IMG/VR virus record: IMGVR_UViG_3300033153_007973
Location: 124,001-188,000 of that record
Strand: one strand, 5' to 3'
Length of the DNA: 64,000 bases
Shown here: positions 1-64,000 of the stretch, piece after piece
Layout: the number at the start of each line of letters is the position of its first letter
How positions within the stretch are numbered: position 1 is the first letter of the stretch
The notes under the pieces: generated by a model
Database searches by the model: none
Told to the model about the DNA's origin: nothing
What the model saw: only the letters and a program-made list of their open reading frames with translations
Made by a program: the position numbers and the translations under genes

Positions 1-2
1 TA

Positions 3-3000
3 GTAGGATACGAAGGTCAAGATATCACATATTATGAGAAGATACTAAATGGCGGTACTCCGATTTTACGAGATGATATAGAATCATCCGAGGTCACTAG
101 AGATATAAAAGTTATGTCAGGTGGTGGTTCCAATCCTGCACAAAGAGGATTGACAGTTGATAGTCTATCGCTCTCCAGACCATTCATTAAATATTATACT
201 TCTCTTCTCGCAGAGTATGTCGATCCAGATAAGTATCTTGATATACTCGAGAGAGTTCCAAGTTACTTATATCACAAACCATATGAACAACACGTAGAAT
301 TCCCATTACTACAGCCATATATCAAATCAGGCGAAGAAGGAAGAAGGAACAACATCAAAATCTTCTTCCGTAGTCTCAGATCGAGCACATTTGCAGCAAC
401 TCAAGAAGATAAACTTAGCCGTGCTGCTTTTAGAACTATTAATGATATCGTCTTAAATGGAATACGAGAGATAATCTCAGGTTTCATGCCAGGAACCAGT
501 GCAGAATATAGGCAATTTATTAATAGCGTTGCAAATGATCCAGAGACATCCAAATTATATAATCCAACAAATTGTGCAGACTGTTACTGTCCACACAATG
601 CGGATATCAAAGCATACATAGATAGGCAATTAAGTGCTAAAATCAATAAGATGGCGGAAGATCTTGGAAATACTATTCCAACAGATAGTTCGATAACAGC
701 ATCATCAACTGGCGCAGCCGATGGAATAGCAGCAAAAGAACTAATAATAAGTATAGTAAAGCAACTGAAGAAATATCCTGAACTCGTGACTGTGCATCAA
801 CCACCAACAGAAGCTTCATATAATAGAATCGTTCGTGCTGTGCATAAACAAGGAACGATTAATCCAAATGACGGAGCAGTTGACCAAAGAAATCCAAGCC
901 GCAGCCCTAGATTTCAGAGCTATTTGTACATAGGTACATATATAGCTGGTCTTCTTTACCTTCTCATGTGGAGAATGAAAAGATTTGCAGAACAGGATAG
1001 AGATAAGAATATAGTAAATGATGATGTTAGACGAAAAATAAGCATCACAATGAAATTAATAGATACTATTTTGAACAATTCAAGTTCAACTCAAGATAGG
1101 TTGACGCAGGAAATTCGTGGGATATTCAGTGGTATTGTAACAGATTATAAGAAAGATCAGAGTGCAAAAGAGAAGAGCAAATTCCAAAACTTAAATGTTG
1201 ATATAGAAACAACACAAGCAGAAAACAGTGTGTTAGAACTATCAAATCTATTTAATCATTATGGAAGAGCAATTGTAAAGTTAAAGACCATGCCAACATT
1301 CATAATTAAACGCAATGTTGATGGTAATATTATAAATCAAAGACAAGTACTAACTGATAGAGCAATATTAGATAGTGTACCAGAAGGCGATGTCTATCAC
1401 ACTATTATTACAAGTGATATTTTTGAAACACCAAATTTCAGGATATCAAGTGAAGTATCTATTTTGAAGGATGCACTGCTAAGTAGTGTTCTCACCTTAT
1501 TTGATAGTTTCATACCGGATCTCTTCTTTTGGAAAGAAATTAATATCGAGAATTCCAAAGACAGAGAGACTAATGTGACTACGATTACGAACTTCAAAAT
1601 AGCACAAGAGAATAATATTGTACCAGTATATATGGAGGGACATGAATATCCATTCCCACAGTGTCTTGGAGGAAGTTCGACCCAACTAACTATTGACTTC
1701 ATCACAGATGATATGTTCTTGGTAGAAAACATTGCAGAAGCAGCAACTGAACTCAATATCATGATGAAGAAATATAACCTGATCAAGAATGTCAATCCAC
1801 TTCGAAGACCAGCTGGTACTGAAGAATCCAGTTCCAGACATAAACAACTTAATAATCTACTTACTAGAGATCGACACAGAAGACACCTCGTAAATAAGCT
1901 CAATACTGCTATCAATGGTAAAGAACCTCAAATTAGCAAGAGCGGTCTTGATACTCCAATGCTTATCCAGAACAATATCGCAAATATGGTAGGTCTATAT
2001 GGATGTGTTATCACTGATATTGAGATACAGAGTCTTCCAGAGAAGTTTAATACATTCTCAATACGATTAGCAATGCGTGGTGTTGACATTCATCAGTCAG
2101 ACAGAGAGACACCTCGCCGCGTGTCTCAAGAATATGACCGAGCATTACTCTTGAGAGATGCATGTACCGTTCCATCATATGTAATACAAATAGGTGAAAA
2201 AGAACTCAAAACTAGAGGGATTCAAGATATCATTATGAATATCTCATCTCGTGGTGAAAAGATCGCAGCGAAGCTCGCTATTGTCGCACTTATAGCAAAT
2301 CTAGAAGAAGCATATAACACAATGGAACAACAAGCGATAGCGAATGGACATGATGCCACAGATACACATATGTACGATAAGACACTAGACATCATGTTTA
2401 GTTATGTAGCTAAGGAGCTCACTGTCCCCATACTCCAAACATACATAGAAAATCCAACGAGAACTACAGCCGAAGCACAGATTCAGTCTCTTCTCAGAAA
2501 TCTTCTAAGAAGAGCAGAGAATGTACTAATCAATGTTGGAGGATCCTTAATAACTGGAGGAGTAACATCAGAAAAGCGATCAAATTGGACACAAGCAACA
2601 GCCGAACCAGCAAGACTAAAGGCTTTCTGGACGTCTCTTCATGCAAATAAATATGCAAAGTTTTGGTCACATGCACTTGGTAGATCAGATAGAGATATAG
2701 ATGATGATGCTCAGGAAAAAGAACTACATAGTACTTTCCTTTCAACCATATTGATATATCTCACAATGCTCTCTGGAGATAGCGACGAAGATTATTACAC
2801 AAAATACACAAACGATGCTAAAAGTCTTGGTGATCTATTTAAGGATAAAGCAGTCCTTCATAACTTAATGGCACAGATTCGGGATAATCTTATTCCTGAT
2901 GTTGGAACATGGATTCCAACAGTATCTGCTGTCCTGAACTTTTATCAGCTTCCGTTTCTTATGTCGCCATATTATTATGCACAAGAGGACATACACATAA

Positions 3001-6000
3001 GACGCACAAGAGGACAAAGACGTATCCCATCACCAAAAGAAATAACGGATAGTAATAATGAGGACGCCATAAAAGCATACAACCACTTTGGTATACATAG
3101 TACTAATGACTATATAAAAAGAACAAAAAGATTTCAGAGATATCTACGAAGTTCAAGTAATCGCCCAACAATTGGCGATAGAATTGAATTGGCCCGCGGA
3201 TTCAATAATATTATCACTGATAACTATTTCAAAAGCGTTAGGACTAGACAAACCACATGGAAAGAGTATGGTAAGTTCAAGGATCTACTGACACCATTCA
3301 AAAAGCTAATACAAGATCCTAGATATGGATTAGCTGGTGCGATCGCAGGAACCAATACATATAAGAACTCACATGTCTTTGAGCCTGATAAAAGTAAGGT
3401 TACGATAGATAGAATTACGAATGGAATTACGTATGCTAAAAAATATACATATACAGATATGTTCTCTATTCCATCTGAAACATTTAATAGTTCAGACTTT
3501 GATAAACTTGCAAGATGGAGCACAAATGAACAAAGTATTGCTGGCATGCTTGGATTGACTGCACTCCCTACCGGTATTCTTGCAGCTGTTGGTGCATCTT
3601 TACTAGTAGGTTCAGGGCTATGGTTACCTGGAGCAATAGTTGGTGGAATACTTGGATTGGGTCTTGGTGTTGTATCATCCGTCATAGGAGCAGTCCAACA
3701 ATATCTCACCGATATTCTTGGTGCAGAAAGTCAGATTCCATATGATATTCTGATGATGATCAAGTTTGCTGATATACTTCATAACTCAATGGTCAGTCCG
3801 TTCTTGGGATTGAGACAAAGAGACGAGAAAGATGATCGTATACATTTAACTGAGAGTCCTAATATTACGACATTTCAAGCTAGTATCTCGGACAGAATAA
3901 TATTCGAAGATATCGTTCACTTGTTATCACCATCAACGCTAGCATTTTATGATTATCTGTATCTCAGTTCTGATGGAAGAGGAACCCAGTACTATGATAC
4001 ATATAATGCATATGGAGACAGACCACTCCCTATACTTGTCACAGGAAGACAAAAGAACACACCACTACCATGGTTAGGATTATTTACTACACCTGATTTC
4101 TTTGTCTACAAAGATCCAAAGTCTGTCGATAAAGTATATGACTTTATGAGTGATCTCGTTAATGAATCATTACAAGCTGCACAACTAACTCAAGATGCAA
4201 TTAGTAGTGCAGATGATCCAGGGACTGGTCTAGCAGCTCAACGTTTAAAGCCCGGAGAGACACAATATAGACACAAGCTTCTTGAATTAAGAGATGGTCT
4301 AGATGACCAACTCACGAAAGACACTTTTGCTGGAGATCTGGAAAGAACAAGAATCGCCAGGCAGATGGCGATTGAAATGCTTATCGGAACTGATACAAGG
4401 AAAAGAAGAGCATTTATAACAGGAAATGACGTAACTAAAGGAGGACGGGATATTAAGTACGTGAAGCTCGTGAAAGATATAGATTTAAGGACAGATCTTA
4501 TCTATGAAGCAATGCAAGCTGGTGGAAATAATCTGGATCCGTCAAATTCTCTAGAGAAGAAAGGTAATAAATGGAAATCTAAAAAGTTCAACATTAAGAA
4601 ATCATCAACATCGAATACATTATTCACACTTACTGACTCACTAAAAGATTATCCACACCTCACGAATCCGCAACCCGGAGGCAATTATCGATCATCTACT
4701 AACGTTATAAAAGACTTTATGACGCTCAGAAACAGAGTTGATAGACAACTATCAACTAAAAGGCTTAGAGATAGAGTTGATAAAATGACAAGAAAGAGCT
4801 TCCTGAGTAGAGCAGATAAACTGATGATTGATAAGATCTTTAATCCGTCTTCTGGTGCATACGGTGCAGAATCATTTTTAGTAATGCGAAAGAGAATGTT
4901 CAAAGCTAGAGCAGATAGCATTAGATCTAGAATGCCGAATAGCTTTGGATTATCAATGCCAACATTCAAACTATATATCATTGAAGAAGATGGAAAAGAA
5001 CTTCTGTTTGCGAATGATTTCTATTCTTATGGTGCAGTCATTGATATCAGTATGAACTCAAGTCGCAAAAGAGCATCCAGTGTTGCTGTGATCAAGGTTT
5101 CAAATCTCTATGGTAAACTGTCTAATGTAGCAGGAGAAAGACTTCAGGTTGAAAATCCATTTGCAGCATATCCATCAGACGAAGAGAACTTCACAGCCCT
5201 AATGCTAAGACCAGGCGCCATGATACAAATCAGAATGGGATACAATGCACACCTTGGACCAGAGTCTATTGTATTCTCAGGAGAGATAGCAGAAATTCAA
5301 GGGTCAGATATATTAACTATAACAGCACAAAGTTGGGGTTCACAATTAACTAGACCAATAGGAACGGGAGCGGGCGAAGACTTCGGATCGCTTTTGAATC
5401 TTACTTCATTGGGTAGCAGGACACATACAGACTTAGGACTTGTTTCGAATATCCTGGATCAGAACAAAGAGATGAAACATCTGGGGGGCGCTTCTCCATT
5501 CTTGGGATCTCTATATGGGAATAGAGTAGAAGCATTTCAATATCAGAATATTATCAATAGGAGATTCAAGACGATGTTAGCTGAGTCAGCAGGAAATGCA
5601 CTTGGCATGAACATGTCCATAATTGATAGCAGACTTGCGAACATAAATCTTACTGATGACCAAACTGTATTCTTTTCTCCAAGAAGATGGCTAATATATA
5701 ATGAAACATCATGGGACGCTCTCCAAGATTTCACTCTCCAGAAGCCCGGATACCATTTCATGACCAGACCTTTTGATGAAGATGAGACTATGGTTATGGA
5801 TACAGATGATGGCGTATATCAATATACGCTTGAAAATGCTGTCTCGACAATGAGATATTATCCATATATCAAACTATTACAAGAATCAGCTAGAAGAGAA
5901 GATAAAGCATACAAGATGGTAAAAGAGTTACTAGAAAAAGAATGGAAAGAACAAAGTAATGTCATTGATGAAACAGATGCAACACGACCAGTGCATAAAA

Positions 6001-7871
6001 TGGTAAAGCATTTTATCTCACAATCATTGATGGATATCGGAGTCATTAATTATGGCCAACGCGCTGAGTTCATTGTAGAAGGTATCCGTACTCGTAATTT
6101 ATATTACAAGGACATCCATGAAATTGGACGAATGAGTATTGAAGAAGCAAGTGCCCTTTCGAATCAACAATCTCTCGGTATTGAGAATCTCCATATAGAT
6201 CAGAGTACTAAAGACACATTGGGTAAGCATTCTGAAAAGAATGCGAAACTTGAAAAAGAAGCGTGGGTTCTTAGCAGATCTCTTCCTATGGTATGCCTTA
6301 TGATGTCTTGGCAATTAGCTGCTGCTTGTCCTGGATTCACGTCAGTTTCAAAGTCACACATGAAGACAACAGCAAAGGACATCATTAAAAATGACATACG
6401 TCTCGAGTCGGGCTTCAATCGTGTTGATCTATCATTCCTCTTTGAGACAGCACTTGGATGGATTGCACGAGCCACCATTGTCACAGGTGACTTAGGAACA
6501 ACAATCTTTGGGTCAACATTTGGTAATATTTCTTTAGGAAATATTGATAAGCCAAATCAGCGCAAGAATATAACTGTATCAGCATCACCAACACTGGAAG
6601 CTTCTGCTGTGAAAACATATGCGACATTCCAGAAGAATGCCATGATCAGAAACATGTTCTGGTTTGATTCATTTGAGTACATCATTGGGAACTCAATTCT
6701 TGCGAACCTGATCAAAGACTATTACGGAGGAGAACTCATACTCACTCTTGATCCAGGTATCAGGCCTCATGATACTATTCTAATCTATGATAATGTTAAT
6801 GACATGTGGGGACTAATTGGTGTTAAGGAAGTAACACATAGAATCTCAAAAGAAACTGGAGCAGTGACGATTGTGGTTCCTGATGTACATACCACAGTGC
6901 GCAGAGATTTCGGAAAGAAGCTCTTCAGTGGATCAACATCAGCAATGCGTGCTGTAGCATGGATTGGTGAGGGTGCACTGCAAGTTGGTCTAGCCGTCTT
7001 TGGTGGAAAGATTCTCAGCAAAGTAGGAGGTTTCTTAGCGAGAGGAATCGCTAAGAAACTCTTTGCAGCAATGGGTACCAAAGCATTAACAGGATTCAAA
7101 GGTGTTAGTCCTGCGCTGCTACAGAAAGCAACAGGCTGGATTTTAAAGGCAAAATCACCAGGCAATGCAATTTCAATTATTGATGACATTGCAAATTCTC
7201 TAATAAAAGGAACCTCAAAGAAAACGACATCCGCGGCAGCCCAAGAGATAGCCACCCTAGCTAATCGTCTCTTTAGTATAACCAAAAATGGGAAGAGTGT
7301 CACACAGATGGCAAATGCTTTCGGTAAGATCATAAACACACCAAGTGCAGCCAATGCTAAGATAAACGTATTAGAAGCTGCGCTTACTACGCTTCAAGGT
7401 ACTTTCAGTTTAGATCTCTCTATTGGCGGCGCCACTGTGATCAATCAAAATCTCATGGGTAATCTCACTAATGTTACAGGAGGAATCATAGACGGCATGC
7501 GTGGTCAAAGTGCTATAAATGCAGGATTTGGACTCTTCCTATCGGTTCCAATAGCAATGATGAAATTTGGAATCATGAACAAAGTAGGATCTCTGGTATT
7601 TGGAGATACAAAGTGGATGCAAGGAGCTTGGACATCCCTGGGTGAGTTCTATTTCAACCAGAATCCAATTACCATATCGGGCTTAGTCCATAAGGGAGAA
7701 CCATTTATCGGAAATCTGGAAGGTATGCAAAAGAAGGACTTCAAGGGTATACCAGAGCTGCTAGCACACAAATTCTACAAGATGTTCCAACCTATAGGTG
7801 AGATTATAGGTGGGACACAAGATCTTATAGCAGAAACTGGTAAGTTATTTAGGAACATCAGAGGCAACTAA
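3..7871 (+). CDS. Giant virion structural protein, baseplate hub-like (gp27/late control D-like) with membrane-like segments; 5'-truncated by the window
   Basis: The frame is open from nt 3 (GTA GGA TAC GAA...) through the ATG at 114, so the gene starts upstream of the window. Hub-like motifs: PTFKLYIIEED...DFYSY...SRK..SSVAVIKVSN, LRPGAMIQIRMGY...VFSGEI, and LDPGIRPHDTILIYD...GVKEVTHRISKETGAVTIVVP. It lies directly before the spike, gp25-like and J-like genes. Confidence 0.65.
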   Translation, partial: VGYEGQDITYYEKILNGGTPILRDDIESSEVTRDIKVMSGGGSNPAQRGLTVDSLSLSRPFIKYYTSLLAEYVDPDKYLDILERVPSYLYHKPYEQHVEFPLLQPYIKSGEEGRRNNIKIFFRSLRSSTFAATQEDKLSRAAFRTINDIVLNGIREIISGFMPGTSAEYRQFINSVANDPETSKLYNPTNCADCYCPHNADIKAYIDRQLSAKINKMAEDLGNTIPTDSSITASSTGAADGIAAKELIISIVKQLKKYPELVTVHQPPTEASYNRIVRAVHKQGTINPNDGAVDQRNPSRSPRFQSYLYIGTYIAGLLYLLMWRMKRFAEQDRDKNIVNDDVRRKISITMKLIDTILNNSSSTQDRLTQEIRGIFSGIVTDYKKDQSAKEKSKFQNLNVDIETTQAENSVLELSNLFNHYGRAIVKLKTMPTFIIKRNVDGNIINQRQVLTDRAILDSVPEGDVYHTIITSDIFETPNFRISSEVSILKDALLSSVLTLFDSFIPDLFFWKEINIENSKDRETNVTTITNFKIAQENNIVPVYMEGHEYPFPQCLGGSSTQLTIDFITDDMFLVENIAEAATELNIMMKKYNLIKNVNPLRRPAGTEESSSRHKQLNNLLTRDRHRRHLVNKLNTAINGKEPQISKSGLDTPMLIQNNIANMVGLYGCVITDIEIQSLPEKFNTFSIRLAMRGVDIHQSDRETPRRVSQEYDRALLLRDACTVPSYVIQIGEKELKTRGIQDIIMNISSRGEKIAAKLAIVALIANLEEAYNTMEQQAIANGHDATDTHMYDKTLDIMFSYVAKELTVPILQTYIENPTRTTAEAQIQSLLRNLLRRAENVLINVGGSLITGGVTSEKRSNWTQATAEPARLKAFWTSLHANKYAKFWSHALGRSDRDIDDDAQEKELHSTFLSTILIYLTMLSGDSDEDYYTKYTNDAKSLGDLFKDKAVLHNLMAQIRDNLIPDVGTWIPTVSAVLNFYQLPFLMSPYYYAQEDIHIRRTRGQRRIPSPKEITDSNNEDAIKAYNHFGIHSTNDYIKRTKRFQRYLRSSSNRPTIGDRIELARGFNNIITDNYFKSVRTRQTTWKEYGKFKDLLTPFKKLIQDPRYGLAGAIAGTNTYKNSHVFEPDKSKVTIDRITNGITYAKKYTYTDMFSIPSETFNSSDFDKLARWSTNEQSIAGMLGLTALPTGILAAVGASLLVGSGLWLPGAIVGGILGLGLGVVSSVIGAVQQYLTDILGAESQIPYDILMMIKFADILHNSMVSPFLGLRQRDEKDDRIHLTESPNITTFQASISDRIIFEDIVHLLSPSTLAFYDYLYLSSDGRGTQYYDTYNAYGDRPLPILVTGRQKNTPLPWLGLFTTPDFFVYKDPKSVDKVYDFMSDLVNESLQAAQLTQDAISSADDPGTGLAAQRLKPGETQYRHKLLELRDGLDDQLTKDTFAGDLERTRIARQMAIEMLIGTDTRKRRAFITGNDVTKGGRDIKYVKLVKDIDLRTDLIYEAMQAGGNNLDPSNSLEKKGNKWKSKKFNIKKSSTSNTLFTLTDSLKDYPHLTNPQPGGNYRSSTNVIKDFMTLRNRVDRQLSTKRLRDRVDKMTRKSFLSRADKLMIDKIFNPSSGAYGAESFLVMRKRMFKARADSIRSRMPNSFGLSMPTFKLYIIEEDGKELLFANDFYSYGAVIDISMNSSRKRASSVAVIKVSNLYGKLSNVAGERLQVENPFAAYPSDEENFTALMLRPGAMIQIRMGYNAHLGPESIVFSGEIAEIQGSDILTITAQSWGSQLTRPIGTGAGEDFGSLLNLTSLGSRTHTDLGLVSNILDQNKEMKHLGGASPFLGSLYGNRVEAFQYQNIINRRFKTMLAESAGNALGMNMSIIDSRLANINLTDDQTVFFSPRRWLIYNETSWDALQDFTLQKPGYHFMTRPFDEDETMVMDTDDGVYQYTLENAVSTMRYYPYIKLLQESARREDKAYKMVKELLEKEWKEQSNVIDETDATRPVHKMVKHFISQSLMDIGVINYGQRAEFIVEGIRTRNLYYKDIHEIGRMSIEEASALSNQQSLGIENLHIDQSTKDTLGKHSEKNAKLEKEAWVLSRSLPMVCLMMSWQLAAACPGFTSVSKSHMKTTAKDIIKNDIRLESGFNRVDLSFLFETALGWIARATIVTGDLGTTIFGSTFGNISLGNIDKPNQRKNITVSASPTLEASAVKTYATFQKNAMIRNMFWFDSFEYIIGNSILANLIKDYYGGELILTLDPGIRPHDTILIYDNVNDMWGLIGVKEVTHRISKETGAVTIVVPDVHTTVRRDFGKKLFSGSTSAMRAVAWIGEGALQVGLAVFGGKILSKVGGFLARGIAKKLFAAMGTKALTGFKGVSPALLQKATGWILKAKSPGNAISIIDDIANSLIKGTSKKTTSAAAQEIATLANRLFSITKNGKSVTQMANAFGKIINTPSAANAKINVLEAALTTLQGTFSLDLSIGGATVINQNLMGNLTNVTGGIIDGMRGQSAINAGFGLFLSVPIAMMKFGIMNKVGSLVFGDTKWMQGAWTSLGEFYFNQNPITISGLVHKGEPFIGNLEGMQKKDFKGIPELLAHKFYKMFQPIGEIIGGTQDLIAETGKLFRNIRGN

Positions 7872-7889
7872 TCGTTGATATCTCGACGG

Positions 7890-7918
7890 TTGACAATGTC
7901 CAATTTGGCGGTTATAAT
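7890..7918 (+). promoter_or_regulatory. sigma70-type promoter
   Basis: TTGACA (7890-7895), 17-nt spacer, TATAAT (7913-7918), a perfect consensus in an intergenic gap. GGAGG RBS at 7937-7941 precedes GTG 7947. Confidence 0.85.
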
Positions 7919-7946
7919 GAGAAATCTGGATCTAACGGAGGAATAG

Positions 7947-8930
7947 GTGGCAGACAGATTCGAAAATAAGAACACTGCAGAGCTGAAATCCGATCAAGAG
8001 ATGGGCAGGTCACAAACTGGTACCGGTGGTCCGTCTATTCTCATCGGGGAAATCTGGCTCACTGGAAATGTGCCTCCTCCTGAAGTTGGTCCTCCATATA
8101 TAAGCCAAGGACAACAATGTGGTCACCATCCAGATTCTGGACAAGGCACAGTTGACCTTCTTATCGACAGCACAGCATTTTATGATGTTCCATATAATAA
8201 CACATCGAAAGCAGACAAAGGAAACACGTTCGCCGCGGGCACTAAATTTCATGTACTCTTTCCGCCAACTGCAGGAGGCGAGGAGACTATTCAACCTTCT
8301 TCTGATTTTAATGCAAGGCTACAGGCAACTGTTCTACCAAATCCAACGACTGATAATGTGGAAATGGAACCATCTCTTCCTGGATCATTTGGATCTGACT
8401 TCAAGAAGGTATTCAGCTTTGACTCGAACCAATCATTCGTAGAGAACATTGCTAATATACAGATGAATTGCCCAGCTGTTCCGCGCAATCTGAAAGAGGC
8501 AATAAATAAACTGAAACGAAGAGCAGCTGATAAGAATATTACACTTCCAAATGCTTTCAACATTAGAGAGAAGAGATTTGATGAATCAGGAAGATCACCC
8601 AGTATCAAATCAGCGAATCCACGAATAGAAGTACATGGCGGACCAAACGCCGCAGTAAAGCTCACTTCAGAAGGCGGTACCGGTGTTGTTGTTGATCATG
8701 GTGATGTGATTATGTCTGGACGAATTAATATGAACACAAGTTCTCCCGTTAGAAAGATGCAGGGACTAGGAGTCGAAGTGGCACCTATGGATAATCCCCC
8801 AATACAGGGACCAATACTAGCTCCTCATCCAAAGTTTCTACCTTCATTAGATTGGATTCTAGCCATTGTTCCTTTAGCGCTAGGTGTAGAATTGGCAATA
8901 GATCTTGTAAATGAATGGAGAAAAGTATAG
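7947..8930 (+). CDS. Putative baseplate spike/gpV-like protein
   Basis: Lies between the hub and the gp25-like gene. C-terminal short beta-strand repeats (IEVHGGPNAAVKLTSEGGTGVVVDHGDVIMSGRINMN). Strong RBS. Confidence 0.45.
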   Translation: MADRFENKNTAELKSDQEMGRSQTGTGGPSILIGEIWLTGNVPPPEVGPPYISQGQQCGHHPDSGQGTVDLLIDSTAFYDVPYNNTSKADKGNTFAAGTKFHVLFPPTAGGEETIQPSSDFNARLQATVLPNPTTDNVEMEPSLPGSFGSDFKKVFSFDSNQSFVENIANIQMNCPAVPRNLKEAINKLKRRAADKNITLPNAFNIREKRFDESGRSPSIKSANPRIEVHGGPNAAVKLTSEGGTGVVVDHGDVIMSGRINMNTSSPVRKMQGLGVEVAPMDNPPIQGPILAPHPKFLPSLDWILAIVPLALGVELAIDLVNEWRKV

Positions 8931-9962
8931 ATGGTACTTGCTGATATTCTTCTTTCTGATACTGGAGATATTGCATTCAATGGAGATCTCATAATCGTTG
9001 AAGGACTAAATCTAGTATACCAAAATATGCTACGATTTCTTCGTTCAGAAGCAGAAGACGTTCCAACTGATCCATCAATGGCATTTGGTATACGAGATTA
9101 TCTTGGCTTACCAAATACAAAGGCATCTGCAGAGATTATTAGAAGCGACTTTCTCGATAAGATCTCATTTCTAGATGCATTCAGTGAACATATTATTGAT
9201 GTTGATGTCTATCCGACTGATATCAAAGATCTAAAGATGGAAATAACCATAGAAGAACAAGACAATAAAGGAGAGTCTCTCGTTATCGCTGGAAATATTC
9301 TGATGAATAATGGATTTATACAGAATATTCCAGATAAGTTCAATTCAGATATATATGACACATCCAGTACAGTAACAATAATCGAGACAGTGACAATCAC
9401 TGAGAGAGACAATAAGATCAGAGTTAAATACAATCCAGATATCTCATCAGTTCTCGTATTTAATTCAACAGATGCTGTCACTGTTAATGAAGAAGATATT
9501 GTTACAAATCTACAAACTATCTCTGGTACGATTGTGATGGCACAGGAAGGAATAGACTATCCTTCTGGTACACTGGTTCCACAAGAGTTTCTATCGATAT
9601 CACTCGATGATGAGATTCCCATCTTAAAGGATGAGAAGATTATCCTATCATCATTTAGTGTGAGCGGAGTCACACTAACTAAAACAGGACTAGACCCATC
9701 ACCATATGAATATATTGAAGATAGCATAGATGGATTTGATCTTACATTTGGAGATACACACGAAGCATTAGGATATGTTATTGACTATGAAGATATTATC
9801 ATTAGAGCAACTGGTATCGTAGAAACCGAAAGAGAATTACCACCTCCTGAATATCTTGCTTTCTCTTTTGCTACCGAAAATGTAGTACATGATATTATAC
9901 TGGAAAGATATCTTAATCCAGGAACATATATTATACAATATAGAACAAGCCCATTATTATAG
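8931..9962 (+). CDS. Baseplate wedge/sheath initiator, gp25-like N-terminal domain with C-terminal extension
   Basis: N-terminus DILLSDTGDIAFNGDLIIVEG..LVYQNMLRFLRSE...DPSMAFGIRDYLG matches the gp25/DUF2634 pattern. Directly precedes the baseplate J-like gene. Confidence 0.7.
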   Translation: MVLADILLSDTGDIAFNGDLIIVEGLNLVYQNMLRFLRSEAEDVPTDPSMAFGIRDYLGLPNTKASAEIIRSDFLDKISFLDAFSEHIIDVDVYPTDIKDLKMEITIEEQDNKGESLVIAGNILMNNGFIQNIPDKFNSDIYDTSSTVTIIETVTITERDNKIRVKYNPDISSVLVFNSTDAVTVNEEDIVTNLQTISGTIVMAQEGIDYPSGTLVPQEFLSISLDDEIPILKDEKIILSSFSVSGVTLTKTGLDPSPYEYIEDSIDGFDLTFGDTHEALGYVIDYEDIIIRATGIVETERELPPPEYLAFSFATENVVHDIILERYLNPGTYIIQYRTSPLL

Positions 9963-9971
9963 GAGTAGGTC

Positions 9972-11111
9972 ATGGCTTTCAGTTTTCTCTCAGCGGAAGA
10001 TGTCACAGAAAGAATTATAGGGGAATGGCAAGCCTCAGGTATTATCAATACTGAGGATGCATCTGTATTAAGTCTCATAATGTACCCATTCCAGATAAGA
10101 ATCACAGATCTCTATGCAACTCTATTTGATATACATCAGTCACATAGAATATCTAGTGCATTTGGAATAGATCTAGATGAGATAGCCAGAGGGTTCGGTG
10201 TGATAAGAAAGACCAGTATACCAGCAGCGGACTATACATATGGCAACTTTAGATTCTATCTTCCAAATGAAATCACAGCAAAAGATTATACAATTGATAG
10301 AACAGGATTCGAAATTCCAGCTGGACAGAATGTCTCGGATGGTGTTACTAATTTCATTACATTAGATGCTGCGGTTTTCGATGCTGATTCCCATTCCGCA
10401 TTTGTAAGAATACAAGGAACAGACGCATCTGCACTTTATATTCCAGAGAATGCAATAACTGAACATCAAGTAACACCAGTAATTATATCTGAGATGGATC
10501 CCAACATAGAAGTAACAATATTATGCACAAATAACCAGCCCATAGAACTGGAATCCACTCTGGAGGATGATAACTCTCTACGAGATCGATTATATGACAG
10601 AGTAAACTCGAATGGCACAAATGATAGTGCGATCACATTCGCTCTGAAGACTTTAGGTATTCTAGATGCAGAATATGTAACAGATGCATTCGGGGTAGGA
10701 ACACTCGGTGTTAGATTAGTGACAGGAGAACCAATCATCTCTGACACCACTCTCGATGCCGCAGATGGTGTTATCAGATCTATTACTCCATATGCAAGAG
10801 TGATTCGATCAGAATATCTGGTAATAAAGATACAGTTACAATTGGATGTTGATGATGAAAGCATCATTGAAAGCACAAAGTCAGATGTTATGATTGTGAT
10901 CAAGGATTATATAGATGCGATCCCTTCCGGATCCCAACTAAATATAACAACACTTGATGAAACAATCGATAATGTTCCCAATGTAACTAGACATAATACT
11001 AGATGTCTCTTCCTTAACGAGAGACGATGTGTGTTATCTTCACAACGTTCTGCTTCTGACCAGAAGTTCATTATATCAAGAGAAGACGATGCTGTTATGT
11101 TCGTCTCATAA
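9972..11111 (+). CDS. Baseplate J-like wedge protein
   Basis: ISSAFGIDLDEIARGFGVIRK, EIPAGQNVSDG..F.T and EDDNSLRDRL motifs; 379 aa; AGGAG RBS. Confidence 0.85.
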   Translation: MAFSFLSAEDVTERIIGEWQASGIINTEDASVLSLIMYPFQIRITDLYATLFDIHQSHRISSAFGIDLDEIARGFGVIRKTSIPAADYTYGNFRFYLPNEITAKDYTIDRTGFEIPAGQNVSDGVTNFITLDAAVFDADSHSAFVRIQGTDASALYIPENAITEHQVTPVIISEMDPNIEVTILCTNNQPIELESTLEDDNSLRDRLYDRVNSNGTNDSAITFALKTLGILDAEYVTDAFGVGTLGVRLVTGEPIISDTTLDAADGVIRSITPYARVIRSEYLVIKIQLQLDVDDESIIESTKSDVMIVIKDYIDAIPSGSQLNITTLDETIDNVPNVTRHNTRCLFLNERRCVLSSQRSASDQKFIISREDDAVMFVS

Positions 11112-11120
11112 GGATAACGT

Positions 11121-13232
11121 GTGCCTAGATCAACTGCATCACTATTTACGAGTCAGATACTAAAAGATTGGCCTGGTTGGTCCGCAGCAAAGAGAGATCT
11201 AAACTCTTTTGCGCGTAGGATGATCAATCCATTCAGTCTACTATTAGATGATCTGGAACTAATGCTACCAGAACTCGAGCGAAGCTTGACGTTAGCAACT
11301 GCTGATCCAGATGCCTTTCCATACAAAGCATGGGTGTCTGATGAAGATGATATATCTAACCATCCAAATCAATATGGATCTTCAGATCAATATCTAAATG
11401 CTGTTGACTCAGTAAATGGAAATATCTCTGGTGTAGCAATCGGTATTACCGAAGTTACACCTGATAATTTCAGAATTGCAAATCCAACTGGATTCTTCGT
11501 CTCTGGATCACTCCCAATTGATAGCCTTGGATTATCTGGCGTCCCGCAAATGGGCGAGTATGACACTACAGCAGGAGAGTATCTAATAACGACCGTCTCT
11601 GGTGAACTATCCGGGGAAACCGTTGAGCCTTCATATGCACACGGCATTACAATACCAGAACAGTTTAGTAATATTGCAGAAGCTGAGCTTGGTCTCAGAA
11701 CATTTGTAGATCCAATGTATACTGATATAACTGTTGACTTTGAAGCTGCAATATCGGGTTCAAGAATGGTGCTAGATTATCATCTAGGATCTATGCCAAC
11801 TATAACCAGAACAATAGACAATGTTACTTCTGATGGAGAAGACTTAACGACCTGGACAAATACACAAGACTGGAAAACAGTATACGAGACCAGAGATGAT
11901 CTAGATAATGATGGTATCATAGATGCACGAGAAGAACAACTAATTATTCCACATCTTGGAATAAAGCGTTCTGATGACCCTGTCGCATGGGATGAATTGT
12001 ATGCACAATATGATCTCAATGGAGACGAAGTCATTGATGAACTAGATCTCCTCAGAGTACAAACTCTTGCTAATACAATAAGACCAGATGGTGGCGATAT
12101 CCTGGAATTCGGAGCAGCTGGTGCATATTCGATCACCTTCCAGATTCCAAGAGATGGATATGCTGGAACTACTTCATTCTATAGGAATGCAGTTGGTCCA
12201 GATGTGCGGATTGATTTATCAATGGAATCATTTAGGAACGAGACATTTGGACACTTGCTTACTAATTTTGACGAAGGGTATATTGATTCAGCATATGATC
12301 CATCACTTGGAGTATTCTATTACTTGGATGAAATAAATCGTTGCATCTGGGCAGTAAAATATGACGCAATTGGTATTAATAGAGATAAGTTTAAAATCAT
12401 CCTTCCCTATGAACACAAGAATACACAATTCCGCGGGATTACATATATCGATAATCTTATATATGTTCTAGTCATCATCAATGGAAAGACATGGATATAT
12501 CTCATTGAGACTAGTATATCTAATCCAGAAGCATCGCTTGTAAAGCTCCCAGTACATGCAGGAAACATTATGAATGGGGATCCAGATATTCGTATCAGGG
12601 ATGGAGAAGGTCTCTCGTCTGGCGTTACCTCTCTTGGTTCTATAGATTCAGATAGATTAATGACAATAGATGGTGATAATCTAAAGTTTCTTTATCCTCT
12701 TGTGGATGTCTATTCGAGAGATGTTAATGAACGAACGACTAAAAGCAACCTAGTGTTTAGAGAGAAATATGATTCTCTCACACCATATCCAGAAGCAACA
12801 ATGCTTCAAACATATTTCCATCTGTGGAATGTCTTCGATGAATACGCGCTCGAGCGCGGATTAGAGAGGCATCCAGGAGAGAACAATAGTAGTCTAAAAG
12901 AAACATGCTTAGATGTATATGATAATCCATGGACAATGGACCCACAGGGTATCCATTATGGAATCGCAAGATCTTTGAGATCATCACCATATATTATAAC
13001 TGATCCACTGACATATCGATTATCATCAGCACCGGCAAGTGAGCGAATCAGCGGAACACTCTTAAGACATAACGATGTTCCTGTATGGTGGGATACAATC
13101 ACTGAAGATAAGGTATATCGAGATAGCGCATATCTTTATTCAAAGTTTATGTTCTATTCAGGTGAAACAGAGATGTTTAGAATAGAGAATGATACATTAA
13201 AGGTGAATGAGGATGCACTTATATGGATCTAA
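11121..13232 (+). CDS. Baseplate wedge protein (tail I/gp7-like C-terminal domain) with dockerin-like EF-hand pair
   Basis: HLWNVFDEYALERGLERHPGENNSSLK...GIARSL resembles tail-I-like wedge motifs. Two Ca-loop-like motifs, DLDNDGIIDARE and DLNGDEVIDELD. Follows baseplate J. Confidence 0.6.
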   Translation: MPRSTASLFTSQILKDWPGWSAAKRDLNSFARRMINPFSLLLDDLELMLPELERSLTLATADPDAFPYKAWVSDEDDISNHPNQYGSSDQYLNAVDSVNGNISGVAIGITEVTPDNFRIANPTGFFVSGSLPIDSLGLSGVPQMGEYDTTAGEYLITTVSGELSGETVEPSYAHGITIPEQFSNIAEAELGLRTFVDPMYTDITVDFEAAISGSRMVLDYHLGSMPTITRTIDNVTSDGEDLTTWTNTQDWKTVYETRDDLDNDGIIDAREEQLIIPHLGIKRSDDPVAWDELYAQYDLNGDEVIDELDLLRVQTLANTIRPDGGDILEFGAAGAYSITFQIPRDGYAGTTSFYRNAVGPDVRIDLSMESFRNETFGHLLTNFDEGYIDSAYDPSLGVFYYLDEINRCIWAVKYDAIGINRDKFKIILPYEHKNTQFRGITYIDNLIYVLVIINGKTWIYLIETSISNPEASLVKLPVHAGNIMNGDPDIRIRDGEGLSSGVTSLGSIDSDRLMTIDGDNLKFLYPLVDVYSRDVNERTTKSNLVFREKYDSLTPYPEATMLQTYFHLWNVFDEYALERGLERHPGENNSSLKETCLDVYDNPWTMDPQGIHYGIARSLRSSPYIITDPLTYRLSSAPASERISGTLLRHNDVPVWWDTITEDKVYRDSAYLYSKFMFYSGETEMFRIENDTLKVNEDALIWI

Positions 13233-15307
13233 GTGGACATATTATACTTGAGTATCTGGTAAAGAACAATTCTGAGTTCCAGAATGCTGCCGCAGGTTTC
13301 GATTTCCATGCCGGAATAGATAGCTTGGATTCTATCCCTGATGTAGAAAGCCTCCTGGATGAGAATGGTGATCCAACTCAAGAGCTATTAGATCTTCTCG
13401 CTAATCTCAGAGACGCTACACTTGGATATACTGATACAGATGCAGATCATATTCGTATACACTATTTGAATGATGAAGGATTTCTCTATAACGATGCTAA
13501 TGGTTTCTTCCTAAGTGGAGAACCTACAGCAAACATGACTGATCGGATTACAAGCCTTGAAGCTATTAATATATCTAACTGGGGACATATAAGAGCAGAT
13601 GAAAGCTGGTTAGATGCCAAAGACGTACGTTCAGGATTTACTAGAGTCTTCAATACATACTATGATAAATCTGGTGAGACAAACTCCGAAGCACGATGTG
13701 GAATAGGATTTGAAGATGATCTCAATATGATCAGGATCATGAACTTTGATCCTAATGATGTCATTGGACCAGGACAGTTCACGATTAGTGGTGATATACT
13801 CACTGGTTTAATTCGTGAACAATCAATTGATCATGGCAATATCTATAACTATGCTCCTGAATTACAGGATGGCTATCTATATCTGGATGGACAGGAAACA
13901 TATCTATATGGATCTAAGGTAACTGAGGTCTTCCCAGATCACATATCTGGTTCTGTATTATCAGGTACACCAAATGACTATGCTCCAATCATGATCAGAG
14001 TTGGAACCATAGATCCTCTGACGGCCGGATGCCAAAGTGGTCTCGTGTCTGGTCATCTGATCTTTGAGAGTGACCAATTCCATGATCATCACTCTGAAGA
14101 ATGGAATGATAATGTTACACCTCTATCTCCATTCCATAAAGCCGAAGGTTTGTCTAGAGTATATATCAGTGGTACTGAGATCGAGGATAGAGAGCTCTCT
14201 GGTAATCCTATCGCAACAAACTATTATGACCACAGTGGCACAGTACAGACAATAACCTCAGGCAGTTTAGTGGTTACATATGAAGAACTGGGTGAAGATA
14301 AATGTATTCTCCCAGATACTGATCTCTCTCCGCTGACATGGGAGGATGGAGATAGGATCTTTGCGATTCAGTCACAAGAGAAAGATCCATATAGCATTGC
14401 TGGGTATCTCACTCAGAGCGTGATCCAACCAGTAGTCTCTACAGAAGTAGTCTCTGGTGATACAAATCTTATACATGTCGTAGCTAATATACGCGATGAA
14501 GATGGCGCACCTCTCAGTGGTGTCATAGTCAGATTCGACATTGAGAAATACCTCGAGAACTTATCAGGTGACATAATATCATCTACACAATCACTTGATG
14601 AATATGAAGTTTTATCATATCCATCTGGAAACAGGGTAAGAAGCATCGAGCATAAGGCCATCCTTGATGAATCATATTCTGGGGATATATTTGACTCATA
14701 TCAGATCGGACTCTTCAGAGCGATCGAGGCAGTCCAGACATATGCAATGCCAGCCAGAGCATACTTCGATGTCTCTGGTGACATAGGCTTAGTCAAATAT
14801 GCTGAGACAGACATATTCGGAAGCGCTGAACTCCCAATCAGGATACATAACTTCAATAACTATACAACTGATAATGCAATCAGGCTATCCATCTCAGGAA
14901 CACCAACAATCTCAGACATCCTCAACTTTCGGATCCTGTCAGTTGGAACATCCATCGATGGATATGTTGATACACCAGTAGATGGGTTCTCTATACCTAA
15001 TATAGCTACAAAATTCCAGTATGTGGACTTCTCCGGAGCTACTCCAGAAATAGAGCTTAATACATACCCATACGGTGGCGAACAAATGGTGAGATTATAT
15101 ACTGCAACTGATTTCTCTGATGCGCACCATGTACCAGGACTGACCTCATTTTCTGAACCTTTGGTAACTGACAGAGGATCAGAACTGTGGTATGATGGGG
15201 AAGGTCATGCACATGTGACTTTCAATGCAGCACTAAGTGGTGGTTATGTTGGCTGGGAAATGCTAATTTCACACACAGCTGACCTAATTGGAGTAAATTA
15301 TGACTAA
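13223..15307 (+). CDS. Acidic baseplate/tail structural protein, Ser-Gly-rich, with Ig-like segment
   Basis: 694-aa ORF overlapping both neighbours. VVANIRDEDGAPLSGVIVRF is an Ig/invasin-like strand pattern. 22 SG dipeptides counted by eye. Confidence 0.6.
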   Translation: MDLSGHIILEYLVKNNSEFQNAAAGFDFHAGIDSLDSIPDVESLLDENGDPTQELLDLLANLRDATLGYTDTDADHIRIHYLNDEGFLYNDANGFFLSGEPTANMTDRITSLEAINISNWGHIRADESWLDAKDVRSGFTRVFNTYYDKSGETNSEARCGIGFEDDLNMIRIMNFDPNDVIGPGQFTISGDILTGLIREQSIDHGNIYNYAPELQDGYLYLDGQETYLYGSKVTEVFPDHISGSVLSGTPNDYAPIMIRVGTIDPLTAGCQSGLVSGHLIFESDQFHDHHSEEWNDNVTPLSPFHKAEGLSRVYISGTEIEDRELSGNPIATNYYDHSGTVQTITSGSLVVTYEELGEDKCILPDTDLSPLTWEDGDRIFAIQSQEKDPYSIAGYLTQSVIQPVVSTEVVSGDTNLIHVVANIRDEDGAPLSGVIVRFDIEKYLENLSGDIISSTQSLDEYEVLSYPSGNRVRSIEHKAILDESYSGDIFDSYQIGLFRAIEAVQTYAMPARAYFDVSGDIGLVKYAETDIFGSAELPIRIHNFNNYTTDNAIRLSISGTPTISDILNFRILSVGTSIDGYVDTPVDGFSIPNIATKFQYVDFSGATPEIELNTYPYGGEQMVRLYTATDFSDAHHVPGLTSFSEPLVTDRGSELWYDGEGHAHVTFNAALSGGYVGWEMLISHTADLIGVNYD

Positions 15308-15989
15308 CTGGCTCGGCGGAGAGACAGGACTGGAAGCACTTGAGATAGGACGAACAAGCCTTTGGTATACCAAGGTTGTGGGCGAAGTGCCGGAAGCAAT
15401 AATAGTTCCATATGTCACTATTGGATTACATGAAGTGGGCGCCATCCATGTAACTAAATACATTGCAAAGGATTATTCTCTGAGAGTATATCTGAATGGA
15501 ATATTGGTTACCACTCAAGAAGAAGGACAGGGTAGATTTAGCATAGTATCTGACATGTTAGGATGGATTATGATTGACTATCTTCCAATAAAGATAGGAC
15601 AAAATAACTTCTATATTGGAAAGAAGATACTACCAACCAAATACAACTGGATATTGTGTCCTCTAAAGAAGGTACATCTAACGAACTTAATCACAGCCAT
15701 CAATGCTGCAGAATTAGATCTTCATCTGGAGAAGACTCTTTGGCCAGTAGGCAGACTTGGTGCACTGAGTGAATCAGCAGAAGTTACGACCTCATCTGTA
15801 GTAGATAAATCACTATTTACTCAGATCGTATCAGCGATAAACTATCTTAGATACGTGCTTGTAAACACTCACCAGAAACTAGTACCAGGGTCTAATATTA
15901 CATTCTCTACAAATATTATAGATCCTGAGTTCATTATGAATGCAAGAACGCAGATCAACGATATAGAACAGGTGATCATTACATTATGA
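15300..15989 (+). CDS. Hypothetical virion protein
   Basis: 229-aa ORF overlapping both neighbours within the tail operon (ATGA overlap at 3' end). Confidence 0.6.
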   Translation: MTNWLGGETGLEALEIGRTSLWYTKVVGEVPEAIIVPYVTIGLHEVGAIHVTKYIAKDYSLRVYLNGILVTTQEEGQGRFSIVSDMLGWIMIDYLPIKIGQNNFYIGKKILPTKYNWILCPLKKVHLTNLITAINAAELDLHLEKTLWPVGRLGALSESAEVTTSSVVDKSLFTQIVSAINYLRYVLVNTHQKLVPGSNITFSTNIIDPEFIMNARTQINDIEQVIITL

Positions 15990-18013
15990 AGCCCATTATC
16001 GCTAATAGATTAAATAACGATAACGTGAATATCGCATTTGTAAAAGCGACACGGCTCAAGTCACAGGACTGTATTCAGATCCAGGACAAGTCTATCACGT
16101 ATCCAGATAATCTACTCCCCGTACTAACTGGCACAATACAGACAGATTCAAGTCCAAGTGGCGCATTGTCTTTCCCTAATGCGACCAATGATATTATGAT
16201 CACCAATCAGTCACAATATGTATATAGTGAAGGAAGACGGATACCGCTATGGTATCAGTATTCTGTCTCAGAGAGATATCATAACACTACAGCAAGAATC
16301 GGAAACATCAAACACACTGATGTTACTGAGGGTACTGAATATAGCTTTGTACCTCAGACATCAGAAGAACTCGTGGTAAGAAATACAGTAATAGTCCAAT
16401 GGCTGGATGGTGCATCATGGACTACAATAGATACAGATGATTATGTGCTAGATCTTGGGCGCAGATCCATCAAACTTAGTGTCGCTACATATAATACTGA
16501 AACCATTAGGATTAGCTTCTATGCTATTAATCATGACATCACTGTGATTGATCAAGAGGGAGATGACCTTCCAAAAGATGAATTCATGATTGTATTAGAT
16601 AGATTCAAAACCAACCCAGGCGGAGCAGATGAATTTGCTGAAGACACAATCAATCCAACACTCAATGACTTATATTTCTGTACAATATATCTAAAGGAGA
16701 CTCCTCAGAAAGATGAGACATTCATAGTAAAGTATCGTACAGTGGATGAGAACATTGTTACAGAAGAACGCGAGGAGATTATTAATCCAATCACTATCTA
16801 TGAAGAGATCGATGCATTTACATCTGAAGATAGGAATGATATGAAGTATGTCATCGAGACAGACTATTCGATCTCAACTAAACTCAATGACCATGATACT
16901 ATATATGTGAAGCAAGTAGCCAGAAGGAACTCAAAGATTGGTCTCCTAGAACCACAGGATGTACCACATGATCAGATGTGGTTCATAGAGACAGCATCAC
17001 AAGATACAATCATTGATGGATATACATACAACCTACTGGAGGAGAATTCCTTCCAGAGAACAAATGGCTTTATCATTAAAGAGCACACTGAGATTGCTCA
17101 GATGCTCACCGCGGGTAAGATTAAGACAAAGTATAATAATATTCTATCAATCAGAAACTCGACTGGTTTCTCTGGAATCAGCATCAGAACAAACAATATA
17201 GATATAACATCATTCATTACTGACATTGATTCCAAAAATGGAATCATTCATCTTCAATCAAACTTCCCATTCCATCATGGGAATACAATAATTACATACA
17301 AGACAATGCATAAATATGTTCCATATGATAAGCTCTGTGTTAACGCATATAGAATCTTTGACTTAGTCTCAGATTATATCGTGGATAAATATGCTGTGAT
17401 ATATATGTTACCTCAGAGTGAACTGAAAGCATCGATGGGAAGAAGTATCTTCCATCTGAACATATATAAGCATCCAGAAATGCTCTTCGAAACTGTACCG
17501 AGTTATAAGCAAACCATCGATGGCGCAATTGATTACATTGTCGAAACAGATGATTTAGGACAAAGCAATCTGTATAATCTTATTCCAGAATACATCGATA
17601 GCGGCGCCGGTGATGAGTTACATCCAATCATTCTTGGTGTGGTATCTGTAACTTCCCCAGTAACTGCAGCAAGCTTGGAGTTCATTGATATCAGAAGAGC
17701 AGGTGGAGGAGTGAGAGAGTCTGAGACATATCTGGAACATCTCCATCCTGATATTCGTCATAACCTGGATATTGCACATTGGAATGCCTTCAATTATAAT
17801 CTTGACAACATTGCAGTTGTGCGCATTCCAGAAACAATCCGTACTGAATTGATCGAGAAGATGAAGCAATATGACACAAAGCTCATCAGATTGCTTAGGA
17901 ATGATCCTGATCATGATGTGGAAGAGTATGTAGAAACCTTTATCCGAAACAGAGTTCGAAAGTATCTCAGAGCAGGGTGCCATTTTAGTATCGAATATGT
18001 GGAGAGTGCATAG
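15986..18013 (+). CDS. Baseplate structural protein
   Basis: 675-aa coupled ORF. The C-terminal FIDIRRAGGG...LDIAHW motif resembles baseplate proteins of large myoviruses (from memory). Confidence 0.55.
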   Translation: MKPIIANRLNNDNVNIAFVKATRLKSQDCIQIQDKSITYPDNLLPVLTGTIQTDSSPSGALSFPNATNDIMITNQSQYVYSEGRRIPLWYQYSVSERYHNTTARIGNIKHTDVTEGTEYSFVPQTSEELVVRNTVIVQWLDGASWTTIDTDDYVLDLGRRSIKLSVATYNTETIRISFYAINHDITVIDQEGDDLPKDEFMIVLDRFKTNPGGADEFAEDTINPTLNDLYFCTIYLKETPQKDETFIVKYRTVDENIVTEEREEIINPITIYEEIDAFTSEDRNDMKYVIETDYSISTKLNDHDTIYVKQVARRNSKIGLLEPQDVPHDQMWFIETASQDTIIDGYTYNLLEENSFQRTNGFIIKEHTEIAQMLTAGKIKTKYNNILSIRNSTGFSGISIRTNNIDITSFITDIDSKNGIIHLQSNFPFHHGNTIITYKTMHKYVPYDKLCVNAYRIFDLVSDYIVDKYAVIYMLPQSELKASMGRSIFHLNIYKHPEMLFETVPSYKQTIDGAIDYIVETDDLGQSNLYNLIPEYIDSGAGDELHPIILGVVSVTSPVTAASLEFIDIRRAGGGVRESETYLEHLHPDIRHNLDIAHWNAFNYNLDNIAVVRIPETIRTELIEKMKQYDTKLIRLLRNDPDHDVEEYVETFIRNRVRKYLRAGCHFSIEYVESA

Positions 18014-20703
18014 TGGCTGACATATTAGAACCGAGATATTATAAGCAACCTTATATTGAGAATTATCTCAAAGAGATCAAGGCATATCTATTCAAGACTA
18101 TAAGTAGTCCTGAGACCCAAATTGCCCCAATTCTCAGTGAGGTAACACAGCATATAGAAACAGCGATGGATCAAGTCAGAGTCAATGGGCAAGCATCTGT
18201 TCCATTTGAATTTGAATCTCAGAAGCTACGATCTAATAACTACAATGAGATGATTGAGAATATCCAAATCGACCTTGCTGTGCTATATGATAATCTCTCG
18301 AGCTTCGTAACGATTCTAACCCAGACAGTCATCATGATGGACAGAGTTATTAGTAAGATGATTAGCAAAGTAGATGATCAGACAAGTCGTATCCAGAGTC
18401 TGGAGGCATTGAGCAATCTCCATGTGGAATTTGATGAGGTTATACATAACTCATTTACTTCTGATGATAATACATATCCAATTCGCGACTCATCCACGAT
18501 TAACAAGGATACCGCTGGAGTTATTACATTAAACACCGTGAATGTCGATGATATTGTCAAAGATGAACTTGGATATGATCTATATCTGAAGCCAGTCACC
18601 CGGGGCGCTTTGACCGTCATCAATAATGAAACACTTGCTGCTGAATCATTTGTCAATACAATGGACATGGATATCATATCTGATTCTCCTGCAGGAATAG
18701 AATATGCAATTATCATTGTTCTTCCAGCAGCAAAATGGATCAATAATATTTCATTTGGGCAGTTTTCATCCCATGCTCTTACCATAGAAGGAATCTTCTA
18801 TGTTAGTGATATTAATACAAGTTCCGATTCTACTAACTGGACAGAGATCAACACACGAACCGATGTGTTCAACTATCGAAACTTTAACTTTAATTTCGAG
18901 CAGGTCGATGCACGCAGTATTATGATTAAGGTCAAGCAAGAGAAGTATAAGATCAAGAAGATAGCTGCAGACATGGCCAGCAGACTATTCTTTAGTGGAG
19001 AGACAAGAAGCTTTAGTGATGTCCTTCATGAAATAGGTAAGAATAGCACACAGAATACTAGCGGTTTCAACCAGGTTGTGCCAACTATTGTCCGAGAGAG
19101 TATCGATAAGAAGATCAAAGTGCTCATCCAAAATGCTATTGATACTCTTAATCTAGACTTGAACTCAGAGGACGGTAACAAGGGAGATTTGACATCCACA
19201 TATTGGTACAACATTGGCATGTTCGATCTTAGGATATATAATAATAGATATCAGGATGATAATATATATAGATCACAGACATTCGGTGGACGTGGTGACA
19301 TTACAGCGGTTACTCTTGTTAAGAATGACAATGTCCCTGATGGAACACTTGCAAATTATTATCTTGAAGTAGGCGGTGATGTACATCGATTCGATTCAAA
19401 TGATGAATGGATGACAGATATCATCACTATAAATGATACAACTGTTAAGACATATAACACAGATCTATTTCTAGATTCTGCAATAAACATTGAAGTAACT
19501 AGAAATGGGTCGATTGTTGGTGGCGCCAACTATTCGATTCGTAAACCATATGCAACATCACAAATGGCATATGGTATCACATTTGACAACTCATATACAC
19601 TGGGTCTTGGTGACTTCGTTACGATCAAATATAAAGTTGCTTCAGTCAACGATCTTGGAAATCCATATAGTCCTAACACACTTAACATTGTGGATATAGG
19701 TGGAAAGCCAAATCTTCGCAACCAGCTTGAAGATGGTAATCTTCAGAGAATGATCATAGAGACACAGAATGGTGACTTCGTTTCTTACAGCATCACTAAT
19801 GATGAAGCACACCCGTTCCTCATCCCATCTAGTGCATCTGGAGATATCCCCGAGTTTGGATATGGTATAAAGAGTAAGAAGAGCATGAATGATTCCATAT
19901 TCCCTCCATATGTAGATCTAGTTGCACCATATCTTTATGGAATCTCAGGAGAATATGTTACTCCTCCGCAAAGAGCGATCTACTATGGTATTATCAATGA
20001 GAATATCAGTGGAGGCGGAGGTACATCATTCAATACTGCATATGATTACATACCAGGTTCTCTACATGTATATATGTCGGGAAGACCTTTGATCACATCC
20101 GAGTATGATACAGATACATCATATCCCGGTAATGATAAGAATGCATTCACAACACCTCTGCACTCTGGTATCGATGGTATTATGAAGACATCATATATCC
20201 CACTCAGTGGAGATGTTGGTGCTCAGCAAAGTAACATTGCTGAACAGAACAGGACAGAACTTTTCTTTGGTACCGATGAAGATAACGTCATTACTCTGGA
20301 GTTTGGGATCTATATCGATCCGCGAATCATTGGTGACACATCTACTGTTCCTCCAATCTGGAGAGAGGGAGATGGAATCTTTGTGCTTGAGTATAATAAT
20401 GATGTAGTATATGAACCGGTTATCATTACCATCAGAGGCAAAAGAGCACGAAACCTTACTGACTATGTGGGTAATACGAAGCCTGAGTTTACAGAGTTTA
20501 GTCCAGCCAGGAGAAACTACGAATATTATGTAGAGGCAAATCGTGTATACTTCAATACAAATATAGATCTTGAGATTACAGTAAGATACTATGTGCTCCC
20601 CGATATCTTAGCTTCTGTAATAAAACTATACAGAACAGATAGAAGCATTGATACGGCCACGCCGGCCATCTATGACTATAGCAACTTTATCGATAAGGCA
20701 TAA
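18013..20703 (+). CDS. Baseplate arm-like structural protein (paralog 1)
   Basis: N-terminal coiled coil SNNYNEMIENIQIDLAVLY, beta-rich body, C-terminal TPAIYDY motif shared with three downstream genes. Confidence 0.6.
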   Translation: MADILEPRYYKQPYIENYLKEIKAYLFKTISSPETQIAPILSEVTQHIETAMDQVRVNGQASVPFEFESQKLRSNNYNEMIENIQIDLAVLYDNLSSFVTILTQTVIMMDRVISKMISKVDDQTSRIQSLEALSNLHVEFDEVIHNSFTSDDNTYPIRDSSTINKDTAGVITLNTVNVDDIVKDELGYDLYLKPVTRGALTVINNETLAAESFVNTMDMDIISDSPAGIEYAIIIVLPAAKWINNISFGQFSSHALTIEGIFYVSDINTSSDSTNWTEINTRTDVFNYRNFNFNFEQVDARSIMIKVKQEKYKIKKIAADMASRLFFSGETRSFSDVLHEIGKNSTQNTSGFNQVVPTIVRESIDKKIKVLIQNAIDTLNLDLNSEDGNKGDLTSTYWYNIGMFDLRIYNNRYQDDNIYRSQTFGGRGDITAVTLVKNDNVPDGTLANYYLEVGGDVHRFDSNDEWMTDIITINDTTVKTYNTDLFLDSAINIEVTRNGSIVGGANYSIRKPYATSQMAYGITFDNSYTLGLGDFVTIKYKVASVNDLGNPYSPNTLNIVDIGGKPNLRNQLEDGNLQRMIIETQNGDFVSYSITNDEAHPFLIPSSASGDIPEFGYGIKSKKSMNDSIFPPYVDLVAPYLYGISGEYVTPPQRAIYYGIINENISGGGGTSFNTAYDYIPGSLHVYMSGRPLITSEYDTDTSYPGNDKNAFTTPLHSGIDGIMKTSYIPLSGDVGAQQSNIAEQNRTELFFGTDEDNVITLEFGIYIDPRIIGDTSTVPPIWREGDGIFVLEYNNDVVYEPVIITIRGKRARNLTDYVGNTKPEFTEFSPARRNYEYYVEANRVYFNTNIDLEITVRYYVLPDILASVIKLYRTDRSIDTATPAIYDYSNFIDKA

Positions 20704-20705
20704 AG

Positions 20706-22241
20706 ATGACAACGCTTATACAATATCAAATCGACGAGATCAAGACTGAACTGGAAGAGCTAGTCAACCAGACTGGTCCATTAGTGGACATCAGAATGGC
20801 CGAAAAGATTCTTAGACAGCTCAATCATCTAGTAGAGACAGGTGGATTTCCAGAGTTTACGATTAGTGATGTTCGCTTCACAGATCCTTTACAATCAAAG
20901 CATCTAAATGATATGCAAAATCAGATACATAAAGTGATGACTGTGTCTCGAGATGTTCTTGAAGAGATGACAGATAAGTTTAATACAGTGCTCGATAAAT
21001 TCACCACTGCAATAAATAAGTCAAGTCAAATGATTGAGACCTCGACTTCTTCTATCGATAACATCGAAGAACAAGTCAAAGAAAGAAGCACCAATGCTTC
21101 TATTCATACACATGAACTGAAGGTAATCAATTTCAACTTCAATTATAAAGAGAACATTAGTAATATTATTGCAGACCACACCATGACATTACCAATAGTA
21201 TCAAAAAAGACACTTGCATTAACACCAAGTCTTAAGGTAGTTCAGCCATCTAATGCAATGATTACAAAACTGAATGACATGGAAGATGTCAGAGATAAAG
21301 ATCTCTTCCGTGGATCATTTATCGGCCGCCTCATTGCTCCACTTGATTCCATTCGCTGGGGCAGAGACTACGGACTCAGTAATGCATTTGATGGTTCTTC
21401 AAACACTGACTTCATTGTACAAACAATAGGATGGCAGGCAGAATCTCAAGTCGACATCATGGTAAAGATGCCAAGGCTGCACAGTGCCAACATTATTACT
21501 ATAGATACAAATGCATCAAGAACACACGTTGACTTTCTTGGAGGAACAACGACATTGACTGTGGTTCCAAGAAATGGTCTTATCATTGGTGATAGAAAGA
21601 CGAATGCACTGAATTTCAGATTGAGAAACGAATTTGTAACTTATCCCACATATAATGTTCTAAAGCTGAAGGAGCGAGAATCCAAGGAGACCGTAAGTAT
21701 CCTAAACTTCTCCGAAACTCTGGAAGCAATGAACCTAGCAAAAGAGATCTTTGGACCAAATCAAATTGTAGTAGATGTAGGTGATAGTGATCTGGAAGAG
21801 GTTGAAAAGAAAGCCATTCCAGTAGTAGAAACAATAGTAGATAACATTTCAGTGACAGAAGCGATATTTGGAACCAATACACTGTGGCAATCAAATGCAA
21901 TCAAGACTGAAGATAACATTATCTCAGTCGAGATCAATGCAGAAACAACTGTACCAGATTCAGGAAGAGAGCTATTGAAGTTCTTTATCTCATTTGATGA
22001 AGAAGAATGGCATCAGGTAAGAAATGCAACAGGTGCAGTGAACTCATTCAATGTCAATTATCCAACAAGAATTGTTCTGAATGGTGATGAGCTCATTAAT
22101 GAATATCTATATCTTCCAGAGATAAAGGAACAGAAGAAAGTATATCTGAAGATTGAGATGGCTGCAGCAGATTCAAACAAGGATACGCCAGTTATTTACT
22201 CACTAAAACTTAAGATCAAAACAGATCAGGTGGCTGAATAA
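20706..22241 (+). CDS. Baseplate arm-like structural protein (paralog 2)
   Basis: SKHLNDMQNQI coiled coil, FFISFDEEEW, C-terminal DTPVIYSLKL. Confidence 0.6.
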   Translation: MTTLIQYQIDEIKTELEELVNQTGPLVDIRMAEKILRQLNHLVETGGFPEFTISDVRFTDPLQSKHLNDMQNQIHKVMTVSRDVLEEMTDKFNTVLDKFTTAINKSSQMIETSTSSIDNIEEQVKERSTNASIHTHELKVINFNFNYKENISNIIADHTMTLPIVSKKTLALTPSLKVVQPSNAMITKLNDMEDVRDKDLFRGSFIGRLIAPLDSIRWGRDYGLSNAFDGSSNTDFIVQTIGWQAESQVDIMVKMPRLHSANIITIDTNASRTHVDFLGGTTTLTVVPRNGLIIGDRKTNALNFRLRNEFVTYPTYNVLKLKERESKETVSILNFSETLEAMNLAKEIFGPNQIVVDVGDSDLEEVEKKAIPVVETIVDNISVTEAIFGTNTLWQSNAIKTEDNIISVEINAETTVPDSGRELLKFFISFDEEEWHQVRNATGAVNSFNVNYPTRIVLNGDELINEYLYLPEIKEQKKVYLKIEMAAADSNKDTPVIYSLKLKIKTDQVAE

Positions 22242-24895
22242 TGTCAATTATTAAAGAACTGCAAGAAGATCTGCTTATACAGCATGAGATTGCTGTTTAT
22301 AATCGAGGTGAGACTGACCTGTTGTTAACTAAGCTGCAGGCAATGATTACTCACATCAAAGTATCAGATCTGTTGGGCAAACCCCTATTTCCAGGATATA
22401 CATTTGAGAAACTGGCTGTAGAATCAGACGAAGAACCTAAGAGACCTCTTTTTGCATTACATAATGATAATATAACTGGACTAAGAAATGATACAGATGT
22501 TGTCGATGGTACTATCGATTGGATACAGACCACTATCGATAAGGCAGATAAAGCCAGTGAGAAGATCTTTACATTCATAAAGGACATTGGTGACAAGCTG
22601 AATGCGCTTATAAGACGCGCCAGCACCAGACTTCGTGCAGCAGCTAAGACACTTACAATAGATTTCTCATCTGCTCAGCATATCGATACAACCAATACTA
22701 CAGCACTTATTGATCTAGAGAACCATGTGTGTTCACTAGCTGCAAAGTCTAATGTTGGTCAAGTTAACATTAGAGATCTGGATAAATCCGATGTCACTAT
22801 ATCTTTTGACAACAATGTCCCATACGGTACAGATAAATTACCATATCTTATTCTCAGACCAGCGAGTGATGACATAGTAAATATCACAGCAATAGACTAC
22901 TCTAACTCTCTGAATGAGATTGGTGGTAGTATCCAGATGCGACTTAATAAGGATGGATACAATAAGACCATTAATTCAATCACAATTGAGATGGCTAATC
23001 CAGATGCTGTGACTTTAAGAGCAGAAGCCATTTATGGTACAGGTGATCAAAAAGAGATAGTGCCAGAGTTTCTTGCTGCTACTGGAATTTATACATTTAC
23101 ATTCGAAGGTATTGATGCATCAACGATTGAACTATTCATGCACAAAGTGGGTCCTGATCTAATACTGGATAACGAACGAAGATTTACATTTAGTATCAAG
23201 CGCATCCTACTTGAGAACACAGCATTCCAGAGTGAAGGTATTGTGCAAAGCACAGCCATTTCTGCTGGAATGTCAGTCGGTGATGTGATGCTGAAGGTTG
23301 ATCACTATGTTCCTCGTGGGGCAGATGTTGACTACTTTGTCAGCAGTGATGGAACTCGCTGGATTGGAATAGATCCAATCAATGAAAAGGAATCGCCGCG
23401 GAATGTTATCTCCCTAGGTCTCAAAAGCACAATCTCTATTGATGATATCACTGAGAATGATAGCTCCAGATGGAGCACACTACAGCCACTGGAGGATTAT
23501 GGAAACAAGCCTCTATATAATATTATTGAGAAGGCCGGTTTATCTGACTTTGTCTCTGGTGATGTCTTAGATATCTCTGGTTCTGCAGAGGTTTCTGCTG
23601 ATCTTCCATCCATTCGTCTCATGCGCGGATATGATACATATGCTATAGATAATTCTATCCTTGAGATAAAGACAGAAATAGAGAACGTCAAGTACGTCTT
23701 TACAGATGTAGCAACTGGGGGAGTAGAATCCCTCGAGATCTATACCAGGATAGATAATGAAGCTAAAGTTATCAAGTCAGATCTCACAATCGAACTACAA
23801 TATATACCAGCAAATGATGATATCTACGTTACAGATGGAGTATACAAATTAGATATCATTAGTAGAAATGGGAAAACTCTTCTGTTATCAGGTCCCAGTG
23901 GAGCACAAATTAATACAACAACATATGTGACTTATCCCGTATTGATTAGAACACTCGAACAGAGTGGAAAGTTTGTTCTCGAAGTGGATCCTGATAGCTT
24001 TGAGATGAGACACAGTCCTGATGAAGAAACTATTCCAGATGGTAATTTCTTCGTAGATCCGATTGGAAGACTAGTTAGCCTATCAGAGAATACAGAGATA
24101 GGAACATCCGTGGGAGAAGGAACCACTCAAGCCATTACTGTTAATGTTGGTAGTGGTTCATCCTCATCAACTATGCCAAGAAGAGCCAAAAGAACTGCAT
24201 ATGTCTCCTTCTCTTATACTACCAAATCTAGAGAGAAGTACAACATCTATACAACCAATGTCTTCTACTCTGTAGAAACAGAGATCGTTATTTATCCATT
24301 TACAGAAGAAGAAATCCAGGCTGGGAATCTTCACGTGATCGATGGTATCAATGTCAGCAACATGACAACATATCTGATGAAAAGTGGCTGGCATAACGTA
24401 CGAACGACACAACCATATAAGACTGATCCCAACAATAGACTGGACGTAAATCAACTCACTTCCGATGTATCTATTGCAGGAATCAATCTAGGTGAATACG
24501 AAGAAATGCGAGCATTCGAAAAGCCTTTAAGGCTAGTAAGTACCAAAGCATTGTCAAATCAGGTAGGACCAAAGGACCACAGATCCTTTGCTTATAGCGG
24601 AGGAAAGATCTTATTAAACTATGTTCCAGAATCTCTACCTGAACAGATCAATATATATGAGTCACATGTAAAGGGCATAGATATCATTGGAAAGCGAGCA
24701 ATCTATACTGCAGATGGTGACTTTGATTACTATGAAATCATACCAGACAAATACTCACTGTTCCTCAATACCAAGAGAAAGGAAGAGGACAGTGAAGCAG
24801 TAACCCAGATATACGTAAAAGCAAATCTTACCAGAGAAGGTAAGAAGACATATCAAACTCCGATCCTTAACAGGATCGAGTTATTGTTACTGTAG
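22241..24895 (+). CDS. Baseplate arm-like structural protein (paralog 3)
   Basis: N-terminal helical region, YFVSSDGTRW, C-terminal QTPILNRIEL. Confidence 0.6.
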   Translation: MSIIKELQEDLLIQHEIAVYNRGETDLLLTKLQAMITHIKVSDLLGKPLFPGYTFEKLAVESDEEPKRPLFALHNDNITGLRNDTDVVDGTIDWIQTTIDKADKASEKIFTFIKDIGDKLNALIRRASTRLRAAAKTLTIDFSSAQHIDTTNTTALIDLENHVCSLAAKSNVGQVNIRDLDKSDVTISFDNNVPYGTDKLPYLILRPASDDIVNITAIDYSNSLNEIGGSIQMRLNKDGYNKTINSITIEMANPDAVTLRAEAIYGTGDQKEIVPEFLAATGIYTFTFEGIDASTIELFMHKVGPDLILDNERRFTFSIKRILLENTAFQSEGIVQSTAISAGMSVGDVMLKVDHYVPRGADVDYFVSSDGTRWIGIDPINEKESPRNVISLGLKSTISIDDITENDSSRWSTLQPLEDYGNKPLYNIIEKAGLSDFVSGDVLDISGSAEVSADLPSIRLMRGYDTYAIDNSILEIKTEIENVKYVFTDVATGGVESLEIYTRIDNEAKVIKSDLTIELQYIPANDDIYVTDGVYKLDIISRNGKTLLLSGPSGAQINTTTYVTYPVLIRTLEQSGKFVLEVDPDSFEMRHSPDEETIPDGNFFVDPIGRLVSLSENTEIGTSVGEGTTQAITVNVGSGSSSSTMPRRAKRTAYVSFSYTTKSREKYNIYTTNVFYSVETEIVIYPFTEEEIQAGNLHVIDGINVSNMTTYLMKSGWHNVRTTQPYKTDPNNRLDVNQLTSDVSIAGINLGEYEEMRAFEKPLRLVSTKALSNQVGPKDHRSFAYSGGKILLNYVPESLPEQINIYESHVKGIDIIGKRAIYTADGDFDYYEIIPDKYSLFLNTKRKEEDSEAVTQIYVKANLTREGKKTYQTPILNRIELLLL

Positions 24896-24903
24896 GAGGG
24901 AAC

Positions 24904-25605
24904 ATGTCTCTTCCCATAGATACACAAATCCTCGAATTCCAGCAGGTTGATCTCCTGGAAAGTCCTATCTGTGGTTATGAGTGGATAGCTAAGATCTCAT
25001 TTGACAAGAACTTTGATAAGGCAGTAACTGGTGATTCATTTATCCTACACAAATGGATTATAGATCCAAGTGACCCTGACGTTACCCAATATCTGTCAGA
25101 ACTCAGTAGTTCTCACCCATTCTTGCAGTATATGTCACTCTGTAGATACATGTCTACCACCCTCTTTATGGGTGGTCTAAGCATGCTGGAGGATATGAAG
25201 GCAGTCCACGAAACTGTCGATATAACGCCTATATTCCTAGCTGGAAGAGATTTCGTACTCGATCCTGTGGTTGACACAGACCTTATCGTACTGTATAATA
25301 TGCAATATACGTACAATGGAACGTGTTATTGGACAGATTACACAGGATCATATGTTCCGGTGCCCCGTGAAAGGTATGACAAACGATTCAGACCCTGTAT
25401 CAGTAGTAGAAATCTCAGATACAGAGGACACAATGAGTCATTCAAATATGGAGATACTTTCAGAGAGATTTCAAATGATTTGTTCTTCCTTTACAATAAG
25501 GAAGCCGAACTGGAAGAGTATTCAGAAACCATCATTCCAAGCGAAGAAACGATGCGGACCTTTTTGGATCTTCATGAAAGATTCGTTCATACAATAGGAG
25601 TCTAG
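24904..25605 (+). CDS. Hypothetical protein
   Basis: 233-aa ORF with AGGAGG RBS inside the structural operon; no recognised motif. Confidence 0.6.
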   Translation: MSLPIDTQILEFQQVDLLESPICGYEWIAKISFDKNFDKAVTGDSFILHKWIIDPSDPDVTQYLSELSSSHPFLQYMSLCRYMSTTLFMGGLSMLEDMKAVHETVDITPIFLAGRDFVLDPVVDTDLIVLYNMQYTYNGTCYWTDYTGSYVPVPRERYDKRFRPCISSRNLRYRGHNESFKYGDTFREISNDLFFLYNKEAELEEYSETIIPSEETMRTFLDLHERFVHTIGV

Positions 25606-25607
25606 CC

Positions 25608-26789
25608 GTGATATTCAATTTTCAAGAGCTAGTACGTGGAGAACAAACAGATTCTAGGAAGCTGAATGGCTTCTTCAGGGCTATTGGAGATGATGTCAGT
25701 GAACTCTACACTGGTCTCTCTCAGCTTGATACAAATCTAGAAGCGCAAGTTGATGCGGCTGGCGCCTCGAATGATGCGCTCATTGCACAGATGAACATCA
25801 TTCAGAACTCTCTCAGTGGTGTGACAGATTCACAGACCTATCTATCCTTCTTTGATCCAGATAATGTTCTATATCCAACCATCACAGAAACTTCAGACAC
25901 ACAAAAAGCCGAACTAGATACCACATATGGTGCGACCACCTTAGCCATTACAGTCCAGCATAGAGAATTCTTACACCTGGATCCAAATACAGGAACATAT
26001 ATCCTCCCACAAAACATAGAGGACTATCTCGAATACTACATTACCAGCAATCGTTTCCTCCCTAAGGTTGATAGAATCATTGAGAATGATGTGAGTCGAA
26101 TATTGGATGATAACGCAGCATCAGCATTTATCACTAAAGTATTTACAAGTAATCCAGCCATCTCTGATATCGAACAGATCTTCACTGTACGCATGGAAGC
26201 AGAGAAAGAGATCAACATGATCAAGATTATCCCTGTTCCAGAGATGGGTATCGATCTTACAAGTCTAGAGATTGATTCTCCAGGAGGAGGATACGGAACA
26301 CTACGTAAGATTGATGGCACAGAATATAGTGTTCCAATAACCAATGCTCAACGACAGATCCTTCCGATATATCCAACAAACTGTAAAGCAATACGGTTTG
26401 GAGTTAAACAAAGAACTCGTAGTGCCACGATTCCATATCAGTTCCTCCTTGGAGTAAGACATCTCTCCATCGAGGCAAACACTTATAGCAATCTCTCGTA
26501 TATATGCCTAAAGTTCCCAGTTCCTGCTGGGAAAACTGGTTTCTCTGAGCTAGTCCCAAATTGGATTGCTGATAGCAACACTGTGCTATCTGTGTATACA
26601 GATAAGGAACGGATGCTGGCATTGGATCCAAATCCACTATATAGATCAGATACGATGCCTCTACTACCACCAAATCCGATCATCTTCTCCGATTCACCCA
26701 GTAATATATATCTACTATTCAAAATGCAAACACCCACTGCAATCGCTAGTACACCCATTGTGTACGGTGCGAAGGTTCGCTGGGTATAA
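25608..26789 (+). CDS. Baseplate arm-like structural protein (paralog 4)
   Basis: DSRKLNGFFRAIGDDVSELY coiled coil, C-terminal STPIVYGAKV; AGGAG RBS before GTG. Confidence 0.6.
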   Translation: MIFNFQELVRGEQTDSRKLNGFFRAIGDDVSELYTGLSQLDTNLEAQVDAAGASNDALIAQMNIIQNSLSGVTDSQTYLSFFDPDNVLYPTITETSDTQKAELDTTYGATTLAITVQHREFLHLDPNTGTYILPQNIEDYLEYYITSNRFLPKVDRIIENDVSRILDDNAASAFITKVFTSNPAISDIEQIFTVRMEAEKEINMIKIIPVPEMGIDLTSLEIDSPGGGYGTLRKIDGTEYSVPITNAQRQILPIYPTNCKAIRFGVKQRTRSATIPYQFLLGVRHLSIEANTYSNLSYICLKFPVPAGKTGFSELVPNWIADSNTVLSVYTDKERMLALDPNPLYRSDTMPLLPPNPIIFSDSPSNIYLLFKMQTPTAIASTPIVYGAKVRWV

Positions 26790-26801
26790 GCGAGGAACAT
26801 T

Positions 26802-29800
26802 ATGGCAGAGAAACGTTTACAACTTCCACTAAACTTTTCAGCTACTCCTCCAGGTGAGGGCTATGTCGGGACTCAGCATCAGAATGATGCGTTCGTTCTT
26901 AAGAATGCTCTAAGAGGGGAGCTCTTTAATTCATATGAGAGTATCTTTGCAGAAATCTATGAATTCTTTGGTGATATTCATTCCGATAAACTTGGTACCA
27001 AGAACAATATTGGTGACGCATTTGAGTCAGTATTCGAACAGCTGAATGCAAGTACTACTACATTTCTAACATATTATTTCTTCGCCCAGATGGGTGGCGG
27101 AATTGTTCTTCCTGATCCTGATCACCAGACAACTAGTGATGAGGAAGCACATGAATTTGATAGTAATAATACATCAACGATCCCTACCATTCAGATGGAG
27201 ATCAGTGGTGGTACCGGCGTACTTGGACTTGGAAAAACAACTAGTGCAGTTGTAGTAGTAGACGATGAAACATCGCATATATTTGATTCTATTGATGAAG
27301 ACATCGTTGGTAATATGACTGCAAGTGATGATACTAATGATTGGACAGGTGGTGAACTTCAAAATGCATCCACTGGCTCATGTACTCTAGATCACCATCA
27401 TATTAAGGGCAACGCTGTTACTCCAGATCTGGGCGCCGGTCCAGTAGCAAGAACTATTATTGGTACAACCGGAACCAGCCCAGCTAAAGTCAACTATACA
27501 TGGAATGATGGTGATTTCGATTTCGATCCTGAGACAGGTGAGATCACCAACTTCTCTGCTAATCCCGCAGCTGTCACATTCTACTATGTATACTTTCAGT
27601 ACAGACGTGATGTGGTTGTCCTCAAACAAGGCACATCCAACAATGATCGAGTACTCATTCGTAAGGGCACTCCTGAGGATGAACTTTCTGAGACCACTAC
27701 TAATATCATTGCGACCACAGATGAGCCCCTCTATGAAGTAGTCATCAGACCAGAGAACGATGAGTTCGACCACTTCGGCACCAGTGGTGCTACCACGGTG
27801 CTACCAGATAATCAGATCGTTGACCTAAGAGTTGGTCGGCGTGATGAAGAAGCCAGAAAAGGCCTCACAAATGGTGTCGTACAGTTCGAACATGATCGAT
27901 TCATGTTCGACTTCCGTGATGACACCATGAAGGCATATGTTAAAGCAATGGACGCGATCGTTGATGGTGCATTGGTACGAACAGAACCTACTATCATTAC
28001 TGTTCCTGCTGCTGATACAGATACCAGATTCGACATAATCCGTACTGCGAAAGACGGTACCGTAGATGTTGTCTCCGGATCATATGGTCTTCCAGTCGTA
28101 CCTGAGGCAGGAGATGGGTATGCCCCTCTTGCCGCAGTAGAGATCCTGTCTGGCCAGACCACTCTGTCAGGTAGCATTAAGCCAACGATGGCATTGCCTG
28201 CACAGAATAAGAGTCTTGGAGCAAACGTTCTATGGACAAAGGACAGACCTCTCTATGGATTTGATGTCCAAGATCAAGCAGACTTTACTCTCTCACTGTC
28301 TGGAATGCCTAACCTAGCTAAGGAAGCTACGAGTCATATTGCATCTATGGAGATCAGTGGCGGCCGTGTACTGATCAATGGAGTGTTTGTAGACGTCCCA
28401 GACATGACATCACCATATAGTTTGAATATGAGCACATGGGATAATGGTGATTATCAATTGATCTGGATGGGAGTCAACAAGTCCACACTTAAGATCGATA
28501 CCAGGGGTCAGAAATATGAATCCACTGAGAGATGGGAAGCACTAAGCCCACTCGGGTGGGAATCATATAAGATGATCAATGGTCAAGGTTCTTGGGATGA
28601 CTTCGTTCCTCTATATGTATTCATAGCAGCAAAGGATACTACATCAAAGATTGCTCTATTGTCTGACGAAAGAGATTTCCATCCAGTCTTGCGCCCACGG
28701 ATTAAGACTGGTATTATTTGGAAGACAAGGATTTATGGAGAGGACTGGTCGAATGAAAGGATCATCCTAAGACATGATATTGGAGTACCTGATTATGCAG
28801 TATTCATTCAGCCCATTGGTGTCTATCCTGCAGATCCTGTAGACCCAGTACCAGCTATCGAATACATCAGTAACAATCAGTGCACAATACATATCTCAAC
28901 GGACAAACGCCTACCCAGTACATTATCTCTCTGGAGTAAAACTGAGGATGTTGCATCAATAACTAATCCTGAAGTTGGTCCCCCCGGTACTATTTTAAAT
29001 TCACCGACCTTCCCTGTAGGAAAGTTTGGGAGGGGAGTGGGAATGGATTATGCTGGATCGGTTTTTAATGGTGTATATCATGCTCTACCGTATCCTGCAT
29101 TCAATACTGATTTAGGATGTTTTGAGGTATGGGTTAAGCCTGTTGGATTTAGTATCGTAGATTCGAAGTCTGTTGGTGGACCTAATGGTGCATATTCAAT
29201 CTTTGAGTGGAAGGTTCCTGGTTCAGGCGGTCACTATGTTTATGTTAGATTTCATACAACTAATGGGCTGGAATGGCTTAATGGCGCCGCGGATCAGTGG
29301 ATATCAGTCATTGCTGCTATTGATATCCCAGATGGTACTTGGGCTCATCTTGCGTTTACTTGGGACAGGAGCCATGCCACGAAGAAACAGCGAGTATTCT
29401 TCAATGGCATAGAAGTAGCTTCACGCAATGTTGCATGGGCAGCTGCGACTGATTCTTCGACACGAGAATTTCGTGTCGGGTATGGTAATGAAGGTGGGAA
29501 TGTGTGGTGGGAAGGTGTTCTTGATAATTATAAGTTCTGGGATTATCAGAAGCTTGATTTCTCGGACAGAAATACCGAGGGATACATTGCTGCTACTGAC
29601 ACGTTGCAAGGTTTCAGGTGGTTAGCAATCGCTGAAACAGATATGATCGAATATGGTACGATCAAAGCCGGTTATGATGCTGATACATCACAGATCCTGC
29701 CGATTAACTTCTCTGACAAAATGTACGATGGAGACGTTACATATCCAGCAATCCTCCTATCTAATATCTATCATGATGATTGGGAGAATGATAAAGCACT

Positions 29801-30218
29801 CACCGCATACCAAGAATCCCTTGGTACAAGTGGTGAGCTCATAGGTATCAGCGCCAGGATTCATGACAATGACATAAGTGGTTATCCTACGCCACATTAC
29901 ATTAACTATGCTATATTCCCAGACTCAATGCTAATGGCTCGCGGGAATAGCGCACTAACGATTGCTGATGCTACCTACGAACAATCAGGCTATGTCAGTG
30001 AAGTAGATGACCTCGATATCAACCGCATAACTCTAGCACAGCACTACGAGTTGGATGATTCCGTCCCTAGCGGCGTCGCAACCAGCATACAGAGAGCAAC
30101 TTCTGGAAACGGTGATCAACTCAGGATCGTCGGAGTTCCAGGAGATTATAATATCAACTGGTTTACACTAAGAGAACCAGTAGCCCCAATTCGTCCATAT
30201 GGACGTCAAGATCTATAG
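26802..30218 (+). CDS. Tail fibre/baseplate attachment protein with inserted LamG (concanavalin A-like) domain
   Basis: Repeated 'R.D.V....G.P......P...PL..V' attachment-like segments. LamG hallmarks GKFG.G, GCFEVWVKP, WAHLAFTWD, RVFFNGIEV and GVLDNYK. Confidence 0.75.
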   Translation: MAEKRLQLPLNFSATPPGEGYVGTQHQNDAFVLKNALRGELFNSYESIFAEIYEFFGDIHSDKLGTKNNIGDAFESVFEQLNASTTTFLTYYFFAQMGGGIVLPDPDHQTTSDEEAHEFDSNNTSTIPTIQMEISGGTGVLGLGKTTSAVVVVDDETSHIFDSIDEDIVGNMTASDDTNDWTGGELQNASTGSCTLDHHHIKGNAVTPDLGAGPVARTIIGTTGTSPAKVNYTWNDGDFDFDPETGEITNFSANPAAVTFYYVYFQYRRDVVVLKQGTSNNDRVLIRKGTPEDELSETTTNIIATTDEPLYEVVIRPENDEFDHFGTSGATTVLPDNQIVDLRVGRRDEEARKGLTNGVVQFEHDRFMFDFRDDTMKAYVKAMDAIVDGALVRTEPTIITVPAADTDTRFDIIRTAKDGTVDVVSGSYGLPVVPEAGDGYAPLAAVEILSGQTTLSGSIKPTMALPAQNKSLGANVLWTKDRPLYGFDVQDQADFTLSLSGMPNLAKEATSHIASMEISGGRVLINGVFVDVPDMTSPYSLNMSTWDNGDYQLIWMGVNKSTLKIDTRGQKYESTERWEALSPLGWESYKMINGQGSWDDFVPLYVFIAAKDTTSKIALLSDERDFHPVLRPRIKTGIIWKTRIYGEDWSNERIILRHDIGVPDYAVFIQPIGVYPADPVDPVPAIEYISNNQCTIHISTDKRLPSTLSLWSKTEDVASITNPEVGPPGTILNSPTFPVGKFGRGVGMDYAGSVFNGVYHALPYPAFNTDLGCFEVWVKPVGFSIVDSKSVGGPNGAYSIFEWKVPGSGGHYVYVRFHTTNGLEWLNGAADQWISVIAAIDIPDGTWAHLAFTWDRSHATKKQRVFFNGIEVASRNVAWAAATDSSTREFRVGYGNEGGNVWWEGVLDNYKFWDYQKLDFSDRNTEGYIAATDTLQGFRWLAIAETDMIEYGTIKAGYDADTSQILPINFSDKMYDGDVTYPAILLSNIYHDDWENDKALTAYQESLGTSGELIGISARIHDNDISGYPTPHYINYAIFPDSMLMARGNSALTIADATYEQSGYVSEVDDLDINRITLAQHYELDDSVPSGVATSIQRATSGNGDQLRIVGVPGDYNINWFTLREPVAPIRPYGRQDL
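28911..29585 (+). repeat. LamG cassette copy 1
   Basis: LPSTLSLWSK...DFSDRNTEGY; homologous to 34698-35369 and 35601-36263 with the same borders. Confidence 0.85.
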
Positions 30219-30229
30219 GAGGATAGAAG

Positions 30230-30475
30230 ATGCCAGACGAAACAACCAAAGTAGAAGTATCCAAAGCAAAGCCATGGTGGAAGAAATTTAAATTAATGGT
30301 TGGTATCGGAACTATTGTTATCGATGCAGTAACAATTCTGGTTTCCCAGCTGGTCACAGATCCTGCAACTAAGGCAATCATCATAAAGATGGTGCCCGTA
30401 GTTACGACAATGGGAATCACACTGATTACCGGACACACGATCACTGATACTGCACGCGAACTCAAAAAGAAATAG
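30230..30475 (+). CDS. Small membrane protein, holin-like
   Basis: 81 aa; KPWWKK N-terminus, two hydrophobic segments, basic C-terminus; AGGAGG RBS. Confidence 0.6.
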   Translation: MPDETTKVEVSKAKPWWKKFKLMVGIGTIVIDAVTILVSQLVTDPATKAIIIKMVPVVTTMGITLITGHTITDTARELKKK

Positions 30476-30511
30476 AACACAGATACACCAATCTATTTCT
30501 AAGGATACCGA

Positions 30512-31798
30512 ATGGGACACAAACAAGAACATCCTAAAGATATCAGTGCATATAAGACACAACTGATTGCACTGGCAAAGGCCCTGAGGCGTGCTCCGAA
30601 CCTCGCAGAAGTTGCTACGAGGTTCGATTTTAGTGTCACGACTGCACACAAAATCGTTGGCAACTCTAGAAAACTAACTAGCTATCTCTCAAGATGGTTG
30701 CAGTTTGACAGAGACGGTAATGTCATCGGGACAAGACCAAAGACAGGAGGAGTACCACAAGAACTGGAAGAAGAGAATCGAGCACTCCGTTCGACAGTTG
30801 ATAATCTTACTAAGAGAGTCCTGAAGATTGACAAAGCCAAGACTCTCGAAGCAGTTCTTGTACGAAAGGTAACTGATGCCATTGGAATGTTGCCTATTAT
30901 TAAGACAGTTCCGAAGCCTCCAATGATAAAGGGTAAGTTGGATGGTGAAGCGATTCTATTACTCTCTGATTCACACTTTGGTGAAGTTGTAGATATGGAA
31001 GAGATGTGCGGAATCAATGAATATAACATGACAGTTGCCGCGAAGCGTATCCAATATCTCGTAGACAATGTCTTTGAGAATCTGGATCCGTTCAAGGTAA
31101 AGAAGCTTCATATCTTCATGCTAGGAGATATGGCAAGCGGAAACATCCATGATGAATTAAGAGAGACAAATAATCCTAACATCGTTGATTGTACCTTCAT
31201 GGGGTCTAGTCTACTTGCACAAGCTACATGTGAGCTTGCTAGTAAGTACGAAATAAGTATTACTGGAGTTCCTGGAAATCATGGACGGATGACAAAGAAG
31301 AAGTCATACAAACAAGCATATGTCAATTGGGACTATGTCATGTACAGAGCTCTCGAGAAGGATCTGAGAGGACAAGAGAATGTAACCACTTCATTCAACC
31401 ATTCGATCTTCAGAATTGTAGATGTCCAAGGCCAGAGATTCCTTATCCTACATGGTGATAACATTCGTGGATGGGCCGGAATCCCTTGGTATGGCATCGA
31501 GAGAGCAACGAAGAAACTGGTTGAGATCCTACAAACTCAGCGAGAAAAGCCTTTCGATCATATATGTTTGGGACACTTCCATTCCGGCGGGCTTATCAAC
31601 CGTACACAAGGTAAGGTATTTGTTAATCCTTCTATCATTGGTGGGAATGAGTACAGTCTGGGAGCTCTGTTCTCAGTCTCAGAACCACAACAGACATTGA
31701 TGCTAGTTAACAAGGACAAAGGTATTCAGTATGAGATGCCACTCAGTCTTAAGAAAGCAGATCTCTTGACTGACAAACAAATGAGATACAAATTATAA
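30512..31798 (+). CDS. Calcineurin-like metallophosphoesterase with N-terminal HTH-like and coiled-coil region
   Basis: All five motifs present: LSDSHFGE, LGDMASG, PGNHG, ILHGD and LGHFH. Confidence 0.85.
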   Translation: MGHKQEHPKDISAYKTQLIALAKALRRAPNLAEVATRFDFSVTTAHKIVGNSRKLTSYLSRWLQFDRDGNVIGTRPKTGGVPQELEEENRALRSTVDNLTKRVLKIDKAKTLEAVLVRKVTDAIGMLPIIKTVPKPPMIKGKLDGEAILLLSDSHFGEVVDMEEMCGINEYNMTVAAKRIQYLVDNVFENLDPFKVKKLHIFMLGDMASGNIHDELRETNNPNIVDCTFMGSSLLAQATCELASKYEISITGVPGNHGRMTKKKSYKQAYVNWDYVMYRALEKDLRGQENVTTSFNHSIFRIVDVQGQRFLILHGDNIRGWAGIPWYGIERATKKLVEILQTQREKPFDHICLGHFHSGGLINRTQGKVFVNPSIIGGNEYSLGALFSVSEPQQTLMLVNKDKGIQYEMPLSLKKADLLTDKQMRYKL

Positions 31799-31829
31799 CA
31801 GATAACTATCTGAGGGAGCACAACTGTAA

Positions 31830-32258
31830 ATGATCAATATATTAGAACAATGGAAGAAGATCTTCCAATACATCTTTGGCACAAATGAGTTCAAGACTGC
31901 TCTCTCTGACAACGAAGACAAAGTCGGAATCTCCAGCAAGAACATGCCAATACTCATATTTTACCCTACGAACACAGGCAGACCTAAAGACTGCTTTGGA
32001 ATTCGTGGGGTTCGGACTCATGTATATGATAATGAACATCACGAGATTCAGATCTGGTACACCAGAAGAAGTCGGGACTACGACTTCTTCACCAAGAGAG
32101 ACAGATTTAGTAGGATCATTATGATTCCACCAACAGAGCATGGTGCAAAAAGAGTTATGCGTTTCAGTCATCTAGTGATGACTGAAAAGAAAGAAACAGC
32201 ATGGGGCTCCGAGATTACTTATATTGGAAGACCTGTACAGGAGGCAAGACATGTTTAA
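31830..32258 (+). CDS. Hypothetical protein
   Basis: 142-aa ORF with upstream GAGGGAG, overlapping the next gene's start. Confidence 0.55.
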   Translation: MINILEQWKKIFQYIFGTNEFKTALSDNEDKVGISSKNMPILIFYPTNTGRPKDCFGIRGVRTHVYDNEHHEIQIWYTRRSRDYDFFTKRDRFSRIIMIPPTEHGAKRVMRFSHLVMTEKKETAWGSEITYIGRPVQEARHV

Positions 32259-33234
32259 TAAAGGAGAAATCCTGAACGATATTCTCAAAAACAAGGCTCT
32301 AATCGATAACATAGGACCAAAGAATTTGCTAATTAATAGCAACTTTGATGTTTGGCAGAGAGAGACGAGTAAGGTCTTGACGACCAGTCTGGTCTATCTT
32401 GCTGACCGCTGGTTAGTGAGCGGAGGTACCAGTGGTGAGTATATGTCGCGGCAGGATTTTACTAACGGGCAGACAGATGTCCCAAACGAACCGAAGCATT
32501 ATCTACGTTTGTCCTTAGATGGTGAGGATGGTAAAATAGCTCAACGAGTAGAAGGTGTGCTGACACTTGCCGGTCAAACTGCGTCTTTGGGTTTCTGGAT
32601 ACGAACATATGGTGCTATTAACTATACGTTAAAGTTGGTGCAGAATTACGGTAGTGGAGGTAGCTCCGCAGACACGACAGTCATACAATCAAGTGTCGCG
32701 ACGATTAACGCCTGGACATACCATACATGCACATTCGATGTTCCAAGTGTATCTGGAAAGACAATATCGGGCGGTGATGATTACCTTGAAATTCTGATAG
32801 AGTTCGCTACAACTTCTGGGAGTATTAGATTTGCACAAGCACAATTAAACGAAGGTGAATTGCTTGACTATCAGCCAAGAACATTCGGAGAAGAGTTACT
32901 AGCTTGTCAGCGATATTACGAAAAGAGTTATGAGATGGATAAATTTGCAACTGATGTTGGAGCTGCTGGTGCAGTCGGTACTATCGGAACAACAAATGGG
33001 CATTGGTCAATTGAAGTTTCTTATAAAGTTAGTAAAAAACCAGGAGGTACGACAATCAAGATTTATGCACCAGCATCCGGCACTCTTGGTCAGGCTCGTA
33101 ATGGTATTGATAACCAGGATACTCCATATGGATTTATAGTTGCTGGAAGTAGTGGTTTTTCTATTACAGCACATACCGGTGGGGATGCTGATGATCAAAT
33201 TTATGCTCATTTCACTGCTGATGCTGAATTATAA
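32251..33234 (+). CDS. Tail fibre protein with carbohydrate-binding-like domain
   Basis: KNLLINSNFDVWQR, YLADRW, IAQRVE, AQLNEG and TFGEELLACQRYYEKSY are typical fibre motifs. Start moved to ATG 32251, which follows AGGAGG. Confidence 0.8.
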   Translation: MFNKGEILNDILKNKALIDNIGPKNLLINSNFDVWQRETSKVLTTSLVYLADRWLVSGGTSGEYMSRQDFTNGQTDVPNEPKHYLRLSLDGEDGKIAQRVEGVLTLAGQTASLGFWIRTYGAINYTLKLVQNYGSGGSSADTTVIQSSVATINAWTYHTCTFDVPSVSGKTISGGDDYLEILIEFATTSGSIRFAQAQLNEGELLDYQPRTFGEELLACQRYYEKSYEMDKFATDVGAAGAVGTIGTTNGHWSIEVSYKVSKKPGGTTIKIYAPASGTLGQARNGIDNQDTPYGFIVAGSSGFSITAHTGGDADDQIYAHFTADAEL

Positions 33235-33245
33235 GGAGAAATGAA

Positions 33246-33719
33246 ATGGCTAAACATTATATTGTTGTTGATAATGATGACTTGGTAATCGATAGTTTCT
33301 CAGATGCATTCAGGAAACCATCTGGTGGAGAGATAGAAGTTAACTCAAATGGCGGCAGACATTTTAACTTGAACCTGCGTGATAAGAATACGAATCCTCG
33401 TCTTAAATGGAATGGATCTGCTATCGTTGAGCGAACAGAAGATGAACGCGATCCAATGGATAACCTGAAACAACGCATGAAAGATCGTGTATTCAAAGCT
33501 GGTATACATATTATGCAGAAGACACAATGGAAAGTCGACCGTCATCGCGAAGAATTAGAGCTCAGTATTGCAACCACGTTGACACCAACACAGTATACAA
33601 CACTTCTAACACAGCGCAAAACAATACGGGACAAAATCATTCAATTTTATCAGCAGATCACTGATCTATCAGATAGGCAGCTAGTAAAAGACTTTGCCGC
33701 GGACTTCTCAGGAGAATAA
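33246..33719 (+). CDS. Tail fibre assembly chaperone-like protein
   Basis: Follows a fibre gene; LKWNGSAIVERT and KTQWKVDRHREELEL...LTPTQYTTLLTQRKTIRD pattern. Confidence 0.7.
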   Translation: MAKHYIVVDNDDLVIDSFSDAFRKPSGGEIEVNSNGGRHFNLNLRDKNTNPRLKWNGSAIVERTEDERDPMDNLKQRMKDRVFKAGIHIMQKTQWKVDRHREELELSIATTLTPTQYTTLLTQRKTIRDKIIQFYQQITDLSDRQLVKDFAADFSGE

Positions 33720-33720
33720 T

Positions 33721-34017
33721 ATGCCAGACCCAGCAACAACAAATGGACTCGGTAATATACTCGGCATAAGTGGTCTTGCCGGCGGTAGTCTTGGAACCGG
33801 CATCCTACTCAAGATCATCTTCGATTGGCTAAAGGGGAAGAAGAACGGCAATGGCGATTCAGATAAGATCTTATCTAAGCTTGAAGAGATCAAGACTGAG
33901 ATCCATGATACTAGAATGAGCAATGACCGCACAGAACAGGCTGTAAATAAGCTTGTATCACAATCTGCGGCCACAGATGTCAAAATACAGGCGATTCTGG
34001 ACAAGAATCACGAGTAA
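33721..34017 (+). CDS. Membrane-anchored coiled-coil protein (holin/XhlA-like)
   Basis: N-terminal Gly-rich hydrophobic helix followed by a coiled coil; ATG 33721 after GGAG. Confidence 0.5.
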   Translation: MPDPATTNGLGNILGISGLAGGSLGTGILLKIIFDWLKGKKNGNGDSDKILSKLEEIKTEIHDTRMSNDRTEQAVNKLVSQSAATDVKIQAILDKNHE

Positions 34018-34018
34018 G

Positions 34019-34047
34019 TTGACGCCCCTAAATAGATATGATATAAT
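34019..34047 (+). promoter_or_regulatory. sigma70-type promoter with extended -10
   Basis: TTGACG (34019-34024), 17 nt, TGnTATAAT (TATAAT 34042-34047); AAGGAG RBS before ATG 34074. Confidence 0.8.
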
Positions 34048-34073
34048 ATATTAGCTAAACAAGGAGCATACAT

Positions 34074-34319
34074 ATGGCACCACTCGATAATCCTACAGAT
34101 ATGGAAGAACTGAGAAGGTTCTTCAAGTCAAATAGCGGCAATGCTAATAGTGGTGAAGGCGATATTTTGACCGCTTTTGATCCCAAGCTTACTATCACCA
34201 GCAGTGGTGGCAATACAACCCAGATCGATGCTGAACTCGGGGGACATATTGCGAGAAAGAGATTCACATACCCAGATGCCAACACACAGATTGTGTGGCC
34301 CTGGGAATTCGTGAGTTAA
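34074..34319 (+). CDS. Small hypothetical protein
   Basis: 81-aa ORF with promoter and RBS. Confidence 0.6.
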   Translation: MAPLDNPTDMEELRRFFKSNSGNANSGEGDILTAFDPKLTITSSGGNTTQIDAELGGHIARKRFTYPDANTQIVWPWEFVS

Positions 34320-34331
34320 CAGGAGCTTGAC

Positions 34332-36743
34332 ATGGGCAGCATTATAGGTCACAAAGTCAATAATACTATTTTCGGCATAGCCACAAAGGGCTATGTCGAT
34401 GATGCCATATCTGGCATTGCATCAACTGCATATAACTATGTATCCACCTGGGACGCTACTACCAACACTCCAGCACTAGCTAGTGGTGCTGGTACCAAGG
34501 GAGATGTCTACTACGTGAATGTCGGTGGTAGCACGAACTTAGACGGAATCACAGACTGGGTAGCGGGCGACTCTGCTGCATTCAATGGTTCTGTCTGGAC
34601 CAAGTGGGATCATACCGATCAGATCACCAGTATATTCGGTCGACAAGGTATTATTGAAGCAGTAAGCGGAGACTATGATGCCGCCGAGATCTCTTCTCTT
34701 CCAGACACATTAAACTACTGGAGCAAGATGGGGTCTACTATAGAGATTACCAATCCAGTGGTTGGCCCGGTTACGACATTGGACGCGACAGTTGTATACG
34801 AAACTGGCAAGTTTGATAATGGCGTGCGGGGTACAGTAGCAGATGAGGAAAAACCCATATCGTTCCCTACTATATCTCCATCTTTCGATTTTGCACAAGG
34901 CTGTATTGAAATGTGGATCCGTCCCGTAGGATACAATATTGTTAATGGTATTAATGATGCCGGCGATGGCGAAGGCAAGTATTTATGGCAGTGGATGAGT
35001 CCAGCACCACATAACTATGTGCACTATTTTAAATTCGGCGTGATTGGCATCGGTTGGCAAACCAATTCTGCTGCCGGTCAAACTCATTGGGATGATGAAC
35101 TTCCTGGATTAGATATTGCTGATGGTGAACTTGCTCATATTGCATTAGTCTGGGATCGCACACACCTCACCAAGAAACGTAGAGTTTACCTGAATGGAAT
35201 TGAAGTTGGATCAAACAATGACCAGTGGAGTGATGAGGACATGACTGGCGCTACGATGACTATAGGAAGCGCCACTGGTGGAACTCGTATTCTCGAAGGC
35301 CAGATGGATAATATGAAATGGTGGGATTTTGCACAAACTGATTTCTCAGGAAAAGACATAGAAGGATTCGCCACTGTTGCTAATCATCTCGCCAGTAGCG
35401 AGCTTCACAGAGAGATCAATGATTCAGAATATGCTGATACTGATTTATGGAGTGCTGACCAGATAAGTGGACATGTAGCAACTGAGATCGGATCTATTAG
35501 TGATGCTGAAGATTCAGTTAGCGGTGTTCTCCTGGGGGACGGAACCGGAGCATATTCCGAGGCAGATGCAGGTGACCTTCCTGTCACCATACAGGGAAGT
35601 CCTCCAAGCACATTAAATTACTGGAGTAAGATGGGTACTCCCGGAGAGATCACCAGTCCGGAGGTCGGTCCTACTACAACTCTGACTGCGACAGTTGCAT
35701 ACGAAACTGGAAAGTTTGACAATGGTGCTAGAACTACAGTGGTGGATGAGGCAAAAGACATATCATTTCCAACAGTATCTCCTTCGTTTGATCATGCACA
35801 AGGTTGTATCGAGATGTGGATCAGGCCTGTTGGATTTAATATCGTTAATGGTGCATATGATGCCGGTGGTCCACCGAAGTTTCTGTGGTATTGGAACAGT
35901 GCATATGAGCAACATTTTAGATTCCAAGGAAGTGGCGGTGGTATTTATTGGAATCTTAATGATGCTGGTGGATCATATGCATGGTCTGGTGAACTTCCTG
36001 GATTAGATATTGCTGATGGTGAGTTAGCACATATTGCATTCGTATGGGATCGCACACATAGCACAAAGAAACGTAGAATCTATCTGAATGGTGTAGAAGT
36101 CGGCTCAGATAATACAGCATGGGTCGATGAGGACATGACTGCTGGGACAATGTATATTGGAACAGATACTGGTGGGTATACAGGTTTTTACGGCCAGATG
36201 GATAATATGAAATGGTGGGACTTCGCGCAGACTGATTTCTCTAGTAGAGATACAGAAGGATTTAGTTCAATAGGCGATGCCCAAACTTACCTCGATGATA
36301 ATACTGCAGGTATTACAGCAAACGTCGCAAGCATTGCAACAAATGCTGCTTACATAGATACCGTCAGTGGTGATGTCAATACGCATTCTGCTGACTCAGA
36401 CAAGCACTCTCAGGTATATAGCTTCTTCATTCCTGGTGATGCCGTGTCAGGCACGGCAATCCAGGAGGCGGAAGTTGCCTTCTCTGGAGATATCTCTCTG
36501 GTAAGAGCTACAGCTAAGGGACCAGTAGGTGGGAATCTGGATATCGATATTGACCTAAATGACACAACAATCTTTACCGACCAGGATAAACGACCACAAA
36601 TCATCTCTGGATCTCTGTCTGATATCAGTGATACACCAGATATTATAACTGTTGTACCTGGTGATATCCTGGGCGTGAACGTGGATGCTGTCGATCCTGT
36701 AGATCCTGGAAACAAGGTAAAAATAGCCATCGTCGTGGTATAA
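34332..36743 (+). CDS. Tail fibre/adhesin with two tandem LamG domains
   Basis: ATKGYVD and WDATTNTPALASG.GTKGDVYYV...DGITDW fibre motifs, two LamG repeats, one LWSADQISG repeat and a C-terminal beta-sandwich. Confidence 0.8.
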   Translation: MGSIIGHKVNNTIFGIATKGYVDDAISGIASTAYNYVSTWDATTNTPALASGAGTKGDVYYVNVGGSTNLDGITDWVAGDSAAFNGSVWTKWDHTDQITSIFGRQGIIEAVSGDYDAAEISSLPDTLNYWSKMGSTIEITNPVVGPVTTLDATVVYETGKFDNGVRGTVADEEKPISFPTISPSFDFAQGCIEMWIRPVGYNIVNGINDAGDGEGKYLWQWMSPAPHNYVHYFKFGVIGIGWQTNSAAGQTHWDDELPGLDIADGELAHIALVWDRTHLTKKRRVYLNGIEVGSNNDQWSDEDMTGATMTIGSATGGTRILEGQMDNMKWWDFAQTDFSGKDIEGFATVANHLASSELHREINDSEYADTDLWSADQISGHVATEIGSISDAEDSVSGVLLGDGTGAYSEADAGDLPVTIQGSPPSTLNYWSKMGTPGEITSPEVGPTTTLTATVAYETGKFDNGARTTVVDEAKDISFPTVSPSFDHAQGCIEMWIRPVGFNIVNGAYDAGGPPKFLWYWNSAYEQHFRFQGSGGGIYWNLNDAGGSYAWSGELPGLDIADGELAHIAFVWDRTHSTKKRRIYLNGVEVGSDNTAWVDEDMTAGTMYIGTDTGGYTGFYGQMDNMKWWDFAQTDFSSRDTEGFSSIGDAQTYLDDNTAGITANVASIATNAAYIDTVSGDVNTHSADSDKHSQVYSFFIPGDAVSGTAIQEAEVAFSGDISLVRATAKGPVGGNLDIDIDLNDTTIFTDQDKRPQIISGSLSDISDTPDIITVVPGDILGVNVDAVDPVDPGNKVKIAIVVV
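34698..35369 (+). repeat. LamG cassette copy 2
   Basis: LPDTLNYWSK...DFSGKDIEGF. Confidence 0.9.
35601..36263 (+). repeat. LamG cassette copy 3
   Basis: PPSTLNYWSK...DFSSRDTEGF. Shares identical nt blocks with copy 2, e.g. gaacttcctggattagatattgctgatggtga. Confidence 0.9.
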
Positions 36744-36791
36744 TAATATTGGCTATAGAATCATTGCGACATAAATCACAGGAGGAAGTAG

Positions 36792-37082
36792 ATGGCAGAA
36801 GACCAAACTCCCAATGAATTCAAACGAGAATCTATCCTATCAGCGATATCAACATCTATAGAACTTCAAATTCTTAAGCTCTTTAAGCAACTAAAAGAGA
36901 CATATAACAAGAGATTTGAGATCTATGATGAGGATATCGACAAGCTCAATAAATTCATGATCAAAACTATATCATGGATGGAAAGTCATGAAGCACAACA
37001 CAAACGTGATCTTACCATCCTTTCGCTCGTATTGGTTGGAGCAACAATACTAATCAACTTCGTGTTCTTTATGCTAAAATAA
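36792..37082 (+). CDS. Coiled-coil protein with C-terminal transmembrane helix (XhlA/holin-like)
   Basis: C-terminal LTILSLVLVGATILINFVFFML; AGGAGG RBS. Confidence 0.55.
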   Translation: MAEDQTPNEFKRESILSAISTSIELQILKLFKQLKETYNKRFEIYDEDIDKLNKFMIKTISWMESHEAQHKRDLTILSLVLVGATILINFVFFMLK

Positions 37083-37092
37083 GGAGAACAAC

Positions 37093-37296
37093 ATGAACAA
37101 GACAATCAAATTCCTTGGTAAGATCTGGACAATCATAGTCTTTCCAGCATTGAAAGCCGCGAAACCAGCTTTGAGGAAATGGGCCAAAAAGAAGCTGATT
37201 CCTGAGCTACAGAAGAAGATCAATGCAGGCGCTATCGATCAGCAAGTTGATGATAAGATCAAAGAAGTTATCCTGAACCTGATTGATAAGATCTAA
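37093..37296 (+). CDS. Small basic amphipathic protein
   Basis: 67 aa with AAGGAG RBS. Confidence 0.55.
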   Translation: MNKTIKFLGKIWTIIVFPALKAAKPALRKWAKKKLIPELQKKINAGAIDQQVDDKIKEVILNLIDKI

Positions 37297-37315
37297 GAAC
37301 AATACAGAGAATTAG

Positions 37316-38152
37316 ATGGCTCGCGATGATCTCATCATAAATTTAACTGACTTCTCCATCGAGGACCTTGATGATGTTATTATTGAGTCACCAACAAGCG
37401 GCGAAGTTCTTGTTTACGATGAAGATCTTAGCGGTTGGGTTAATGAGTCTATAAGCCAGATCGCTATCTCTGGCGATTTCTATACAAAGACAGAGACAGA
37501 TGACCTCCTGGATGATAAGTCCGACACAGGACACACTCATGATGACTATGCCCTTTCAGGTCATGTACATGATGAATATGCAACTTCTGGACATATACAT
37601 GATGACCGATACTATACTGAAGATGAATCAGATGGGTTATTTGAAGCATCAGGCACAATGTCAACCCATGAAGGCACATATGTACACGGGGACATCGCTT
37701 CAAATAGTGCACACCGCAACACAACTACCGGAAACCCACATAACATCGATGCAGCAGATGCTGGCGCTGATCCCGCGGGCACTGCAGCCTCAGCAGTGTC
37801 AGCACATGAATCATCATATGATCACGATGCCTATGATGTTCACGTTGCCAGTGGAGAAATTCACAGACGGATCGACGACTCCGGATATGGAGCAGAGGAC
37901 CTCTGGAGTGCCGAAAAGATTAGTGGAGAACTCGACACTATCTCTGGTGGAGGGAGTACGCAATATATAGATGATCTCCTTGATGTTGATACTGCAGGTG
38001 TTATCTCAGGAGAGATTCTCAAGTTTGATGGTAGTCAGTGGCTTAATGCAGTGGATACTGGGGACGCTGGTGATCAAAATATTGACGGAGGACGCGCGGA
38101 TACAGTCTACTTTGTACAAAACGTAGACGGTGGTGCAGCAGCGAGCTTCTAA
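37316..38152 (+). CDS. Short tail fibre protein with His/Asp repeats
   Basis: IEDLDDV.I..P.SGEVL.YD, GHTHDD..YYTE and DLWSAEKISGEL repeats; C-terminal IDGG/VDGG. Confidence 0.75.
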   Translation: MARDDLIINLTDFSIEDLDDVIIESPTSGEVLVYDEDLSGWVNESISQIAISGDFYTKTETDDLLDDKSDTGHTHDDYALSGHVHDEYATSGHIHDDRYYTEDESDGLFEASGTMSTHEGTYVHGDIASNSAHRNTTTGNPHNIDAADAGADPAGTAASAVSAHESSYDHDAYDVHVASGEIHRRIDDSGYGAEDLWSAEKISGELDTISGGGSTQYIDDLLDVDTAGVISGEILKFDGSQWLNAVDTGDAGDQNIDGGRADTVYFVQNVDGGAAASF

Positions 38153-41100
38153 ATGGCACAACAGATACAAATTAGGCGGGACACTGCAAGCAATTGGACA
38201 AGCGTCAATCCAACCCTAGCTGTTGGTGAATACGGATACGAGACCGACACCGACAAGTTAAAGCTTGGGGATGGCTCCACTGCTTGGAACTCTCTCGGAT
38301 ACATGCTCGCCCCAGTCTTGATCTCTTCTCCGATATCCGGAGAAGTTCTGAAGTATGATGGCACATACTGGGTAAATGATCAGGACATAAGCGGCACTGG
38401 CGCAATTGCTGGACACGAGTCGATCTATGATCACGATGCATATGATCAGCACCTAGTCAGCGGAGAACTCCACAGGCAGATCAACGATTCTGCTTACGGA
38501 GATACTGATCTATGGAGCGCCGAACAGATAAGTGGTGAGCTGGTAAGTAAGTCTGATACAACACATCTTCATGATGATAGATATTATACTGAGACTGAAG
38601 CCAATGGTCTCTTCGAGCCATCAGGTCACACACATGATGAATATGCAGAATCGGGACACATACATGACAACAGATATTATACAGAAGCAGAAGCCGATGG
38701 CTTATTCTCCGCCTCGGGTCACCTCCACGACGATAGATATTATACCGAAACTGAAGCGGACGGACTCTTTGAAGCGTCGGGAGCAGTAGCTGCTCACGAA
38801 TCAGCATACGATCACGATGACTTTGCACTGTCAGGACATGCTCATGCTATCAATGATCTCTCTGATGTCACGATCGGTTCTCCCGTATCAGGAGAGATTC
38901 TCAAGTATAATGGATCTCAATGGACCAATGGAGAGGATGTCAGTGGTGGCACCGGATCAGTGGATGCTCACGAGGCATCATATGATCACGACTTATATGA
39001 TACACACATAGCGAGTGGCGAAATCCACCGCACCATCGATGATGCCGGCTACGGATCGATCGATCTATGGAGTGCCGAGCAGATTAGTGGTGAATTGGTA
39101 AGTAAGTCTGACACTGGGCACAGCCACAATGACCTCTATTACACAGAGGCTGAGGCAGATGGTCTCTTTGCAGCTTCAGGGCATGTCCACGATGACATTT
39201 ATGAAACGTCAGGCGCAGTGGCGGGACACGAAGCCGCTTGGGACCACGATAACTTCGCGTTGTCGGGTCATAATCACGATGCTGACTACGCGGCATTGGA
39301 CCATGATCATGATGCAGATTACGAAGCATCAGGAGCTGTCACTGGTCATGAGTTTGCCTACGACCATGAGGCATATGATGACCATCTAGCAAGCGGTGAG
39401 CTTCATAGAACTATAGATGATGCAGGATATGCCGATACAGATCTGTGGAGTGCACAGCAAATCAGTGGACAATTACAACAGAGCTTCTTGATTCAGATAT
39501 CGGCAGGAATGGATGCACCCAACACCACGAATCAATATCTGAGGGGGCCTGGAGACATACCGATGAACCTCGGGGGTTTCTCTCTTCCGTTTGATTCCAC
39601 GCTAGCTGGAATAACAATGGTGGGAGGAGCAAATAACGATATATGGAATACTGAGGTTAGGAAGAATGATGGTATAACTGTTCTAGCTTGGCTCAATATT
39701 ACGAATGCATATGAAAATCATGATTTCACTCAGAATGTTGACTTCGATGCCGGGGATAGAGTACAGTTATACATGAGCGGAACAGCAGTGAATAGGCCCT
39801 CAGTGACTGCGTTCTTTACGAGGAGAATCGGCTAATGGCATTCAGAATAACTACCACAGGGGCACCAGATCCTGTTGTATTCGACGACTTGGGAGCAAGA
39901 AGTTTCTCACACCCGACTACCGGCTACGATCTTCTACTGGAGTTCTCACAGGATGAAATCAACAACTCTGTTGATATTCAGGACGCAATTGATATCAGTG
40001 GAATTACCGTTGTAGACGAGTTTGGTAATTCTATAACATCAGTTAGCAATGAAAATATCATGTCGAGAACCACATATGATATGAATCAAAATGGTGTGGT
40101 CGACGATGTAGATAGTATTGGTGGTCTTGCCTCTGGTGATCTTGCTCTTGCTGGCCACACACATAACGATCTATATGAAGTGTCTGGTGCTGTAGATACA
40201 CATGAAGTGGCTTGGAATCATGATAGCTTTGCTCTATCCAGTCATGATCATGATGCTGATTATGAGGTATCTGGCGCAGTTGCATCCCATGAAATCACAC
40301 ATGATCATGACAGCTATGATACGCACCTTGCCAGCGGAGAACTACACAGAGAAATTAATGATTCAGGATACGATGCTACCGATCTCTGGAGTGCACAGAA
40401 GATAAGCGGTGAACTCGTAAACAGTGATCAACTCAGTGAGCTGAATGATGTAACTATATCTGCACCTGTATCAGGAGAACTTCTTACCTATAATGGAACC
40501 GAATGGATAGATGGTGGCAATGCCTTTATAGATGGAAATCTGGATGTCAGTGGAGATCTGACTGGCATTACTCTATATGGAGATGGATCGAACATCACTA
40601 ACATCGGTACCTCAGTATCCAATGCTGTAACAATCGATGCAAGAGTAAATGAAGCTGGTGGCATTACCAAGGGACAAGCAGTATACATCAACGGATCCAC
40701 AGGCATGACACCTCAGGTGGGTCTGTGTGATAATACAGACCCAGCAAAAACGGGCATTTATGCATTAGCAGCTGAGACAAGAACTCATGGCCAAAGCATT
40801 CTTATCAGACGAGAAGGCATACTGAATGGTGTCAATACAAATAGTTGGAATACAGGCGACAAACTGTATCCCTCTACTGCGGGTGCTCTAACCAATGTGA
40901 TACCCACAGGAGCAGTCAAAAGTGCTGGTGTGGTCGTAACCAAACACATATCACTTGGAGTAATCCTTGTTTCGACAGGGATCAAGGATTGGTATGTCTC
41001 TGCCGCTAGTGGGCAGGATATAGATCTCCGAATGGGAGACAACGCTGGTGCAACCCATATTGCATTTGAGAACTACAATGATGATGAAGTTGCACACATT

Positions 41101-44100
41101 GACTCCCTTGGGAATGGATACCTCAGTGGGGACCTTACTATTTCCGGAAGCCTTACCGATGGAACAAATGCAACCACCCCAGCCCAGATCAGATCACACA
41201 TTGATGATACTGACAAACACAGAGAGATTAATGATTCAGGATATGGCTCTACTGATCTGTGGTCAGCTGATCAAATCAGTGGAGAACTAGCTGGCAAATC
41301 GGACACTTCGCATACCCATGATGATCTATACGAAACATCTGGTGCAGTGGATAGCCATGAATCAACCTGGGATCACGACAATTTCTCAATCGTTAGCCAT
41401 GACCATGATGCTGATTATGAAGTCTCCGGTGCTGTGAATACACATGAATCCGCATATGATCACGATGGATACGATACCCATTTAGCTGATGCTGATAAGC
41501 ATCGAGAGATCAATGATACTGGATATGGCGTGACTGACCTCTGGAGCGCGGACAAGATCAGCGGTGAACTTGCCAGTGTGGAGGGTGATCTAGACGAGAA
41601 GGTCAAGATATCCAGTAATGATACAACTAGCGATTATCTGTCCAACAAAATCAGTGGAGATGCCGGAGATATTGTTGTCTCAGAAGAAAACGATGGTGGC
41701 AACGAATACATCAAGATCGACATAGGAAACAATGTTTCCGGAGCGATCACTCACGCAAATGTCACAACAGGTAACCCACATAGCTTAGATGCATCTGATG
41801 TTGGTGCGGATCCAGCAGGGACAGCAGCAAGCGCAGTCTCAACTCATGAGAGCACCTGGGACCATGATAGTTTCTCAATATCCGGACATGATCATGATGC
41901 AGATTACGAAGTATCTGGCGCAGTAACTACACACGAAAGTGCATATGACCACGATGGTTACGACACACATATTGCTGACGATACAAAGCACAGAACAATT
42001 AATGATTCTGGATATAGTGTCACCGACCTATGGTCAGCTGATCAGATAAGTGGTGAACTAGCTGGAAAGTCAGATACCAGTCACAACCATGACGAGAGAT
42101 ACTACACAGAAGATGAATCAGATAGCCTTTTCGAGGCTTCAGGTGCTGCAGTTACAGTAGTGTCTGCACATGAATCTGCCTGGGATCATGATAACTTCTC
42201 AGTGGTGAGTCACGATCATGATGCAGATTATGAGACATCGGGAGCTGTAACTGCACACGAAGGCACTTATGCCCATGGTGACATAGCGACTAACTCAGCA
42301 CATAGAACCACAACCACAGGCAATCCTCATAATCTTGATCACAATGATGTAGGTGCGGAGGTTTCGGGTGCAGTAGATACTCATGAGAGCTCATATGATC
42401 ACGATGGTTATGATACCCACGTGGCAGATGCTGACAAACATCGGGAGATCAACGACTCCGGCTACGGGCCCACAGATCTGTGGTCAGCCGAGAAGATAAG
42501 CGGAGAGCTCGAGAATGTCTCTGGTGGCACAGGAGCAACAGAACTTGATGAGCTGACTGATGTTACTCTGTCCGGCCCTGCATCAGGTGAAGTTCTGCTA
42601 TACAATGGTGCAGAATGGGTGAATGACACAGTCAGCGGCGCTGGTGGAACGGATCCGAATGCTATTCACGATAACGTGCCCAGCGAGATTCAAGCCATTA
42701 CCCAGAAAGTATCTCCAATAGGCACAGACATAGTTCTTATCGAGGATAGCGAAGCAACATGGGCCAAGAAGAGAGCACAGCTCAGTGACTTCCCAGCTGC
42801 TGCTCATACTCACACATATCTCGATAATGACTTAACCATTAGTGGTGACTTTGTCGCTAGTGGAGACATTACGGCCATTGGATATAATATTCCCAATAGA
42901 TTTGCTATGCCAGTGACATATGATTCTGCTGGTATTAATGCAGCTATTGATACATTAGGGTCCATGGGTGGAGAGATATATCTTCCTGCTGGAGATTATG
43001 ATATTACGGCAGAAATAACTATAGATTACTCCAAGACCAAAATCATTGGTGCTGGAAGAGCTACTCAGTTATGGGCTAGTAATCGTGCGGCATTTGACGA
43101 TGCCACTAGTACGCTATCAGTTGATGATACGATTACTGGAAGCGTCAACTCCTATACTGCCATCGTCCGTAGGATTGTCTATGATACGGCCACAACCGGT
43201 ACTGTTTGGTTTACCGACCTGAGTAATTCCGCTGGATTCAACGATGACGAAGTGTTGGCCAGCGGCGGTAATGACATCACTCTGAATGGAGCTTCTGTCC
43301 AACCGAACTTTGACGTATTTTTAGCAGCAGGTGGAAAGAATGAACTTACTTTTGCTAATTTTGTTATTTGGGGTGCGTCGGGCAGTGGTAACACAAAGCA
43401 TGGAATAACCCTTGCCATATCTGACGACACCATTGTTGATAATGTCACGATCAATAGAACTGGAGGTAATGGGATTGTCGCATTGGCTACTAGTAGCCTT
43501 CGTGTAATGAATTGTTATATCAACTACGTTGGTCTTGTTGGCATATCGTTCGGATCTGGGGATAACATGTTTATCCGTGGGAATACTATTATTGGCTCTG
43601 GTACTAATGATATAACATGCACGGGAGCCGATCGACTACGAATAATGGGCAACTTTATCAATGGGGATTCAATTGCTGGTAAGGGTATCGTTATGACTGG
43701 CAGCAACAATTGTATTGTTGCTGGTAATCACCTGCTCAATCATACTACAGTAGGTATTGAAGAGTTAGCAAATTGTGACAACAATATCATCTATGATAAT
43801 GATACAGAGGGAGAGTCCACTCCGTACGACCTCAAAGGCATAAATTCAACATACCAACTAATGGAAGGCGGAGTCAACGATTTCGTCGGCGGTATACTTC
43901 GGGACATCGCCGATCCTATGCAAGATCAGGATGCTGCCACCAAGGCATATGTAGATTCCAATACGGAAGTATCTGGCGCCGTGGCCACACATGAGTCTGC
44001 CTGGGACCATGATAACTTTGCAATATCCGGCCATGACCATGACGCCGACTACGAAGTCTCCGGAGCTGTAGCATCACATGAAAGTACGTACGACCACGAC

Positions 44101-44235
44101 GGATATGACACACATCTCGCTGATGATACCAAGCATCGAACGATAAATGACTCAGGGTATGGAGACACCGATCTCTGGTCGGCGAACCAGATCAGTGGAG
44201 AACTTGCGGGCAAGGCAGATACAGGACATGGACAT
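37480..44235 (+). repeat. Dispersed His/Asp-rich fibre-shaft repeat modules across three genes (plus one copy at ~35380-35480)
   Basis: Recurring modules GHxHDDRYYTExE, AVxxHESAW/YDHDxF, HREINDSGYGxTDLWSAxxISGEL and TTGNPHxLDAxDVGADPAG, with synonymous divergence between copies. Confidence 0.9.
38153..39835 (+). CDS. Tail fibre with Mtd_N (major tropism determinant N-terminal) domain and His/Asp repeats
   Basis: IQIRRDTASNWTSVNPTLAVGEYGYETDTDKLKLGDGSTAWNSLGY is the canonical Mtd_N/hyaluronidase-N motif; C-terminal beta-sandwich head. Confidence 0.85.
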   Translation: MAQQIQIRRDTASNWTSVNPTLAVGEYGYETDTDKLKLGDGSTAWNSLGYMLAPVLISSPISGEVLKYDGTYWVNDQDISGTGAIAGHESIYDHDAYDQHLVSGELHRQINDSAYGDTDLWSAEQISGELVSKSDTTHLHDDRYYTETEANGLFEPSGHTHDEYAESGHIHDNRYYTEAEADGLFSASGHLHDDRYYTETEADGLFEASGAVAAHESAYDHDDFALSGHAHAINDLSDVTIGSPVSGEILKYNGSQWTNGEDVSGGTGSVDAHEASYDHDLYDTHIASGEIHRTIDDAGYGSIDLWSAEQISGELVSKSDTGHSHNDLYYTEAEADGLFAASGHVHDDIYETSGAVAGHEAAWDHDNFALSGHNHDADYAALDHDHDADYEASGAVTGHEFAYDHEAYDDHLASGELHRTIDDAGYADTDLWSAQQISGQLQQSFLIQISAGMDAPNTTNQYLRGPGDIPMNLGGFSLPFDSTLAGITMVGGANNDIWNTEVRKNDGITVLAWLNITNAYENHDFTQNVDFDAGDRVQLYMSGTAVNRPSVTAFFTRRIG

Positions 44236-44979
44236 ACCCTAGATGATCTATCAGATGTGGTCATCTCAGCACCGACATCCGGCGCAGCTCTTATCTACAA
44301 TGGATCAGACTGGATCGATGATACACTCAGTGCTGCCGATGCAGATGCTATCCACGACAATGAAGCATTCGAGATCAGCGGAATAACAGAAAAGACCACT
44401 CCAGCCAGTACAGATTTGCTTGTCATTGAAGATTCGGCTGCAGGCTATGTGAAGAAGCGAGTTCAAGTAAGCAAACTAATATTCCCAACATTCCATTTCT
44501 TCGCAGATCAGTTTGACAGCCCAAATACAGCAGATTGGGCAGTAAATAATTCAACTAGGGCGTTTGCAGATAGTAACAACAGTGCATTAACTGTCCGTGA
44601 ATTTGATGATACATCTGAAGAGGGAGTCGGAATGATTATAGAAATTCCGACTGGTGCAACTAATATAGTTATCTCACTTAGGTCCAGACCTGAAACAGGA
44701 GCGGCTTCTAATCTTGGGGTTGTGCCAAAACTGTATGTCCGAGAGATGCCAGATAACGGAGTCGTTGAATCGTGGTCGGCAGGAACCGATATGACAGCAA
44801 TTACAATGGGAACGTCAAATGAATATTTTCAATATGATACTCAGACGATTGCGTTGACCACGTTGTCCCTTGTCGCAGGAAGGATTGCTCAGATAGAACT
44901 GACTCGTAATACAGGAAGCGGAAGCGATACACTCGTGGATGACTGGAATCTTCTTGAGCTGAAGGTGAGTTTCACATAA
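39835..44979 (+). CDS. Long tail fibre/tailspike with His/Asp repeats and right-handed beta-helix (pectate lyase-like, putative depolymerase)
   Basis: AGINAAIDTL...GGEIYLPAGDY followed by parallel beta-helix repeats (~42910-43860), then ADPMQDQDAATKAYVD, a shaft of His repeats and a C-terminal beta domain. Confidence 0.8.
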   Translation: MAFRITTTGAPDPVVFDDLGARSFSHPTTGYDLLLEFSQDEINNSVDIQDAIDISGITVVDEFGNSITSVSNENIMSRTTYDMNQNGVVDDVDSIGGLASGDLALAGHTHNDLYEVSGAVDTHEVAWNHDSFALSSHDHDADYEVSGAVASHEITHDHDSYDTHLASGELHREINDSGYDATDLWSAQKISGELVNSDQLSELNDVTISAPVSGELLTYNGTEWIDGGNAFIDGNLDVSGDLTGITLYGDGSNITNIGTSVSNAVTIDARVNEAGGITKGQAVYINGSTGMTPQVGLCDNTDPAKTGIYALAAETRTHGQSILIRREGILNGVNTNSWNTGDKLYPSTAGALTNVIPTGAVKSAGVVVTKHISLGVILVSTGIKDWYVSAASGQDIDLRMGDNAGATHIAFENYNDDEVAHIDSLGNGYLSGDLTISGSLTDGTNATTPAQIRSHIDDTDKHREINDSGYGSTDLWSADQISGELAGKSDTSHTHDDLYETSGAVDSHESTWDHDNFSIVSHDHDADYEVSGAVNTHESAYDHDGYDTHLADADKHREINDTGYGVTDLWSADKISGELASVEGDLDEKVKISSNDTTSDYLSNKISGDAGDIVVSEENDGGNEYIKIDIGNNVSGAITHANVTTGNPHSLDASDVGADPAGTAASAVSTHESTWDHDSFSISGHDHDADYEVSGAVTTHESAYDHDGYDTHIADDTKHRTINDSGYSVTDLWSADQISGELAGKSDTSHNHDERYYTEDESDSLFEASGAAVTVVSAHESAWDHDNFSVVSHDHDADYETSGAVTAHEGTYAHGDIATNSAHRTTTTGNPHNLDHNDVGAEVSGAVDTHESSYDHDGYDTHVADADKHREINDSGYGPTDLWSAEKISGELENVSGGTGATELDELTDVTLSGPASGEVLLYNGAEWVNDTVSGAGGTDPNAIHDNVPSEIQAITQKVSPIGTDIVLIEDSEATWAKKRAQLSDFPAAAHTHTYLDNDLTISGDFVASGDITAIGYNIPNRFAMPVTYDSAGINAAIDTLGSMGGEIYLPAGDYDITAEITIDYSKTKIIGAGRATQLWASNRAAFDDATSTLSVDDTITGSVNSYTAIVRRIVYDTATTGTVWFTDLSNSAGFNDDEVLASGGNDITLNGASVQPNFDVFLAAGGKNELTFANFVIWGASGSGNTKHGITLAISDDTIVDNVTINRTGGNGIVALATSSLRVMNCYINYVGLVGISFGSGDNMFIRGNTIIGSGTNDITCTGADRLRIMGNFINGDSIAGKGIVMTGSNNCIVAGNHLLNHTTVGIEELANCDNNIIYDNDTEGESTPYDLKGINSTYQLMEGGVNDFVGGILRDIADPMQDQDAATKAYVDSNTEVSGAVATHESAWDHDNFAISGHDHDADYEVSGAVASHESTYDHDGYDTHLADDTKHRTINDSGYGDTDLWSANQISGELAGKADTGHGHTLDDLSDVVISAPTSGAALIYNGSDWIDDTLSAADADAIHDNEAFEISGITEKTTPASTDLLVIEDSAAGYVKKRVQVSKLIFPTFHFFADQFDSPNTADWAVNNSTRAFADSNNSALTVREFDDTSEEGVGMIIEIPTGATNIVISLRSRPETGAASNLGVVPKLYVREMPDNGVVESWSAGTDMTAITMGTSNEYFQYDTQTIALTTLSLVAGRIAQIELTRNTGSGSDTLVDDWNLLELKVSFT

Positions 44980-46406
44980 TGGCTATGCAATTTGATGGTG
45001 TGAGTCAAGCTCTTGTAAGTGACGCAGTCATTACTGTGCCAACTGATGGAACTATATGCTTTTGGGTCAAAAGAGACAATATCGGATCTATTCATACATT
45101 AATTTATGTAGAGGATAACTTCTTAATTAGATTTAACACCAGTAATGAAATACAAACTATCTTACGCAGACATAAAGCAAAAGGAACTGAAAGTAATGCA
45201 ACGATAACGTCTACTACACAGTGGTATCATGTCGCTTGTTATTATACTAATGCAGGCGTAAATGGCATATTCATTAACGGTGTATTTGATATATCGGACA
45301 CACAAACGACGGGAGCGGTTACTAATGATTATTTACGGGTTGGTGATGCTGGCTATGGAACTAATAACTTTCACGGAGTCATTGATGATCTGCGAATATA
45401 TAATAGAGTTCTACCGGCAGATGAAGTGGCAACAATATATGCATGTAGAGGTACAGATGGAATACATTATGGATTAGAATATAGATGGGCACTGAATGAA
45501 CCAACGCCTATAGTTTGGAGGGATACAGTCGGAACGGTCCACCCGTATGGTGTTGCAATTTCCAACGGAAAGATTTATATAGCAGAATCGCCTCCATTAG
45601 CTTCTGGTGATAAAATTACTGTATGGGATGAAACCGACTTGTCATATATCACTTCATTTGGTGCTAATGGACTAGGGAATGGGCAGTTCCGCGATCCAAG
45701 AGGGATTGCCATTTCAAACGGTAAAATCTATGTAGTTGATTTTGGTAATGATCGTGTTACTGTATGGAACGAGTCCACGTTGGCATGGGAATCGAATTTT
45801 GGATCGACGGGAGCTGGTGATGAGAACTTTTCGGGCCCCATAGGAATAACAATCGACAATGGGAAGATATATATAACAGATGAAGGCAATAATCGGGTAT
45901 GCGTGTGGGTAGAATCCGGATTGACGTGGGATGCAAATTCGGGAGCCGTTGTGTCATCCCCGAGGGGGATCGGAGTAGCAGATAGTAAAATATTCATCGC
46001 GTCATTTATTGGGGATCAGGTGGTTGTCTTAAATCAATCGGACCTATCAGCCAATACGACATTCGGGTCGAGTAACTTAGATGGTCCACGAGGTCTTCAT
46101 ATTGCCAACGGGATTATATATGTTCTTGATAATGCTAACGCCCGTATAGCGTTTTTTGATTTGTCTGATTATTCCCTATTGCTGTCTTATGGTTCAAGTG
46201 GTTCAGGAGTTGGGCAGTTTTCATCGTTGAGAGAAATTACCTCTATCCACAATCGAGTTTATGTATCAGACACACTCAACGCACGAACAGCCCTACTAAA
46301 TTATAACGGCAATAAATTGATAGATTTGGCAGGTAGTATTGATTTATTATATGTAGATTCACCAACTGCGGTGGGAACAGAACTAAAATTCAGGAGGAAT
46401 GCGTAA
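44979..46406 (+). CDS. LamG plus NHL-repeat beta-propeller adhesin
   Basis: TICFWVK, WYHVACYY and FHGVIDDLRIYNRVL (LamG); about six NHL blades (GQFRDPRGIAISNGKIYVVDFGNDRV and similar). Confidence 0.85.
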   Translation: MAMQFDGVSQALVSDAVITVPTDGTICFWVKRDNIGSIHTLIYVEDNFLIRFNTSNEIQTILRRHKAKGTESNATITSTTQWYHVACYYTNAGVNGIFINGVFDISDTQTTGAVTNDYLRVGDAGYGTNNFHGVIDDLRIYNRVLPADEVATIYACRGTDGIHYGLEYRWALNEPTPIVWRDTVGTVHPYGVAISNGKIYIAESPPLASGDKITVWDETDLSYITSFGANGLGNGQFRDPRGIAISNGKIYVVDFGNDRVTVWNESTLAWESNFGSTGAGDENFSGPIGITIDNGKIYITDEGNNRVCVWVESGLTWDANSGAVVSSPRGIGVADSKIFIASFIGDQVVVLNQSDLSANTTFGSSNLDGPRGLHIANGIIYVLDNANARIAFFDLSDYSLLLSYGSSGSGVGQFSSLREITSIHNRVYVSDTLNARTALLNYNGNKLIDLAGSIDLLYVDSPTAVGTELKFRRNA

Positions 46407-46966
46407 TGGCCGATTATATTATATACGATCCAGATGATGCACTGGTCGCAGATCGCGTAACCGAATATAGGATGAGTGCGAATACCCCTACAGATACTGT
46501 CAACTGGCTGAAGAACCCCAACTTGAGCGACGTATCTGGGGTATCTCAGAAGTACTGGAAAGAGGATTCGGGCTTGGTGGCAGAGATGTCCCAGGGTGAG
46601 AAAGATATCATGGACCATGGGGATCTCACCGCCCACAAACAGACAAGGTATGCTGAAATCGACGATAAGACTGTTTCTTTGATATCCGAAGGATTTACTT
46701 TTGACGGGAATGTGTTCAGCCTATCGGTGCAGGCGCAGACAAATATCAACACGATCAAGAATAATTCTAGTGTATTTACATGGCCGCTTGCTGTCACAAC
46801 GAATGACAATAATGTATATATGCTATCTGAGGCAAATCTTCCGGGATACTGGGGGGCGGCGATGGTGGCGACAAAGACAAATCTTGATACTGGACGATCG
46901 CTGAAGAAGCTAATCTTTGATGCTACAGACAGAGCAGGCATAGATGCTGTGGTAGACACAAGATAG
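46406..46966 (+). CDS. DUF4376-like tail fibre chaperone
   Basis: KQTRYAEID...ISEGFTFDGNVF...AQTNI...W...T.DN pattern; last gene of the fibre block. Confidence 0.65.
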   Translation: MADYIIYDPDDALVADRVTEYRMSANTPTDTVNWLKNPNLSDVSGVSQKYWKEDSGLVAEMSQGEKDIMDHGDLTAHKQTRYAEIDDKTVSLISEGFTFDGNVFSLSVQAQTNINTIKNNSSVFTWPLAVTTNDNNVYMLSEANLPGYWGAAMVATKTNLDTGRSLKKLIFDATDRAGIDAVVDTR

Positions 46967-46985
46967 CGAATTATTCTTAAATGAC

Positions 46986-47014
46986 TTGACAAGATCTATA
47001 CAAGACTATACGCT
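46986..47014 (+). promoter_or_regulatory. sigma70-type promoter of the glycosyltransferase operon
   Basis: TTGACA (46986-46991), 17 nt, TACGCT (47009-47014); AGGAG RBS before ATG 47045. Confidence 0.65.
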
Positions 47015-47044
47015 GCCATAAAATAGAGAATAGGAGAGCTTTAG

Positions 47045-48178
47045 ATGAAAGTCGAATACCTCAGTGAAGCATTCAAGAACAGTGGGTATGGCGATGCCAG
47101 TCGCCGCAATATCATCCTGCTAAAGAGAGCAGGTTTTGATGTCTCAGTCACACAAATAGATAGTGATGATACCAAGCTATCTGATGACTGGAAGTATCAG
47201 GAATGCAAGCGCCTCAAGAACAAGTTCAATGATCCTGACATAAGAATTTCTCATATCTTAGCCTGTGCTATGGACAAAGTCCATCGCGACGGCGTCAAGA
47301 ATATCTGCTACACTACCTGGGAGACTGATCTTCTCCCAACAGACTGGGTCGCAAAGCTCAACAAGTATGCTGATGAGTGTTGGGTAACTGCGACTCGGAT
47401 TAAGAAGGTCTTCGAAGAATCCGGAGTCAAGATCCCAGTCAAGGTCTTGCCACCTACCCTCTTCCCTGAAGACATCAAATCTGCAGATGAGCCCATCAAT
47501 CAGACAAACCTCGATCCAATCATCAACAACCTCAGACCCAAGAACTTTTGCTTTTATTCAATCTTCCAGTGGATCCCACGAAAGAACCCCGATGCACTGC
47601 TCGAGGCATATGTCAGCGAGTTCGATGCCTCAGAACCAGTTACTCTACTTTTGAAGAGCTACAGAGTAGACCACTCTCCGGCAGAAACAAAGGCAATGAT
47701 ACAGACTATTAATAACCTAACGATAGAAATGGGATGCGGCCGAGAGCTCCTACCAGATATACTTCTGATACATGAACAACTCAGCAATGAATCCATGAAA
47801 GCAATACATAAGCTAGGAGACTGCTTTGTTCTCCCCCACCGCGGTGAGGGCACAGGCCTCCCCATTGTAGATGCTATCATGTTCAACAATCCAGTGATCA
47901 CTACAGCATATGGTGGTCCCGAAGACTTCCTTACTGAATACAATCAGAAGAAGCTCCCATATCGGATGAGACCTGTCAGAAATGCTTTCTGGGCATATAA
48001 TTACTTTAACTGCTACATGAACTGGGCAGATGTAGATGTCATGGACCTCAGAAACTGGATGCGTGATGCATATGAACGTAGAGATAGTCCTGCTATTATT
48101 GCAGAACAGAGGAAGAAGCTACTTGATAGCTATGGACAAGATACGACACTTAAAATGGTAAAGGAGATGTTAACATGA
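47045..48178 (+). CDS. Glycosyltransferase family 4 (GT-B)
   Basis: SGYGDASR, QWIPRKNPDALL and DCFVLPHRGEGTGLPIVDAI...PVITT motifs. Confidence 0.9.
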   Translation: MKVEYLSEAFKNSGYGDASRRNIILLKRAGFDVSVTQIDSDDTKLSDDWKYQECKRLKNKFNDPDIRISHILACAMDKVHRDGVKNICYTTWETDLLPTDWVAKLNKYADECWVTATRIKKVFEESGVKIPVKVLPPTLFPEDIKSADEPINQTNLDPIINNLRPKNFCFYSIFQWIPRKNPDALLEAYVSEFDASEPVTLLLKSYRVDHSPAETKAMIQTINNLTIEMGCGRELLPDILLIHEQLSNESMKAIHKLGDCFVLPHRGEGTGLPIVDAIMFNNPVITTAYGGPEDFLTEYNQKKLPYRMRPVRNAFWAYNYFNCYMNWADVDVMDLRNWMRDAYERRDSPAIIAEQRKKLLDSYGQDTTLKMVKEMLT

Positions 48179-48828
48179 GAGTGGTTCTACCATTTAAGAA
48201 TCGGCCAAACTACTTAAGATTGACTTTATCAACTATTAAGGAAGCTATGCGTAGCCGGACTGATATTAAGCTTCACCTCTTTGATGACATGTCTACGACA
48301 GCATATCCTTTAATTATAGAAGAGATGGACCTCATGATTACCAAAAACAGCACATTAGCAGGACCATATCAAGCCACTTCTAGAGCAATCAATGAAGAGT
48401 TTCTTATATGTGAGGATGAATATCTATTCGCACTAGATGCAGACTGCATTGTCCATCCTAATATCTTTAATATTGTAGAAAATATGGTCAAAGATCTCCC
48501 AAAAATGGGATTTGGTACCCTGTTTAATACTGACACACATAAAGTTAAAGCTGGAAATAGGGACGCAAAAGGATATGTCAGAAAGGTATCTATAGGTGGG
48601 TTAGGTTGCATTATTAAAAGAGATGCTTGGGAGTGGTATCGAAAGCAGACAACACAGAAAGGCCCAAAACATAAAGGATGGGACTGGGACTTCTGTTACT
48701 GGCTCGCAACAACAGATCAGTGGCATATCTGTAGTACAATCAATTCATATGTAGATCACATGGGCCAAACCGGTAGCCACAGTGGGCCTTCATGTGAAAT
48801 CGATCGGGCAATTAGGTTCTTGGAGTAG
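48175..48828 (+). CDS. Glycosyltransferase family 2-like (GT-A)
   Basis: VVLPFKNRPNYL, LFDDMS, DxD motif LDADC, GWDWDF and VDHMG. Confidence 0.85.
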   Translation: MRVVLPFKNRPNYLRLTLSTIKEAMRSRTDIKLHLFDDMSTTAYPLIIEEMDLMITKNSTLAGPYQATSRAINEEFLICEDEYLFALDADCIVHPNIFNIVENMVKDLPKMGFGTLFNTDTHKVKAGNRDAKGYVRKVSIGGLGCIIKRDAWEWYRKQTTQKGPKHKGWDWDFCYWLATTDQWHICSTINSYVDHMGQTGSHSGPSCEIDRAIRFLE

Positions 48829-48831
48829 CTA

Positions 48832-49521
48832 ATGACTAAAGATGTAACAGTAACAATGACAACATGTAAGCGATTACATCTTTTCAAGAAGACTATCGCA
48901 TCATTACTCGAGATGTGCGAAGACCAAGATAGAATAGCTGAATGGATAGTCTCAGATGATCATTCCCCCAAAGAACAAGTTGCAGCAATGAAGAAGCTGT
49001 ATCCATTCATGAATGTCCTTAGTTCTTCAGAGAAAGGACATGCAGCTAATCTGAACAATGTGTTTAAACATGTCAAGACACCATATGTGCTTCACTTAGA
49101 GGATGATTGGCGGTTCATCAAGAAAGGTAAGTTCATAAGCAAAGGAATCCATATCATTAAGAATACCACCAGGATAAAGATAGTCGTATTGAAACCTGGC
49201 ATGGGTGACATACCAAAGATAATCAAGGGCGAATCATGTCTCATACATCTATGGGATAAGGATGAGAATAAGGGAAAGTTTGATTACAAGAAGGCAAAAT
49301 GTAAACAGTTCGGACACTACACATTAAACCCAAGTATACAATCTATGGATGCAGTTAGGAAAACTGGTCGATTCAAGAAGCCACCAAACACCGAGGGACA
49401 ATTCACAGGAACATTTTCAAATCATGGATTTAAACTAGCAACACTACCACACCAATATGTAGAACATATCGGCACTGGAGCAAAGAATAGTGCTTACATT
49501 CTAAATAAGACACGGAGATAA
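48832..49521 (+). CDS. Glycosyltransferase family 2-like (GT-A)
   Basis: TMTTCKRL.LF..TI, SDDHS, LHLEDDW and VEHIG. Confidence 0.85.
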   Translation: MTKDVTVTMTTCKRLHLFKKTIASLLEMCEDQDRIAEWIVSDDHSPKEQVAAMKKLYPFMNVLSSSEKGHAANLNNVFKHVKTPYVLHLEDDWRFIKKGKFISKGIHIIKNTTRIKIVVLKPGMGDIPKIIKGESCLIHLWDKDENKGKFDYKKAKCKQFGHYTLNPSIQSMDAVRKTGRFKKPPNTEGQFTGTFSNHGFKLATLPHQYVEHIGTGAKNSAYILNKTRR

Positions 49522-49523
49522 TC

Positions 49524-50285
49524 ATGGATCAAATACCAATGCGTTGGTGCGCGGGTCTTGCAAATTGGGGAGACATACTCTCACCATATCTAACTTCACT
49601 AATCTCTGGTAAGAAAGCAGTTTTATGTACAGACATAAGTAAGCCAAAGTACTCAGTAATTGGAAGCCAGATGAATCTTGTGGATCGTAATACCATAGTA
49701 TGGGGAAGTGGATTTATGCTCCCAGCTGACAACTTCCAAAAGGGCCCACCTAAGCAAGTTCTAGCAGTCAGGGGACCCATGACCAGGCAGAGACTGCTTC
49801 AGCTCAAGGTTCCTTGTCCAGAAGTATATGGTGATCCCGCCCTTCTGTATCCAAGATACTATCATCCGAAGGTCGAAAAGAAATATGTTTGGGGCATCAT
49901 TCCACACTACGTAGATGTAAAACATCCATGGCTTAAACGATTTGTAGGTAATCCAAAAGTCAAGGTTATTGATATCACACAATCAATAAATGGATTTGTA
50001 GATGATGTGTTGTCATGTGAACGAATCGTCTCAAGTGCACTACATGGAATAATAGCTGGCGACGCGTACGGTCTTCCATCATACTGGATCGAGCTTTCTA
50101 ATAAAGTCTTTGGTCAGGGATTCAAATTCAGAGACTACTTTGCTTCAGTGAGTCGCCCATCAGTCAGACTTACCCCGGATATGGGCAGACTCAAAGACAT
50201 GTCTGTTCATATGAAAGAGTATAAAGTGAACATAGATCTCAATAAACTTATGGATGCGTGTCCATTCAAGTCAAAGGACATATAA
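49524..50285 (+). CDS. Polysaccharide pyruvyltransferase (ExoV-like)
   Basis: NWGDILSP, VWGSG, AVRGPMT, YGDPALL, IIPHY, SSALHGII.GDAYG and FKFRDYF. Confidence 0.9.
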   Translation: MDQIPMRWCAGLANWGDILSPYLTSLISGKKAVLCTDISKPKYSVIGSQMNLVDRNTIVWGSGFMLPADNFQKGPPKQVLAVRGPMTRQRLLQLKVPCPEVYGDPALLYPRYYHPKVEKKYVWGIIPHYVDVKHPWLKRFVGNPKVKVIDITQSINGFVDDVLSCERIVSSALHGIIAGDAYGLPSYWIELSNKVFGQGFKFRDYFASVSRPSVRLTPDMGRLKDMSVHMKEYKVNIDLNKLMDACPFKSKDI

Positions 50286-50286
50286 C

Positions 50287-51573
50287 ATGCATGACATGAT
50301 ACTTATATATTTACCCCATCCATATCTCAATGAGCCCAACGCACAGGCACCCATGGGATTGCTAGCAGTAGGTGCTGTTCTTAAAGAGAACGATTATAAT
50401 ACTGTCGTGAAGAACTACTCCGCGTACTCTATAGATAATGCTATAAAGGATCTTCCAGAGTCTAGGGTCTATGGTATCACCGTGACAAGCCTCGAGCTAC
50501 TTGCAGCTAACAGGTTTGCCAAGAGGATCAAGCAGAAGTATCCTACATGTAACGTGATCCTGGGTGGCCCAGGCACATATGCGGATGAGTTCGTTGATAC
50601 TAATTATATAGACAGTATCTTAAAAGGTGAGGGTGACATAACATGCCTGGAAATGATGCGAGATATGGAGATCAACATCCTTAAACCAGTATACCATGGG
50701 AAACTTGTGACAGATCTAGATACTCTGCCATTTCCTGCTAGAGAGATGCTTGATGGGAATATGGGTGGAAATATCTTCGCATTCAAGAAACAGTACACTA
50801 ACGATGGTAAATCCACAATCCTGCTATCTTCCAGAGGCTGTCCCTTCAAGTGTGCATTCTGTTCTGCGCCTTCTTTCACTCACAACAGTAGGGTTCGACT
50901 CAGAAGTCCAAAGTCAATAGCGGATGAAGTCAAACAAGTCATAGATGAGTATGGTATACGACAGTTTAGGTTTTCTGATGACATGTTTACTGCTAATGCA
51001 AGACATGCTATAGAGGTTAGTAAGGAGCTCCAGAAGCTGGACATCTACTGGCGGGTATCGTGCCGAACCAAGCCACTATCAGAGGACATGCTTAAGGCCA
51101 TGTATGATGGCGGGTGTAAAGAGCTCTCATTTGGTGTAGAAAGTTTCGACGATGATGTCCTAAAGCTATTGGATAAGCGGGCAACATGTGCTGACAATGT
51201 CAGAGCGCTCGAACTCTCTCACAAGCTCAGGTTCACCACTCGAATCTTAATGATGATCAGGACACCTGGGCAAACACCCAAGACAATAGAGGATAACAAA
51301 CACTGGCTAACTAGGGTCCCCTACTCTATCATAGCATGCACCACCTTCGTGCCCATCCCCGGCTCTGATATATGGGACAATCCTGACAAATACAATGTAG
51401 AGATCCTTAACAAGAATCTTGATGACTACAACTTCTACTTCTTTGGACCCGGTGGAGAGAATGAACTAAAGCCCATCCTTAAGATCAAGGATCGTACACT
51501 AGAAGAGTTCCATGCTGAAACAATCGAGTTTCGAGACTGGCTGAAAGAACATACGCAAGTAAATAGAGGATAA
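50287..51573 (+). CDS. Cobalamin-binding radical SAM protein (class B-like)
   Basis: PMGLLAVGA and VILGGPG (B12 domain), SRGCPFKCAFC (CxxxCxxC), FSDDMF and FGVES. Start moved to ATG 50287 after AAGGA. Confidence 0.9.
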   Translation: MHDMILIYLPHPYLNEPNAQAPMGLLAVGAVLKENDYNTVVKNYSAYSIDNAIKDLPESRVYGITVTSLELLAANRFAKRIKQKYPTCNVILGGPGTYADEFVDTNYIDSILKGEGDITCLEMMRDMEINILKPVYHGKLVTDLDTLPFPAREMLDGNMGGNIFAFKKQYTNDGKSTILLSSRGCPFKCAFCSAPSFTHNSRVRLRSPKSIADEVKQVIDEYGIRQFRFSDDMFTANARHAIEVSKELQKLDIYWRVSCRTKPLSEDMLKAMYDGGCKELSFGVESFDDDVLKLLDKRATCADNVRALELSHKLRFTTRILMMIRTPGQTPKTIEDNKHWLTRVPYSIIACTTFVPIPGSDIWDNPDKYNVEILNKNLDDYNFYFFGPGGENELKPILKIKDRTLEEFHAETIEFRDWLKEHTQVNRG

Positions 51574-51577
51574 GATA

Positions 51578-52270
51578 ATGAAAAGCGTACTTGAAGAGAC
51601 ACAGCTAGAAAGAGATGAGGAACTGGGACCACTGATAGATATCCCACTAAGGTATGTGCAGCAGCTAGGCATTTGCACGCCAGATTCTATAAGAATCTAT
51701 GATGGTAGTGCTCCTATCCGTAATGAAGAGGACTATATAGATCTATATAAAGACTTCAAGAGTTTGGATTTTCATGCATACCTCAGGACTCTGATGTTTA
51801 CAAGTGTTGTTCGTAGAGGACACTATTTTAAAGATACCAAACATAAAGATAAAACATGCTTAGATTATGGTAGTGGTGTGGGAACACACACCATAGTCCT
51901 TCTAGAACGTGGTAACTATGTAGACATGATGGACATTAATGGACCTCTATTAAGATTTGCACATAGTCGTGTTCTAAAGCGTGGATATAAGACAAACATA
52001 CTATATTCTGACGCGGTTCTACAGGATGATCACTATGATATTGTCGTGTGTCTAGATGTCTTAGAACATGTATATGATCCCTATTCTGAATTGGTACGAT
52101 TGCACAAAGCTATGAAGAAGAATGCCATATTGATACTAGAAGTTAGTCTCAAGGTGAAAGAATCATCAGGACATTTCAAGAATAGCATTGATGTATGGGA
52201 GAGTAAAGGGTTAGCATTTCTACGTAAGCATTTCACTCGACAGAGCAATACCAGATGGGTGAAATCATGA
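51578..52270 (+). CDS. Class I SAM-dependent methyltransferase
   Basis: CLDYGSGVG, YDIVVCLDVLEHV. Confidence 0.9.
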   Translation: MKSVLEETQLERDEELGPLIDIPLRYVQQLGICTPDSIRIYDGSAPIRNEEDYIDLYKDFKSLDFHAYLRTLMFTSVVRRGHYFKDTKHKDKTCLDYGSGVGTHTIVLLERGNYVDMMDINGPLLRFAHSRVLKRGYKTNILYSDAVLQDDHYDIVVCLDVLEHVYDPYSELVRLHKAMKKNAILILEVSLKVKESSGHFKNSIDVWESKGLAFLRKHFTRQSNTRWVKS

Positions 52271-52767
52271 TAACAGCCAAACTCATCAAGGGTGCGCATT
52301 GTACTATCTCTCCAGAGTCACACATTGGATACAATGAACATGGTGGCGAGATTATTCTGGGCAATGGAACTAAGATCATGCATAACTGTATCATCCGTAC
52401 GTGTACAGGAACCATCCGCATGGGAAAACTTGTCAGTGTAGGATATAATACTATTATGCACGGACAGGGCGGCATCACCATTGGAGATTATGTTCTGATC
52501 AGTCCTGGAGTTCAAATACATGCACAGAACCACGGTATAAAACGCAATACTCTGATAAGAAACCAGCCAAACACACATAAAGGTATCAATATAGCAAATG
52601 ATGTATGGATAGGAGCATCAGCTATTATTACTGATGGAGTAAGCATAGGACAAGGTGCAGTAATCGGCGCCGGCGCTATTGTCACAAAAGATGTTCCTCA
52701 ATATGAAATATGGGCCGGGAATCCCGCCAAGAAGATAGGAGAAAGACATGAAGATACTGTACTTTAG
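52267..52767 (+). CDS. Hexapeptide-repeat O-acetyltransferase
   Basis: ITIGDYVLISPGV, IANDVWIGASAII.DGVSIGQGAVIGAGAIVTKDV, AGNPAK; ATGA overlap with the previous stop. Confidence 0.9.
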   Translation: MITAKLIKGAHCTISPESHIGYNEHGGEIILGNGTKIMHNCIIRTCTGTIRMGKLVSVGYNTIMHGQGGITIGDYVLISPGVQIHAQNHGIKRNTLIRNQPNTHKGINIANDVWIGASAIITDGVSIGQGAVIGAGAIVTKDVPQYEIWAGNPAKKIGERHEDTVL

Positions 52768-53650
52768 CGACCGGTATACATACAACAACTACGGCACAAA
52801 GCGCTCGATATTTGAAGAAGTTAAAAGCAGAGGAATAGATATAATCTGGATAGACACGTCACAAATGAACAAGATACTTCAGCTCATTAAGGAACACTCT
52901 CCAACAATGATATGGCTAGCCAGTTCAGCGCTGTTGCTCAGTCCTGCAGTGAAAGCAAAGATAAAGATACCCATTGTTGGATTTGGTTTCTCGGATCCCT
53001 ATTACTTCAAACCAGATCGGTTTAAGAGTTATGATCTATATGTCACCAACCATATAGGTACCTATGAGAAGTACAAGACTACCATTCCTATGCATTATAA
53101 CCAGACAGCATGTGATTTCAGGTATCATAAGGTAATGGATACACCCAAGAATATAGATGTATCAGTCATCGGACTGGGTACCCATCCATGGTTTCACGAC
53201 AAGCAAACAAGGATCAAATTCGTTAACAAATTACGATCAGAGACATCCTATAGAATACTAGCATTTGGTGCCCAATGGAATTCTCATCCCGAGAACCATG
53301 GATTTATTACTGGAGAGAAGTTTCTGCGCATTATCGGTAAGAGCCAGATAGGACTGGATGTGCAAGACGACTGGAGCCCACTGGCGCACCGCATGTTCGA
53401 GTATGCAGCATGTGGGGTACCTGTTATCACCAGAGCACGACCAGAAATTGCTATGGTGTTCAATGACAAGGAAATTATTACATATACCACATACAGCGAC
53501 ATCTTGTCCAAGTTAAACCACTATATGAAACATCCAGAGCAGCTAGCAGAGATTGGCAAGAGGGCACACGAACGATGTAAGAGACAACACAATATCAATT
53601 TCAGGGTGGACGGGATACTACAGTTTGTCAAGAAACACGAAGGAGACTAG
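52748..53650 (+). CDS. CgeB-like glycosyltransferase (GT-B)
   Basis: DVSVIG, SQIGLDV...HRMFEYAACG.PVIT, IGKRAHER...H....RV. Confidence 0.85.
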   Translation: MKILYFSDRYTYNNYGTKRSIFEEVKSRGIDIIWIDTSQMNKILQLIKEHSPTMIWLASSALLLSPAVKAKIKIPIVGFGFSDPYYFKPDRFKSYDLYVTNHIGTYEKYKTTIPMHYNQTACDFRYHKVMDTPKNIDVSVIGLGTHPWFHDKQTRIKFVNKLRSETSYRILAFGAQWNSHPENHGFITGEKFLRIIGKSQIGLDVQDDWSPLAHRMFEYAACGVPVITRARPEIAMVFNDKEIITYTTYSDILSKLNHYMKHPEQLAEIGKRAHERCKRQHNINFRVDGILQFVKKHEGD

Positions 53651-54205
53651 GTGCATATCCCTGAAGTATCTAAAGTAATCCATAATGCTGTCGCTTCATA
53701 TGTCAAGAAATATGATCCTTCTACTGTGTTGGATATTGGAGGATTCAGAAGACTGCAACAGTTTCTGACAGCCAAAGTAACTGATGCTAATATCAATAAT
53801 GGAATCGATGGCACGAACCTCCCATATAAAGATAACAGCTTCGATGTCACGACATCGATTGCTACGTTAGAACATGTGAACAACCAAGCGAAATTCATGT
53901 CGGAATCAATCAGAACAGCAAGGATTGCTTCCGTACACTGGTTCCCATTTGGACCTGATGGTCAACGGATAGAAGATCTTCTTAAAGGATATAATCATAA
54001 ACATGACTGTGTCGTTCCAAGTCTATCTATCTTCCTGGATCTCTTCAATCGATATGATTTCAGTGTCCATATGTATCCTAAATACAAAGACCACCTCAAG
54101 AATATGGCACACATAAAACCACAGATTATGAATAGCGATACTATGAGGTTCATTGAGAGATTTAGTTCGAGATCATATGGAATCATACTGGAGATAATCA
54201 AATGA
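53651..54205 (+). CDS. Type 11-like SAM-dependent methyltransferase
   Basis: VLDIGG, DGTNLPYKDNSFDV, ATLEHV. Confidence 0.75.
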   Translation: MHIPEVSKVIHNAVASYVKKYDPSTVLDIGGFRRLQQFLTAKVTDANINNGIDGTNLPYKDNSFDVTTSIATLEHVNNQAKFMSESIRTARIASVHWFPFGPDGQRIEDLLKGYNHKHDCVVPSLSIFLDLFNRYDFSVHMYPKYKDHLKNMAHIKPQIMNSDTMRFIERFSSRSYGIILEIIK

Positions 54206-54930
54206 AGATAAAGCTCTCCGGATATATGATCAGTTATAATGAGAAACCCATTATAAAGTTATCCATCATGAACTTACTACAGTTCGTTGATGAGTTAATC
54301 ATTACCGATGGAGAGAGTACCGACGGCACAGCAGAGCTTCTAGATAGAATGGCTAATAGATTTAGTAAGATCAAACTATATCCAATGCGACAGAGATATG
54401 GCAGAAAGAGAACTGTATCTGGTCGTGAAAGAACTGCCGATGGCTTTAATGAAATGGAACGTAGAACATATGCTATATCTAAGTGTTCGGGCACGCATAT
54501 ATTAATGAAAGATGTAGATGAATTGTATCACGAACACACGGATTTCCACAATCTGATAGAGAAGAATCCTGCATTTCTATCCTTTAGTCAGCTACAATAT
54601 GAAGTAGTGCCAGGAAATAAGTTCTTGCCTCATATACGAATCAATGGCCATCATAGTGTACCAAGACTTATTAAAAACACTCCAGATATAGTCTTCAAAG
54701 ATATACGTAACCTGAATGGAATTGATTGTTGTCTCTTTAGTAACAAGTATAACAAACGACTGGCAGATATCAAGGACATGGTTGGTGCATATAGTATGTG
54801 GCACTACAAAATGATGTTTGATAAGAAACAGCTATACAAGCACTACAAGAGCAAGGATCGGGCAACAAAGCCATTGTTAACATTTCCATCAGAACATAAT
54901 AAATTCATTGACATGGGCAGCTTAACGTGA
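54202..54930 (+). CDS. Glycosyltransferase family 2-like
   Basis: ISYNEK, VDELIITDGESTDGT, DxD motif KDVDE, MWHY. Confidence 0.85.
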   Translation: MKIKLSGYMISYNEKPIIKLSIMNLLQFVDELIITDGESTDGTAELLDRMANRFSKIKLYPMRQRYGRKRTVSGRERTADGFNEMERRTYAISKCSGTHILMKDVDELYHEHTDFHNLIEKNPAFLSFSQLQYEVVPGNKFLPHIRINGHHSVPRLIKNTPDIVFKDIRNLNGIDCCLFSNKYNKRLADIKDMVGAYSMWHYKMMFDKKQLYKHYKSKDRATKPLLTFPSEHNKFIDMGSLT

Positions 54931-55061
54931 TATTAGGGATAGTCATTGCATTCTGTGTTGGGCTGCTCGCTGGATGGGTACTGAGATTCTTTTGGATCAG
55001 GTGGCACTACAACAACTGTCGATTTGCACCTATAAGAAGTCTATTTGGAACAGAAGATTAA
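54927..55061 (+). CDS. Small single-pass membrane protein (not in ORF track)
   Basis: The GTG overlaps the upstream TGA (GTGA). Translates MILGIVIAFCVGLLAGWVLRFFWIRWHYNNCRFAPIRSLFGTED; its TAA overlaps the next RBS. Confidence 0.6.
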   Translation: MILGIVIAFCVGLLAGWVLRFFWIRWHYNNCRFAPIRSLFGTED

Positions 55062-55072
55062 AGGAGAATAAT

Positions 55073-55864
55073 ATGAAGATTGTTGCATGCTGGATTTGTT
55101 ACAACAACATTGTGACACTGCCCTACAGTATAGATGCTGTCTATGACCTAATAGATGAGCTAGTCATAGTAGATGGATCCTTTAAAGGAAAGAGGAGCAC
55201 TGATGGTACCTGGGAGTATCTACAGAAACTGAAGGCATCTTCCAAGAAGCCACTGCACATAGTGGCTTCTCAGATGGGGTCTCTCTTCAATAAGCACAAT
55301 GAACATGTGGATGTAACTGGTAACCATGACTCCAACTTATGGACATGGCAGATAGACTCGGATGAGATATATTCTGAGGCTAATGCGAAGGCAGTCAGTG
55401 AAGCTATTCGATCTGATAAATACAATGGCATCATTGTAAAGCTAATGAACATCGAACGATTTATAGATGGAAAGTTCTTCATAGCAAACAATCTTGATAG
55501 GATAGACACCAACCAAATGCGTGTATATCGCATGCATAAAGGTTTGAACTTCAAGACAAAAGACTCGATCTTTGAATGGATAGTATACGAGGATGGATCC
55601 GAGGTACAACGTGGTAACAATAAGATACATGCAAATAGTAAGACTCTAAGAGTGGACCACTATCACTGCCTCGCTACCGTGGAACAGGCGATTGCACGAT
55701 ATAACCACTATGGGAGCAATGATCCAGTTGGAACAGAAGCTAGGATCAGAAGCCCAGGAAACAGCACCGAAGAGATCAAAATGCATGCTCTTGCAACCAA
55801 ATGGTTGCCCGATACCATGACAAATAAAGAATACTATAAGGCTCTCAAGCCTTTCAAAGGATAA
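55073..55864 (+). CDS. Glycosyltransferase family 2-like
   Basis: IVACWICYNN, IDELVIVDGSF...STDGT, WQIDSDE. Start moved to ATG 55073 after AAGGAG. Confidence 0.85.
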   Translation: MKIVACWICYNNIVTLPYSIDAVYDLIDELVIVDGSFKGKRSTDGTWEYLQKLKASSKKPLHIVASQMGSLFNKHNEHVDVTGNHDSNLWTWQIDSDEIYSEANAKAVSEAIRSDKYNGIIVKLMNIERFIDGKFFIANNLDRIDTNQMRVYRMHKGLNFKTKDSIFEWIVYEDGSEVQRGNNKIHANSKTLRVDHYHCLATVEQAIARYNHYGSNDPVGTEARIRSPGNSTEEIKMHALATKWLPDTMTNKEYYKALKPFKG

Positions 55865-55867
55865 GCA

Positions 55868-56167
55868 ATGAAGAATACACTAGTGCCGTATTGGACTAAC
55901 GTAGACATGCAGGAACCTCACATAGCATTTGTGAGTAATTGGGAGCCATTTCCTACAGATGATATTGAGATCATCAACCAAAAACGTAAAGAAAATCCTG
56001 GGACGCCCATTTTGATCCTTATTAGGGACACTCGGATCAGAAAGGAAAATGTGCTTAAGAGAGCCGAGCCGATCATACAATGGATGAAGGATAAGGACAT
56101 CAAGGGATCAGTTATGATCATACCAGATGTCTGTGAGGTCCATGACTTAGATGAGGAGAGTATATGA
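55868..56167 (+). CDS. Degenerate cytidylyltransferase-like small protein
   Basis: AFVSNWEPF...ILILIRDT...IIPDV echoes the phage HxGH nucleotidyltransferase pattern (GRWQPxHxGH...IRD...IPD), but HxGH is absent. Confidence 0.4.
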   Translation: MKNTLVPYWTNVDMQEPHIAFVSNWEPFPTDDIEIINQKRKENPGTPILILIRDTRIRKENVLKRAEPIIQWMKDKDIKGSVMIIPDVCEVHDLDEESI

Positions 56168-57126
56168 TGAATCTGCACCTAGTTCCAACTCTTAAGAAGA
56201 AGTGCGGAATAGCCGAGTTTGCCAAAGGACTGAACTCTTATCTTAACATGGAGATAAATGATTCAGTCATTATTTCTCCAGATGTTATCTTACTAGAACA
56301 TGAGTACGCATATGATGGTGATTGTTGGGAACAAATAGAAGTGCTGCGTCCTAAAACCTTTATTTACATGCACTCTGTAAATCTTACCAATCCGAACAAC
56401 CAGATCACTCACAGAAAGATCAACGAGTTATGTGAGGGTGTGTTTGTCTCCACTGAGATCATGAAATCAAAACTCGCTCAGGTTATTACTATTCCTATCT
56501 ATGTAATACAGCACTACTCTGAACCTATCACAGACTCTCCAGACGAGACAAAAGCAGAGAACATTTTCACTATTGGGATGCATGGCTTTGCTGTCCCCAG
56601 AACATGTCTTATCAGAGGCATCATGGAGCTGGGATATAATCTAGATATGCATCTTCATATCGTAAGCACTATTAATGACGTAACTCTGAAACACTTCCAG
56701 ATCTCTAAATCATATCTGGATAGGTGCAGGAGTGTTTGCCGGCGTCAGGGTTTCGAAGATAGAGTTACATTCGATTTTAATTATTACAAAGACAAATCCG
56801 ACATCATTAAAGCACTGAACAAGAAGTGTGACATGATCCTTCTCGTTCAGGCTGATGGTGGTGATACGTACAATGCAAGCGGCACTGCCCGCGTTGCATT
56901 AGCAAGCGGGCGGCCTGTTGTGGTGCCAAGCTATCCTCAATTTGATGGTCTTCCAGAAGGTGTTGTCTATCGTATGAAGGACAACTATAGAGACAGCATC
57001 AGAGAGGTCATAGAAGACCCTCAGAAGGTAATTAACTCAATTGACATACGAAAGGTTATAGAGTATACTGAAGAGACCAGCCCGGCCAACACCGCGGCAA
57101 AGATCAAGGAAATCATGGGGATATAA
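56164..57126 (+). CDS. Glycosyltransferase family 4-like (GT-B)
   Basis: KCGIAEF, LEHEY, IGMHGF, NASGTARVALASGRPVVV; paralogous to the second domain of 60095..62836. Confidence 0.8.
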   Translation: MMNLHLVPTLKKKCGIAEFAKGLNSYLNMEINDSVIISPDVILLEHEYAYDGDCWEQIEVLRPKTFIYMHSVNLTNPNNQITHRKINELCEGVFVSTEIMKSKLAQVITIPIYVIQHYSEPITDSPDETKAENIFTIGMHGFAVPRTCLIRGIMELGYNLDMHLHIVSTINDVTLKHFQISKSYLDRCRSVCRRQGFEDRVTFDFNYYKDKSDIIKALNKKCDMILLVQADGGDTYNASGTARVALASGRPVVVPSYPQFDGLPEGVVYRMKDNYRDSIREVIEDPQKVINSIDIRKVIEYTEETSPANTAAKIKEIMGI

Positions 57127-59072
57127 TGGCAATATCAACAATACGGGACTCATATCATCATCTCTTTAGTATCAAATCACTAAATCCTCGTAATGGAATA
57201 TATCTGAATGGCTCTCTATTCGGCATACCAACTTGGGCAAACTCTGAAATCGATCCAGGAGTGGTGAATGCTGAATATAGAAAACTGAAACCGAAGTCTG
57301 CTTCAGAAGCAGGAGAAACCACAGATAAAAACTCAACCGCGGGCAACTGGGTGCTAACAAACCTAGATAAACTAACTGGTACAGAAGCAGACAAATACGA
57401 TTGGGTATTTAAGTATGCAACACTAGCTCTATTTAAGAACCACTTTCATTCTGAGAACCCGGATAATTTTAGTATGTCGGTTGGTGGTGGAAGCTCCATT
57501 GGTTCTGAACGGGAAATTCCAGACTGGAGATTTATTAAAGCATTCTTTGCTACCAGATCGTTACTAGATATGACGAAAGCATCTCGCGTTCCCTCAATCT
57601 CTACTATAAGTTCTAGATTTGGTATTTGTCAGCTCAGTTTCGATGATTTCTTTAATGGCCTTAGTATTTTAATTGATAGATATAACAAAAGGTTCTTTTC
57701 TGAAAATAGTAATAGTAGATTTGCACCTTATCTATATAGGCCAGGAGATAGCAGAAGACTAACCCTCGGAATAACAGGTAATCCTCTATTGTTCGAGATC
57801 AAAGGATTTGTTGCAAGAGCAATTGATTCTCAGAGTCCGCATTTATCATTTGGCCCACAATTCACTTATGGAGATTCAACATATCAATCAGCTAGAGAAC
57901 ATCTAATAAAGAGTCAGGTTACACGATGGGAAGACATATATAACAATGCAGTGAGTGATAGTACTACTTCGGATCCACCAGGACTAGGATTAGATAAGAA
58001 TGATTCAAACGAGAAAGAAGAAGCTATAGCTATAGCAAATGAAGCAAGCACACCAACAGTTGCAAATGCGTTTCTGGAGAAAGTTATACTTACTCAGCTT
58101 TCACAATTTGATCAAATCATGATTTCAGTAGCAGCACTAAAATATTACTATACGAAGTGCAACTCAGGAAATAATGATTTAAAAATGGTTCAAGCAATGG
58201 CAGCAATGACTGCGCCAGATCGCGTTGATATGTTTAGAAATTGTCTCAATGTAAACTCTATCAATGAATTTCTGCAAGCTCTTAATATATTTGATTCGCA
58301 TGTATTCGTATCAGCTGATCGTATACCAGGTAAGACAGTTGATTTCGGAGTAAGTGGTAGTAGCCGCAAACATATATTTAGTAGTGAACATTTCACTAAG
58401 AATAATCACCAACTCCATCTACGATTTGCTAAAGCAAACGAAGATGTATCTATTCTAGAGAATGATGTATCCACAAGATACGGATCAAGTGGTAATGCAA
58501 TTCTACAAAAGACAGGAGATAGACCCACAGTTCCTACTGTTCCTTCATTAAGTGAAGCCGATGATGGCGTTGAAACGCCTCATCGACGGCTCTATAAGAT
58601 TGATGATGAATACTATTATCTAGATGAGAAATTCCGAGAGTGTCTTGAGACATTACTTAAGACCATTACTCTCACAGATTATTACTCACAACATAAGAGG
58701 TCAACAACAAATCCAGCAGCAGCTGGTGTCACAATAGAAATAGGACAAAGAGGACACACACCAAGTGTCATGAATGTAACAGGTGTAACAGCTTTGCATA
58801 CATTCATGACAGAAGCTGAAGGTAACGGCCCTAACCAACCCTTAACTCGACAGCAGGTACAAACCGCTGTAGCCGGTGCAGCTGCTACTATAACAGGAGT
58901 AGCTGTTGATACAGTAACGGATGCACCAAAAGCAATAGCTAATACAACAAGAGAGACAATTCATGTTGAAAGTAAAGGAAGAAATTGGTTTCGTGTTTGG
59001 TGGTTTAACTGGTTTGGCAATCTAATATTTAAATCTAATGTGAGTTCAAAACCGAGAATCCGATGCGTCTAA
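57126..59072 (+). CDS. Large hypothetical protein, possible degenerate lytic transglycosylase-like fold
   Basis: 648-aa ORF. PDWRFIKAFFATRS...FGICQL...QIMISVAALKYY...AMAAM resembles SLT motifs but lacks the catalytic Glu. Confidence 0.45.
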   Translation: MAISTIRDSYHHLFSIKSLNPRNGIYLNGSLFGIPTWANSEIDPGVVNAEYRKLKPKSASEAGETTDKNSTAGNWVLTNLDKLTGTEADKYDWVFKYATLALFKNHFHSENPDNFSMSVGGGSSIGSEREIPDWRFIKAFFATRSLLDMTKASRVPSISTISSRFGICQLSFDDFFNGLSILIDRYNKRFFSENSNSRFAPYLYRPGDSRRLTLGITGNPLLFEIKGFVARAIDSQSPHLSFGPQFTYGDSTYQSAREHLIKSQVTRWEDIYNNAVSDSTTSDPPGLGLDKNDSNEKEEAIAIANEASTPTVANAFLEKVILTQLSQFDQIMISVAALKYYYTKCNSGNNDLKMVQAMAAMTAPDRVDMFRNCLNVNSINEFLQALNIFDSHVFVSADRIPGKTVDFGVSGSSRKHIFSSEHFTKNNHQLHLRFAKANEDVSILENDVSTRYGSSGNAILQKTGDRPTVPTVPSLSEADDGVETPHRRLYKIDDEYYYLDEKFRECLETLLKTITLTDYYSQHKRSTTNPAAAGVTIEIGQRGHTPSVMNVTGVTALHTFMTEAEGNGPNQPLTRQQVQTAVAGAAATITGVAVDTVTDAPKAIANTTRETIHVESKGRNWFRVWWFNWFGNLIFKSNVSSKPRIRCV

Positions 59073-59856
59073 GTCCTGCAGCATCTAAGTCCTTATATCC
59101 TAATAGCTTTCCGAATCCCACATAGCCAGAGTCTTTAACATTTCCAACATCCTTAAGATAATAATACATATTCTGGATGGTACTATTTGGCGCCTGTTCC
59201 ATAGAAACAAGGCGCTTAATAAGATCTAATCTGGTTAGTGCTTTCTTCTTATTATCTATATAATCATCGTTAAGCTCTATAACAGGATGAATAGATGAGC
59301 GAAGGTGTCTCTTATATGTCTTATGTATCTTAAGTAATGCTTTTGATGTATACAAAGGAAGCATCCTGAGGAAGTAAGGAAGATACTCTGTATATATTTT
59401 TGTTTTGTTAACTGGTCGAAAGCGTTGAGGCATAACATAGAATGAATCATACCAAAGATCTGACCACAAGGTATCCCACCCATAGATACTTAAGGGCTTA
59501 TGGAACATCTGTCGGAAGGCATCTTGTGCTGCGATGATAGGATAAGTCTTTGTACAGAGTCGCACCACCGTCCAGCATAGCTTCTCATGACGATGGATAT
59601 ACTCATGAAACCCACACCTCTTCGCGATACTACTACTTAGAACAAGATACCTACTCGACTTAAGGAAGTCGAGTAGGTACATGATCGCTGGTGCTACGTG
59701 GTTAATGTCTACTGTGTACGTAAGACTACGATTTCTTGTCTGGTGCCGGATCGTTATATTTCCGTTGGAACCAGTCTGGTACGACTTCTTTGCCATTCTC
59801 TCTATGCCACCTCCAGTTCTTGCCCTTCCAGAACTGTTCGAAAAGTCCAGCCGCAT
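59035..59856 (-). CDS. Hypothetical basic protein (start uncertain; ATGs at 59796 and 59682 are alternatives)
   Basis: Long ORF in the minus-strand operon; its 3' end overlaps the convergent gene by 38 nt. Confidence 0.55.
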   Translation of the reverse strand: MRLDFSNSSGRARTGGGIERMAKKSYQTGSNGNITIRHQTRNRSLTYTVDINHVAPAIMYLLDFLKSSRYLVLSSSIAKRCGFHEYIHRHEKLCWTVVRLCTKTYPIIAAQDAFRQMFHKPLSIYGWDTLWSDLWYDSFYVMPQRFRPVNKTKIYTEYLPYFLRMLPLYTSKALLKIHKTYKRHLRSSIHPVIELNDDYIDNKKKALTRLDLIKRLVSMEQAPNSTIQNMYYYLKDVGNVKDSGYVGFGKLLGYKDLDAAGLRRIGFSVLNSH

Positions 59857-60082
59857 TAAAGAATGCGCTGACCTTCTTCCAGGTTTCTTCGTCTTGTATC
59901 TCTCGGAAGACCCCTGTAAACTTTTCCCTACTTGGCGAGAGTGATACTTCTTCTACGAAGTTCTTCTGACTATTGATGTCGACCATAGCCACATAATAGA
60001 TGCTGGAATCGATTGCCATCCCAATACTATATAGTGACTTAGACTTTGGAATCTTTTTCACATCTGTATTGATCAGTTTCAT
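59726..60082 (-). CDS. Hypothetical protein
   Basis: 118-aa ORF starting immediately after the stop of 60085..60372. Confidence 0.6.
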   Translation of the reverse strand: MKLINTDVKKIPKSKSLYSIGMAIDSSIYYVAMVDINSQKNFVEEVSLSPSREKFTGVFREIQDEETWKKVSAFFNAAGLFEQFWKGKNWRWHRENGKEVVPDWFQRKYNDPAPDKKS

Positions 60083-60084
60083 TG

Positions 60085-60372
60085 TTATTTAGCTTTATCT
60101 CCCTGGCTGTCTAGGAGGCTGCTCCCCTCCACCATAGGCACGCTGACGTCTCCTTTCATGATTATTGTTGTTACCAGCTGTCTGCTGATGAGCACTGTTG
60201 CCATGAATCCCATTGCTGAGTCGCTCGGATCTGGGATTTTGGTCTCCACTACCATGTCCTTCGCATCGAAGTCCAGGAGTTTCCCCTCCATTCCTGCTGC
60301 TCTCCCGCCCATCATTGGAAGTTCCAGCGATACTATCTTGCCCTTGAATCTTTCCATTACATCGTTGCTCAT
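60085..60372 (-). CDS. Sm/LSm (Hfq-like) fold small protein
   Basis: AGGAGG RBS then ATG 60372. MERFKGKIVSLEL...GMEGKLLDFDAKDMVV...TVLISRQLVTTI fits Sm1/Sm2 spacing. Confidence 0.5.
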   Translation of the reverse strand: MSNDVMERFKGKIVSLELPMMGGRAAGMEGKLLDFDAKDMVVETKIPDPSDSAMGFMATVLISRQLVTTIIMKGDVSVPMVEGSSLLDSQGDKAK

Positions 60373-62836
60373 TGTCAACCTCCTGTGTAGTGTATGTTGC
60401 GATCTGTATCTGTGTAAACAGACGATCGTAAATCTGCGTCTTATGCATGGCAGCAAATGCTGTAAAGCTAAACCTAGCTGCTGCTTGGATACAATTTGTT
60501 CGCATTGATTTGATGAGATCTGGTTGCCCATCAGCAAACTCTAATCCAGATTTGATAAACTCGACAGGGTCATTTGTGGTAGCAACACTTAGTGTACACC
60601 TAAGCTTATAGAGTTCATGATGCATCTTGCCCTTACCAGCAACGATACATGGAACTCCACTACTAATAAGCATGCGTACGGAGCCCGAATTGGCTCCGAC
60701 TGCCTGGTTATTAACAAACATCCAACCAATATCAAGACACTGCAGATATTCTACCAGCTTGGATTGTTCATGGAATCCAAGCTTGATCACGACACGGTCT
60801 CCTACCCCGTTCTCTTTAGCATATGACATGATCTCTTCGACAACATTATTAGCAAAGCCTGCGCTATCATTCCTATGTCGCGAGACCGGGAGAAGCAGAG
60901 CATACTTCGGCCGGTCTTTCATCATATCTATGATCTGTTTTGAGATCTGAAGGATCATCTTGTATGATAAGAGGAAACCAGTGGTTCCAATAACAAAGTC
61001 ATCTTCTTTGAATCCCAGATCAGCACGTACTTTATCTCTAGCATCCTTTCTCATAATTTCAATCCCAGTATAGAATGGATGTTGCGCCTTGATAATATTA
61101 GTATACTTAAGGCTGTTTCCAATATTAAACATATCCGAATGAAGGATAATGCTATCGGCGATGCCATCCAGTCCTCTGATACTGCGCTCATTTTCCTGAT
61201 GCATGGTGAGGACAGTCTTAATCTTGCCACCCGATAAGGACTTTAGCTTAGCCATAAACGGCATAAGCTTCTCTGGTGAGAATAGGTTGGGCTCATACTG
61301 AATGTGTATGATCGTAGCCTTATCTGAATCGAGGATGAGGTCCAGATACTTCTCTGGATCTGAGGTATCGTCGAGAACTAAATAGTCTCTTCTTTTGTCG
61401 ATGCGCTGAAGATTATTAATCAGGTTCTCTGTATATGTAGCAATCCCACACTCCACATTATAAGTGGAGAGAGCAATAACCCTCTGGTTCGAATATGTCT
61501 TGTCTTCTTCCTTCTCATAATCTTCCGCGGTAGATTTGATTGCATCCTTCCATTGTTTAATCATCGATGCACCATTCCAGTCCAACTCATTAGTGAACTT
61601 GATACCAGCTGGAACAGTAATGGTTGCAGCATCCTGTTTCTGAGCATACTTATACATCTCAGCCAACTCGAAGCCAATAGATTCGGGATTAGCTATTGCT
61701 GCCTGAATCTCATAGTTCTCCTTGTATTCATATCCACCCACTTCAATTGGGATGCCTTTGCACTCACAGATCTCACCAAGATTTGCATGATCGATGTATG
61801 CTACAGGAACACCCAAACTCATTGCCTCGATTACGGGGATACCAAACCCCTCACCTCTGCTCACATTGATATAAACATCCATGGCTTTATACAGAGAGAC
61901 TAAGTCTTCTAGTGATGCACCCTTCTTCACTCCTGAATTGATTCTTCCGGTCCGGGGGTCCCTGGTTTTCTTGAACGAGTCTACTAGCATATCAGATATC
62001 AGTATATACTTCTCAATGCCTAGCTTCCTAGCTAGTGAAGGTAGATCCCATCCTGCAACATCATGTCTGGGTGTATGAAGAAGTAAGACTGGTTCTGGTC
62101 CCTTCTTCTTGAGTGCTTCCCACTTCTTAATGAAATTGGCGAAGCCTATCAAAAGGACATCGAGAGCTTTACGCCAGCCGTTTCGGCAGACTGTACCAAC
62201 AACGAACTTATCCTTAAGACGTCTAAACTCTCTGGGCTCTATGCTTCGCAACCTCTTGTTGTCGATACCATGATAGATGAATGAGTTACAGATGTCTTTA
62301 CCGACTAGTTTCTGAACAACGTTCATACCATTCTTTGTATATCCAATGATCTTATCTGCATATGAATAGAGCCGGCCGATGTTACACTCAATATTCCTTC
62401 CAGGAAAGGAGAACTTCGCGACGTCCACTAGTTCAGTAGATTCTACTGGAAGGTAGCTGATCCATTTCATCTTAGGGAACATGAGCTTTGTTGTCTTCAT
62501 GTACCAGAATGTCCATGGATCACCGATGGTCAGGACTATGCATTTCTCATTGGTATTTCTAAGCATAGTGCGTAGGGTATGCATGCCACACTTACCATCT
62601 TCAGCCATCATGGTCCCTTGCATGCTACCTACAATGGACGGTGTCGCTGCATTAATGAGCCTATATTTCGTAGGGAATTCCTCGTTGGTGCCCCTGCTGT
62701 ACCCAATAGTTGTGACATCACTGATAGGACAACCATCGTATTTCATTTCGTTATCAATGATCTGACTGATATGATGTGTAAGTTGAGAGAATCCTGAATG
62801 ATTAATTGGGTGTTCGCCGCAGATAAATAGTCTCAT
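60095..62836 (-). CDS. Tandem double GT4 glycosyltransferase
   Basis: Domain 1: HSGFSQ, IYHGID, VCRNGWRK, SRGEGFGIPVIEAMSLG. Domain 2: ECGIATYT, IHIQYE, IGTTGF, ANSGSVRMLISSG. The last ~95 codons overlap 60085..60372. Confidence 0.9.
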   Translation of the reverse strand: MRLFICGEHPINHSGFSQLTHHISQIIDNEMKYDGCPISDVTTIGYSRGTNEEFPTKYRLINAATPSIVGSMQGTMMAEDGKCGMHTLRTMLRNTNEKCIVLTIGDPWTFWYMKTTKLMFPKMKWISYLPVESTELVDVAKFSFPGRNIECNIGRLYSYADKIIGYTKNGMNVVQKLVGKDICNSFIYHGIDNKRLRSIEPREFRRLKDKFVVGTVCRNGWRKALDVLLIGFANFIKKWEALKKKGPEPVLLLHTPRHDVAGWDLPSLARKLGIEKYILISDMLVDSFKKTRDPRTGRINSGVKKGASLEDLVSLYKAMDVYINVSRGEGFGIPVIEAMSLGVPVAYIDHANLGEICECKGIPIEVGGYEYKENYEIQAAIANPESIGFELAEMYKYAQKQDAATITVPAGIKFTNELDWNGASMIKQWKDAIKSTAEDYEKEEDKTYSNQRVIALSTYNVECGIATYTENLINNLQRIDKRRDYLVLDDTSDPEKYLDLILDSDKATIIHIQYEPNLFSPEKLMPFMAKLKSLSGGKIKTVLTMHQENERSIRGLDGIADSIILHSDMFNIGNSLKYTNIIKAQHPFYTGIEIMRKDARDKVRADLGFKEDDFVIGTTGFLLSYKMILQISKQIIDMMKDRPKYALLLPVSRHRNDSAGFANNVVEEIMSYAKENGVGDRVVIKLGFHEQSKLVEYLQCLDIGWMFVNNQAVGANSGSVRMLISSGVPCIVAGKGKMHHELYKLRCTLSVATTNDPVEFIKSGLEFADGQPDLIKSMRTNCIQAAARFSFTAFAAMHKTQIYDRLFTQIQIATYTTQEVDNEQRCNGKIQGQDSIAGTSNDGRESSRNGGETPGLRCEGHGSGDQNPRSERLSNGIHGNSAHQQTAGNNNNHERRRQRAYGGGEQPPRQPGR

Positions 62837-62847
62837 TTTATCTCCTT

Positions 62848-63351
62848 TTATTTTAGCAGTTGAGTGATATTACGACGCCCGTATTCTGCAAGAAGGAGGG
62901 CGTCAACTAAACCGCTATGAGGTACTTTTGATCTTGATGTTGCTAGAAGATCTATTTCTGGAAATAGATCAACAACTGCTTGTTTAGCTCTGATCTTTGG
63001 ATCTTTACCGGTGTATTTACGTGTCATTTCTCTGGTCCATCTCTGTGGTGGTACAAGAATATATGCAGCAGAGATCCCGGACAGAATACCTTCTATCATA
63101 CCAAAGATACGACCAAATTTAAAGGAACTCGCGACCCCCTGCTTAGGCATGGATGCCACCTTCTCGAGCACAAAGTAACGATTCAGCCCCTGAACAGCAC
63201 TTAGAATCTTACCCAGTTCATCGAGATCTAATTGTACTTTCTCCTTAATCTTACAGAGAGGCATTACATCTTTACTGTAGAGAGTACCATTGTCCGCAAT
63301 AGTGACAATACCACCTGTGAGTCCTGGGTCAATACCTGTTATAAGTCTCAT
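62848..63351 (-). CDS. ruvC: RuvC-like Holliday junction resolvase
   Basis: ITGIDPGLTGG, LEKV.SMPKQG..S.FKFG..FG, PQRW, G.VDALLLAEYG. Confidence 0.9.
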   Translation of the reverse strand: MRLITGIDPGLTGGIVTIADNGTLYSKDVMPLCKIKEKVQLDLDELGKILSAVQGLNRYFVLEKVASMPKQGVASSFKFGRIFGMIEGILSGISAAYILVPPQRWTREMTRKYTGKDPKIRAKQAVVDLFPEIDLLATSRSKVPHSGLVDALLLAEYGRRNITQLLK

Positions 63352-63393
63352 CTATGTCTCCTGTATCATAAATCACCAAACGTGTCAAGCAAT

Positions 63394-63852
63394 TTATAAT
63401 AGATTCTTTGCTAACGGCTCATCTACCTTTGGATGAATCTGAGAAGCCACTTCTCTCTGTTCCATTTCATGCATGATATTATGTATATTATGTTCTTCCC
63501 GGACTCTCTCATCAATGAGCTTCCAGACCTTACGTACCACCCCAAAGTGGATATACTGTCTGGATGCATATGTTGGCGCCGGAGTATCGAAGCCAACTAC
63601 ATACCTTCTAGCGAGGTCTTTCAGATTCATCCTTGTCATCATATAGGAATAGACAAAGAGGAAATCTATGTCACTAACTCGCCCTTCTTTATGAAGCTCC
63701 ACCAATGCCTCTGAGAAGAGGTCCATCAACTCTTGTGGATATTTCTGATATCTTTCGAACATCGTTCTTTCCCGTTGTTCCTCTTCGTTCACATTCTCCT
63801 CTGCAAGGACAATTCCTGCAGCGTCTCGTTGCATTCTTCCCCAATATCCCAT
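63394..63852 (-). CDS. Hypothetical protein, possible HTH/sigma region-4-like DNA-binding domain
   Basis: 152 aa with upstream GGGAGG; MNLKDLARRY...ASRQYIH pattern. Confidence 0.5.
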   Translation of the reverse strand: MGYWGRMQRDAAGIVLAEENVNEEEQRERTMFERYQKYPQELMDLFSEALVELHKEGRVSDIDFLFVYSYMMTRMNLKDLARRYVVGFDTPAPTYASRQYIHFGVVRKVWKLIDERVREEHNIHNIMHEMEQREVASQIHPKVDEPLAKNLL

Positions 63853-64000
63853 AGGTCATCTGCCTCCCTAATCTGTGGATGTTTTGTTTGCATTCGTCTA
63901 TGTACTCTGGCGTGAGATCCAGCCTATATACAGTTTTCCTGAAAGCAGAAATAACGTCTACTAAGACTGGATTCGTCGACATGAGATCGGATGCGAGGCA

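What the first reader, a model, noticed from the sequence alone, without database searches (positions are those of the whole stretch)
8931..57126. Candidate phage-encoded, Ser-Gly-directed O-glycosylation system that coats the tail
Seen: SG dipeptides, usually [I/V/L/A/T]-S-G-[E/D/H/A/T] in acidic context, are dense in outer structural proteins. Manual counts: 22 in 694 aa (13223..), 11 in 278 (37316..), 20 in 560 (38153..), about 45 in 1714 (39835..), 12 in 803 (34332..) and 9 in 703 (11121..). The 2585-aa hub has only about a dozen, and the chaperones and enzymes very few. Directly downstream lies a 14-gene operon of apparently soluble glycosyltransferases and sugar-tailoring enzymes, with no flippase or polymerase. 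Established: acidic Ser-Gly is the acceptor for proteoglycan O-xylosylation in animals, and some mycobacteriophages O-glycosylate virion proteins on Ser with their own GTs. Inference: this phage builds a pyruvylated, methylated and acetylated glycan on many Ser-Gly sites per virion, for shielding or adhesion. I know of no described SG-directed system in phages.
Basis: partly seen in the sequence, partly recalled or inferred. Interest (0 to 1): 0.92.

Follow-up and report, generated by a model that had tools for sequence, protein, structure and literature searches.

The report
Ser-Gly-rich phage tail beside glycosyltransferases
In an uncultured 234-kb phage, several outer tail proteins carry three to four times more Ser-Gly pairs than chance allows and sit next to a block of soluble sugar-adding enzymes; the excess is real, old and recurs in a second phage, but nobody has shown that the serines carry sugars.

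Summary
Observation confirmed. Ser-Gly (SG) is the most over-represented dipeptide in four tail proteins (100 found, 29 expected, z 14.7). Thr-Gly, Asn-Gly and Asp-Gly are not enriched. The 2585-aa hub, the enzymes and 25 T4 tail proteins show no excess. The excess is old: both Ser codon families are used, and the fibre repeats are only 60-79% identical in DNA. The rare 694-aa baseplate-protein family keeps 11-25 SG per protein down to 21% identity, except one member. SG sits at beta-turns: hydrophobic residues at -1 and +3, and Asp-Gly or Asn-Gly in relatives. Downstream lie 13 co-oriented ORFs without membrane segments: GT4/GT2 enzymes, a pyruvyl transferase, methyltransferases, a B12-radical-SAM enzyme and an acetyltransferase. 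The lead GT4 belongs to a rare family closest to chlorovirus and giant-virus enzymes. A second, unrelated phage region (L027) has homologous GT4 and pyruvyl-transferase genes beside two tail fibres with 38 and 27 SG (z about 10). Against: a complete phage genome without any glycosyltransferase has an SG-rich fibre (z 5), and Gly is kept more often than Ser. There is no direct evidence of glycosylation. My estimates: SG-directed tail glycosylation about 0.4; SG purely structural, summed over its variants, about 0.4.

The parts
8931..9962 (+). 343-aa baseplate protein (orthologue in L013 has a weak GPW_gp25 hit)
   Evidence: SG 3 vs 1.4 here. Its orthologues are SG-rich: z 4.6 in L013 and z 3.0 in L025.
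9972..11111 (+). Baseplate J-like protein, not SG-rich (anchor for synteny)
   Evidence: Pfam Baseplate_J, E 2.3e-7. SG 2 vs 1.5.
11121..13232 (+). 703-aa peripheral baseplate protein, moderately SG-rich
   Evidence: SG 9 vs 3.7, z 3.0. Orthologues: z 4.0 (L013) and z 2.5 (L025).
13223..15307 (+). 694-aa baseplate/tail protein of a rare family; the strongest SG excess outside repeats
   Evidence: SG 22 vs 5.3, z 7.8. The family has 16 members among 1.84 billion representatives. Of 14 aligned members, 13 have z 4-8.9. Ser in SG is invariant at 13 of 22 sites, other Ser at 9 of 39 (p 0.0066).
26802..30218 (+). 1138-aa tail protein with a Laminin_G_3 domain, mild SG excess
   Evidence: SG 13 vs 6.7, z 2.7. 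Pfam hit.
32224..33234 (+). 336-aa protein, SG excess
   Evidence: SG 8 vs 2.8, z 3.4.
34332..36743 (+). 803-aa fibre-like protein with a Laminin_G_3 domain; carries one DLWSAxxISG module
   Evidence: SG 12 vs 7.1, z 2.1.
37316..38152 (+). 278-aa tail fibre protein built of SG-containing modules
   Evidence: SG 11 vs 2.9, z 5.2. Modules.
38153..39835 (+). 560-aa tail fibre: Mtd_N / HylP-like N-terminus, then two copies of a roughly 185-aa super-repeat of SG modules with HxH motifs
   Evidence: SG 20 vs 4.8, z 7.6. Mtd_N E 2.3e-15. 763 homologues, many carrying Pfam PTR.
39835..44979 (+). 1714-aa tail fibre/spike with the same modules and a right-handed beta-helix domain
   Evidence: SG 47 vs 16.2, z 8.7. 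Beta_helix E 5.8e-11.
44979..46406 (+). 475-aa Laminin_G_3 + NHL beta-propeller protein, no SG excess
   Evidence: Pfam hits. SG 6 vs 4.0.
46406..46966 (+). 186-aa DUF4376 protein, the last gene before the enzyme block
   Evidence: Pfam hit. A homologue lies in L017.
47045..48178 (+). GT4 glycosyltransferase, first gene of the enzyme block; member of a rare virus-type family
   Evidence: Pfam hits. 43 homologues among 5.8 billion proteins. AlphaFold2 pLDDT 92. Closest structures are chlorovirus B736L and giant-virus GTs.
48175..49521 (+). Two GT2 glycosyltransferases (217 and 229 aa)
   Evidence: Pfam Glycos_transf_2, E 5e-8 and 9e-9. No TM segment.
49524..50285 (+). Polysaccharide pyruvyl transferase
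   Evidence: PF04230, E 8e-12. Homologues in LR756500.1 (47%), Lak megaphages, Cobetia phage Carin-5 and L027 (37%).
50254..51573 (+). B12-binding radical SAM enzyme (C- or P-methyltransferase-like)
   Evidence: Pfam Radical_SAM E 1.6e-23, plus a weaker B12-binding hit (24.4 bits, below Pfam's cut-off of 32.1). NCBIfam hits all fall below their family cut-offs.
51578..52767 (+). SAM methyltransferase (230 aa) and hexapeptide acetyltransferase (170 aa)
   Evidence: Pfam hits.
52748..53650 (+). Glyco_trans_1_2 (CgeB-like) glycosyltransferase
   Evidence: PF13524, E 6.7e-25.
53651..55864 (+). SAM methyltransferase (184 aa), GT2 (242 aa) and a weak GT2-like protein (296 aa)
   Evidence: Pfam hits.
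55868..57126 (+). 99-aa ORF and a 320-aa protein of unknown fold that travels with the GT4
   Evidence: ORFs. The 320-aa protein has a 29%-identical homologue next to the GT4 homologue in L017.
60095..62836 (-). 913-aa protein with two GT4-like regions, a conserved partner of the GT4
   Evidence: Pfam and NCBIfam hits. Homologue in L017: 26% over 869 aa. Its only PDB hit is chlorovirus B736L.

Best explanation
SHOWN.
- The window is the tail module of a 234-kb uncultured phage.
- Three peripheral baseplate proteins and the tail fibres use Ser-Gly at their beta-turns far more often than composition predicts.
- The fibre genes are followed on the same strand by a block of soluble enzymes: GT4, GT2s, a CgeB-like GT, a pyruvyl transferase, two SAM methyltransferases, a B12-radical-SAM enzyme and an acetyltransferase.
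- A 320-aa protein and a 913-aa double GT lie nearby and travel with the GT4 in a relative.

INFERRED (most likely model, about 0.4).
- The block works in the cytoplasm on host NDP-sugars.
- One transferase, with the conserved GT4 or the 913-aa protein as candidates, puts a first sugar on the exposed turn serine of hydrophobic-Ser-Gly-x-hydrophobic motifs in newly made tail proteins.
- The other transferases extend the glycan, and the tailoring enzymes pyruvylate, methylate and acetylate it.
- The baseplate rim and fibres would then leave the cell coated with many small acidic glycans, for shielding, stability or adhesion.

SG is in any case a structural turn motif. The model adds that Ser is preferred there because it is the acceptor.
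For: 1. SG is Ser- and Gly-specific, extreme, and limited to outer tail proteins. T4 shows nothing comparable.
2. It is kept at the protein level. Ser codons at SG are AGY 40 / TCN 60, against 73/131 for other Ser. The fibre repeats are only 60-79% identical in DNA.
3. In the rare 694-aa family, 13 of the 14 aligned members have SG z 4-8.9 (11-22 SG each) down to 21% identity, although only 20-42% of SG columns are shared at that distance. The four weaker matches that were not aligned also score z 5.0-7.4, with up to 25 SG. The same three orthologues are SG-rich in the distant syntenic relatives L013 and L025.
4. The one SG-poor member (P0131) comes from a phage whose tail module ends without any GT in the 32 kb seen.
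5. SG lies in loops. All 9 SG sites in the moderately confident half of the model are outside strands (p 0.003), with hydrophobic residues at -1 and +3.
6. No enzyme has a TM segment, and there are no export genes.
7. The GT4 family is rare (43 members). Its nearest structures are a chlorovirus GT (E 1e-9 by profile, 3.6e-16 by fold) and giant-virus GTs with TM 0.74-0.82. Mimivirus fibril glycan clusters combine GTs, a pyruvyltransferase, a methyltransferase and an acetyltransferase (PMC10117803).
8. Independent recurrence. Of 626 ORFs in the 80 loci found with the GT4 profile, the only two with SG z above 5 are two tail fibres in L027 (38 vs 10.5 and 27 vs 6.1). They lie 2.5-5 kb from homologues of both the GT4 and the pyruvyl transferase. 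The homologous repeats in other phages use Ala-Gly, Asp-Gly or Thr-Gly instead. L016 also has the GT4 next to fibre-like genes, with z 3.9.
9. Precedent. TibC heptosylates Ser, not Thr, of a beta-helical repeat protein in the cytoplasm, and one mapped site is followed by Gly-Gly (PMC4358343).
Against: - There is no direct evidence that any protein here is glycosylated.
- In the 694-aa family, Gly is retained twice as often as Ser when SG changes (294 vs 153). Ser is replaced by Asp 88, Asn 46, Ala 39 and Thr only 27 times. That is the pattern of a beta-turn, not of an S/T acceptor.
- 50 of 90 SGs in the four fibre proteins fall in six repeated modules.
- In 119 homologous fibres the dipeptide before HxH is TG, AS, SS or SG in similar numbers.
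- Terrisporobacter phage TVCOM_ph1 has an SG-rich fibre (z 5.0). No GT is annotated or found in its complete genome.
- SG-enriched PTR fibres P0008 and P0003 have no GT in the flanks available.
- GT4 relatives also occur beside replication genes with a full NDP-sugar pathway (L018), and in bacterial multi-GT proteins of polysaccharide type.
- A published reading of jumbo-phage GT clusters is host surface remodelling (PMC7824862).
- The 694-aa model is poor (pLDDT 55.7).
Confidence: 0.4

Rival explanations
1. SG is only a structural beta-turn motif: a small residue plus Gly between two short strands. It is multiplied by fibre repeats and by a lineage habit, and carries no modification. The enzyme block remodels host envelope polysaccharide from the cytoplasmic side, using the host's lipid carrier, flippase and polymerase, for example to block superinfection or mask receptors.
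For: - SG is exchanged for DG, NG or AG, and Gly is better kept than Ser.
- Half of the fibre SGs lie in repeated modules.
- Homologous fibre repeats use TG, AS, SS or AG.
- A GT-less phage has an SG-rich fibre.
- The enzyme set (GT4, GT2, pyruvyl transferase, hexapeptide acetyltransferase) is what exopolysaccharide loci contain, and those GTs are soluble too (my own knowledge of colanic-acid-type loci).
- Cellular relatives of the GT4 are multi-GT proteins, and one locus holds a Capsule_synth protein.
- The jumbo-phage review proposes this role for such clusters (PMC7824862).
Against: - It does not explain why Ser, rather than the usual Asn or Asp, fills about 20 separate turns in a non-repetitive protein family over deep divergence.
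- It does not explain why the only z>5 proteins among 626 ORFs lie beside homologous GT4 and pyruvyl-transferase genes.
- The block has no priming transferase, flippase or polymerase.
- The GT4 and its two partners look inherited along with the tail genes rather than sporadically gained.
- The nearest structural relatives are viral, not cellular.
Confidence: 0.2
2. The enzyme block does glycosylate virion proteins, but at sites other than SG, for example terminal Ser/Thr-rich tails as in mycobacteriophages, or capsid proteins outside this window. The SG excess is an unrelated structural feature.
For: - The block lies within the tail module and is soluble.
- Its GT4 has viral relatives.
- The known phage case places glycans on the C-termini of capsid and tail-tube subunits (as summarised in PMC12619734).
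- SG behaves like a turn motif.
Against: - It needs the SG-rich fibres of L027 to lie beside the homologous enzymes by coincidence.
- No Ser/Thr-rich terminal tails were noticed in the tail proteins read here, though I did not search for them systematically.
- The capsid genes are outside the window.
Confidence: 0.15
3. The enzyme block hypermodifies phage DNA with a glycan, and has nothing to do with tail proteins.
For: - Phage GT arrays that glycosylate DNA exist (Pyle et al. 2024, cited in PMC12619734).
- In Cobetia phage Carin-5 the pyruvyl-transferase homologue sits among nucleotide-metabolism genes.
- The GT4 homologue in L018 sits beside helicase and dUTPase genes.
Against: - The block follows late structural genes on the same strand, with no detectable terminator in between.
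- No base-hydroxymethylase or DNA-GT family was found in the window.
- I know of no pyruvylated, acetylated and methylated multi-GT glycan on DNA (my own knowledge).
Confidence: 0.05
4. SG is a recognition motif for something other than a glycosyltransferase: another modification, an assembly chaperone, or a chemically stable replacement for deamidation-prone Asn-Gly and Asp-Gly turns in a long-lived virion.
For: - SG density is maintained while positions turn over in the 694-aa family.
- DG and NG are the main alternatives at these positions.
- DG is mildly depleted in the four proteins: 26 vs 35.2.
Against: - NG is not depleted: 16 vs 17.1.
- No candidate enzyme for another modification is evident.
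- It does not explain the recurrence beside the GT4 and pyruvyl-transferase genes in L027.
Confidence: 0.05

Closest known systems
Virion glycosylation in mycobacteriophages (Freeman et al. 2023, Cell Host Microbe; not held in the library, known here through PMC12619734, and my own knowledge)
   Same: Phage-encoded soluble glycosyltransferases would decorate the phage's own structural proteins in the cytoplasm, probably to shield them.
   Different: There the glycans sit on the C-termini of capsid and tail-tube subunits. Here the candidates are internal turn serines in baseplate and fibre proteins, at tens of sites per chain. The enzyme set is much larger and includes pyruvyl, methyl and acetyl tailoring. 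No chemistry exists for this phage.
Bacterial autotransporter heptosyltransferases (TibC/AAH acting on TibA/AIDA-I; PMC4358343)
   Same: Many serines, not threonines, of a beta-rich repeat protein are O-glycosylated in the cytoplasm. One mapped TibA site is a Ser followed by Gly-Gly.
   Different: Those enzymes are heptosyltransferases that use ADP-heptose and add single sugars. The window's enzymes gave no heptosyltransferase-type hit, and the predicted product is a tailored oligosaccharide.
Giant-virus glycosylation: Mimivirus/Megavirinae fibril glycan clusters (PMC10117803) and chlorovirus GT B736L (PDB 3oy2)
   Same: The clusters combine GTs, a pyruvyltransferase, a methyltransferase and an acetyltransferase and decorate virion fibrils. 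The window's GT4 is closest in sequence profile and fold to chlorovirus B736L and to Klosneuvirus- and Megaviridae-type GTs.
   Different: Those are eukaryotic viruses. Their clusters also make the nucleotide sugars, and the acceptor motif is not SG. The window's block has no sugar-nucleotide synthesis genes.
Phage tail fibre repeats with HxH motifs (Pfam PTR, PF12789) and the A-x-G-A-V type fibre repeat (PHROG 892)
   Same: The window's fibres are homologous to PTR-bearing fibres (E down to 6e-59) and share the small-small-HxHDxxYY unit. The L027 fibres belong to PHROG tail-fibre families.
   Different: The Pfam PTR model does not match the window's fibres even at E 5. Relatives use TG, AS, SS or AG where these phages use SG almost throughout.
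Proteoglycan O-xylosylation at acidic Ser-Gly in animals
   Same: The acceptor is a Ser followed by Gly with acidic neighbours. Here E and D are enriched at +2 and -2.
   Different: No GT14-type xylosyltransferase domain is present. The animal sites lie in disordered regions of the secretory pathway, not in cytoplasmic beta-turns. This is an analogy of motif only.

Membership tests
Pfam PTR (PF12789) phage tail repeat | Match to the family HMM at or above its gathering score | tested here: not met
   No PTR hit for the three fibres even at E 5, whereas homologue P0014 scores 7.5e-20. Relatedness is shown only by pairwise HMMER hits to PTR-bearing proteins.
Pfam PTR (PF12789) phage tail repeat | Tandem units with an HxH(D/N)xxYY core preceded by two small residues | tested here: met
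   There are 9 HxH units in the 560-aa fibre, 6 of them preceded by SG. The 119 homologues show TG 172, AS 159, SS 145 and SG 113 at that position.
Phage virion glycosylation (mycobacteriophage type) | Phage-encoded soluble glycosyltransferases | tested here: met
   There are 5-6 GT-domain proteins plus the 913-aa double GT. None has a TM-like segment.
Phage virion glycosylation (mycobacteriophage type) | Glycans chemically demonstrated on virion proteins | not testable with these tools
   This is a metagenomic contig (JGI 3300033153). No virions and no proteomics exist.
Bacterial autotransporter heptosyltransferase system (TibC/AAH) | A heptosyltransferase-type (TibC/AAH-like) enzyme | tested here: not met
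   Pfam and NCBIfam scans of the operon proteins, the 648-aa protein (57126..59072) and the 913-aa protein give only GT4, GT2 and Glyco_trans_1_2 hits.
Bacterial autotransporter heptosyltransferase system (TibC/AAH) | Acceptor serines in short loops between short beta-strands of a repeat protein | tested here: inconclusive
   All 9 SG sites in the better half of a weak model lie outside strands, and -1 and +3 are hydrophobic. No trimer model or solvent exposure could be computed.
Proteoglycan xylosyltransferase system | GT14-type xylosyltransferase | tested here: not met
   No such domain among the window's proteins.
Giant-virus fibril/capsid glycosylation clusters | Cluster combining GTs with pyruvyl, methyl and acetyl transferases | tested here: met
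   compared with the Mimivirus cluster described in PMC10117803.
Giant-virus fibril/capsid glycosylation clusters | Nucleotide-sugar synthesis genes inside the cluster | tested here: not met
   No dehydratase, epimerase, aminotransferase or nucleotidyltransferase in 47045..59072. The relative L018 does have them.
Giant-virus fibril/capsid glycosylation clusters | GTs related to giant-virus GTs | tested here: met
   The GT4 profile hits chlorovirus B736L at E 1e-9. Foldseek gives E 3.6e-16 to 3oy2 and E 8e-30 / TM 0.82 to a Hyperionvirus GT.
Wzx/Wzy- or ABC-dependent polysaccharide locus; Gtr-type seroconversion | Membrane priming transferase, flippase, polymerase or transporter (or GtrA/B/C) | tested here: not met
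   The highest 19-residue hydropathy among the operon proteins is 1.43, and none has a TM-like segment. There are no such Pfam hits. Host-supplied components cannot be excluded.
Phage DNA glycosylation | Base hydroxymethylase plus DNA glycosyltransferase | tested here: inconclusive
   Nothing of the kind lies in the 64-kb window. The other 170 kb of the contig could not be read.

The most novel reading that the evidence does not exclude
A beta-turn Ser-Gly sequon is read by a virus-type glycosyltransferase module: the GT4, its 913-aa double-GT partner and variable tailoring enzymes. The module coats the baseplate rim and tail fibres with tens of pyruvylated, methylated and acetylated O-glycans per chain. 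The arrangement would be inherited through a lineage of freshwater jumbo phages and arise again in an unrelated phage (L027), where Ala-Gly fibre repeats have become Ser-Gly. That would be the first sequon-directed, tail-wide glycan coat described in a bacteriophage.
Probability: 0.35. Interest if true: 0.85.

Novelty: new variant of a known kind. Interest (0 to 1): 0.68.

Why it matters
If the serines are acceptors, this would extend phage virion glycosylation in three ways. It would move it from a few C-terminal sites in actinobacteriophages to a dense coat on receptor-binding organelles. It would supply a simple sequence rule (a turn Ser-Gly) for predicting glycosylated phage proteins from sequence alone. 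And it would link tailed-phage and giant-virus glycosylation enzymes.

A glycan-coated tail would bear on host recognition, resistance to proteases and antibodies, and adhesion to mucus or particles. The enzymes could become tools for cytoplasmic glycoengineering.

If the serines are not acceptors, the finding still defines two things. One is a rare family of baseplate proteins that has kept an unexplained fourfold SG excess over deep time. The other is a conserved three-gene glycosyltransferase core in an undescribed jumbo-phage lineage.

Tried and rejected
- **Composition or chance.** Rejected by shuffles and by the all-dipeptide scan.
- **Recent DNA duplication or a nucleotide motif.** Rejected. 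The repeats are 60-79% identical, and all six Ser codons are used in normal proportion.
- **A general property of tail fibres.** Rejected as a full explanation. T4 reaches at most z 1.9, and only 16% of 120 homologous fibres exceed z 3.
- **Paralogy of the 703- and 694-aa proteins.** Not supported (BLASTP E 0.83).
- **Near relatives in phage collections.** None were found by DNA. IMG/VR holds only the same phage twice. The single metagenome scan returned only the P0131 phage again.
- **Pyruvyl-transferase neighbourhoods.** LR756500.1 and Cobetia phage Carin-5 show no fibres and no SG excess, so they are uninformative.
- **Structure of the 694-aa protein.** The model is weak (pLDDT 55.7). Its fold search gave only generic tandem beta-sandwich matches above E 0.01, and I did not use it.
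- **PDB searches.** The fibre repeat (P0050) and the CgeB-like GT gave no hit. The GT4 alone gave none either; only its family profile did.
- **Promoter and terminator scan of 44000-60500.** Counts were at shuffle level, so it says nothing about transcription units.
- **Diversity-generating retroelement** (suggested by the Mtd_N domain). Considered and dropped. SG sites are spread over whole proteins, not confined to a C-terminal variable region.
- **Freeman et al. 2023.** The paper could not be read.
- **Fibre repeats of animal viruses.** I kept this as a named analogy only and used no sequence.
- **Co-occurrence at scale.** This could not be done.

Full report
**What the window is.** The window corresponds to about 124-188 kb of a 234,008-bp metagenomic contig, JGI 3300033153 Ga0366824_1000008, also held as IMGVR_UViG_3300033153_007973. 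It has no near relative among 50,697 phage records. Nearly all long ORFs run on the + strand. In order they are:
- a 2585-aa hub or tape-measure-like protein with an endolysin-like stretch;
- a baseplate set that includes a Baseplate_J-like protein;
- a long series of tail proteins;
- three fibre proteins (37316..44979);
- a lectin/NHL protein and a DUF4376 protein;
- a block of enzymes (47045..57126).

- SG found versus expected from composition is 22/5.3, 11/2.9, 20/4.8 and 47/16.2 in the four strongest proteins. Shuffle z scores are 7.8, 5.2, 7.6 and 8.7. The Poisson tail for the four together is 5e-25.
- In a scan of all 400 dipeptides, SG is by far the top outlier (100 vs 28.9, z 14.7). 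TG, AG, NG, DG and GS are at expectation, and SS and SD are depleted.
- The remaining structural proteins show a milder excess (91 vs 58.7). The hub (12 vs 13.5) and the enzymes (12 vs 10.6) show none.
- Twenty-five T4 structural proteins, including gp34, gp37, gp12 and gp7, reach at most z 1.9.
- The context is hydrophobic at -1, E/D/H/A/T at +2 and hydrophobic at +3.

**Not a recent or nucleotide-level artefact.** Ser at SG uses AGY 40 times and TCN 60 times, the same proportion as other serines (73/131). The fibre repeats are only 60-79% identical at the DNA level.

**Anatomy in the fibres.** Fifty of the 90 SGs in the four fibre-type proteins fall in six recurring peptide modules:
- DLWSAxxI-SG (11 of 11 copies carry SG);
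- HRxIND-SG-Y (6 of 11);
- SG-E[LI]HR (5 of 6);
- P-x-SG-ExLxY[ND]G;
- SG-HxH (10 of 21);
- SG-[AT][VMA]xxHE (13 of 15).

The sites are therefore not independent, yet several different modules have SG.

The fibres are homologous to a large family of phage fibres (763 hits, E down to 6e-59), many of which carry Pfam PTR. The Pfam model itself does not match the window's fibres. In 119 homologues the two residues before HxH are TG 172, AS 159, SS 145 and SG 113. Only 16% of these proteins have an SG z above 3. This phage has therefore pushed a 'small residue, then small residue or Gly' position almost entirely to SG.

**Anatomy in the baseplate proteins.** The 694-aa protein is not repetitive and belongs to a rare family, with 16 hits among 1.84 billion representatives.
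- Its two close homologues (53-54% identical by BLASTP) are equally SG-rich. Ser within SG is invariant at 13 of 22 sites, against 9 of 39 for other serines (p 0.0066).
- Of 14 aligned members, 13 have z 4-8.9, down to 21% identity. The weaker hits P0135-P0138 are also SG-rich.
- At 19-27% identity only 20-42% of SG columns are shared, yet the counts stay at 13-22. Alignment error at that distance may exaggerate this turnover.
- Two distant syntenic relatives, L013 and L025 (roughly 23-35% protein identity over window 114..24895), show the same pattern. The orthologues of 13223, 11121 and 8931 are SG-rich and their neighbours are not.
- One member, P0131, has lost nearly all SG (3 sites, z 1.3). 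Its sisters have SG where it has LN, MA, DQ, DN or NG.

**Where SG sits in the fold.** The model of the 694-aa protein is weak overall (pLDDT 55.7). Its C-terminal half is a moderately confident all-beta region. All nine SG serines there lie outside strands, seven of them within three residues of a strand end (p 0.003).

When SG changes in the family, Gly is kept 294 times and Ser 153 times. Ser is replaced by Asp 88, Asn 46, Ala 39 and Thr 27 times. These are beta-turn positions. That is compatible with an exposed acceptor loop, but it is also what a purely structural motif predicts.

**The enzyme block.** Thirteen + strand ORFs lie between 47045 and 57126. Searches identify:
- a GT4;
- two GT2s;
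- a pyruvyl transferase;
- a B12-binding radical SAM enzyme;
- a SAM methyltransferase;
- a hexapeptide acetyltransferase;
- a Glyco_trans_1_2 protein;
- a second methyltransferase;
- a third GT2 and a weak GT2-like protein;
- a 99-aa ORF;
- a 320-aa protein of unknown family.

None has a TM-like segment. There is no flippase, polymerase, priming transferase or nucleotide-sugar pathway. A 913-aa protein with two GT4-like regions lies on the other strand (60095..62836). The promoter and terminator scan was at background level.

**The GT4 family is rare and virus-like.** Only 43 homologues turned up among 5.8 billion proteins; 42 come only from metagenome collections and one is also held by NCBI.
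- Its profile hits chlorovirus NY-2A B736L (3oy2) at E 1e-9, well ahead of other GT4 structures.
- A confident model (pLDDT 92) is closest to the same entry in the PDB (E 3.6e-16). Among predicted viral structures it is closest to Hyperionvirus, Terrestrivirus and Megaviridae GTs (TM 0.74-0.82, E to 8e-30).
- The 913-aa protein's only PDB hit is also 3oy2.
- Mimivirus fibril glycan clusters combine GTs, a pyruvyltransferase, a methyltransferase and an acetyltransferase (PMC10117803).

**A conserved core.** In L017 the GT4 (43% identical) sits with homologues of the 320-aa protein (29%), the 913-aa protein (26% over 869 aa) and a DUF4376-like protein.

L017 comes from the same sample as L025, the syntenic SG-rich relative. 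Their GC contents are 32.9% and 31.9%, and their tetranucleotide correlation is 0.71. They may be parts of one genome, but this is not proven.

Elsewhere the GT4 has different partners:
- fibre-like and Laminin_G_3 genes followed by GT2 and GT4 in L016, where one neighbour has SG z 3.9;
- replication genes with a full amino-sugar pathway in L018.

**The co-occurrence test.** From the fibre side:
- The closest PTR-type homologue (P0002) and two SG-enriched ones (P0008, P0003) have no GT in the flanks available.
- The SG-poor P0131 phage (137-kb contig) was read from 19 to 51 kb. Its tail module ends and is followed by sigma-like, methylase and primase-helicase genes, with no GT.

From the enzyme side, I scanned one genome per species with the GT4 family profile and obtained 80 loci. 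Of 626 ORFs in them, only two exceed SG z 5. Both lie in L027, a 40.7-kb, 57% GC contig binned as Candidatus Fraserbacteria. They have 38 SG against 10.5 expected, and 27 against 6.1. They are tail fibres (PHROG 892, E 3.8e-27). They lie 2.5-5 kb downstream of a GT4-GT2 fusion (33% identical to the window's GT4), a pyruvyl transferase (37% identical to the window's) and another GT4. Fibre-like genes lie upstream as well.

Their repeat is of the A-S-G-A-V type. The homologous repeats use Ala, Asp or Thr before Gly in DSS3_VP1, Paracoccus phage Pkon1, Arthrobacter phage Mimi and cyanophage P-GSP1, whose SG z ranges from -0.1 to 1.8.

One counter-example exists. Terrisporobacter phage TVCOM_ph1 has the Ser form (14 vs 4.2, z 5.0). 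Its complete 41.5-kb genome has no GT by annotation or by Pfam scans of its large unassigned proteins.

**Weighing.** The structural reading accounts for the turn location, the Asp/Asn/Ala exchanges, the repeat modules and the GT-less SG-rich fibre. It does not account for these points:
- Ser rather than Asn or Asp fills about twenty separate turns of a non-repetitive family over deep time.
- One lineage dropped SG wholesale.

The glycosylation reading accounts for those points and has mechanistic precedent. TibC heptosylates Ser, not Thr, of a beta-helical repeat protein in the cytoplasm, and one mapped site is followed by Gly-Gly (PMC4358343). It rests on adjacency and a handful of loci, with no chemistry.

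A published alternative for jumbo-phage GT clusters is remodelling of the host surface (PMC7824862). The cellular relatives of the GT4 are multi-GT proteins of polysaccharide type.

My estimates:
- SG serines are acceptors of this module: about 0.4.
- SG is only structural and the module acts on the host envelope: 0.2.
- SG is only structural and the module acts on other virion sites: 0.15.
- The module acts on DNA: 0.05.
- SG is read by something else: 0.05.
- The remainder is unknown.

**Novelty and verdict.** Virus-encoded virion glycosylation is known in mycobacteriophages, chloroviruses and mimiviruses. Cytoplasmic multi-site Ser glycosylation of beta-repeat proteins is known in bacteria. 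My literature searches found no phage system aimed at a Ser-Gly turn motif or coating tail fibres. The finding is a real, unusual and testable pattern. I class it as a new variant of a known kind if the model is right. If it is wrong, what remains is an unexplained sequence signature next to an ordinary-looking but rare glycan module.

Noticed in passing
window 30512-31798 (+): An SbcD-like exonuclease or phosphoesterase gene (PHROG 284, E 1.9e-49; weak Metallophos_2 hit) sits in the middle of the tail-protein gene run.
   Followed up: no
window 114-7871 (+): The 2585-aa hub or tape-measure-like protein has an endolysin-like stretch near residues 2194-2264 (PHROG 20474) and two hydrophobic segments. 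It is 34-35% identical to the corresponding giant proteins in L013 and L025.
   Followed up: partly
window 38153-39835 (+), residues 1-54 and 447-557: The N-terminus matches Mtd_N and the N-terminus of streptococcal phage hyaluronidases (6x3m, E 7e-4). The C-terminal domain is 33% identical to a stretch of the 634-kb uncultured phage LR745206.1.
   Followed up: no
window 26802-30218, 34332-36743, 44979-46406 (+): Three tail proteins carry Laminin_G_3 (concanavalin-like lectin) domains, and one of them adds NHL beta-propeller repeats. They are possible carbohydrate-binding receptor binders.
   Followed up: no
window 11121-13232 (+), residues 260-314: A weak dockerin-like (calcium-binding repeat) hit, E 8e-4 and below the Pfam cut-off.
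   Followed up: no
window 49524-50285 (+) and loci L004, L005: The pyruvyl transferase has homologues in Lak megaphages of Prevotella (34-38% identical), a 462-kb uncultured phage (47%) and Cobetia phage Carin-5. In Carin-5 it lies among nucleotide-metabolism genes, which hints that this enzyme family has more than one kind of target in phages.
   Followed up: partly
L019/L021/L024 (ENA ERZ27262694 k141_574475, 137 kb; JGI Ga0256914 contigs): This is a smaller relative of the lineage. Its copy of the 694-aa family protein (P0131) has lost nearly all SG, and its tail module is followed directly by sigma-like, methylase and primase-helicase genes.
   Followed up: partly
L018 (JGI 3300033148 Ga0366832_1000782): A phage contig from the same sampling project as the window has two copies of the GT4 family beside a complete amino-sugar pathway (nucleotidyltransferase, dehydratases, DegT aminotransferase, acetyltransferase) and replication genes.
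   Followed up: no
L107 28077-29958 (-) (Terrisporobacter phage TVCOM_ph1): Two proteins annotated as hypothetical are a HEPN (RiboL-PSP) protein and a GmrSD_N-domain protein. They are a likely defence pair carried by this temperate phage.
   Followed up: no
window 39835-44979 (+) residues 264-370, and L027 8798-9922: Both have weak Phage_cement_2 hits (E 0.014 and 1.7e-4, below the Pfam cut-off). This may be a shared small domain in fibre-associated proteins of the two GT-bearing loci.
   Followed up: no

What the first reader, a model, noticed from the sequence alone, without database searches (positions are those of the whole stretch)
13223..15307. Non-repetitive baseplate protein with 22 independent Ser-Gly sites
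Unlike the fibres, this protein has no internal repeats, so duplication cannot explain the SG excess. SG occurs 22 times versus 5 for the reverse GS. The serines use both AGY (cta agt gga, att agt ggt) and TCN (ata tct ggt, tta tca ggt, ttc tcc gga) codons, which do not interconvert by one substitution. This points to repeated convergent gain under protein-level selection and is the cleanest evidence for a modification motif.
Basis: seen in the sequence. Interest (0 to 1): 0.8.

Follow-up and report, generated by a model that had tools for sequence, protein, structure and literature searches.

The report
Ser-Gly motif in phage baseplate protein
A baseplate-module protein of an uncultured jumbo phage carries four times more Ser-Gly pairs than chance allows, in a fixed five-residue loop motif that it shares with the phage's tail fibres and that lies near a large sugar-transferase gene cluster, so the motif may mark sites where the virus coats its tail with sugars, although this is not proven.

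Summary
ORF 13223-15307 (694 aa) has 22 SG against 5.3 expected, and none of 200,000 shuffles reached 22. It has no internal repeats, and the excess exists only in the coding frame. SG is the core of a longer motif, hydrophobic-S-G-polar-(hydrophobic/T/P): 15 copies against 0.96 expected, about 20 times the density in control phages. The same motif is enriched in eight non-homologous tail, baseplate and fibre proteins of the window and is nearly absent from the non-structural genes.

The protein family is an orphan with 17 relatives, all metagenomic. Sixteen of them are SG-enriched. Nine SG columns are widely conserved and 40 are singletons. SG serines are more conserved than other serines. 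In a partly confident model the sites lie in inter-strand loops just before a beta-strand. One sister lineage lost the enrichment, so the fold does not need SG.

Downstream of the fibres lies a tightly packed cluster of soluble glycosyltransferases and glycan-tailoring enzymes. Multi-site O-glycosylation is my leading explanation (about 0.45) but is unproven. A purely structural loop motif remains a serious rival (about 0.35). The key co-occurrence test with glycosyltransferases could not be completed.

The parts
13223..15307 (+). The finding: a 694-aa orphan protein of the baseplate module. It has 22 SG and 15 copies of the motif [LIVFMYWA]-S-G-x-[LIVFMYWTP], and is predicted to be a string of beta-sandwich domains.
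   Evidence: statistics and repeat test. (no Pfam, PHROG, GenBank-phage or PDB match). (model with mean pLDDT 55; SG lies in loops before strands; only generic beta-sandwich fold matches).
11121..13232 (+). Upstream partner protein (703 aa) with a Dockerin-like Ca-binding segment and a phrog_21059 'virion structural protein' segment. Its end overlaps the target's start by 10 nt. It is fused to the target family in relatives P0015 and P0017. It is second in SG/motif enrichment (9 SG against 3.7; motif 6 against 0.71).
9972..11111 (+). Baseplate_J / gp6-like wedge protein that anchors the module. It is not SG-enriched.
18013..20703 (+). 896-aa protein of the conserved module, with moderate motif enrichment (5 against 0.84).
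26802..30218 (+). 1138-aa protein containing Laminin_G_3, with motif enrichment (6 against 1.19).
34332..36743 (+). 803-aa fibre-like protein containing Laminin_G_3, with motif enrichment (7 against 1.26).
37316..44979 (+). Three consecutive modular fibre proteins of 278, 560 (Mtd_N N-terminus) and 1714 aa (beta-helix domain). They hold 78 SG and 46 motif copies, spread over about five different contexts within each repeated module.
47045..55864 (+). Glycan cluster of 11 tightly packed genes: GT1, GT2, GT2, polysaccharide pyruvyl transferase, B12-binding radical SAM enzyme, methyltransferase, hexapeptide acyltransferase, Glyco_trans_1_2 (CgeB-like), methyltransferase, GT2, and a weak GT2. All are predicted soluble. 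No Wzx, Wzy or oligosaccharyltransferase-like protein is present.
60095..62836 (-). 912-aa protein with a GT4 domain, of a class common in phages. It lies on the opposite strand, in the operon that runs on to the replication genes. Any link to the motif is uncertain.

Best explanation
The Ser of the motif hydrophobic-S-G-polar-(hydrophobic/T/P) is an acceptor site for cytoplasmic O-glycosylation by the phage's own soluble glycosyltransferases. The motif sits in short exposed loops that lead into beta-strands. It occurs on this beta-sandwich baseplate-periphery protein, on its fused-in-relatives partner (11121-13232), and on the tail fibres. The enzymes, encoded directly after the fibre genes, would build a methylated, acetylated or pyruvylated glycan on many serines of these tail proteins before or during assembly. 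That would give the distal tail a sugar coat for shielding, for stability, or for adhesion to host or particle surfaces. Shown: the motif, its statistics, its restriction to tail proteins, its conservation and turnover, its loop position in a partly confident model, and the adjacent enzyme cluster. Inferred: that the enzymes act on proteins, that this motif is what they recognise, and the biological role.
For: (1) 22 SG against 5.3 expected, and 15 full motifs against 0.96 expected, at protein level only and without repeats. (2) The same five-residue context is found in the target, its distant relatives and the unrelated fibres, but not around SG in control phages, not around SG in the window's other ORFs, and not around other xG or Sx dipeptides of the same proteins. 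Hydrophobic at -1: 73/61/56% against 37%. Polar at +2: 77/54/59% against 37%. Hydrophobic/T/P at +3: 91/77/69% against 47%. (3) The motif is enriched in eight non-homologous tail proteins (85 copies). Only 2 copies occur in the 18 ORFs downstream of 46.4 kb. Control density is 0.105 per 100 aa against 2.16 in the target. This points to a factor acting in trans at the level of the phage rather than to one fold. (4) The excess is Ser-specific, with TG at 1 against 4.1 expected. (5) SG serines are invariant at 13/22 positions against 9/39 for other serines in close relatives (p = 0.007). SG density is kept at z 4-8.6 across the family while sites turn over. (6) P0011, the well-supported sister of an SG-rich clade, has only 3 SG, so the fold does not require SG. 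In that lineage the syntenic interval between the baseplate module and the primase-helicase is about 7.6 kb, with no fibre or GT block. In the window's phage it is about 39 kb. (7) The 11 glycan genes are soluble, overlap or abut each other, and follow the fibre genes after a 78-nt gap. No lipid-carrier export machinery is present, which fits direct cytoplasmic transfer to a macromolecule. (8) 15 of 16 SG in model regions with pLDDT of at least 50 are in inter-strand loops. (9) There is precedent: TibC/AAH heptosylate many serines, not threonines, of a beta-rich surface protein in the cytoplasm (PMC4358343). Phage-encoded virion glycosylation is also documented (Freeman 2023, as cited in PMC12619734).
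Against: There is no direct evidence of any glycan. No known glycosyltransferase is reported to use this sequon. The GTs match no characterised protein O-GT and could act on DNA or on host polysaccharide. Gly is more conserved than Ser at the sites, and Ser exchanges with D, N or G, as at ordinary turns. In lineages L016 and L017 only the target ortholog is enriched, while the SG-poor lineage still has one protein at z 3.2, so covariation across a genome is weak. The GT status of all other SG-rich lineages is unknown because their contigs are short. The structural model is only partly confident (mean pLDDT 55).
Confidence: 0.45

Rival explanations
1. The motif is purely structural. Hydrophobic-S-G-polar-hydrophobic would be the preferred way, in this clade's beta-sandwich and fibre domains, to end a loop and start a beta-strand (a tight turn or bulge needing Gly, with Ser capping the backbone). 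It would be kept by folding or assembly constraints with no chemical modification, and the nearby glycosyltransferases would serve another purpose.
For: In the model, 10 of 16 confident SG sites have the Gly within 2 residues of the next strand start (background 16%, p = 3e-5). Gly is more conserved than Ser (19/22 against 13/22), and Ser swaps with the classic turn formers D, N and G. Nine SG columns are conserved across the whole family. One of them (PLSGV, residue 432) lies in the stretch that aligns to a Big_1/CarboxypepD_reg Ig-like domain in P0016. The enrichment follows this protein family in every lineage, while most neighbouring proteins are at background.
Against: The P0011 lineage keeps the fold with 3 SG. 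Beta-rich fibres and other proteins of T4 and a megaphage show no such excess. DG and NG, the usual turn dipeptides, are not enriched (7 against 5.6; 2 against 3.1). The same motif recurs in non-homologous proteins of different predicted architecture in one phage but not in its enzymes. Forty singleton columns indicate that sites move.
Confidence: 0.35
2. The motif is recognised in trans, but not for glycosylation. It would be a site for another serine modification (phosphorylation, acylation, ADP-ribosylation), or a docking motif for an assembly chaperone or partner protein.
For: The evidence for a clade-level factor acting in trans is the same as for the best explanation. Ser-specificity fits any hydroxyl-directed chemistry. 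The cluster also holds an acyltransferase, methyltransferases and a radical SAM enzyme.
Against: No kinase, ADP-ribosyltransferase or chaperone was recognised in the window. The acyl-, methyl- and pyruvyl-transferases are interleaved with six GTs, the usual make-up of a glycan-tailoring cluster. Between 15 and 47 docking sites per protein is implausible for a chaperone.
Confidence: 0.1
3. The excess is an artefact of composition, cryptic repeats, or a DNA-level motif.
For: The protein is rich in both Ser (8.8%) and Gly (8.6%).
Against: All shuffles preserve composition and none comes near 22. The GS count is at expectation. The other five reading frames show 2-6 matches against 22 in frame. 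No off-diagonal similarity exceeds that of shuffles. The effect is independent of GC content, from 32% to 49% across relatives' loci.
Confidence: 0.01

Closest known systems
Virion glycosylation in mycobacteriophages (Freeman et al. 2023, as summarised in PMC12619734)
   Same: Phage-encoded glycosyltransferases lie next to structural genes. Glycans on virion proteins are proposed to act as a shield.
   Different: In that system the glycans sit at the C-termini of capsid and tail-tube subunits of siphoviruses of actinobacteria. Here the candidate sites are 15-47 internal loop motifs on baseplate and fibre proteins of a jumbo myovirus-like phage. The enzyme set is much larger (six or seven GTs plus pyruvyl-, methyl- and acyl-transferases and a B12-radical SAM enzyme). 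Nothing has been shown experimentally.
Bacterial autotransporter heptosyltransferases (AAH/TibC acting on AIDA-I/TibA; PMC4358343)
   Same: Cytoplasmic, multi-site, serine-only (not threonine) O-glycosylation of a beta-rich surface protein. By my count of the printed peptide, one mapped TibA site (Ser-313) is followed by Gly. A strand-loop-strand acceptor motif has been described for AAH; I recall this from memory and did not check it.
   Different: No heptosyltransferase (GT9-like) domain was found in the window. The substrates here are phage tail proteins, not 19-residue-repeat beta-helices. The sugar is unknown.
Fibril glycosylation gene clusters of Megavirinae giant viruses (PMC10117803)
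   Same: A virus-encoded cluster combines several GTs with a pyruvyltransferase, a methyltransferase and an acetyltransferase, dedicated to decorating the virion's outer fibres.
   Different: Those are eukaryotic giant viruses whose clusters include nucleotide-sugar synthesis genes. No such synthesis genes were seen in this window, and no acceptor sequon is defined there.
Ser-Gly xylosylation sites of eukaryotic proteoglycans (general knowledge, not checked here)
   Same: A Ser-Gly dipeptide serves as an O-glycan acceptor, often with acidic neighbours. Here D or E is at +2 in 32% of sites, and the protein is very acidic (111 acidic against 35 basic residues).
   Different: That is a secretory-pathway enzyme family, of which no domain was detected here. 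The flanking hydrophobic residues are not part of that consensus.
Ig-like / beta-sandwich decoration domains on phage virions (Big_1, Big_2, CarboxypepD_reg)
   Same: The model is a string of beta-sandwiches. Relative P0016 has Big_1/CarboxypepD_reg/MG4 domains where it aligns to target residues 397-458. Atlas feature hits point to Phage-tail_3/CarboxypepD_reg clusters, as weak leads only.
   Different: The target itself reaches no Pfam threshold. SG enrichment is not a known feature of those domains.

Membership tests
Phage baseplate wedge/periphery proteins | Encoded within the baseplate gene module next to gp25-like and gp6/Baseplate_J genes | tested here: met
   Baseplate_J is at 9972-11111. 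A weak GPW_gp25 hit is in the syntenic L005. The gene order is identical in every relative's contig.
Phage baseplate wedge/periphery proteins | Sequence or fold homology to a characterised baseplate protein | tested here: not met
   There is no Pfam, PHROG, GenBank-phage or PDB sequence match. Foldseek against PDB gives only generic beta-sandwich strings at TM of 0.13 or less.
Phage virion glycoproteins (mycobacteriophage type) | Phage-encoded glycosyltransferases adjacent to structural genes | tested here: met
   Eleven glycan genes at 47045-55864 follow the fibre genes on the same strand.
Phage virion glycoproteins (mycobacteriophage type) | Glycan demonstrated on the virion protein | not testable with these tools
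   This needs mass spectrometry or glycan staining. The phage is uncultured, and no sequencing run was listed.
Phage virion glycoproteins (mycobacteriophage type) | Acceptor sites at the C-terminus of capsid or tail-tube subunits | tested here: not met
   The candidate sites are spread from residue 4 to 672 of a baseplate-module protein and along the fibres.
BAHT (AAH/TibC) autotransporter glycosylation | Serine-only acceptor sites in short loops between beta-strands | tested here: inconclusive
   The sequence excess is Ser-specific and the sites are in loops in a model of mean pLDDT 55. Whether they are modified is unknown.
BAHT (AAH/TibC) autotransporter glycosylation | A heptosyltransferase (GT9-type) enzyme encoded nearby | tested here: not met
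   Pfam scans of the window's major ORFs (42 scanned, all of 107 aa or more) found GT1/GT4, GT2 and Glyco_trans_1_2 domains only.
Lipid-carrier (en bloc) protein glycosylation (PglB/PglL type) | A membrane oligosaccharyltransferase, flippase or initiating phosphoglycosyltransferase | tested here: not met
   None of the 16 proteins encoded between 46.4 and 62.8 kb has a TM-like segment, and there are no such Pfam hits.
Bacterial Ig-like domain proteins (Big_1 / CarboxypepD_reg) | Pfam domain hit above threshold | tested here: not met
   The target has 0 Pfam families. Only the distant relative P0016 has these domains, where it aligns to target residues 397-458.

The most novel reading that the evidence does not exclude
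Hydrophobic-S-G-polar-(hydrophobic/T/P) is a genuine short sequon for a phage-encoded, cytoplasmic, serine-specific protein O-glycosylation system. That system would coat the baseplate periphery and tail fibres of a clade of uncultured jumbo phages with a tailored (methylated, acetylated, pyruvylated) glycan. Sequon density would be maintained by selection while individual sites turn over, and would be lost in lineages that lose the enzyme block. This would be the first defined acceptor motif for phage virion glycosylation and the first case on receptor-binding tail structures.
Probability: 0.4. Interest if true: 0.85.

Novelty: new variant of a known kind. Interest (0 to 1): 0.62.

Why it matters
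Virion glycosylation by phage-encoded enzymes is documented only for a few actinobacteriophages, on capsid and tail-tube termini. A sequence-readable acceptor motif on baseplate and fibre proteins would have three consequences.

- Candidate phage glycoproteins could be predicted directly from metagenomes.
- It would give a function to the glycosyltransferase clusters that are common but unexplained in large phages.
- It would raise the possibility that phages modulate adsorption, stability or recognition by sugar-coating the very structures that contact the host.

Even if the motif is purely structural, it defines a previously undescribed, strongly constrained loop signature in an orphan family of baseplate proteins. 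The work also shows that the target and its upstream neighbour form one functional unit, since they are fused in some phages.

Tried and rejected
- **DNA-level motif:** rejected. There are 22 in-frame matches against 2-6 in each other frame.
- **Internal repeats:** the first self-BLASTP test was insensitive, since it also missed the obvious fibre repeats. I replaced it with windowed Smith-Waterman against shuffles. The target has no repeats, and the positive control was detected.
- **AGY/TCN switching as evidence of convergence:** rejected as uninformative. The rate is the same at non-SG serines.
- **GC or composition drift:** rejected. Enrichment spans loci of 32-49% GC.
- **AlphaFold with 3 sequences:** unusable, pLDDT 31. 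With 17 sequences it is partly usable, pLDDT 55.
- **Fold or role assignment:** the Foldseek PDB search, PDB sequence/profile searches for the target and three GTs, NCBIfam and ESM Atlas gave no specific assignment.
- **Searches that added nothing new:** the profile search of the 5.8-billion-protein database, the IMG/VR scans, which returned only this phage's own contigs, and GenBank phages, which gave no relatives of the target or of Baseplate_J.
- **Co-occurrence of SG density with GT genes across lineages:** I attempted this by contig look-ups, by walking along a contig and by the single metagenome scan. Only the SG-poor lineage sits on a long contig, so the test stays at n = 1.
- **Read-level analysis:** not possible. 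No sequencing run was listed.
- **Promoter/terminator scan of the cluster:** no better than chance.


Full report
**1. Observation**

It contains 22 Ser-Gly and 5 Gly-Ser dipeptides. With 61 Ser and 60 Gly, 5.27 SG are expected. In 200,000 shuffles the mean was 5.28 (sd 2.10) and the maximum was 16. Shuffling only within 40-residue blocks gave the same result. The Poisson tail is 4.5e-8, or 1.8e-5 after correcting for all 400 dipeptides.

SG is the most over-represented dipeptide in the protein. 36% of all serines are followed by glycine. The usual turn dipeptides are not enriched: DG is 7 against 5.6 expected, NG is 2 against 3.1, and TG is 1 against 4.1.

The quoted codons are all present, and both serine codon families are used at SG sites (AGT 8, TCT 8, TCA 5, TCC 1). 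The hexamer pattern for Ser-Gly occurs 22 times in frame but only 2-6 times in each of the other five frames. The signal therefore belongs to the protein, not the DNA.

The claim of no internal repeats holds. My first self-BLAST test turned out to be insensitive. In a windowed Smith-Waterman test the best off-diagonal score was 36, against a shuffled maximum averaging 39.5. A fibre used as positive control scored 248 against 42.

**2. SG is the core of a longer motif**

Around SG the target has three positional preferences:

| Position | Target | 11 distant relatives | Window's fibres | 362 SG in control phages |
|---|---|---|---|---|
| -1 hydrophobic | 73% | 61% | 56% (77% counting Ala) | 37% |
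| +2 polar | 77% | 54% | 59% | 37% |
| +3 hydrophobic, Thr or Pro | 91% | 77% | 69% | 47% |

SG in the window's other ORFs, and other xG or Sx dipeptides in the same proteins, look like the controls.

Written as [LIVFMYWA]-S-G-x-[LIVFMYWTP], the motif occurs 15 times in the target against 0.96 expected. That is 2.16 per 100 aa, against 0.105 per 100 aa in 63,093 residues of control ORFs.

**3. Distribution in the window**

By plain SG count, five ORFs exceed z = 3 and three exceed z = 5: the target, 38153-39835 and 39835-44979. By the full motif, eight proteins are significantly enriched: 11121, 13223, 18013, 26802, 34332, 37316, 38153 and 39835. Together they hold 85 copies. All eight are tail, baseplate or fibre proteins.

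Other structural proteins are at background, among them the 2585-aa giant protein, 15986, 20706 and 22241. The 18 ORFs downstream of 46.4 kb hold 2 copies in total.

Even so, each module uses SG in about five different contexts.

As an outside control I used T4 positions 120-169 kb (including gp34-37) and 200 kb of the 634-kb megaphage LR745206. None of their 184 ORFs of at least 150 aa exceeds z = 3, and overall observed/expected SG is 1.03-1.27. In the window the ratio is 1.99.

**4. What the protein is**

The window is positions 124,001-188,000 of a 234,008-bp IMG/VR contig, so this is a jumbo phage. It has no cultured relatives.

The target has no Pfam, PHROG, GenBank-phage or PDB match. 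It lies in a gene module that is conserved in every relative's contig. The order is:

1. a giant 2585-2845-aa protein
2. a protein of about 320 aa
3. a gp25-like protein
4. Baseplate_J (gp6-like)
5. a protein of about 690 aa
6. the target
7. proteins of about 225, 660, 900, 515 and 870 aa

An exhaustive HMMER search of 1.84 billion representatives found 16 relatives, and a word-based search added one more. All are metagenomic.

Two relatives, P0015 and P0017, are fusions. P0015's N-terminal ~620 residues align to the upstream neighbour 11121-13232 (E = 7e-27) and carry its Dockerin-like and phrog_21059 signatures. Its C-terminal half is the target family. The two window genes overlap by 10 nt. 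They are therefore one functional unit, and in every SG-rich lineage they are the two most SG-enriched proteins of the module.

With 17 sequences AlphaFold gave a partly confident model: mean pLDDT 55, with 189 residues at 70 or above. It is beta-rich from about residue 205 onward. Foldseek found only generic strings of beta-sandwich domains. Relative P0016 has Big_1/CarboxypepD_reg/MG4 domains where it aligns to target residues 397-458. The protein is very acidic, with 111 acidic against 35 basic residues.

**5. Evolution of the sites**

Sixteen of the 17 relatives, down to 21-25% identity, are SG-enriched (z 3.9-8.6). P0011 is the exception, with 3 SG against 1.6 expected and 1 motif copy.

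In the two close relatives (57% identity) 13 of the 22 SG are invariant. SG serines are invariant more often than other serines (13/22 against 9/39, Fisher p = 0.007). SG glycines are conserved even more often (19/22).

Across 14 aligned members, 219 SG occupy 85 columns. Nine columns are shared by six or more members and 40 are singletons. Alignment error at low identity inflates this turnover to some extent. At variable sites the Gly usually stays and the Ser alternates with D, N, A, G or T.

Codon-family switches are no more frequent at SG serines than at other conserved serines: 11 of 24 columns against 18 of 39.

A maximum-likelihood tree places P0011 as the sister, with 100/100 support, of the SG-rich clade P0009/P0012/P0014. 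Enrichment is present on both sides of the midpoint root. The simplest reading is loss in the P0011 lineage, and the fold does not require SG.

**6. Position in the structure**

Sixteen SG lie in model blocks with pLDDT of at least 50. Fifteen of them are in inter-strand loops. Ten have the Gly within two residues of the start of the next strand, against a background of 16% (p = 3e-5). The motif is thus strand end or loop, then S-G, then a polar residue, then a strand.

**7. The neighbourhood**

After the fibres, following a 78-nt gap, come 11 genes that overlap or abut each other (gaps -32 to +43 nt): GT1, GT2, GT2, polysaccharide pyruvyl transferase, a B12-binding radical SAM enzyme, a methyltransferase, a hexapeptide acyltransferase, a CgeB-like Glyco_trans_1_2, a methyltransferase, GT2 and a weak GT2.

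None has a TM-like segment, and no flippase, polymerase, oligosaccharyltransferase or initiating phosphoglycosyltransferase is present. That fits stepwise cytoplasmic transfer onto a macromolecule rather than export on a lipid carrier. None of the enzymes matches a named equivalog or a solved structure.

A 912-aa protein with a GT4 domain, of a class common in phages, lies on the opposite strand. Just beyond the window come an intein-containing helicase and a primase-helicase.

In the SG-poor P0011 lineage the same baseplate module is followed by the primase-helicase after about 7.6 kb, with no fibre or GT block. In the window's phage that interval is about 39 kb. This is one lineage only. The rest of its 137-kb contig was not seen, and one protein there is moderately SG-enriched (z 3.2).

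**8. Interpretation**

Chance, composition, repeats and DNA motifs are excluded.

The same five-residue, Ser-specific motif is enriched in non-homologous tail proteins of one phage, is absent from its enzymes and from control phages, and is dispensable for the fold in a sister lineage. This argues for a factor acting in trans. With a large soluble glycan-building cluster packed against the fibre genes, multi-site O-glycosylation is the most economical candidate. It has mechanistic precedent in the serine-only cytoplasmic heptosylation of autotransporters (PMC4358343). It has biological precedent in mycobacteriophage virion glycosylation (cited in PMC12619734) and in the fibril-glycosylation clusters of Megavirinae, which likewise include a pyruvyltransferase (PMC10117803).

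The structural reading remains serious. The sites are turn positions with a conserved Gly, a core of sites is ancient, and the enrichment follows this family more faithfully than it follows genomes. No known enzyme uses this sequon, and nothing here shows a sugar. My estimates are:

| Explanation | Confidence |
|---|---|
| Glycosylation | 0.45 |
| Purely structural motif | 0.35 |
| Another modification or docking role | 0.10 |

**9. Verdict**

If it is true, this is a new variant of phage virion glycosylation with a readable sequon on receptor-binding structures. The decisive experiment is co-expression with the cluster followed by glycoproteomics.

Noticed in passing
window 11121-13232 and 13223-15307; P0015, P0017: The target and its upstream neighbour are separate genes with a 10-nt overlap here, but they are fused into one polypeptide of 1259-1396 aa in two metagenomic relatives. 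P0015's N-terminal half aligns to the neighbour at E = 7e-27.
   Followed up: yes
window 11121-13232, residues 260-314: A Dockerin-type (EF-hand-like Ca-binding) segment sits inside a virion structural protein and is conserved in the fused relative P0015 (residues 269-328). It scores just below Pfam's threshold.
   Followed up: partly
window 37316-44979: The fibre modules carry recurrent His-x-His-Asp strings directly after SG (for example SGHxHD). From memory, these are reminiscent of the metal-binding HxH motifs of T4 fibre tips. ORF 38153 starts with an Mtd_N domain.
   Followed up: no
window 50254-51573: A B12-binding radical SAM enzyme sits inside the glycan cluster. Its best but sub-threshold matches are to HpnJ, ApyD and C- or P-methyltransferases. 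It might C-methylate a sugar, or conceivably act on a peptide.
   Followed up: partly
L019 217-3393 (about 5.4-8.6 kb beyond the window's right end, opposite strand): A helicase gene is interrupted by an intein (Intein_splicing/HINT between the ResIII and Helicase_C domains). It is followed by a DnaG/DnaB primase-helicase.
   Followed up: partly
window 114-7871: A giant 2585-aa ORF with no Pfam hit opens the baseplate module. Its ortholog in L005 is 2845 aa. It is not SG-enriched. It may be a tape-measure or hub protein.
   Followed up: no
window 30512-31798; L016 332-1084: A calcineurin-like metallophosphoesterase is encoded among the tail genes. In the P0009 lineage a 250-aa Metallophos protein lies immediately upstream of the target ortholog.
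   Followed up: no
L005 5725-6825: In the P0004 lineage the enlarged gp25-like protein (366 aa) is itself SG-enriched (8 against 2.1, z 4.1), unlike its counterpart in the window. The set of SG-rich proteins therefore differs between lineages.
   Followed up: partly
L010 11958-14171: In the otherwise SG-poor P0011 lineage one 737-aa protein after the module has 11 SG against 4.3 expected (z 3.2).
   Followed up: no
window 36744-37315, 55865-56163, 34018-34331: These three are the long non-coding gaps (572, 299 and 314 nt) in this otherwise tightly packed + strand gene array. A fourth gap of similar size (293 nt, 30219-30511) is not listed here. I did not examine them for promoters or RNAs.
   Followed up: no

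What the first reader, a model, noticed from the sequence alone, without database searches (positions are those of the whole stretch)
28911..36263. A ~220-aa LamG cassette with the same borders occurs three times in two fibre genes, with a variable centre
Copies at 28911-29585, 34698-35369 and 35601-36263 all start xP[S/D]TLxxWSK and end DFSxxxxEG[F/Y], with unrelated flanks. Copy 1 appears to split a host domain, whose last strand FRWLAI resumes after it, and looks more T-rich than its surroundings. The framework is conserved while the central strands differ strongly (WQWMSPAPHNYVHYFKF / WYWNSAYEQHFRFQ / FEWKVPGSGGHYVYVRF). This suggests a portable lectin module diversified at its binding face.
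Basis: partly seen in the sequence, partly recalled or inferred. Interest (0 to 1): 0.6.

Follow-up and report, generated by a model that had tools for sequence, protein, structure and literature searches.

The report
LamG sugar-binding modules in phage tail genes
A 234-kb phage carries three copies of a common lectin-like (LamG) domain in two tail-cluster genes, one inserted into a loop that two related phages have without it; this is ordinary domain shuffling of a widespread module, not a new mechanism.

Summary

Copies 2 and 3 are a tandem pair (70% aa identity). Copy 1 is only about 37% identical to them, no closer than to stand-alone homologues from other metagenomes.

Copy 1 is a true presence/absence insert. 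Two syntenic orthologues (P0003, L008) read straight through the same loop with 4 residues in place of 232.

The "same borders" are the conserved first and last strands of a large LamG subfamily. That subfamily has 2611 hits and occurs as stand-alone proteins and as N-terminal, C-terminal, internal and tandem domains.

The variable centre is also family-wide: it is the least conserved segment in 70 of 72 related pairs. It is rich in aromatic residues. Between copies 2 and 3 its dN/dS is 0.85, against 0.15 elsewhere.

The nearest solved relative is AbnA domain 4, a carbohydrate-binding module (CBM) that binds sugar in a Trp-rich concave cleft.

The genome has no reverse transcriptase, and the copies share no long identical DNA at their borders, so no dedicated cassette mechanism is indicated. 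The "one binding face" idea could not be tested because no coordinates were available.

Verdict: a new member of a known kind, of modest interest.

The parts
26802..30218 (+). Gene P0001 (1138 aa), an uncharacterised large protein of the tail/baseplate gene cluster; host of LamG copy 1
   Evidence: ORF and translation. The only Pfam hit is Laminin_G_3 at aa 762-915. There is no PHROG hit. Orthologues are P0003 (50-60% identity, syntenic) and L008.
28902..29597 (+). The 232-aa segment (aa 701-932: linker DKR + cassette + linker IAAT) that is present in P0001 and absent from both orthologues
   Evidence: BLASTP of P0001 against P0003 aligns aa 2-700 and 933-1138 and skips 701-932. The three-way alignment with L008 shows TLSE/SASE in its place.
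28911..29585 (+). LamG cassette copy 1 (P0001 aa 704-928)
   Evidence: AF2 gives pLDDT mostly above 90 over this part. Foldseek finds ConA-like/LamG CBMs.
29160..29297 (+). Variable centre of copy 1 (aa 787-832; profile columns 91-140), four to five consecutive beta-strands
   Evidence: Family conservation profile. DSSP strands of model residues 190-236, which are P0001 aa 789-835.
34332..36743 (+). Gene P0002 (803 aa). Order of parts: tail-fibre/minor-tail N-terminal domain, LamG copy 2, linker with a His-rich fibre motif, LamG copy 3, C-terminal domain
   Evidence: PHROG minor tail protein at aa 25-120 and phrog_27064 at aa 661-802. tblastn hits to minor tail and tail fibre genes cover only aa 26-131.
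34698..35369 (+). LamG cassette copy 2 (P0002 aa 123-346)
34962..35105 (+). Variable centre of copy 2 (aa 211-258)
35382..35489 (+). About 36-aa fibre motif (HLASSELHREINDSEYADTDLWSADQISG...) in the linker between copies 2 and 3. The same motif occurs in two neighbouring fibre genes
   Evidence: Regex scan finds 8 occurrences in 3 genes.
35601..36263 (+). LamG cassette copy 3 (P0002 aa 424-644), tandem paralogue of copy 2
   Evidence: 70% aa identity to copy 2. The two are sister in the tree, SH-aLRT 99.
35865..35999 (+). Variable centre of copy 3 (aa 512-556)

Best explanation
The three segments are members of a large, promiscuous subfamily of LamG / concanavalin-A-like beta-sandwich domains. 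These domains most likely act as non-catalytic glycan-binding modules (type-B-CBM-like) on the tail apparatus of a 234-kb phage.

They arrived by ordinary domain shuffling:
- In P0002, one module was duplicated in tandem. The two copies are now 70% identical and dS is about 1.
- In P0001, a module of the same subclade sits in a short surface loop between two beta-strands of a small C-terminal beta-sandwich. Related phages have only the loop.

The shared 'borders' are the conserved first and last strands of the fold. In LamG domains these lie side by side, which is why the module tolerates insertion into a hairpin loop.

Specificity is probably set by an aromatic-rich central block of about 47 residues (4-5 strands and their turns). 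This block is hypervariable throughout the family, so the three modules probably recognise different sugars and give multivalent auxiliary adhesion to host surface glycans.

Shown: domain identity, fold, copy relationships, presence/absence polymorphism, family-wide architecture and the variability pattern. Inferred: sugar binding, role in adsorption, that the centre is the binding surface, and that the event was an insertion rather than a deletion.
For: - Pfam Laminin_G_3 passes the cut-off in all three copies.
- The AF2 model of copy 1 has pLDDT mostly above 90.
- Foldseek hits are CBM and lectin domains: AbnA domain 4 (TM 0.70 by target), NanA CBM40, sialidase lectin domains and a cyanophage tailspike.
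- A profile of 60 cassettes hits AbnA domain 4 at E 2.5e-10. That domain binds arabinopentaose in a Trp-rich concave cleft with micromolar Kd (PMC9110388).
- Empty sites: P0003 (918 aa, same gene order) and L008 both lack aa 701-932.
- The subfamily is widespread: 2611 representatives at E<=1e-3. Among the best hits there are 118 further full-length instances: 18 stand-alone, 24 N-terminal, 19 C-terminal and 57 internal.
- Partner domains include T4-gp10-like baseplate connectors, tail fibre, Big_5 and F5/8-C.
- The border motifs are conserved across the family.
- Tree: copies 2 and 3 are sister (SH-aLRT 99). Copy 1 lies in the same small clade as stand-alone P0010 and P0017 (SH-aLRT 91), unresolved.
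- The centre is the least conserved segment family-wide and is aromatic-enriched (25-27% against 11-14% in copies 2/3; family p=5e-15).
- Copy 2 against copy 3: dN/dS is 0.85 in the centre and 0.15 elsewhere, Fisher p=3e-4.
- CBM insertions in phage tail proteins are an established kind, for example evolved Dit (PMC6669499).
Against: - No binding data exist, and no host is known.
- An elevated dN/dS of 0.85 is also what relaxed constraint would give.
- Without model coordinates the variable residues could not be placed on a face.
- Only three members of the P0001 family are known. The two without the module are each other's closest relatives (70% against 62-64%), so parsimony cannot tell gain from loss.
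- The fold of the host domain is poorly predicted (pLDDT about 40-55).
- P0001 has no direct annotation as a fibre. Its structural role is inferred from gene neighbourhood and weak Atlas leads.
Confidence: 0.7

Rival explanations
1. A dedicated diversification or cassette-exchange system acts on the module. Candidates are a diversity-generating retroelement, site-specific shuffling, or homologous recombination through the conserved borders. Such a system would move or rewrite the cassette between the two genes.
For: Border peptides are conserved and the centre is variable. An Mtd_N-type fibre gene lies nearby. A 33-nt exact match between copies 2 and 3 lies directly 3' of the centre, and pS is somewhat lower in the centre (0.42 against 0.60, p=0.12). 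These last two could reflect a small conversion tract.
Against: - There is no reverse transcriptase anywhere in the 234-kb genome.
- Differences include indels and are not adenine-specific.
- Nucleotide identity at the borders (0.72-0.83) is not above that of the rest of the cassette.
- The longest exact word shared between copy 1 and copies 2/3 is 14 nt.
- dS is saturated between copy 1 and the others.
- The border motifs are conserved at the protein level in hundreds of unrelated proteins.
Confidence: 0.04
2. The modules are structural or protein-protein interaction domains (spacers, assembly or trimer-packing elements) and not lectins. On this reading the variable centre reflects only relaxed constraint on surface strands.
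For: LamG/ConA-like folds also mediate protein-protein contacts. The dN/dS of 0.85 in the centre does not exceed 1. No conserved sugar- or Ca-binding residues were identified. The nearly invariant residues look structural.
Against: - The nearest sequence and fold relatives with known function bind carbohydrate.
- The centre is aromatic-enriched, as in CBM binding platforms.
- The modules are dispensable for the host protein, since orthologues lack one. This fits an accessory adhesin better than a structural element.
- Partner domains elsewhere are receptor-binding proteins.
Confidence: 0.15
3. The P0001 presence/absence is a precise deletion in the lineage of P0003 and L008, not an insertion in the lineage of this phage.
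For: P0003 and L008 are closer to each other (70%) than to P0001 (62-64%) and share indels. One loss in their common ancestor is therefore as parsimonious as one gain.
Against: - The module is a promiscuous domain found free-standing and in many contexts.
- Copy 1 has a mildly atypical synonymous composition for its gene.
- A precise deletion that leaves a clean 4-residue hairpin loop twice over is less likely than a loop insertion, but it cannot be excluded.
- No outgroup was found in any collection.
Confidence: 0.25

Closest known systems
Carbohydrate-binding-module insertions and decorations of phage tail proteins ('evolved' Dit, BppA, TpeX and neck passage CBMs of lactococcal siphophages; PMC6669499 and the Hayes et al. 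2018 paper cited there)
   Same: An accessory sugar-binding beta-sandwich is inserted internally in, or appended to, a tail or baseplate protein. Close relatives of the host protein lack it. Several such modules occur per virion.
   Different: The module here is a LamG/Laminin_G_3 type, not a BppA-type CBM. The host protein is not a Dit: no Dit or galectin signature was found. The phage is an uncultured 234-kb virus with no close relatives in GenBank phages. Binding is untested.
AbnA domain 4 of Geobacillus stearothermophilus arabinanase (PDB 5HON), a type-B CBM with a ConA-like fold (PMC9110388)
   Same: It is the best solved relative by sequence profile (E 2.5e-10) and by fold (TM 0.70 by target). 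It is a two-sheet beta-sandwich. Its central strands, which align to the variable centre, are aromatic-rich.
   Different: Identity is only 16-18%. AbnA D4 lacks the N-terminal LW.K strand region and the C-terminal DFSDR..EG tail: the profile match covers positions 31-215 of 232. It is part of an enzyme, not a virion.
Pfam PF13385 Laminin_G_3 (concanavalin A-like lectin/glucanase superfamily)
   Same: All three copies score above the gathering threshold.
   Different: The Pfam model covers only about 150 of the about 225 residues. A classical short Laminin_G_3 also occurs in the genome at window 45003-45431 and is not detected by the cassette query.
Diversity-generating retroelement targets (for example Mtd of Bordetella phage BPP-1)
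   Same: A receptor-binding protein with a conserved scaffold and a variable ligand-binding patch. An Mtd_N domain is present in a neighbouring fibre gene.
   Different: There is no reverse transcriptase in the genome and no template/variable repeat pair. The fold is LamG, not C-type lectin.

Membership tests
Pfam PF13385 Laminin_G_3 / ConA-like superfamily | Profile HMM score above the curated gathering cut-off (27.6 bits) | tested here: met
   P0001 scores 50.5 bits and P0002 scores 91.7 bits over two stretches. The genome scan gives 53.3, 47.5 and 60.4 bits.
Pfam PF13385 Laminin_G_3 / ConA-like superfamily | Two-sheet beta-sandwich (jelly-roll) fold superposable on solved members | tested here: met
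   The AF2 model of copy 1 has pLDDT mostly above 90 and is all-beta. Foldseek gives 318 PDB matches at E<=1e-3, with ConA-like CBM and lectin domains at the top.
Type-B carbohydrate-binding module (AbnA domain 4-like) | Detectable homology to a module with demonstrated glycan binding | tested here: met
   Profile of 60 cassettes against 5hon_A: E 2.5e-10. Foldseek: TM 0.70 by target. Binding by AbnA D4 is shown in PMC9110388.
Type-B carbohydrate-binding module (AbnA domain 4-like) | Aromatic-lined concave cleft that binds a glycan chain | tested here: inconclusive
   The centre is aromatic-enriched: 22-27% against 11-16% in the three copies. No coordinates were available to show a cleft, and there is no binding assay.
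'Evolved' tail protein with an internal CBM insertion (evolved-Dit kind) | Accessory module lies inside the host protein, and orthologues lacking it are otherwise collinear | tested here: met
   P0003 and L008 lack aa 701-932, with 50-64% identity on both sides and conserved gene order.
'Evolved' tail protein with an internal CBM insertion (evolved-Dit kind) | Host protein is a Dit (distal tail protein), with the insertion in its galectin-like domain and a BppA-type CBM | tested here: not met
   No Dit, galectin or BppA family was found in P0001 or P0003 by Pfam, PHROGs or PDB sequence search. The module is LamG. This is therefore the same principle, but the gene is not a member of that family.
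Diversity-generating retroelement target | Cognate reverse transcriptase and a template repeat in the genome | tested here: not met
   PF00078 has no match in the complete 234-kb record. The control genomes gave matches.
H-type lectin domain (PF09458), as the host domain split by copy 1 | Profile match, or a confident six-stranded beta-sandwich fold match | tested here: inconclusive
   There is no Pfam hit even at E<=5. The ESM Atlas model of P0003 629-915 matches an H_lectin-rich cluster at TM 0.67. The AF2 model has low confidence (pLDDT 40-66) but shows six strands, with the insertion point between strands 5 and 6. Foldseek finds nothing significant.

The most novel reading that the evidence does not exclude
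This LamG subfamily may be a previously undescribed, very widespread plug-in receptor-binding scaffold of phages. It would have a fixed frame whose adjacent termini allow it to be dropped into loops, ends or separate ORFs. It would also have a hypervariable, aromatic-rich block of about 47 residues that is exchanged or evolves rapidly to retarget glycan specificity. The family-wide collapse of identity in the centre (for example 2% against 60% in one pair) would then reflect segment swapping. On this reading the module is a natural, engineerable specificity cassette, and the three copies here give one virion three different sugar specificities.
Probability: 0.25. Interest if true: 0.55.

Novelty: new member of a known kind. 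Interest (0 to 1): 0.33.

Why it matters
This locus gives a clean natural example of domain insertion into a phage tail protein, with filled and empty alleles. The example comes from an uncultured 234-kb phage, well outside the lactic-acid-bacteria phages where such CBM insertions were defined.

It also delineates a LamG subfamily with conserved terminal strands and a family-wide hypervariable aromatic centre. That information is useful for annotating receptor-binding proteins in metagenomic phages. It could also guide experiments on specificity swapping between phages and laboratory hosts.

It does not reveal a new mechanism.

Tried and rejected
- **GenBank phages.** Megablast and tblastn of both genes, of the cassette alone and of the host C-terminal part found nothing. 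The one exception was the N-terminal fibre domain of P0002.
- **More P0001 relatives, to polarise gain against loss.** Word-index searches with P0001 and with P0003 found only each other. IMG/VR scans found only an identical 120-kb contig of the same virus. The JGI metagenome scan gave L008. The GTDB genome scan gave nothing.
- **P0002 relatives.** No full-length relatives were found, so copy-number variation of copies 2/3 could not be examined.
- **Read mapping.** No sequencing run was listed for the stretch. Recombinants and microdiversity remain untested.
- **DGR.** Rejected, because the genome has no reverse transcriptase.
- **Host domain as an internal repeat.** The idea was that the host C-terminal region is two homologous repeats, so that FRWLAIAE could be equated with INYAIFPD. 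hhalign gave probability 0.5%, so this was rejected.
- **AF2 of the host domain.** Runs with 2-4 sequences were too poor to use (pLDDT below 50). Foldseek on that model gave only generic Ig-like noise.
- **Mapping variable residues to a face.** Not possible, because model coordinates are not returned by the tools.
- **T-richness as proof of foreign origin.** Rejected as proof. Part of it is amino-acid composition, and the synonymous part is only modestly significant.


Full report
**Context.** The window is bases 124001-188000 of a complete 234,008-bp IMG/VR virus record with direct terminal repeats. The region of interest lies in a run of + strand structural genes:
- a virion structural protein at 22241-24895
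- P0001 at 26802-30218
- a tail fibre protein at 32224-33234
- P0002 at 34332-36743, with a minor-tail/tail-fibre N-terminal domain
- an Mtd_N-type fibre at 38153-39835
- a 1714-aa beta-helix protein at 39835-44979
- a LamG_3 plus NHL-like-repeat protein at 44979-46406

Neither P0001 nor P0002 has a close relative among 50,697 GenBank phage records. A 120-kb IMG/VR contig is 100% identical over at least 27 kb, so it is the same virus.

**The observation.**
- All three begin xP[S/D]TLxxWSK and end DFSxxxxEG[F/Y].
- All three pass the Pfam Laminin_G_3 threshold.
- They are the only matches to the cassette in the genome, at E 1e-41 to 1e-160.
- Copies 2 and 3 are 70% identical in protein. Copy 1 is 36-38% identical to either.
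- The sequences immediately outside the cassettes show no significant similarity.
- The T-richness of copy 1 is real. Part of it is compositional and part is synonymous, and it is only modestly significant.

**Copy 1 is a presence/absence insert.**
- A word-index search of 5.8 billion proteins found one relative of P0001: P0003, 918 aa, from ENA assembly ERZ27252253.
- BLASTP aligns P0001 aa 2-700 to P0003 aa 5-708 at 50% identity, and aa 933-1138 to aa 713-918 at 60%. It skips P0001 aa 701-932.
- The P0003 contig has the same downstream gene order: 81 aa, a 433-aa metallophosphoesterase, then 145 aa.
- A JGI metagenome scan gave a second relative, L008 (SDBV01380433.1). Its 279 C-terminal residues likewise run ...AIEYTSNNQCTIHMDT-SASE-DSLKGFRWLAIAE... 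with no LamG, and it is followed by the 80-aa gene.
- In this phage, then, a 232-aa block (DKR + cassette + IAAT; window 28902-29597) replaces a 4-residue loop.

**Direction of the event.** This is not settled. The two empty orthologues are each other's closest relatives (70% against 62-64%). No outgroup was found. I favour insertion, at about 3:1, because the module is demonstrably promiscuous elsewhere.

**The host domain.**
- AF2 with only 2-4 homologues gave low confidence. Even so, it predicts six strands between P0003 aa 641 and 724, with the insertion point in the turn between strand 5 (ECIIHM) and strand 6 (KGFRWIAIA).
- The ESM Atlas's own model of P0003 629-915 matches clusters rich in H-type lectin domains at TM 0.67.
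- Pfam, PDB sequence search and Foldseek gave nothing significant.
- My attempt to show an internal repeat failed.
- The statement that the cassette splits a small beta-sandwich just before its last strand is therefore plausible but weakly supported.

**The borders are domain limits.** A profile of the three copies was scored against 1.84 billion representative proteins. It found 2611 proteins at E<=1e-3 and 476 at E<=1e-10.
- Among the 150 best hits there are 121 full-length matches in 79 proteins. Excluding this phage, 18 are stand-alone proteins of at most 270 aa, 24 are N-terminal, 19 are C-terminal and 57 are internal, often in tandem.
- One stand-alone example, P0010 (227 aa), is a complete ORF between other genes.
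- Across the family the first strand reads L.LW[NS]K[LM][GE]S..[EQ][IV]T and the end reads DN.K.[WY][DN]YAKTDFSDR..EG.
- Partner domains differ widely: T4 gp10-like baseplate connector, tail fibre, Big_5, Gly_rich_2 and F5/8 type C.
- None of these proteins resembles P0001 or P0002 outside the cassette.

**Relationship of the copies.**
- In a maximum-likelihood tree of 85 cassettes, copies 2 and 3 are sisters (SH-aLRT 99).
- Copy 1 falls in the same small clade together with the stand-alone proteins P0010 and P0017 (support 91), and the order within that clade is unresolved.
- By BLAST, copy 1 is about as close to P0014, P0024 and P0030 (34-37%) as it is to copies 2/3 (37%).
- Synonymous divergence is saturated between copy 1 and the others, and dS is about 1.07 between copies 2 and 3.
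- The longest exact DNA word shared by copy 1 and copies 2/3 is 14 nt.

P0002 therefore carries an old tandem duplication limited to the domain. Copy 1 is an old, separate placement of a related module, not a recent copy.

**The variable centre.**
- Between copies 2 and 3, profile columns 94-140 have pN 0.374 and pS 0.417 (dN/dS 0.85). The rest has pN 0.161 and pS 0.600 (dN/dS 0.15). Fisher p=3e-4 for the ratio of nonsynonymous to synonymous differences. Twenty-codon windows inside the centre reach 1.2-2.0.
- The same block is the least conserved part of the whole family: 0.6-0.9 bits per column against 1.7-3.0 at the ends. Identity among the three copies correlates with family conservation (r about 0.4, p about 1e-10).
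- In 70 of 72 cassette pairs of 40-98% identity, the centre is less conserved than the rest, by 0.33 on average (the pairs are not independent).
- The centre is 32-68 residues long and is enriched in aromatic residues: 25-27% against 11-14% in copies 2/3, and 19.5% against 14.4% family-wide, p=5e-15.
- In the AF2 model it comprises four to five consecutive strands.
- Within those strands the conserved and variable residues alternate. An example is L-W-x-W-x in YLWQWMS / FLWYWNS / SIFEWKV. This is what one exposed sheet face would give (inference).

**Function by homology.**
- The best solved relative is domain 4 of the arabinanase AbnA: profile E 2.5e-10 and Foldseek TM 0.70 by target.
- That domain is a type-B CBM. 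It holds arabinopentaose in a Trp-rich concave cleft and binds arabinan with micromolar Kd (PMC9110388).
- In the HMMER alignment, the Trp-rich AbnA segment (HWISLVPQGWDGNTMLWSGSSPWYDGRTFW) aligns to the variable centre.
- Other fold neighbours are the sialic-acid-binding CBM40 of NanA, sialidase lectin domains, the lectin-like subdomains of clostridial neurotoxin binding regions, and a cyanopodophage tailspike.
- This supports, but does not prove, that the centre is the sugar-binding surface.

**Mechanisms excluded.**
- There is no reverse transcriptase in the genome, so a DGR is excluded.
- There are no repeats or elevated DNA identity at the borders.
- The only oddity is a 33-nt exact match between copies 2 and 3 directly 3' of the centre. 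Chance expectation is about 0.01 at 72% identity. It could be a small conversion tract or a strongly constrained PGLDIADGE segment.

**Comparison with what is known.**
- Accessory carbohydrate-binding modules inserted into or appended to phage tail proteins are well established. Examples are evolved Dit, BppA, TpeX and neck passage proteins (PMC6669499).
- This locus works like those. It is not a member of the Dit/BppA families, because the module is LamG and the host protein is an orphan.
- It is a new member of a known kind.
- The mildly novel aspects are three: the clean filled/empty allele set in a large uncultured phage, the definition of a LamG subfamily with extra conserved terminal strands, and the family-wide hypervariable aromatic centre.

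**Constraints and operators' notes.**
- No run was listed by the look-up of sequencing runs, so no read mapping was done.
- No alternative genetic code was needed.
The neurotoxin entries above are fold neighbours only.

Noticed in passing
window 44979-46406 (+), LamG_3 at 45003-45431: A fourth LamG_3 domain lies in a third gene (475 aa). It is of the classical short type (...IDDLRIYNRVLPADEV) and gives the best Pfam score in the genome (78 bits). It is followed by about six NHL-like 'GKIY(I/V)..D..N.RV.VW' repeats. It lacks the cassette borders and was not found by the cassette query.
   Followed up: partly
window 35406 (P0002 linker), 38471, 40345, 41218, 41500, 41989, 42439, 44134: A second shared module: a His-rich motif of about 36 aa, H(L/I)xxxxxHR(E/Q/T)INDSxYxxTDLWSAxxISGEL. 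It occurs 8 times in three fibre genes, six of them in the 1714-aa beta-helix protein. One occurrence lies exactly in the linker between LamG copies 2 and 3.
   Followed up: partly
window 35096-35128 and 35990-36022: A 33-nt exact identity between copies 2 and 3 lies immediately 3' of the variable centre, in cassettes that are otherwise about 72% identical. It may be a small gene-conversion tract or a strongly constrained segment.
   Followed up: partly
window 30512-31798 (+): A metallophosphoesterase / SbcD-like exonuclease gene (phrog_284, E 2e-49) sits inside the tail-fibre cluster. It is syntenic in the P0003 contig.
   Followed up: no
window 38153-39835 and 39835-44979 (+): Two further receptor-binding candidates follow P0002: an Mtd_N-domain fibre (560 aa) and a 1714-aa protein with a right-handed beta-helix (aa 1175-1323). 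The virion probably carries several distinct receptor-binding proteins.
   Followed up: no
proteins P0020 (332-580) and P0042 (256-505); P0014 and P0024: Cassette pairs from other metagenomes show near-complete replacement of the centre with a conserved frame: 2% against 60% identity in the first pair, and 28% against 70% in the second. This may reflect segment swapping or very fast evolution of the centre across the family.
   Followed up: partly
L006 (IMGVR_UViG_3300049057_000245) 3324-3620: The only relative of the P0002 C-terminal domain (aa 693-787, 37% identity) lies in an unrelated 34-kb viral contig. The C-terminal domain is therefore a separately shuffled module too.
   Followed up: no
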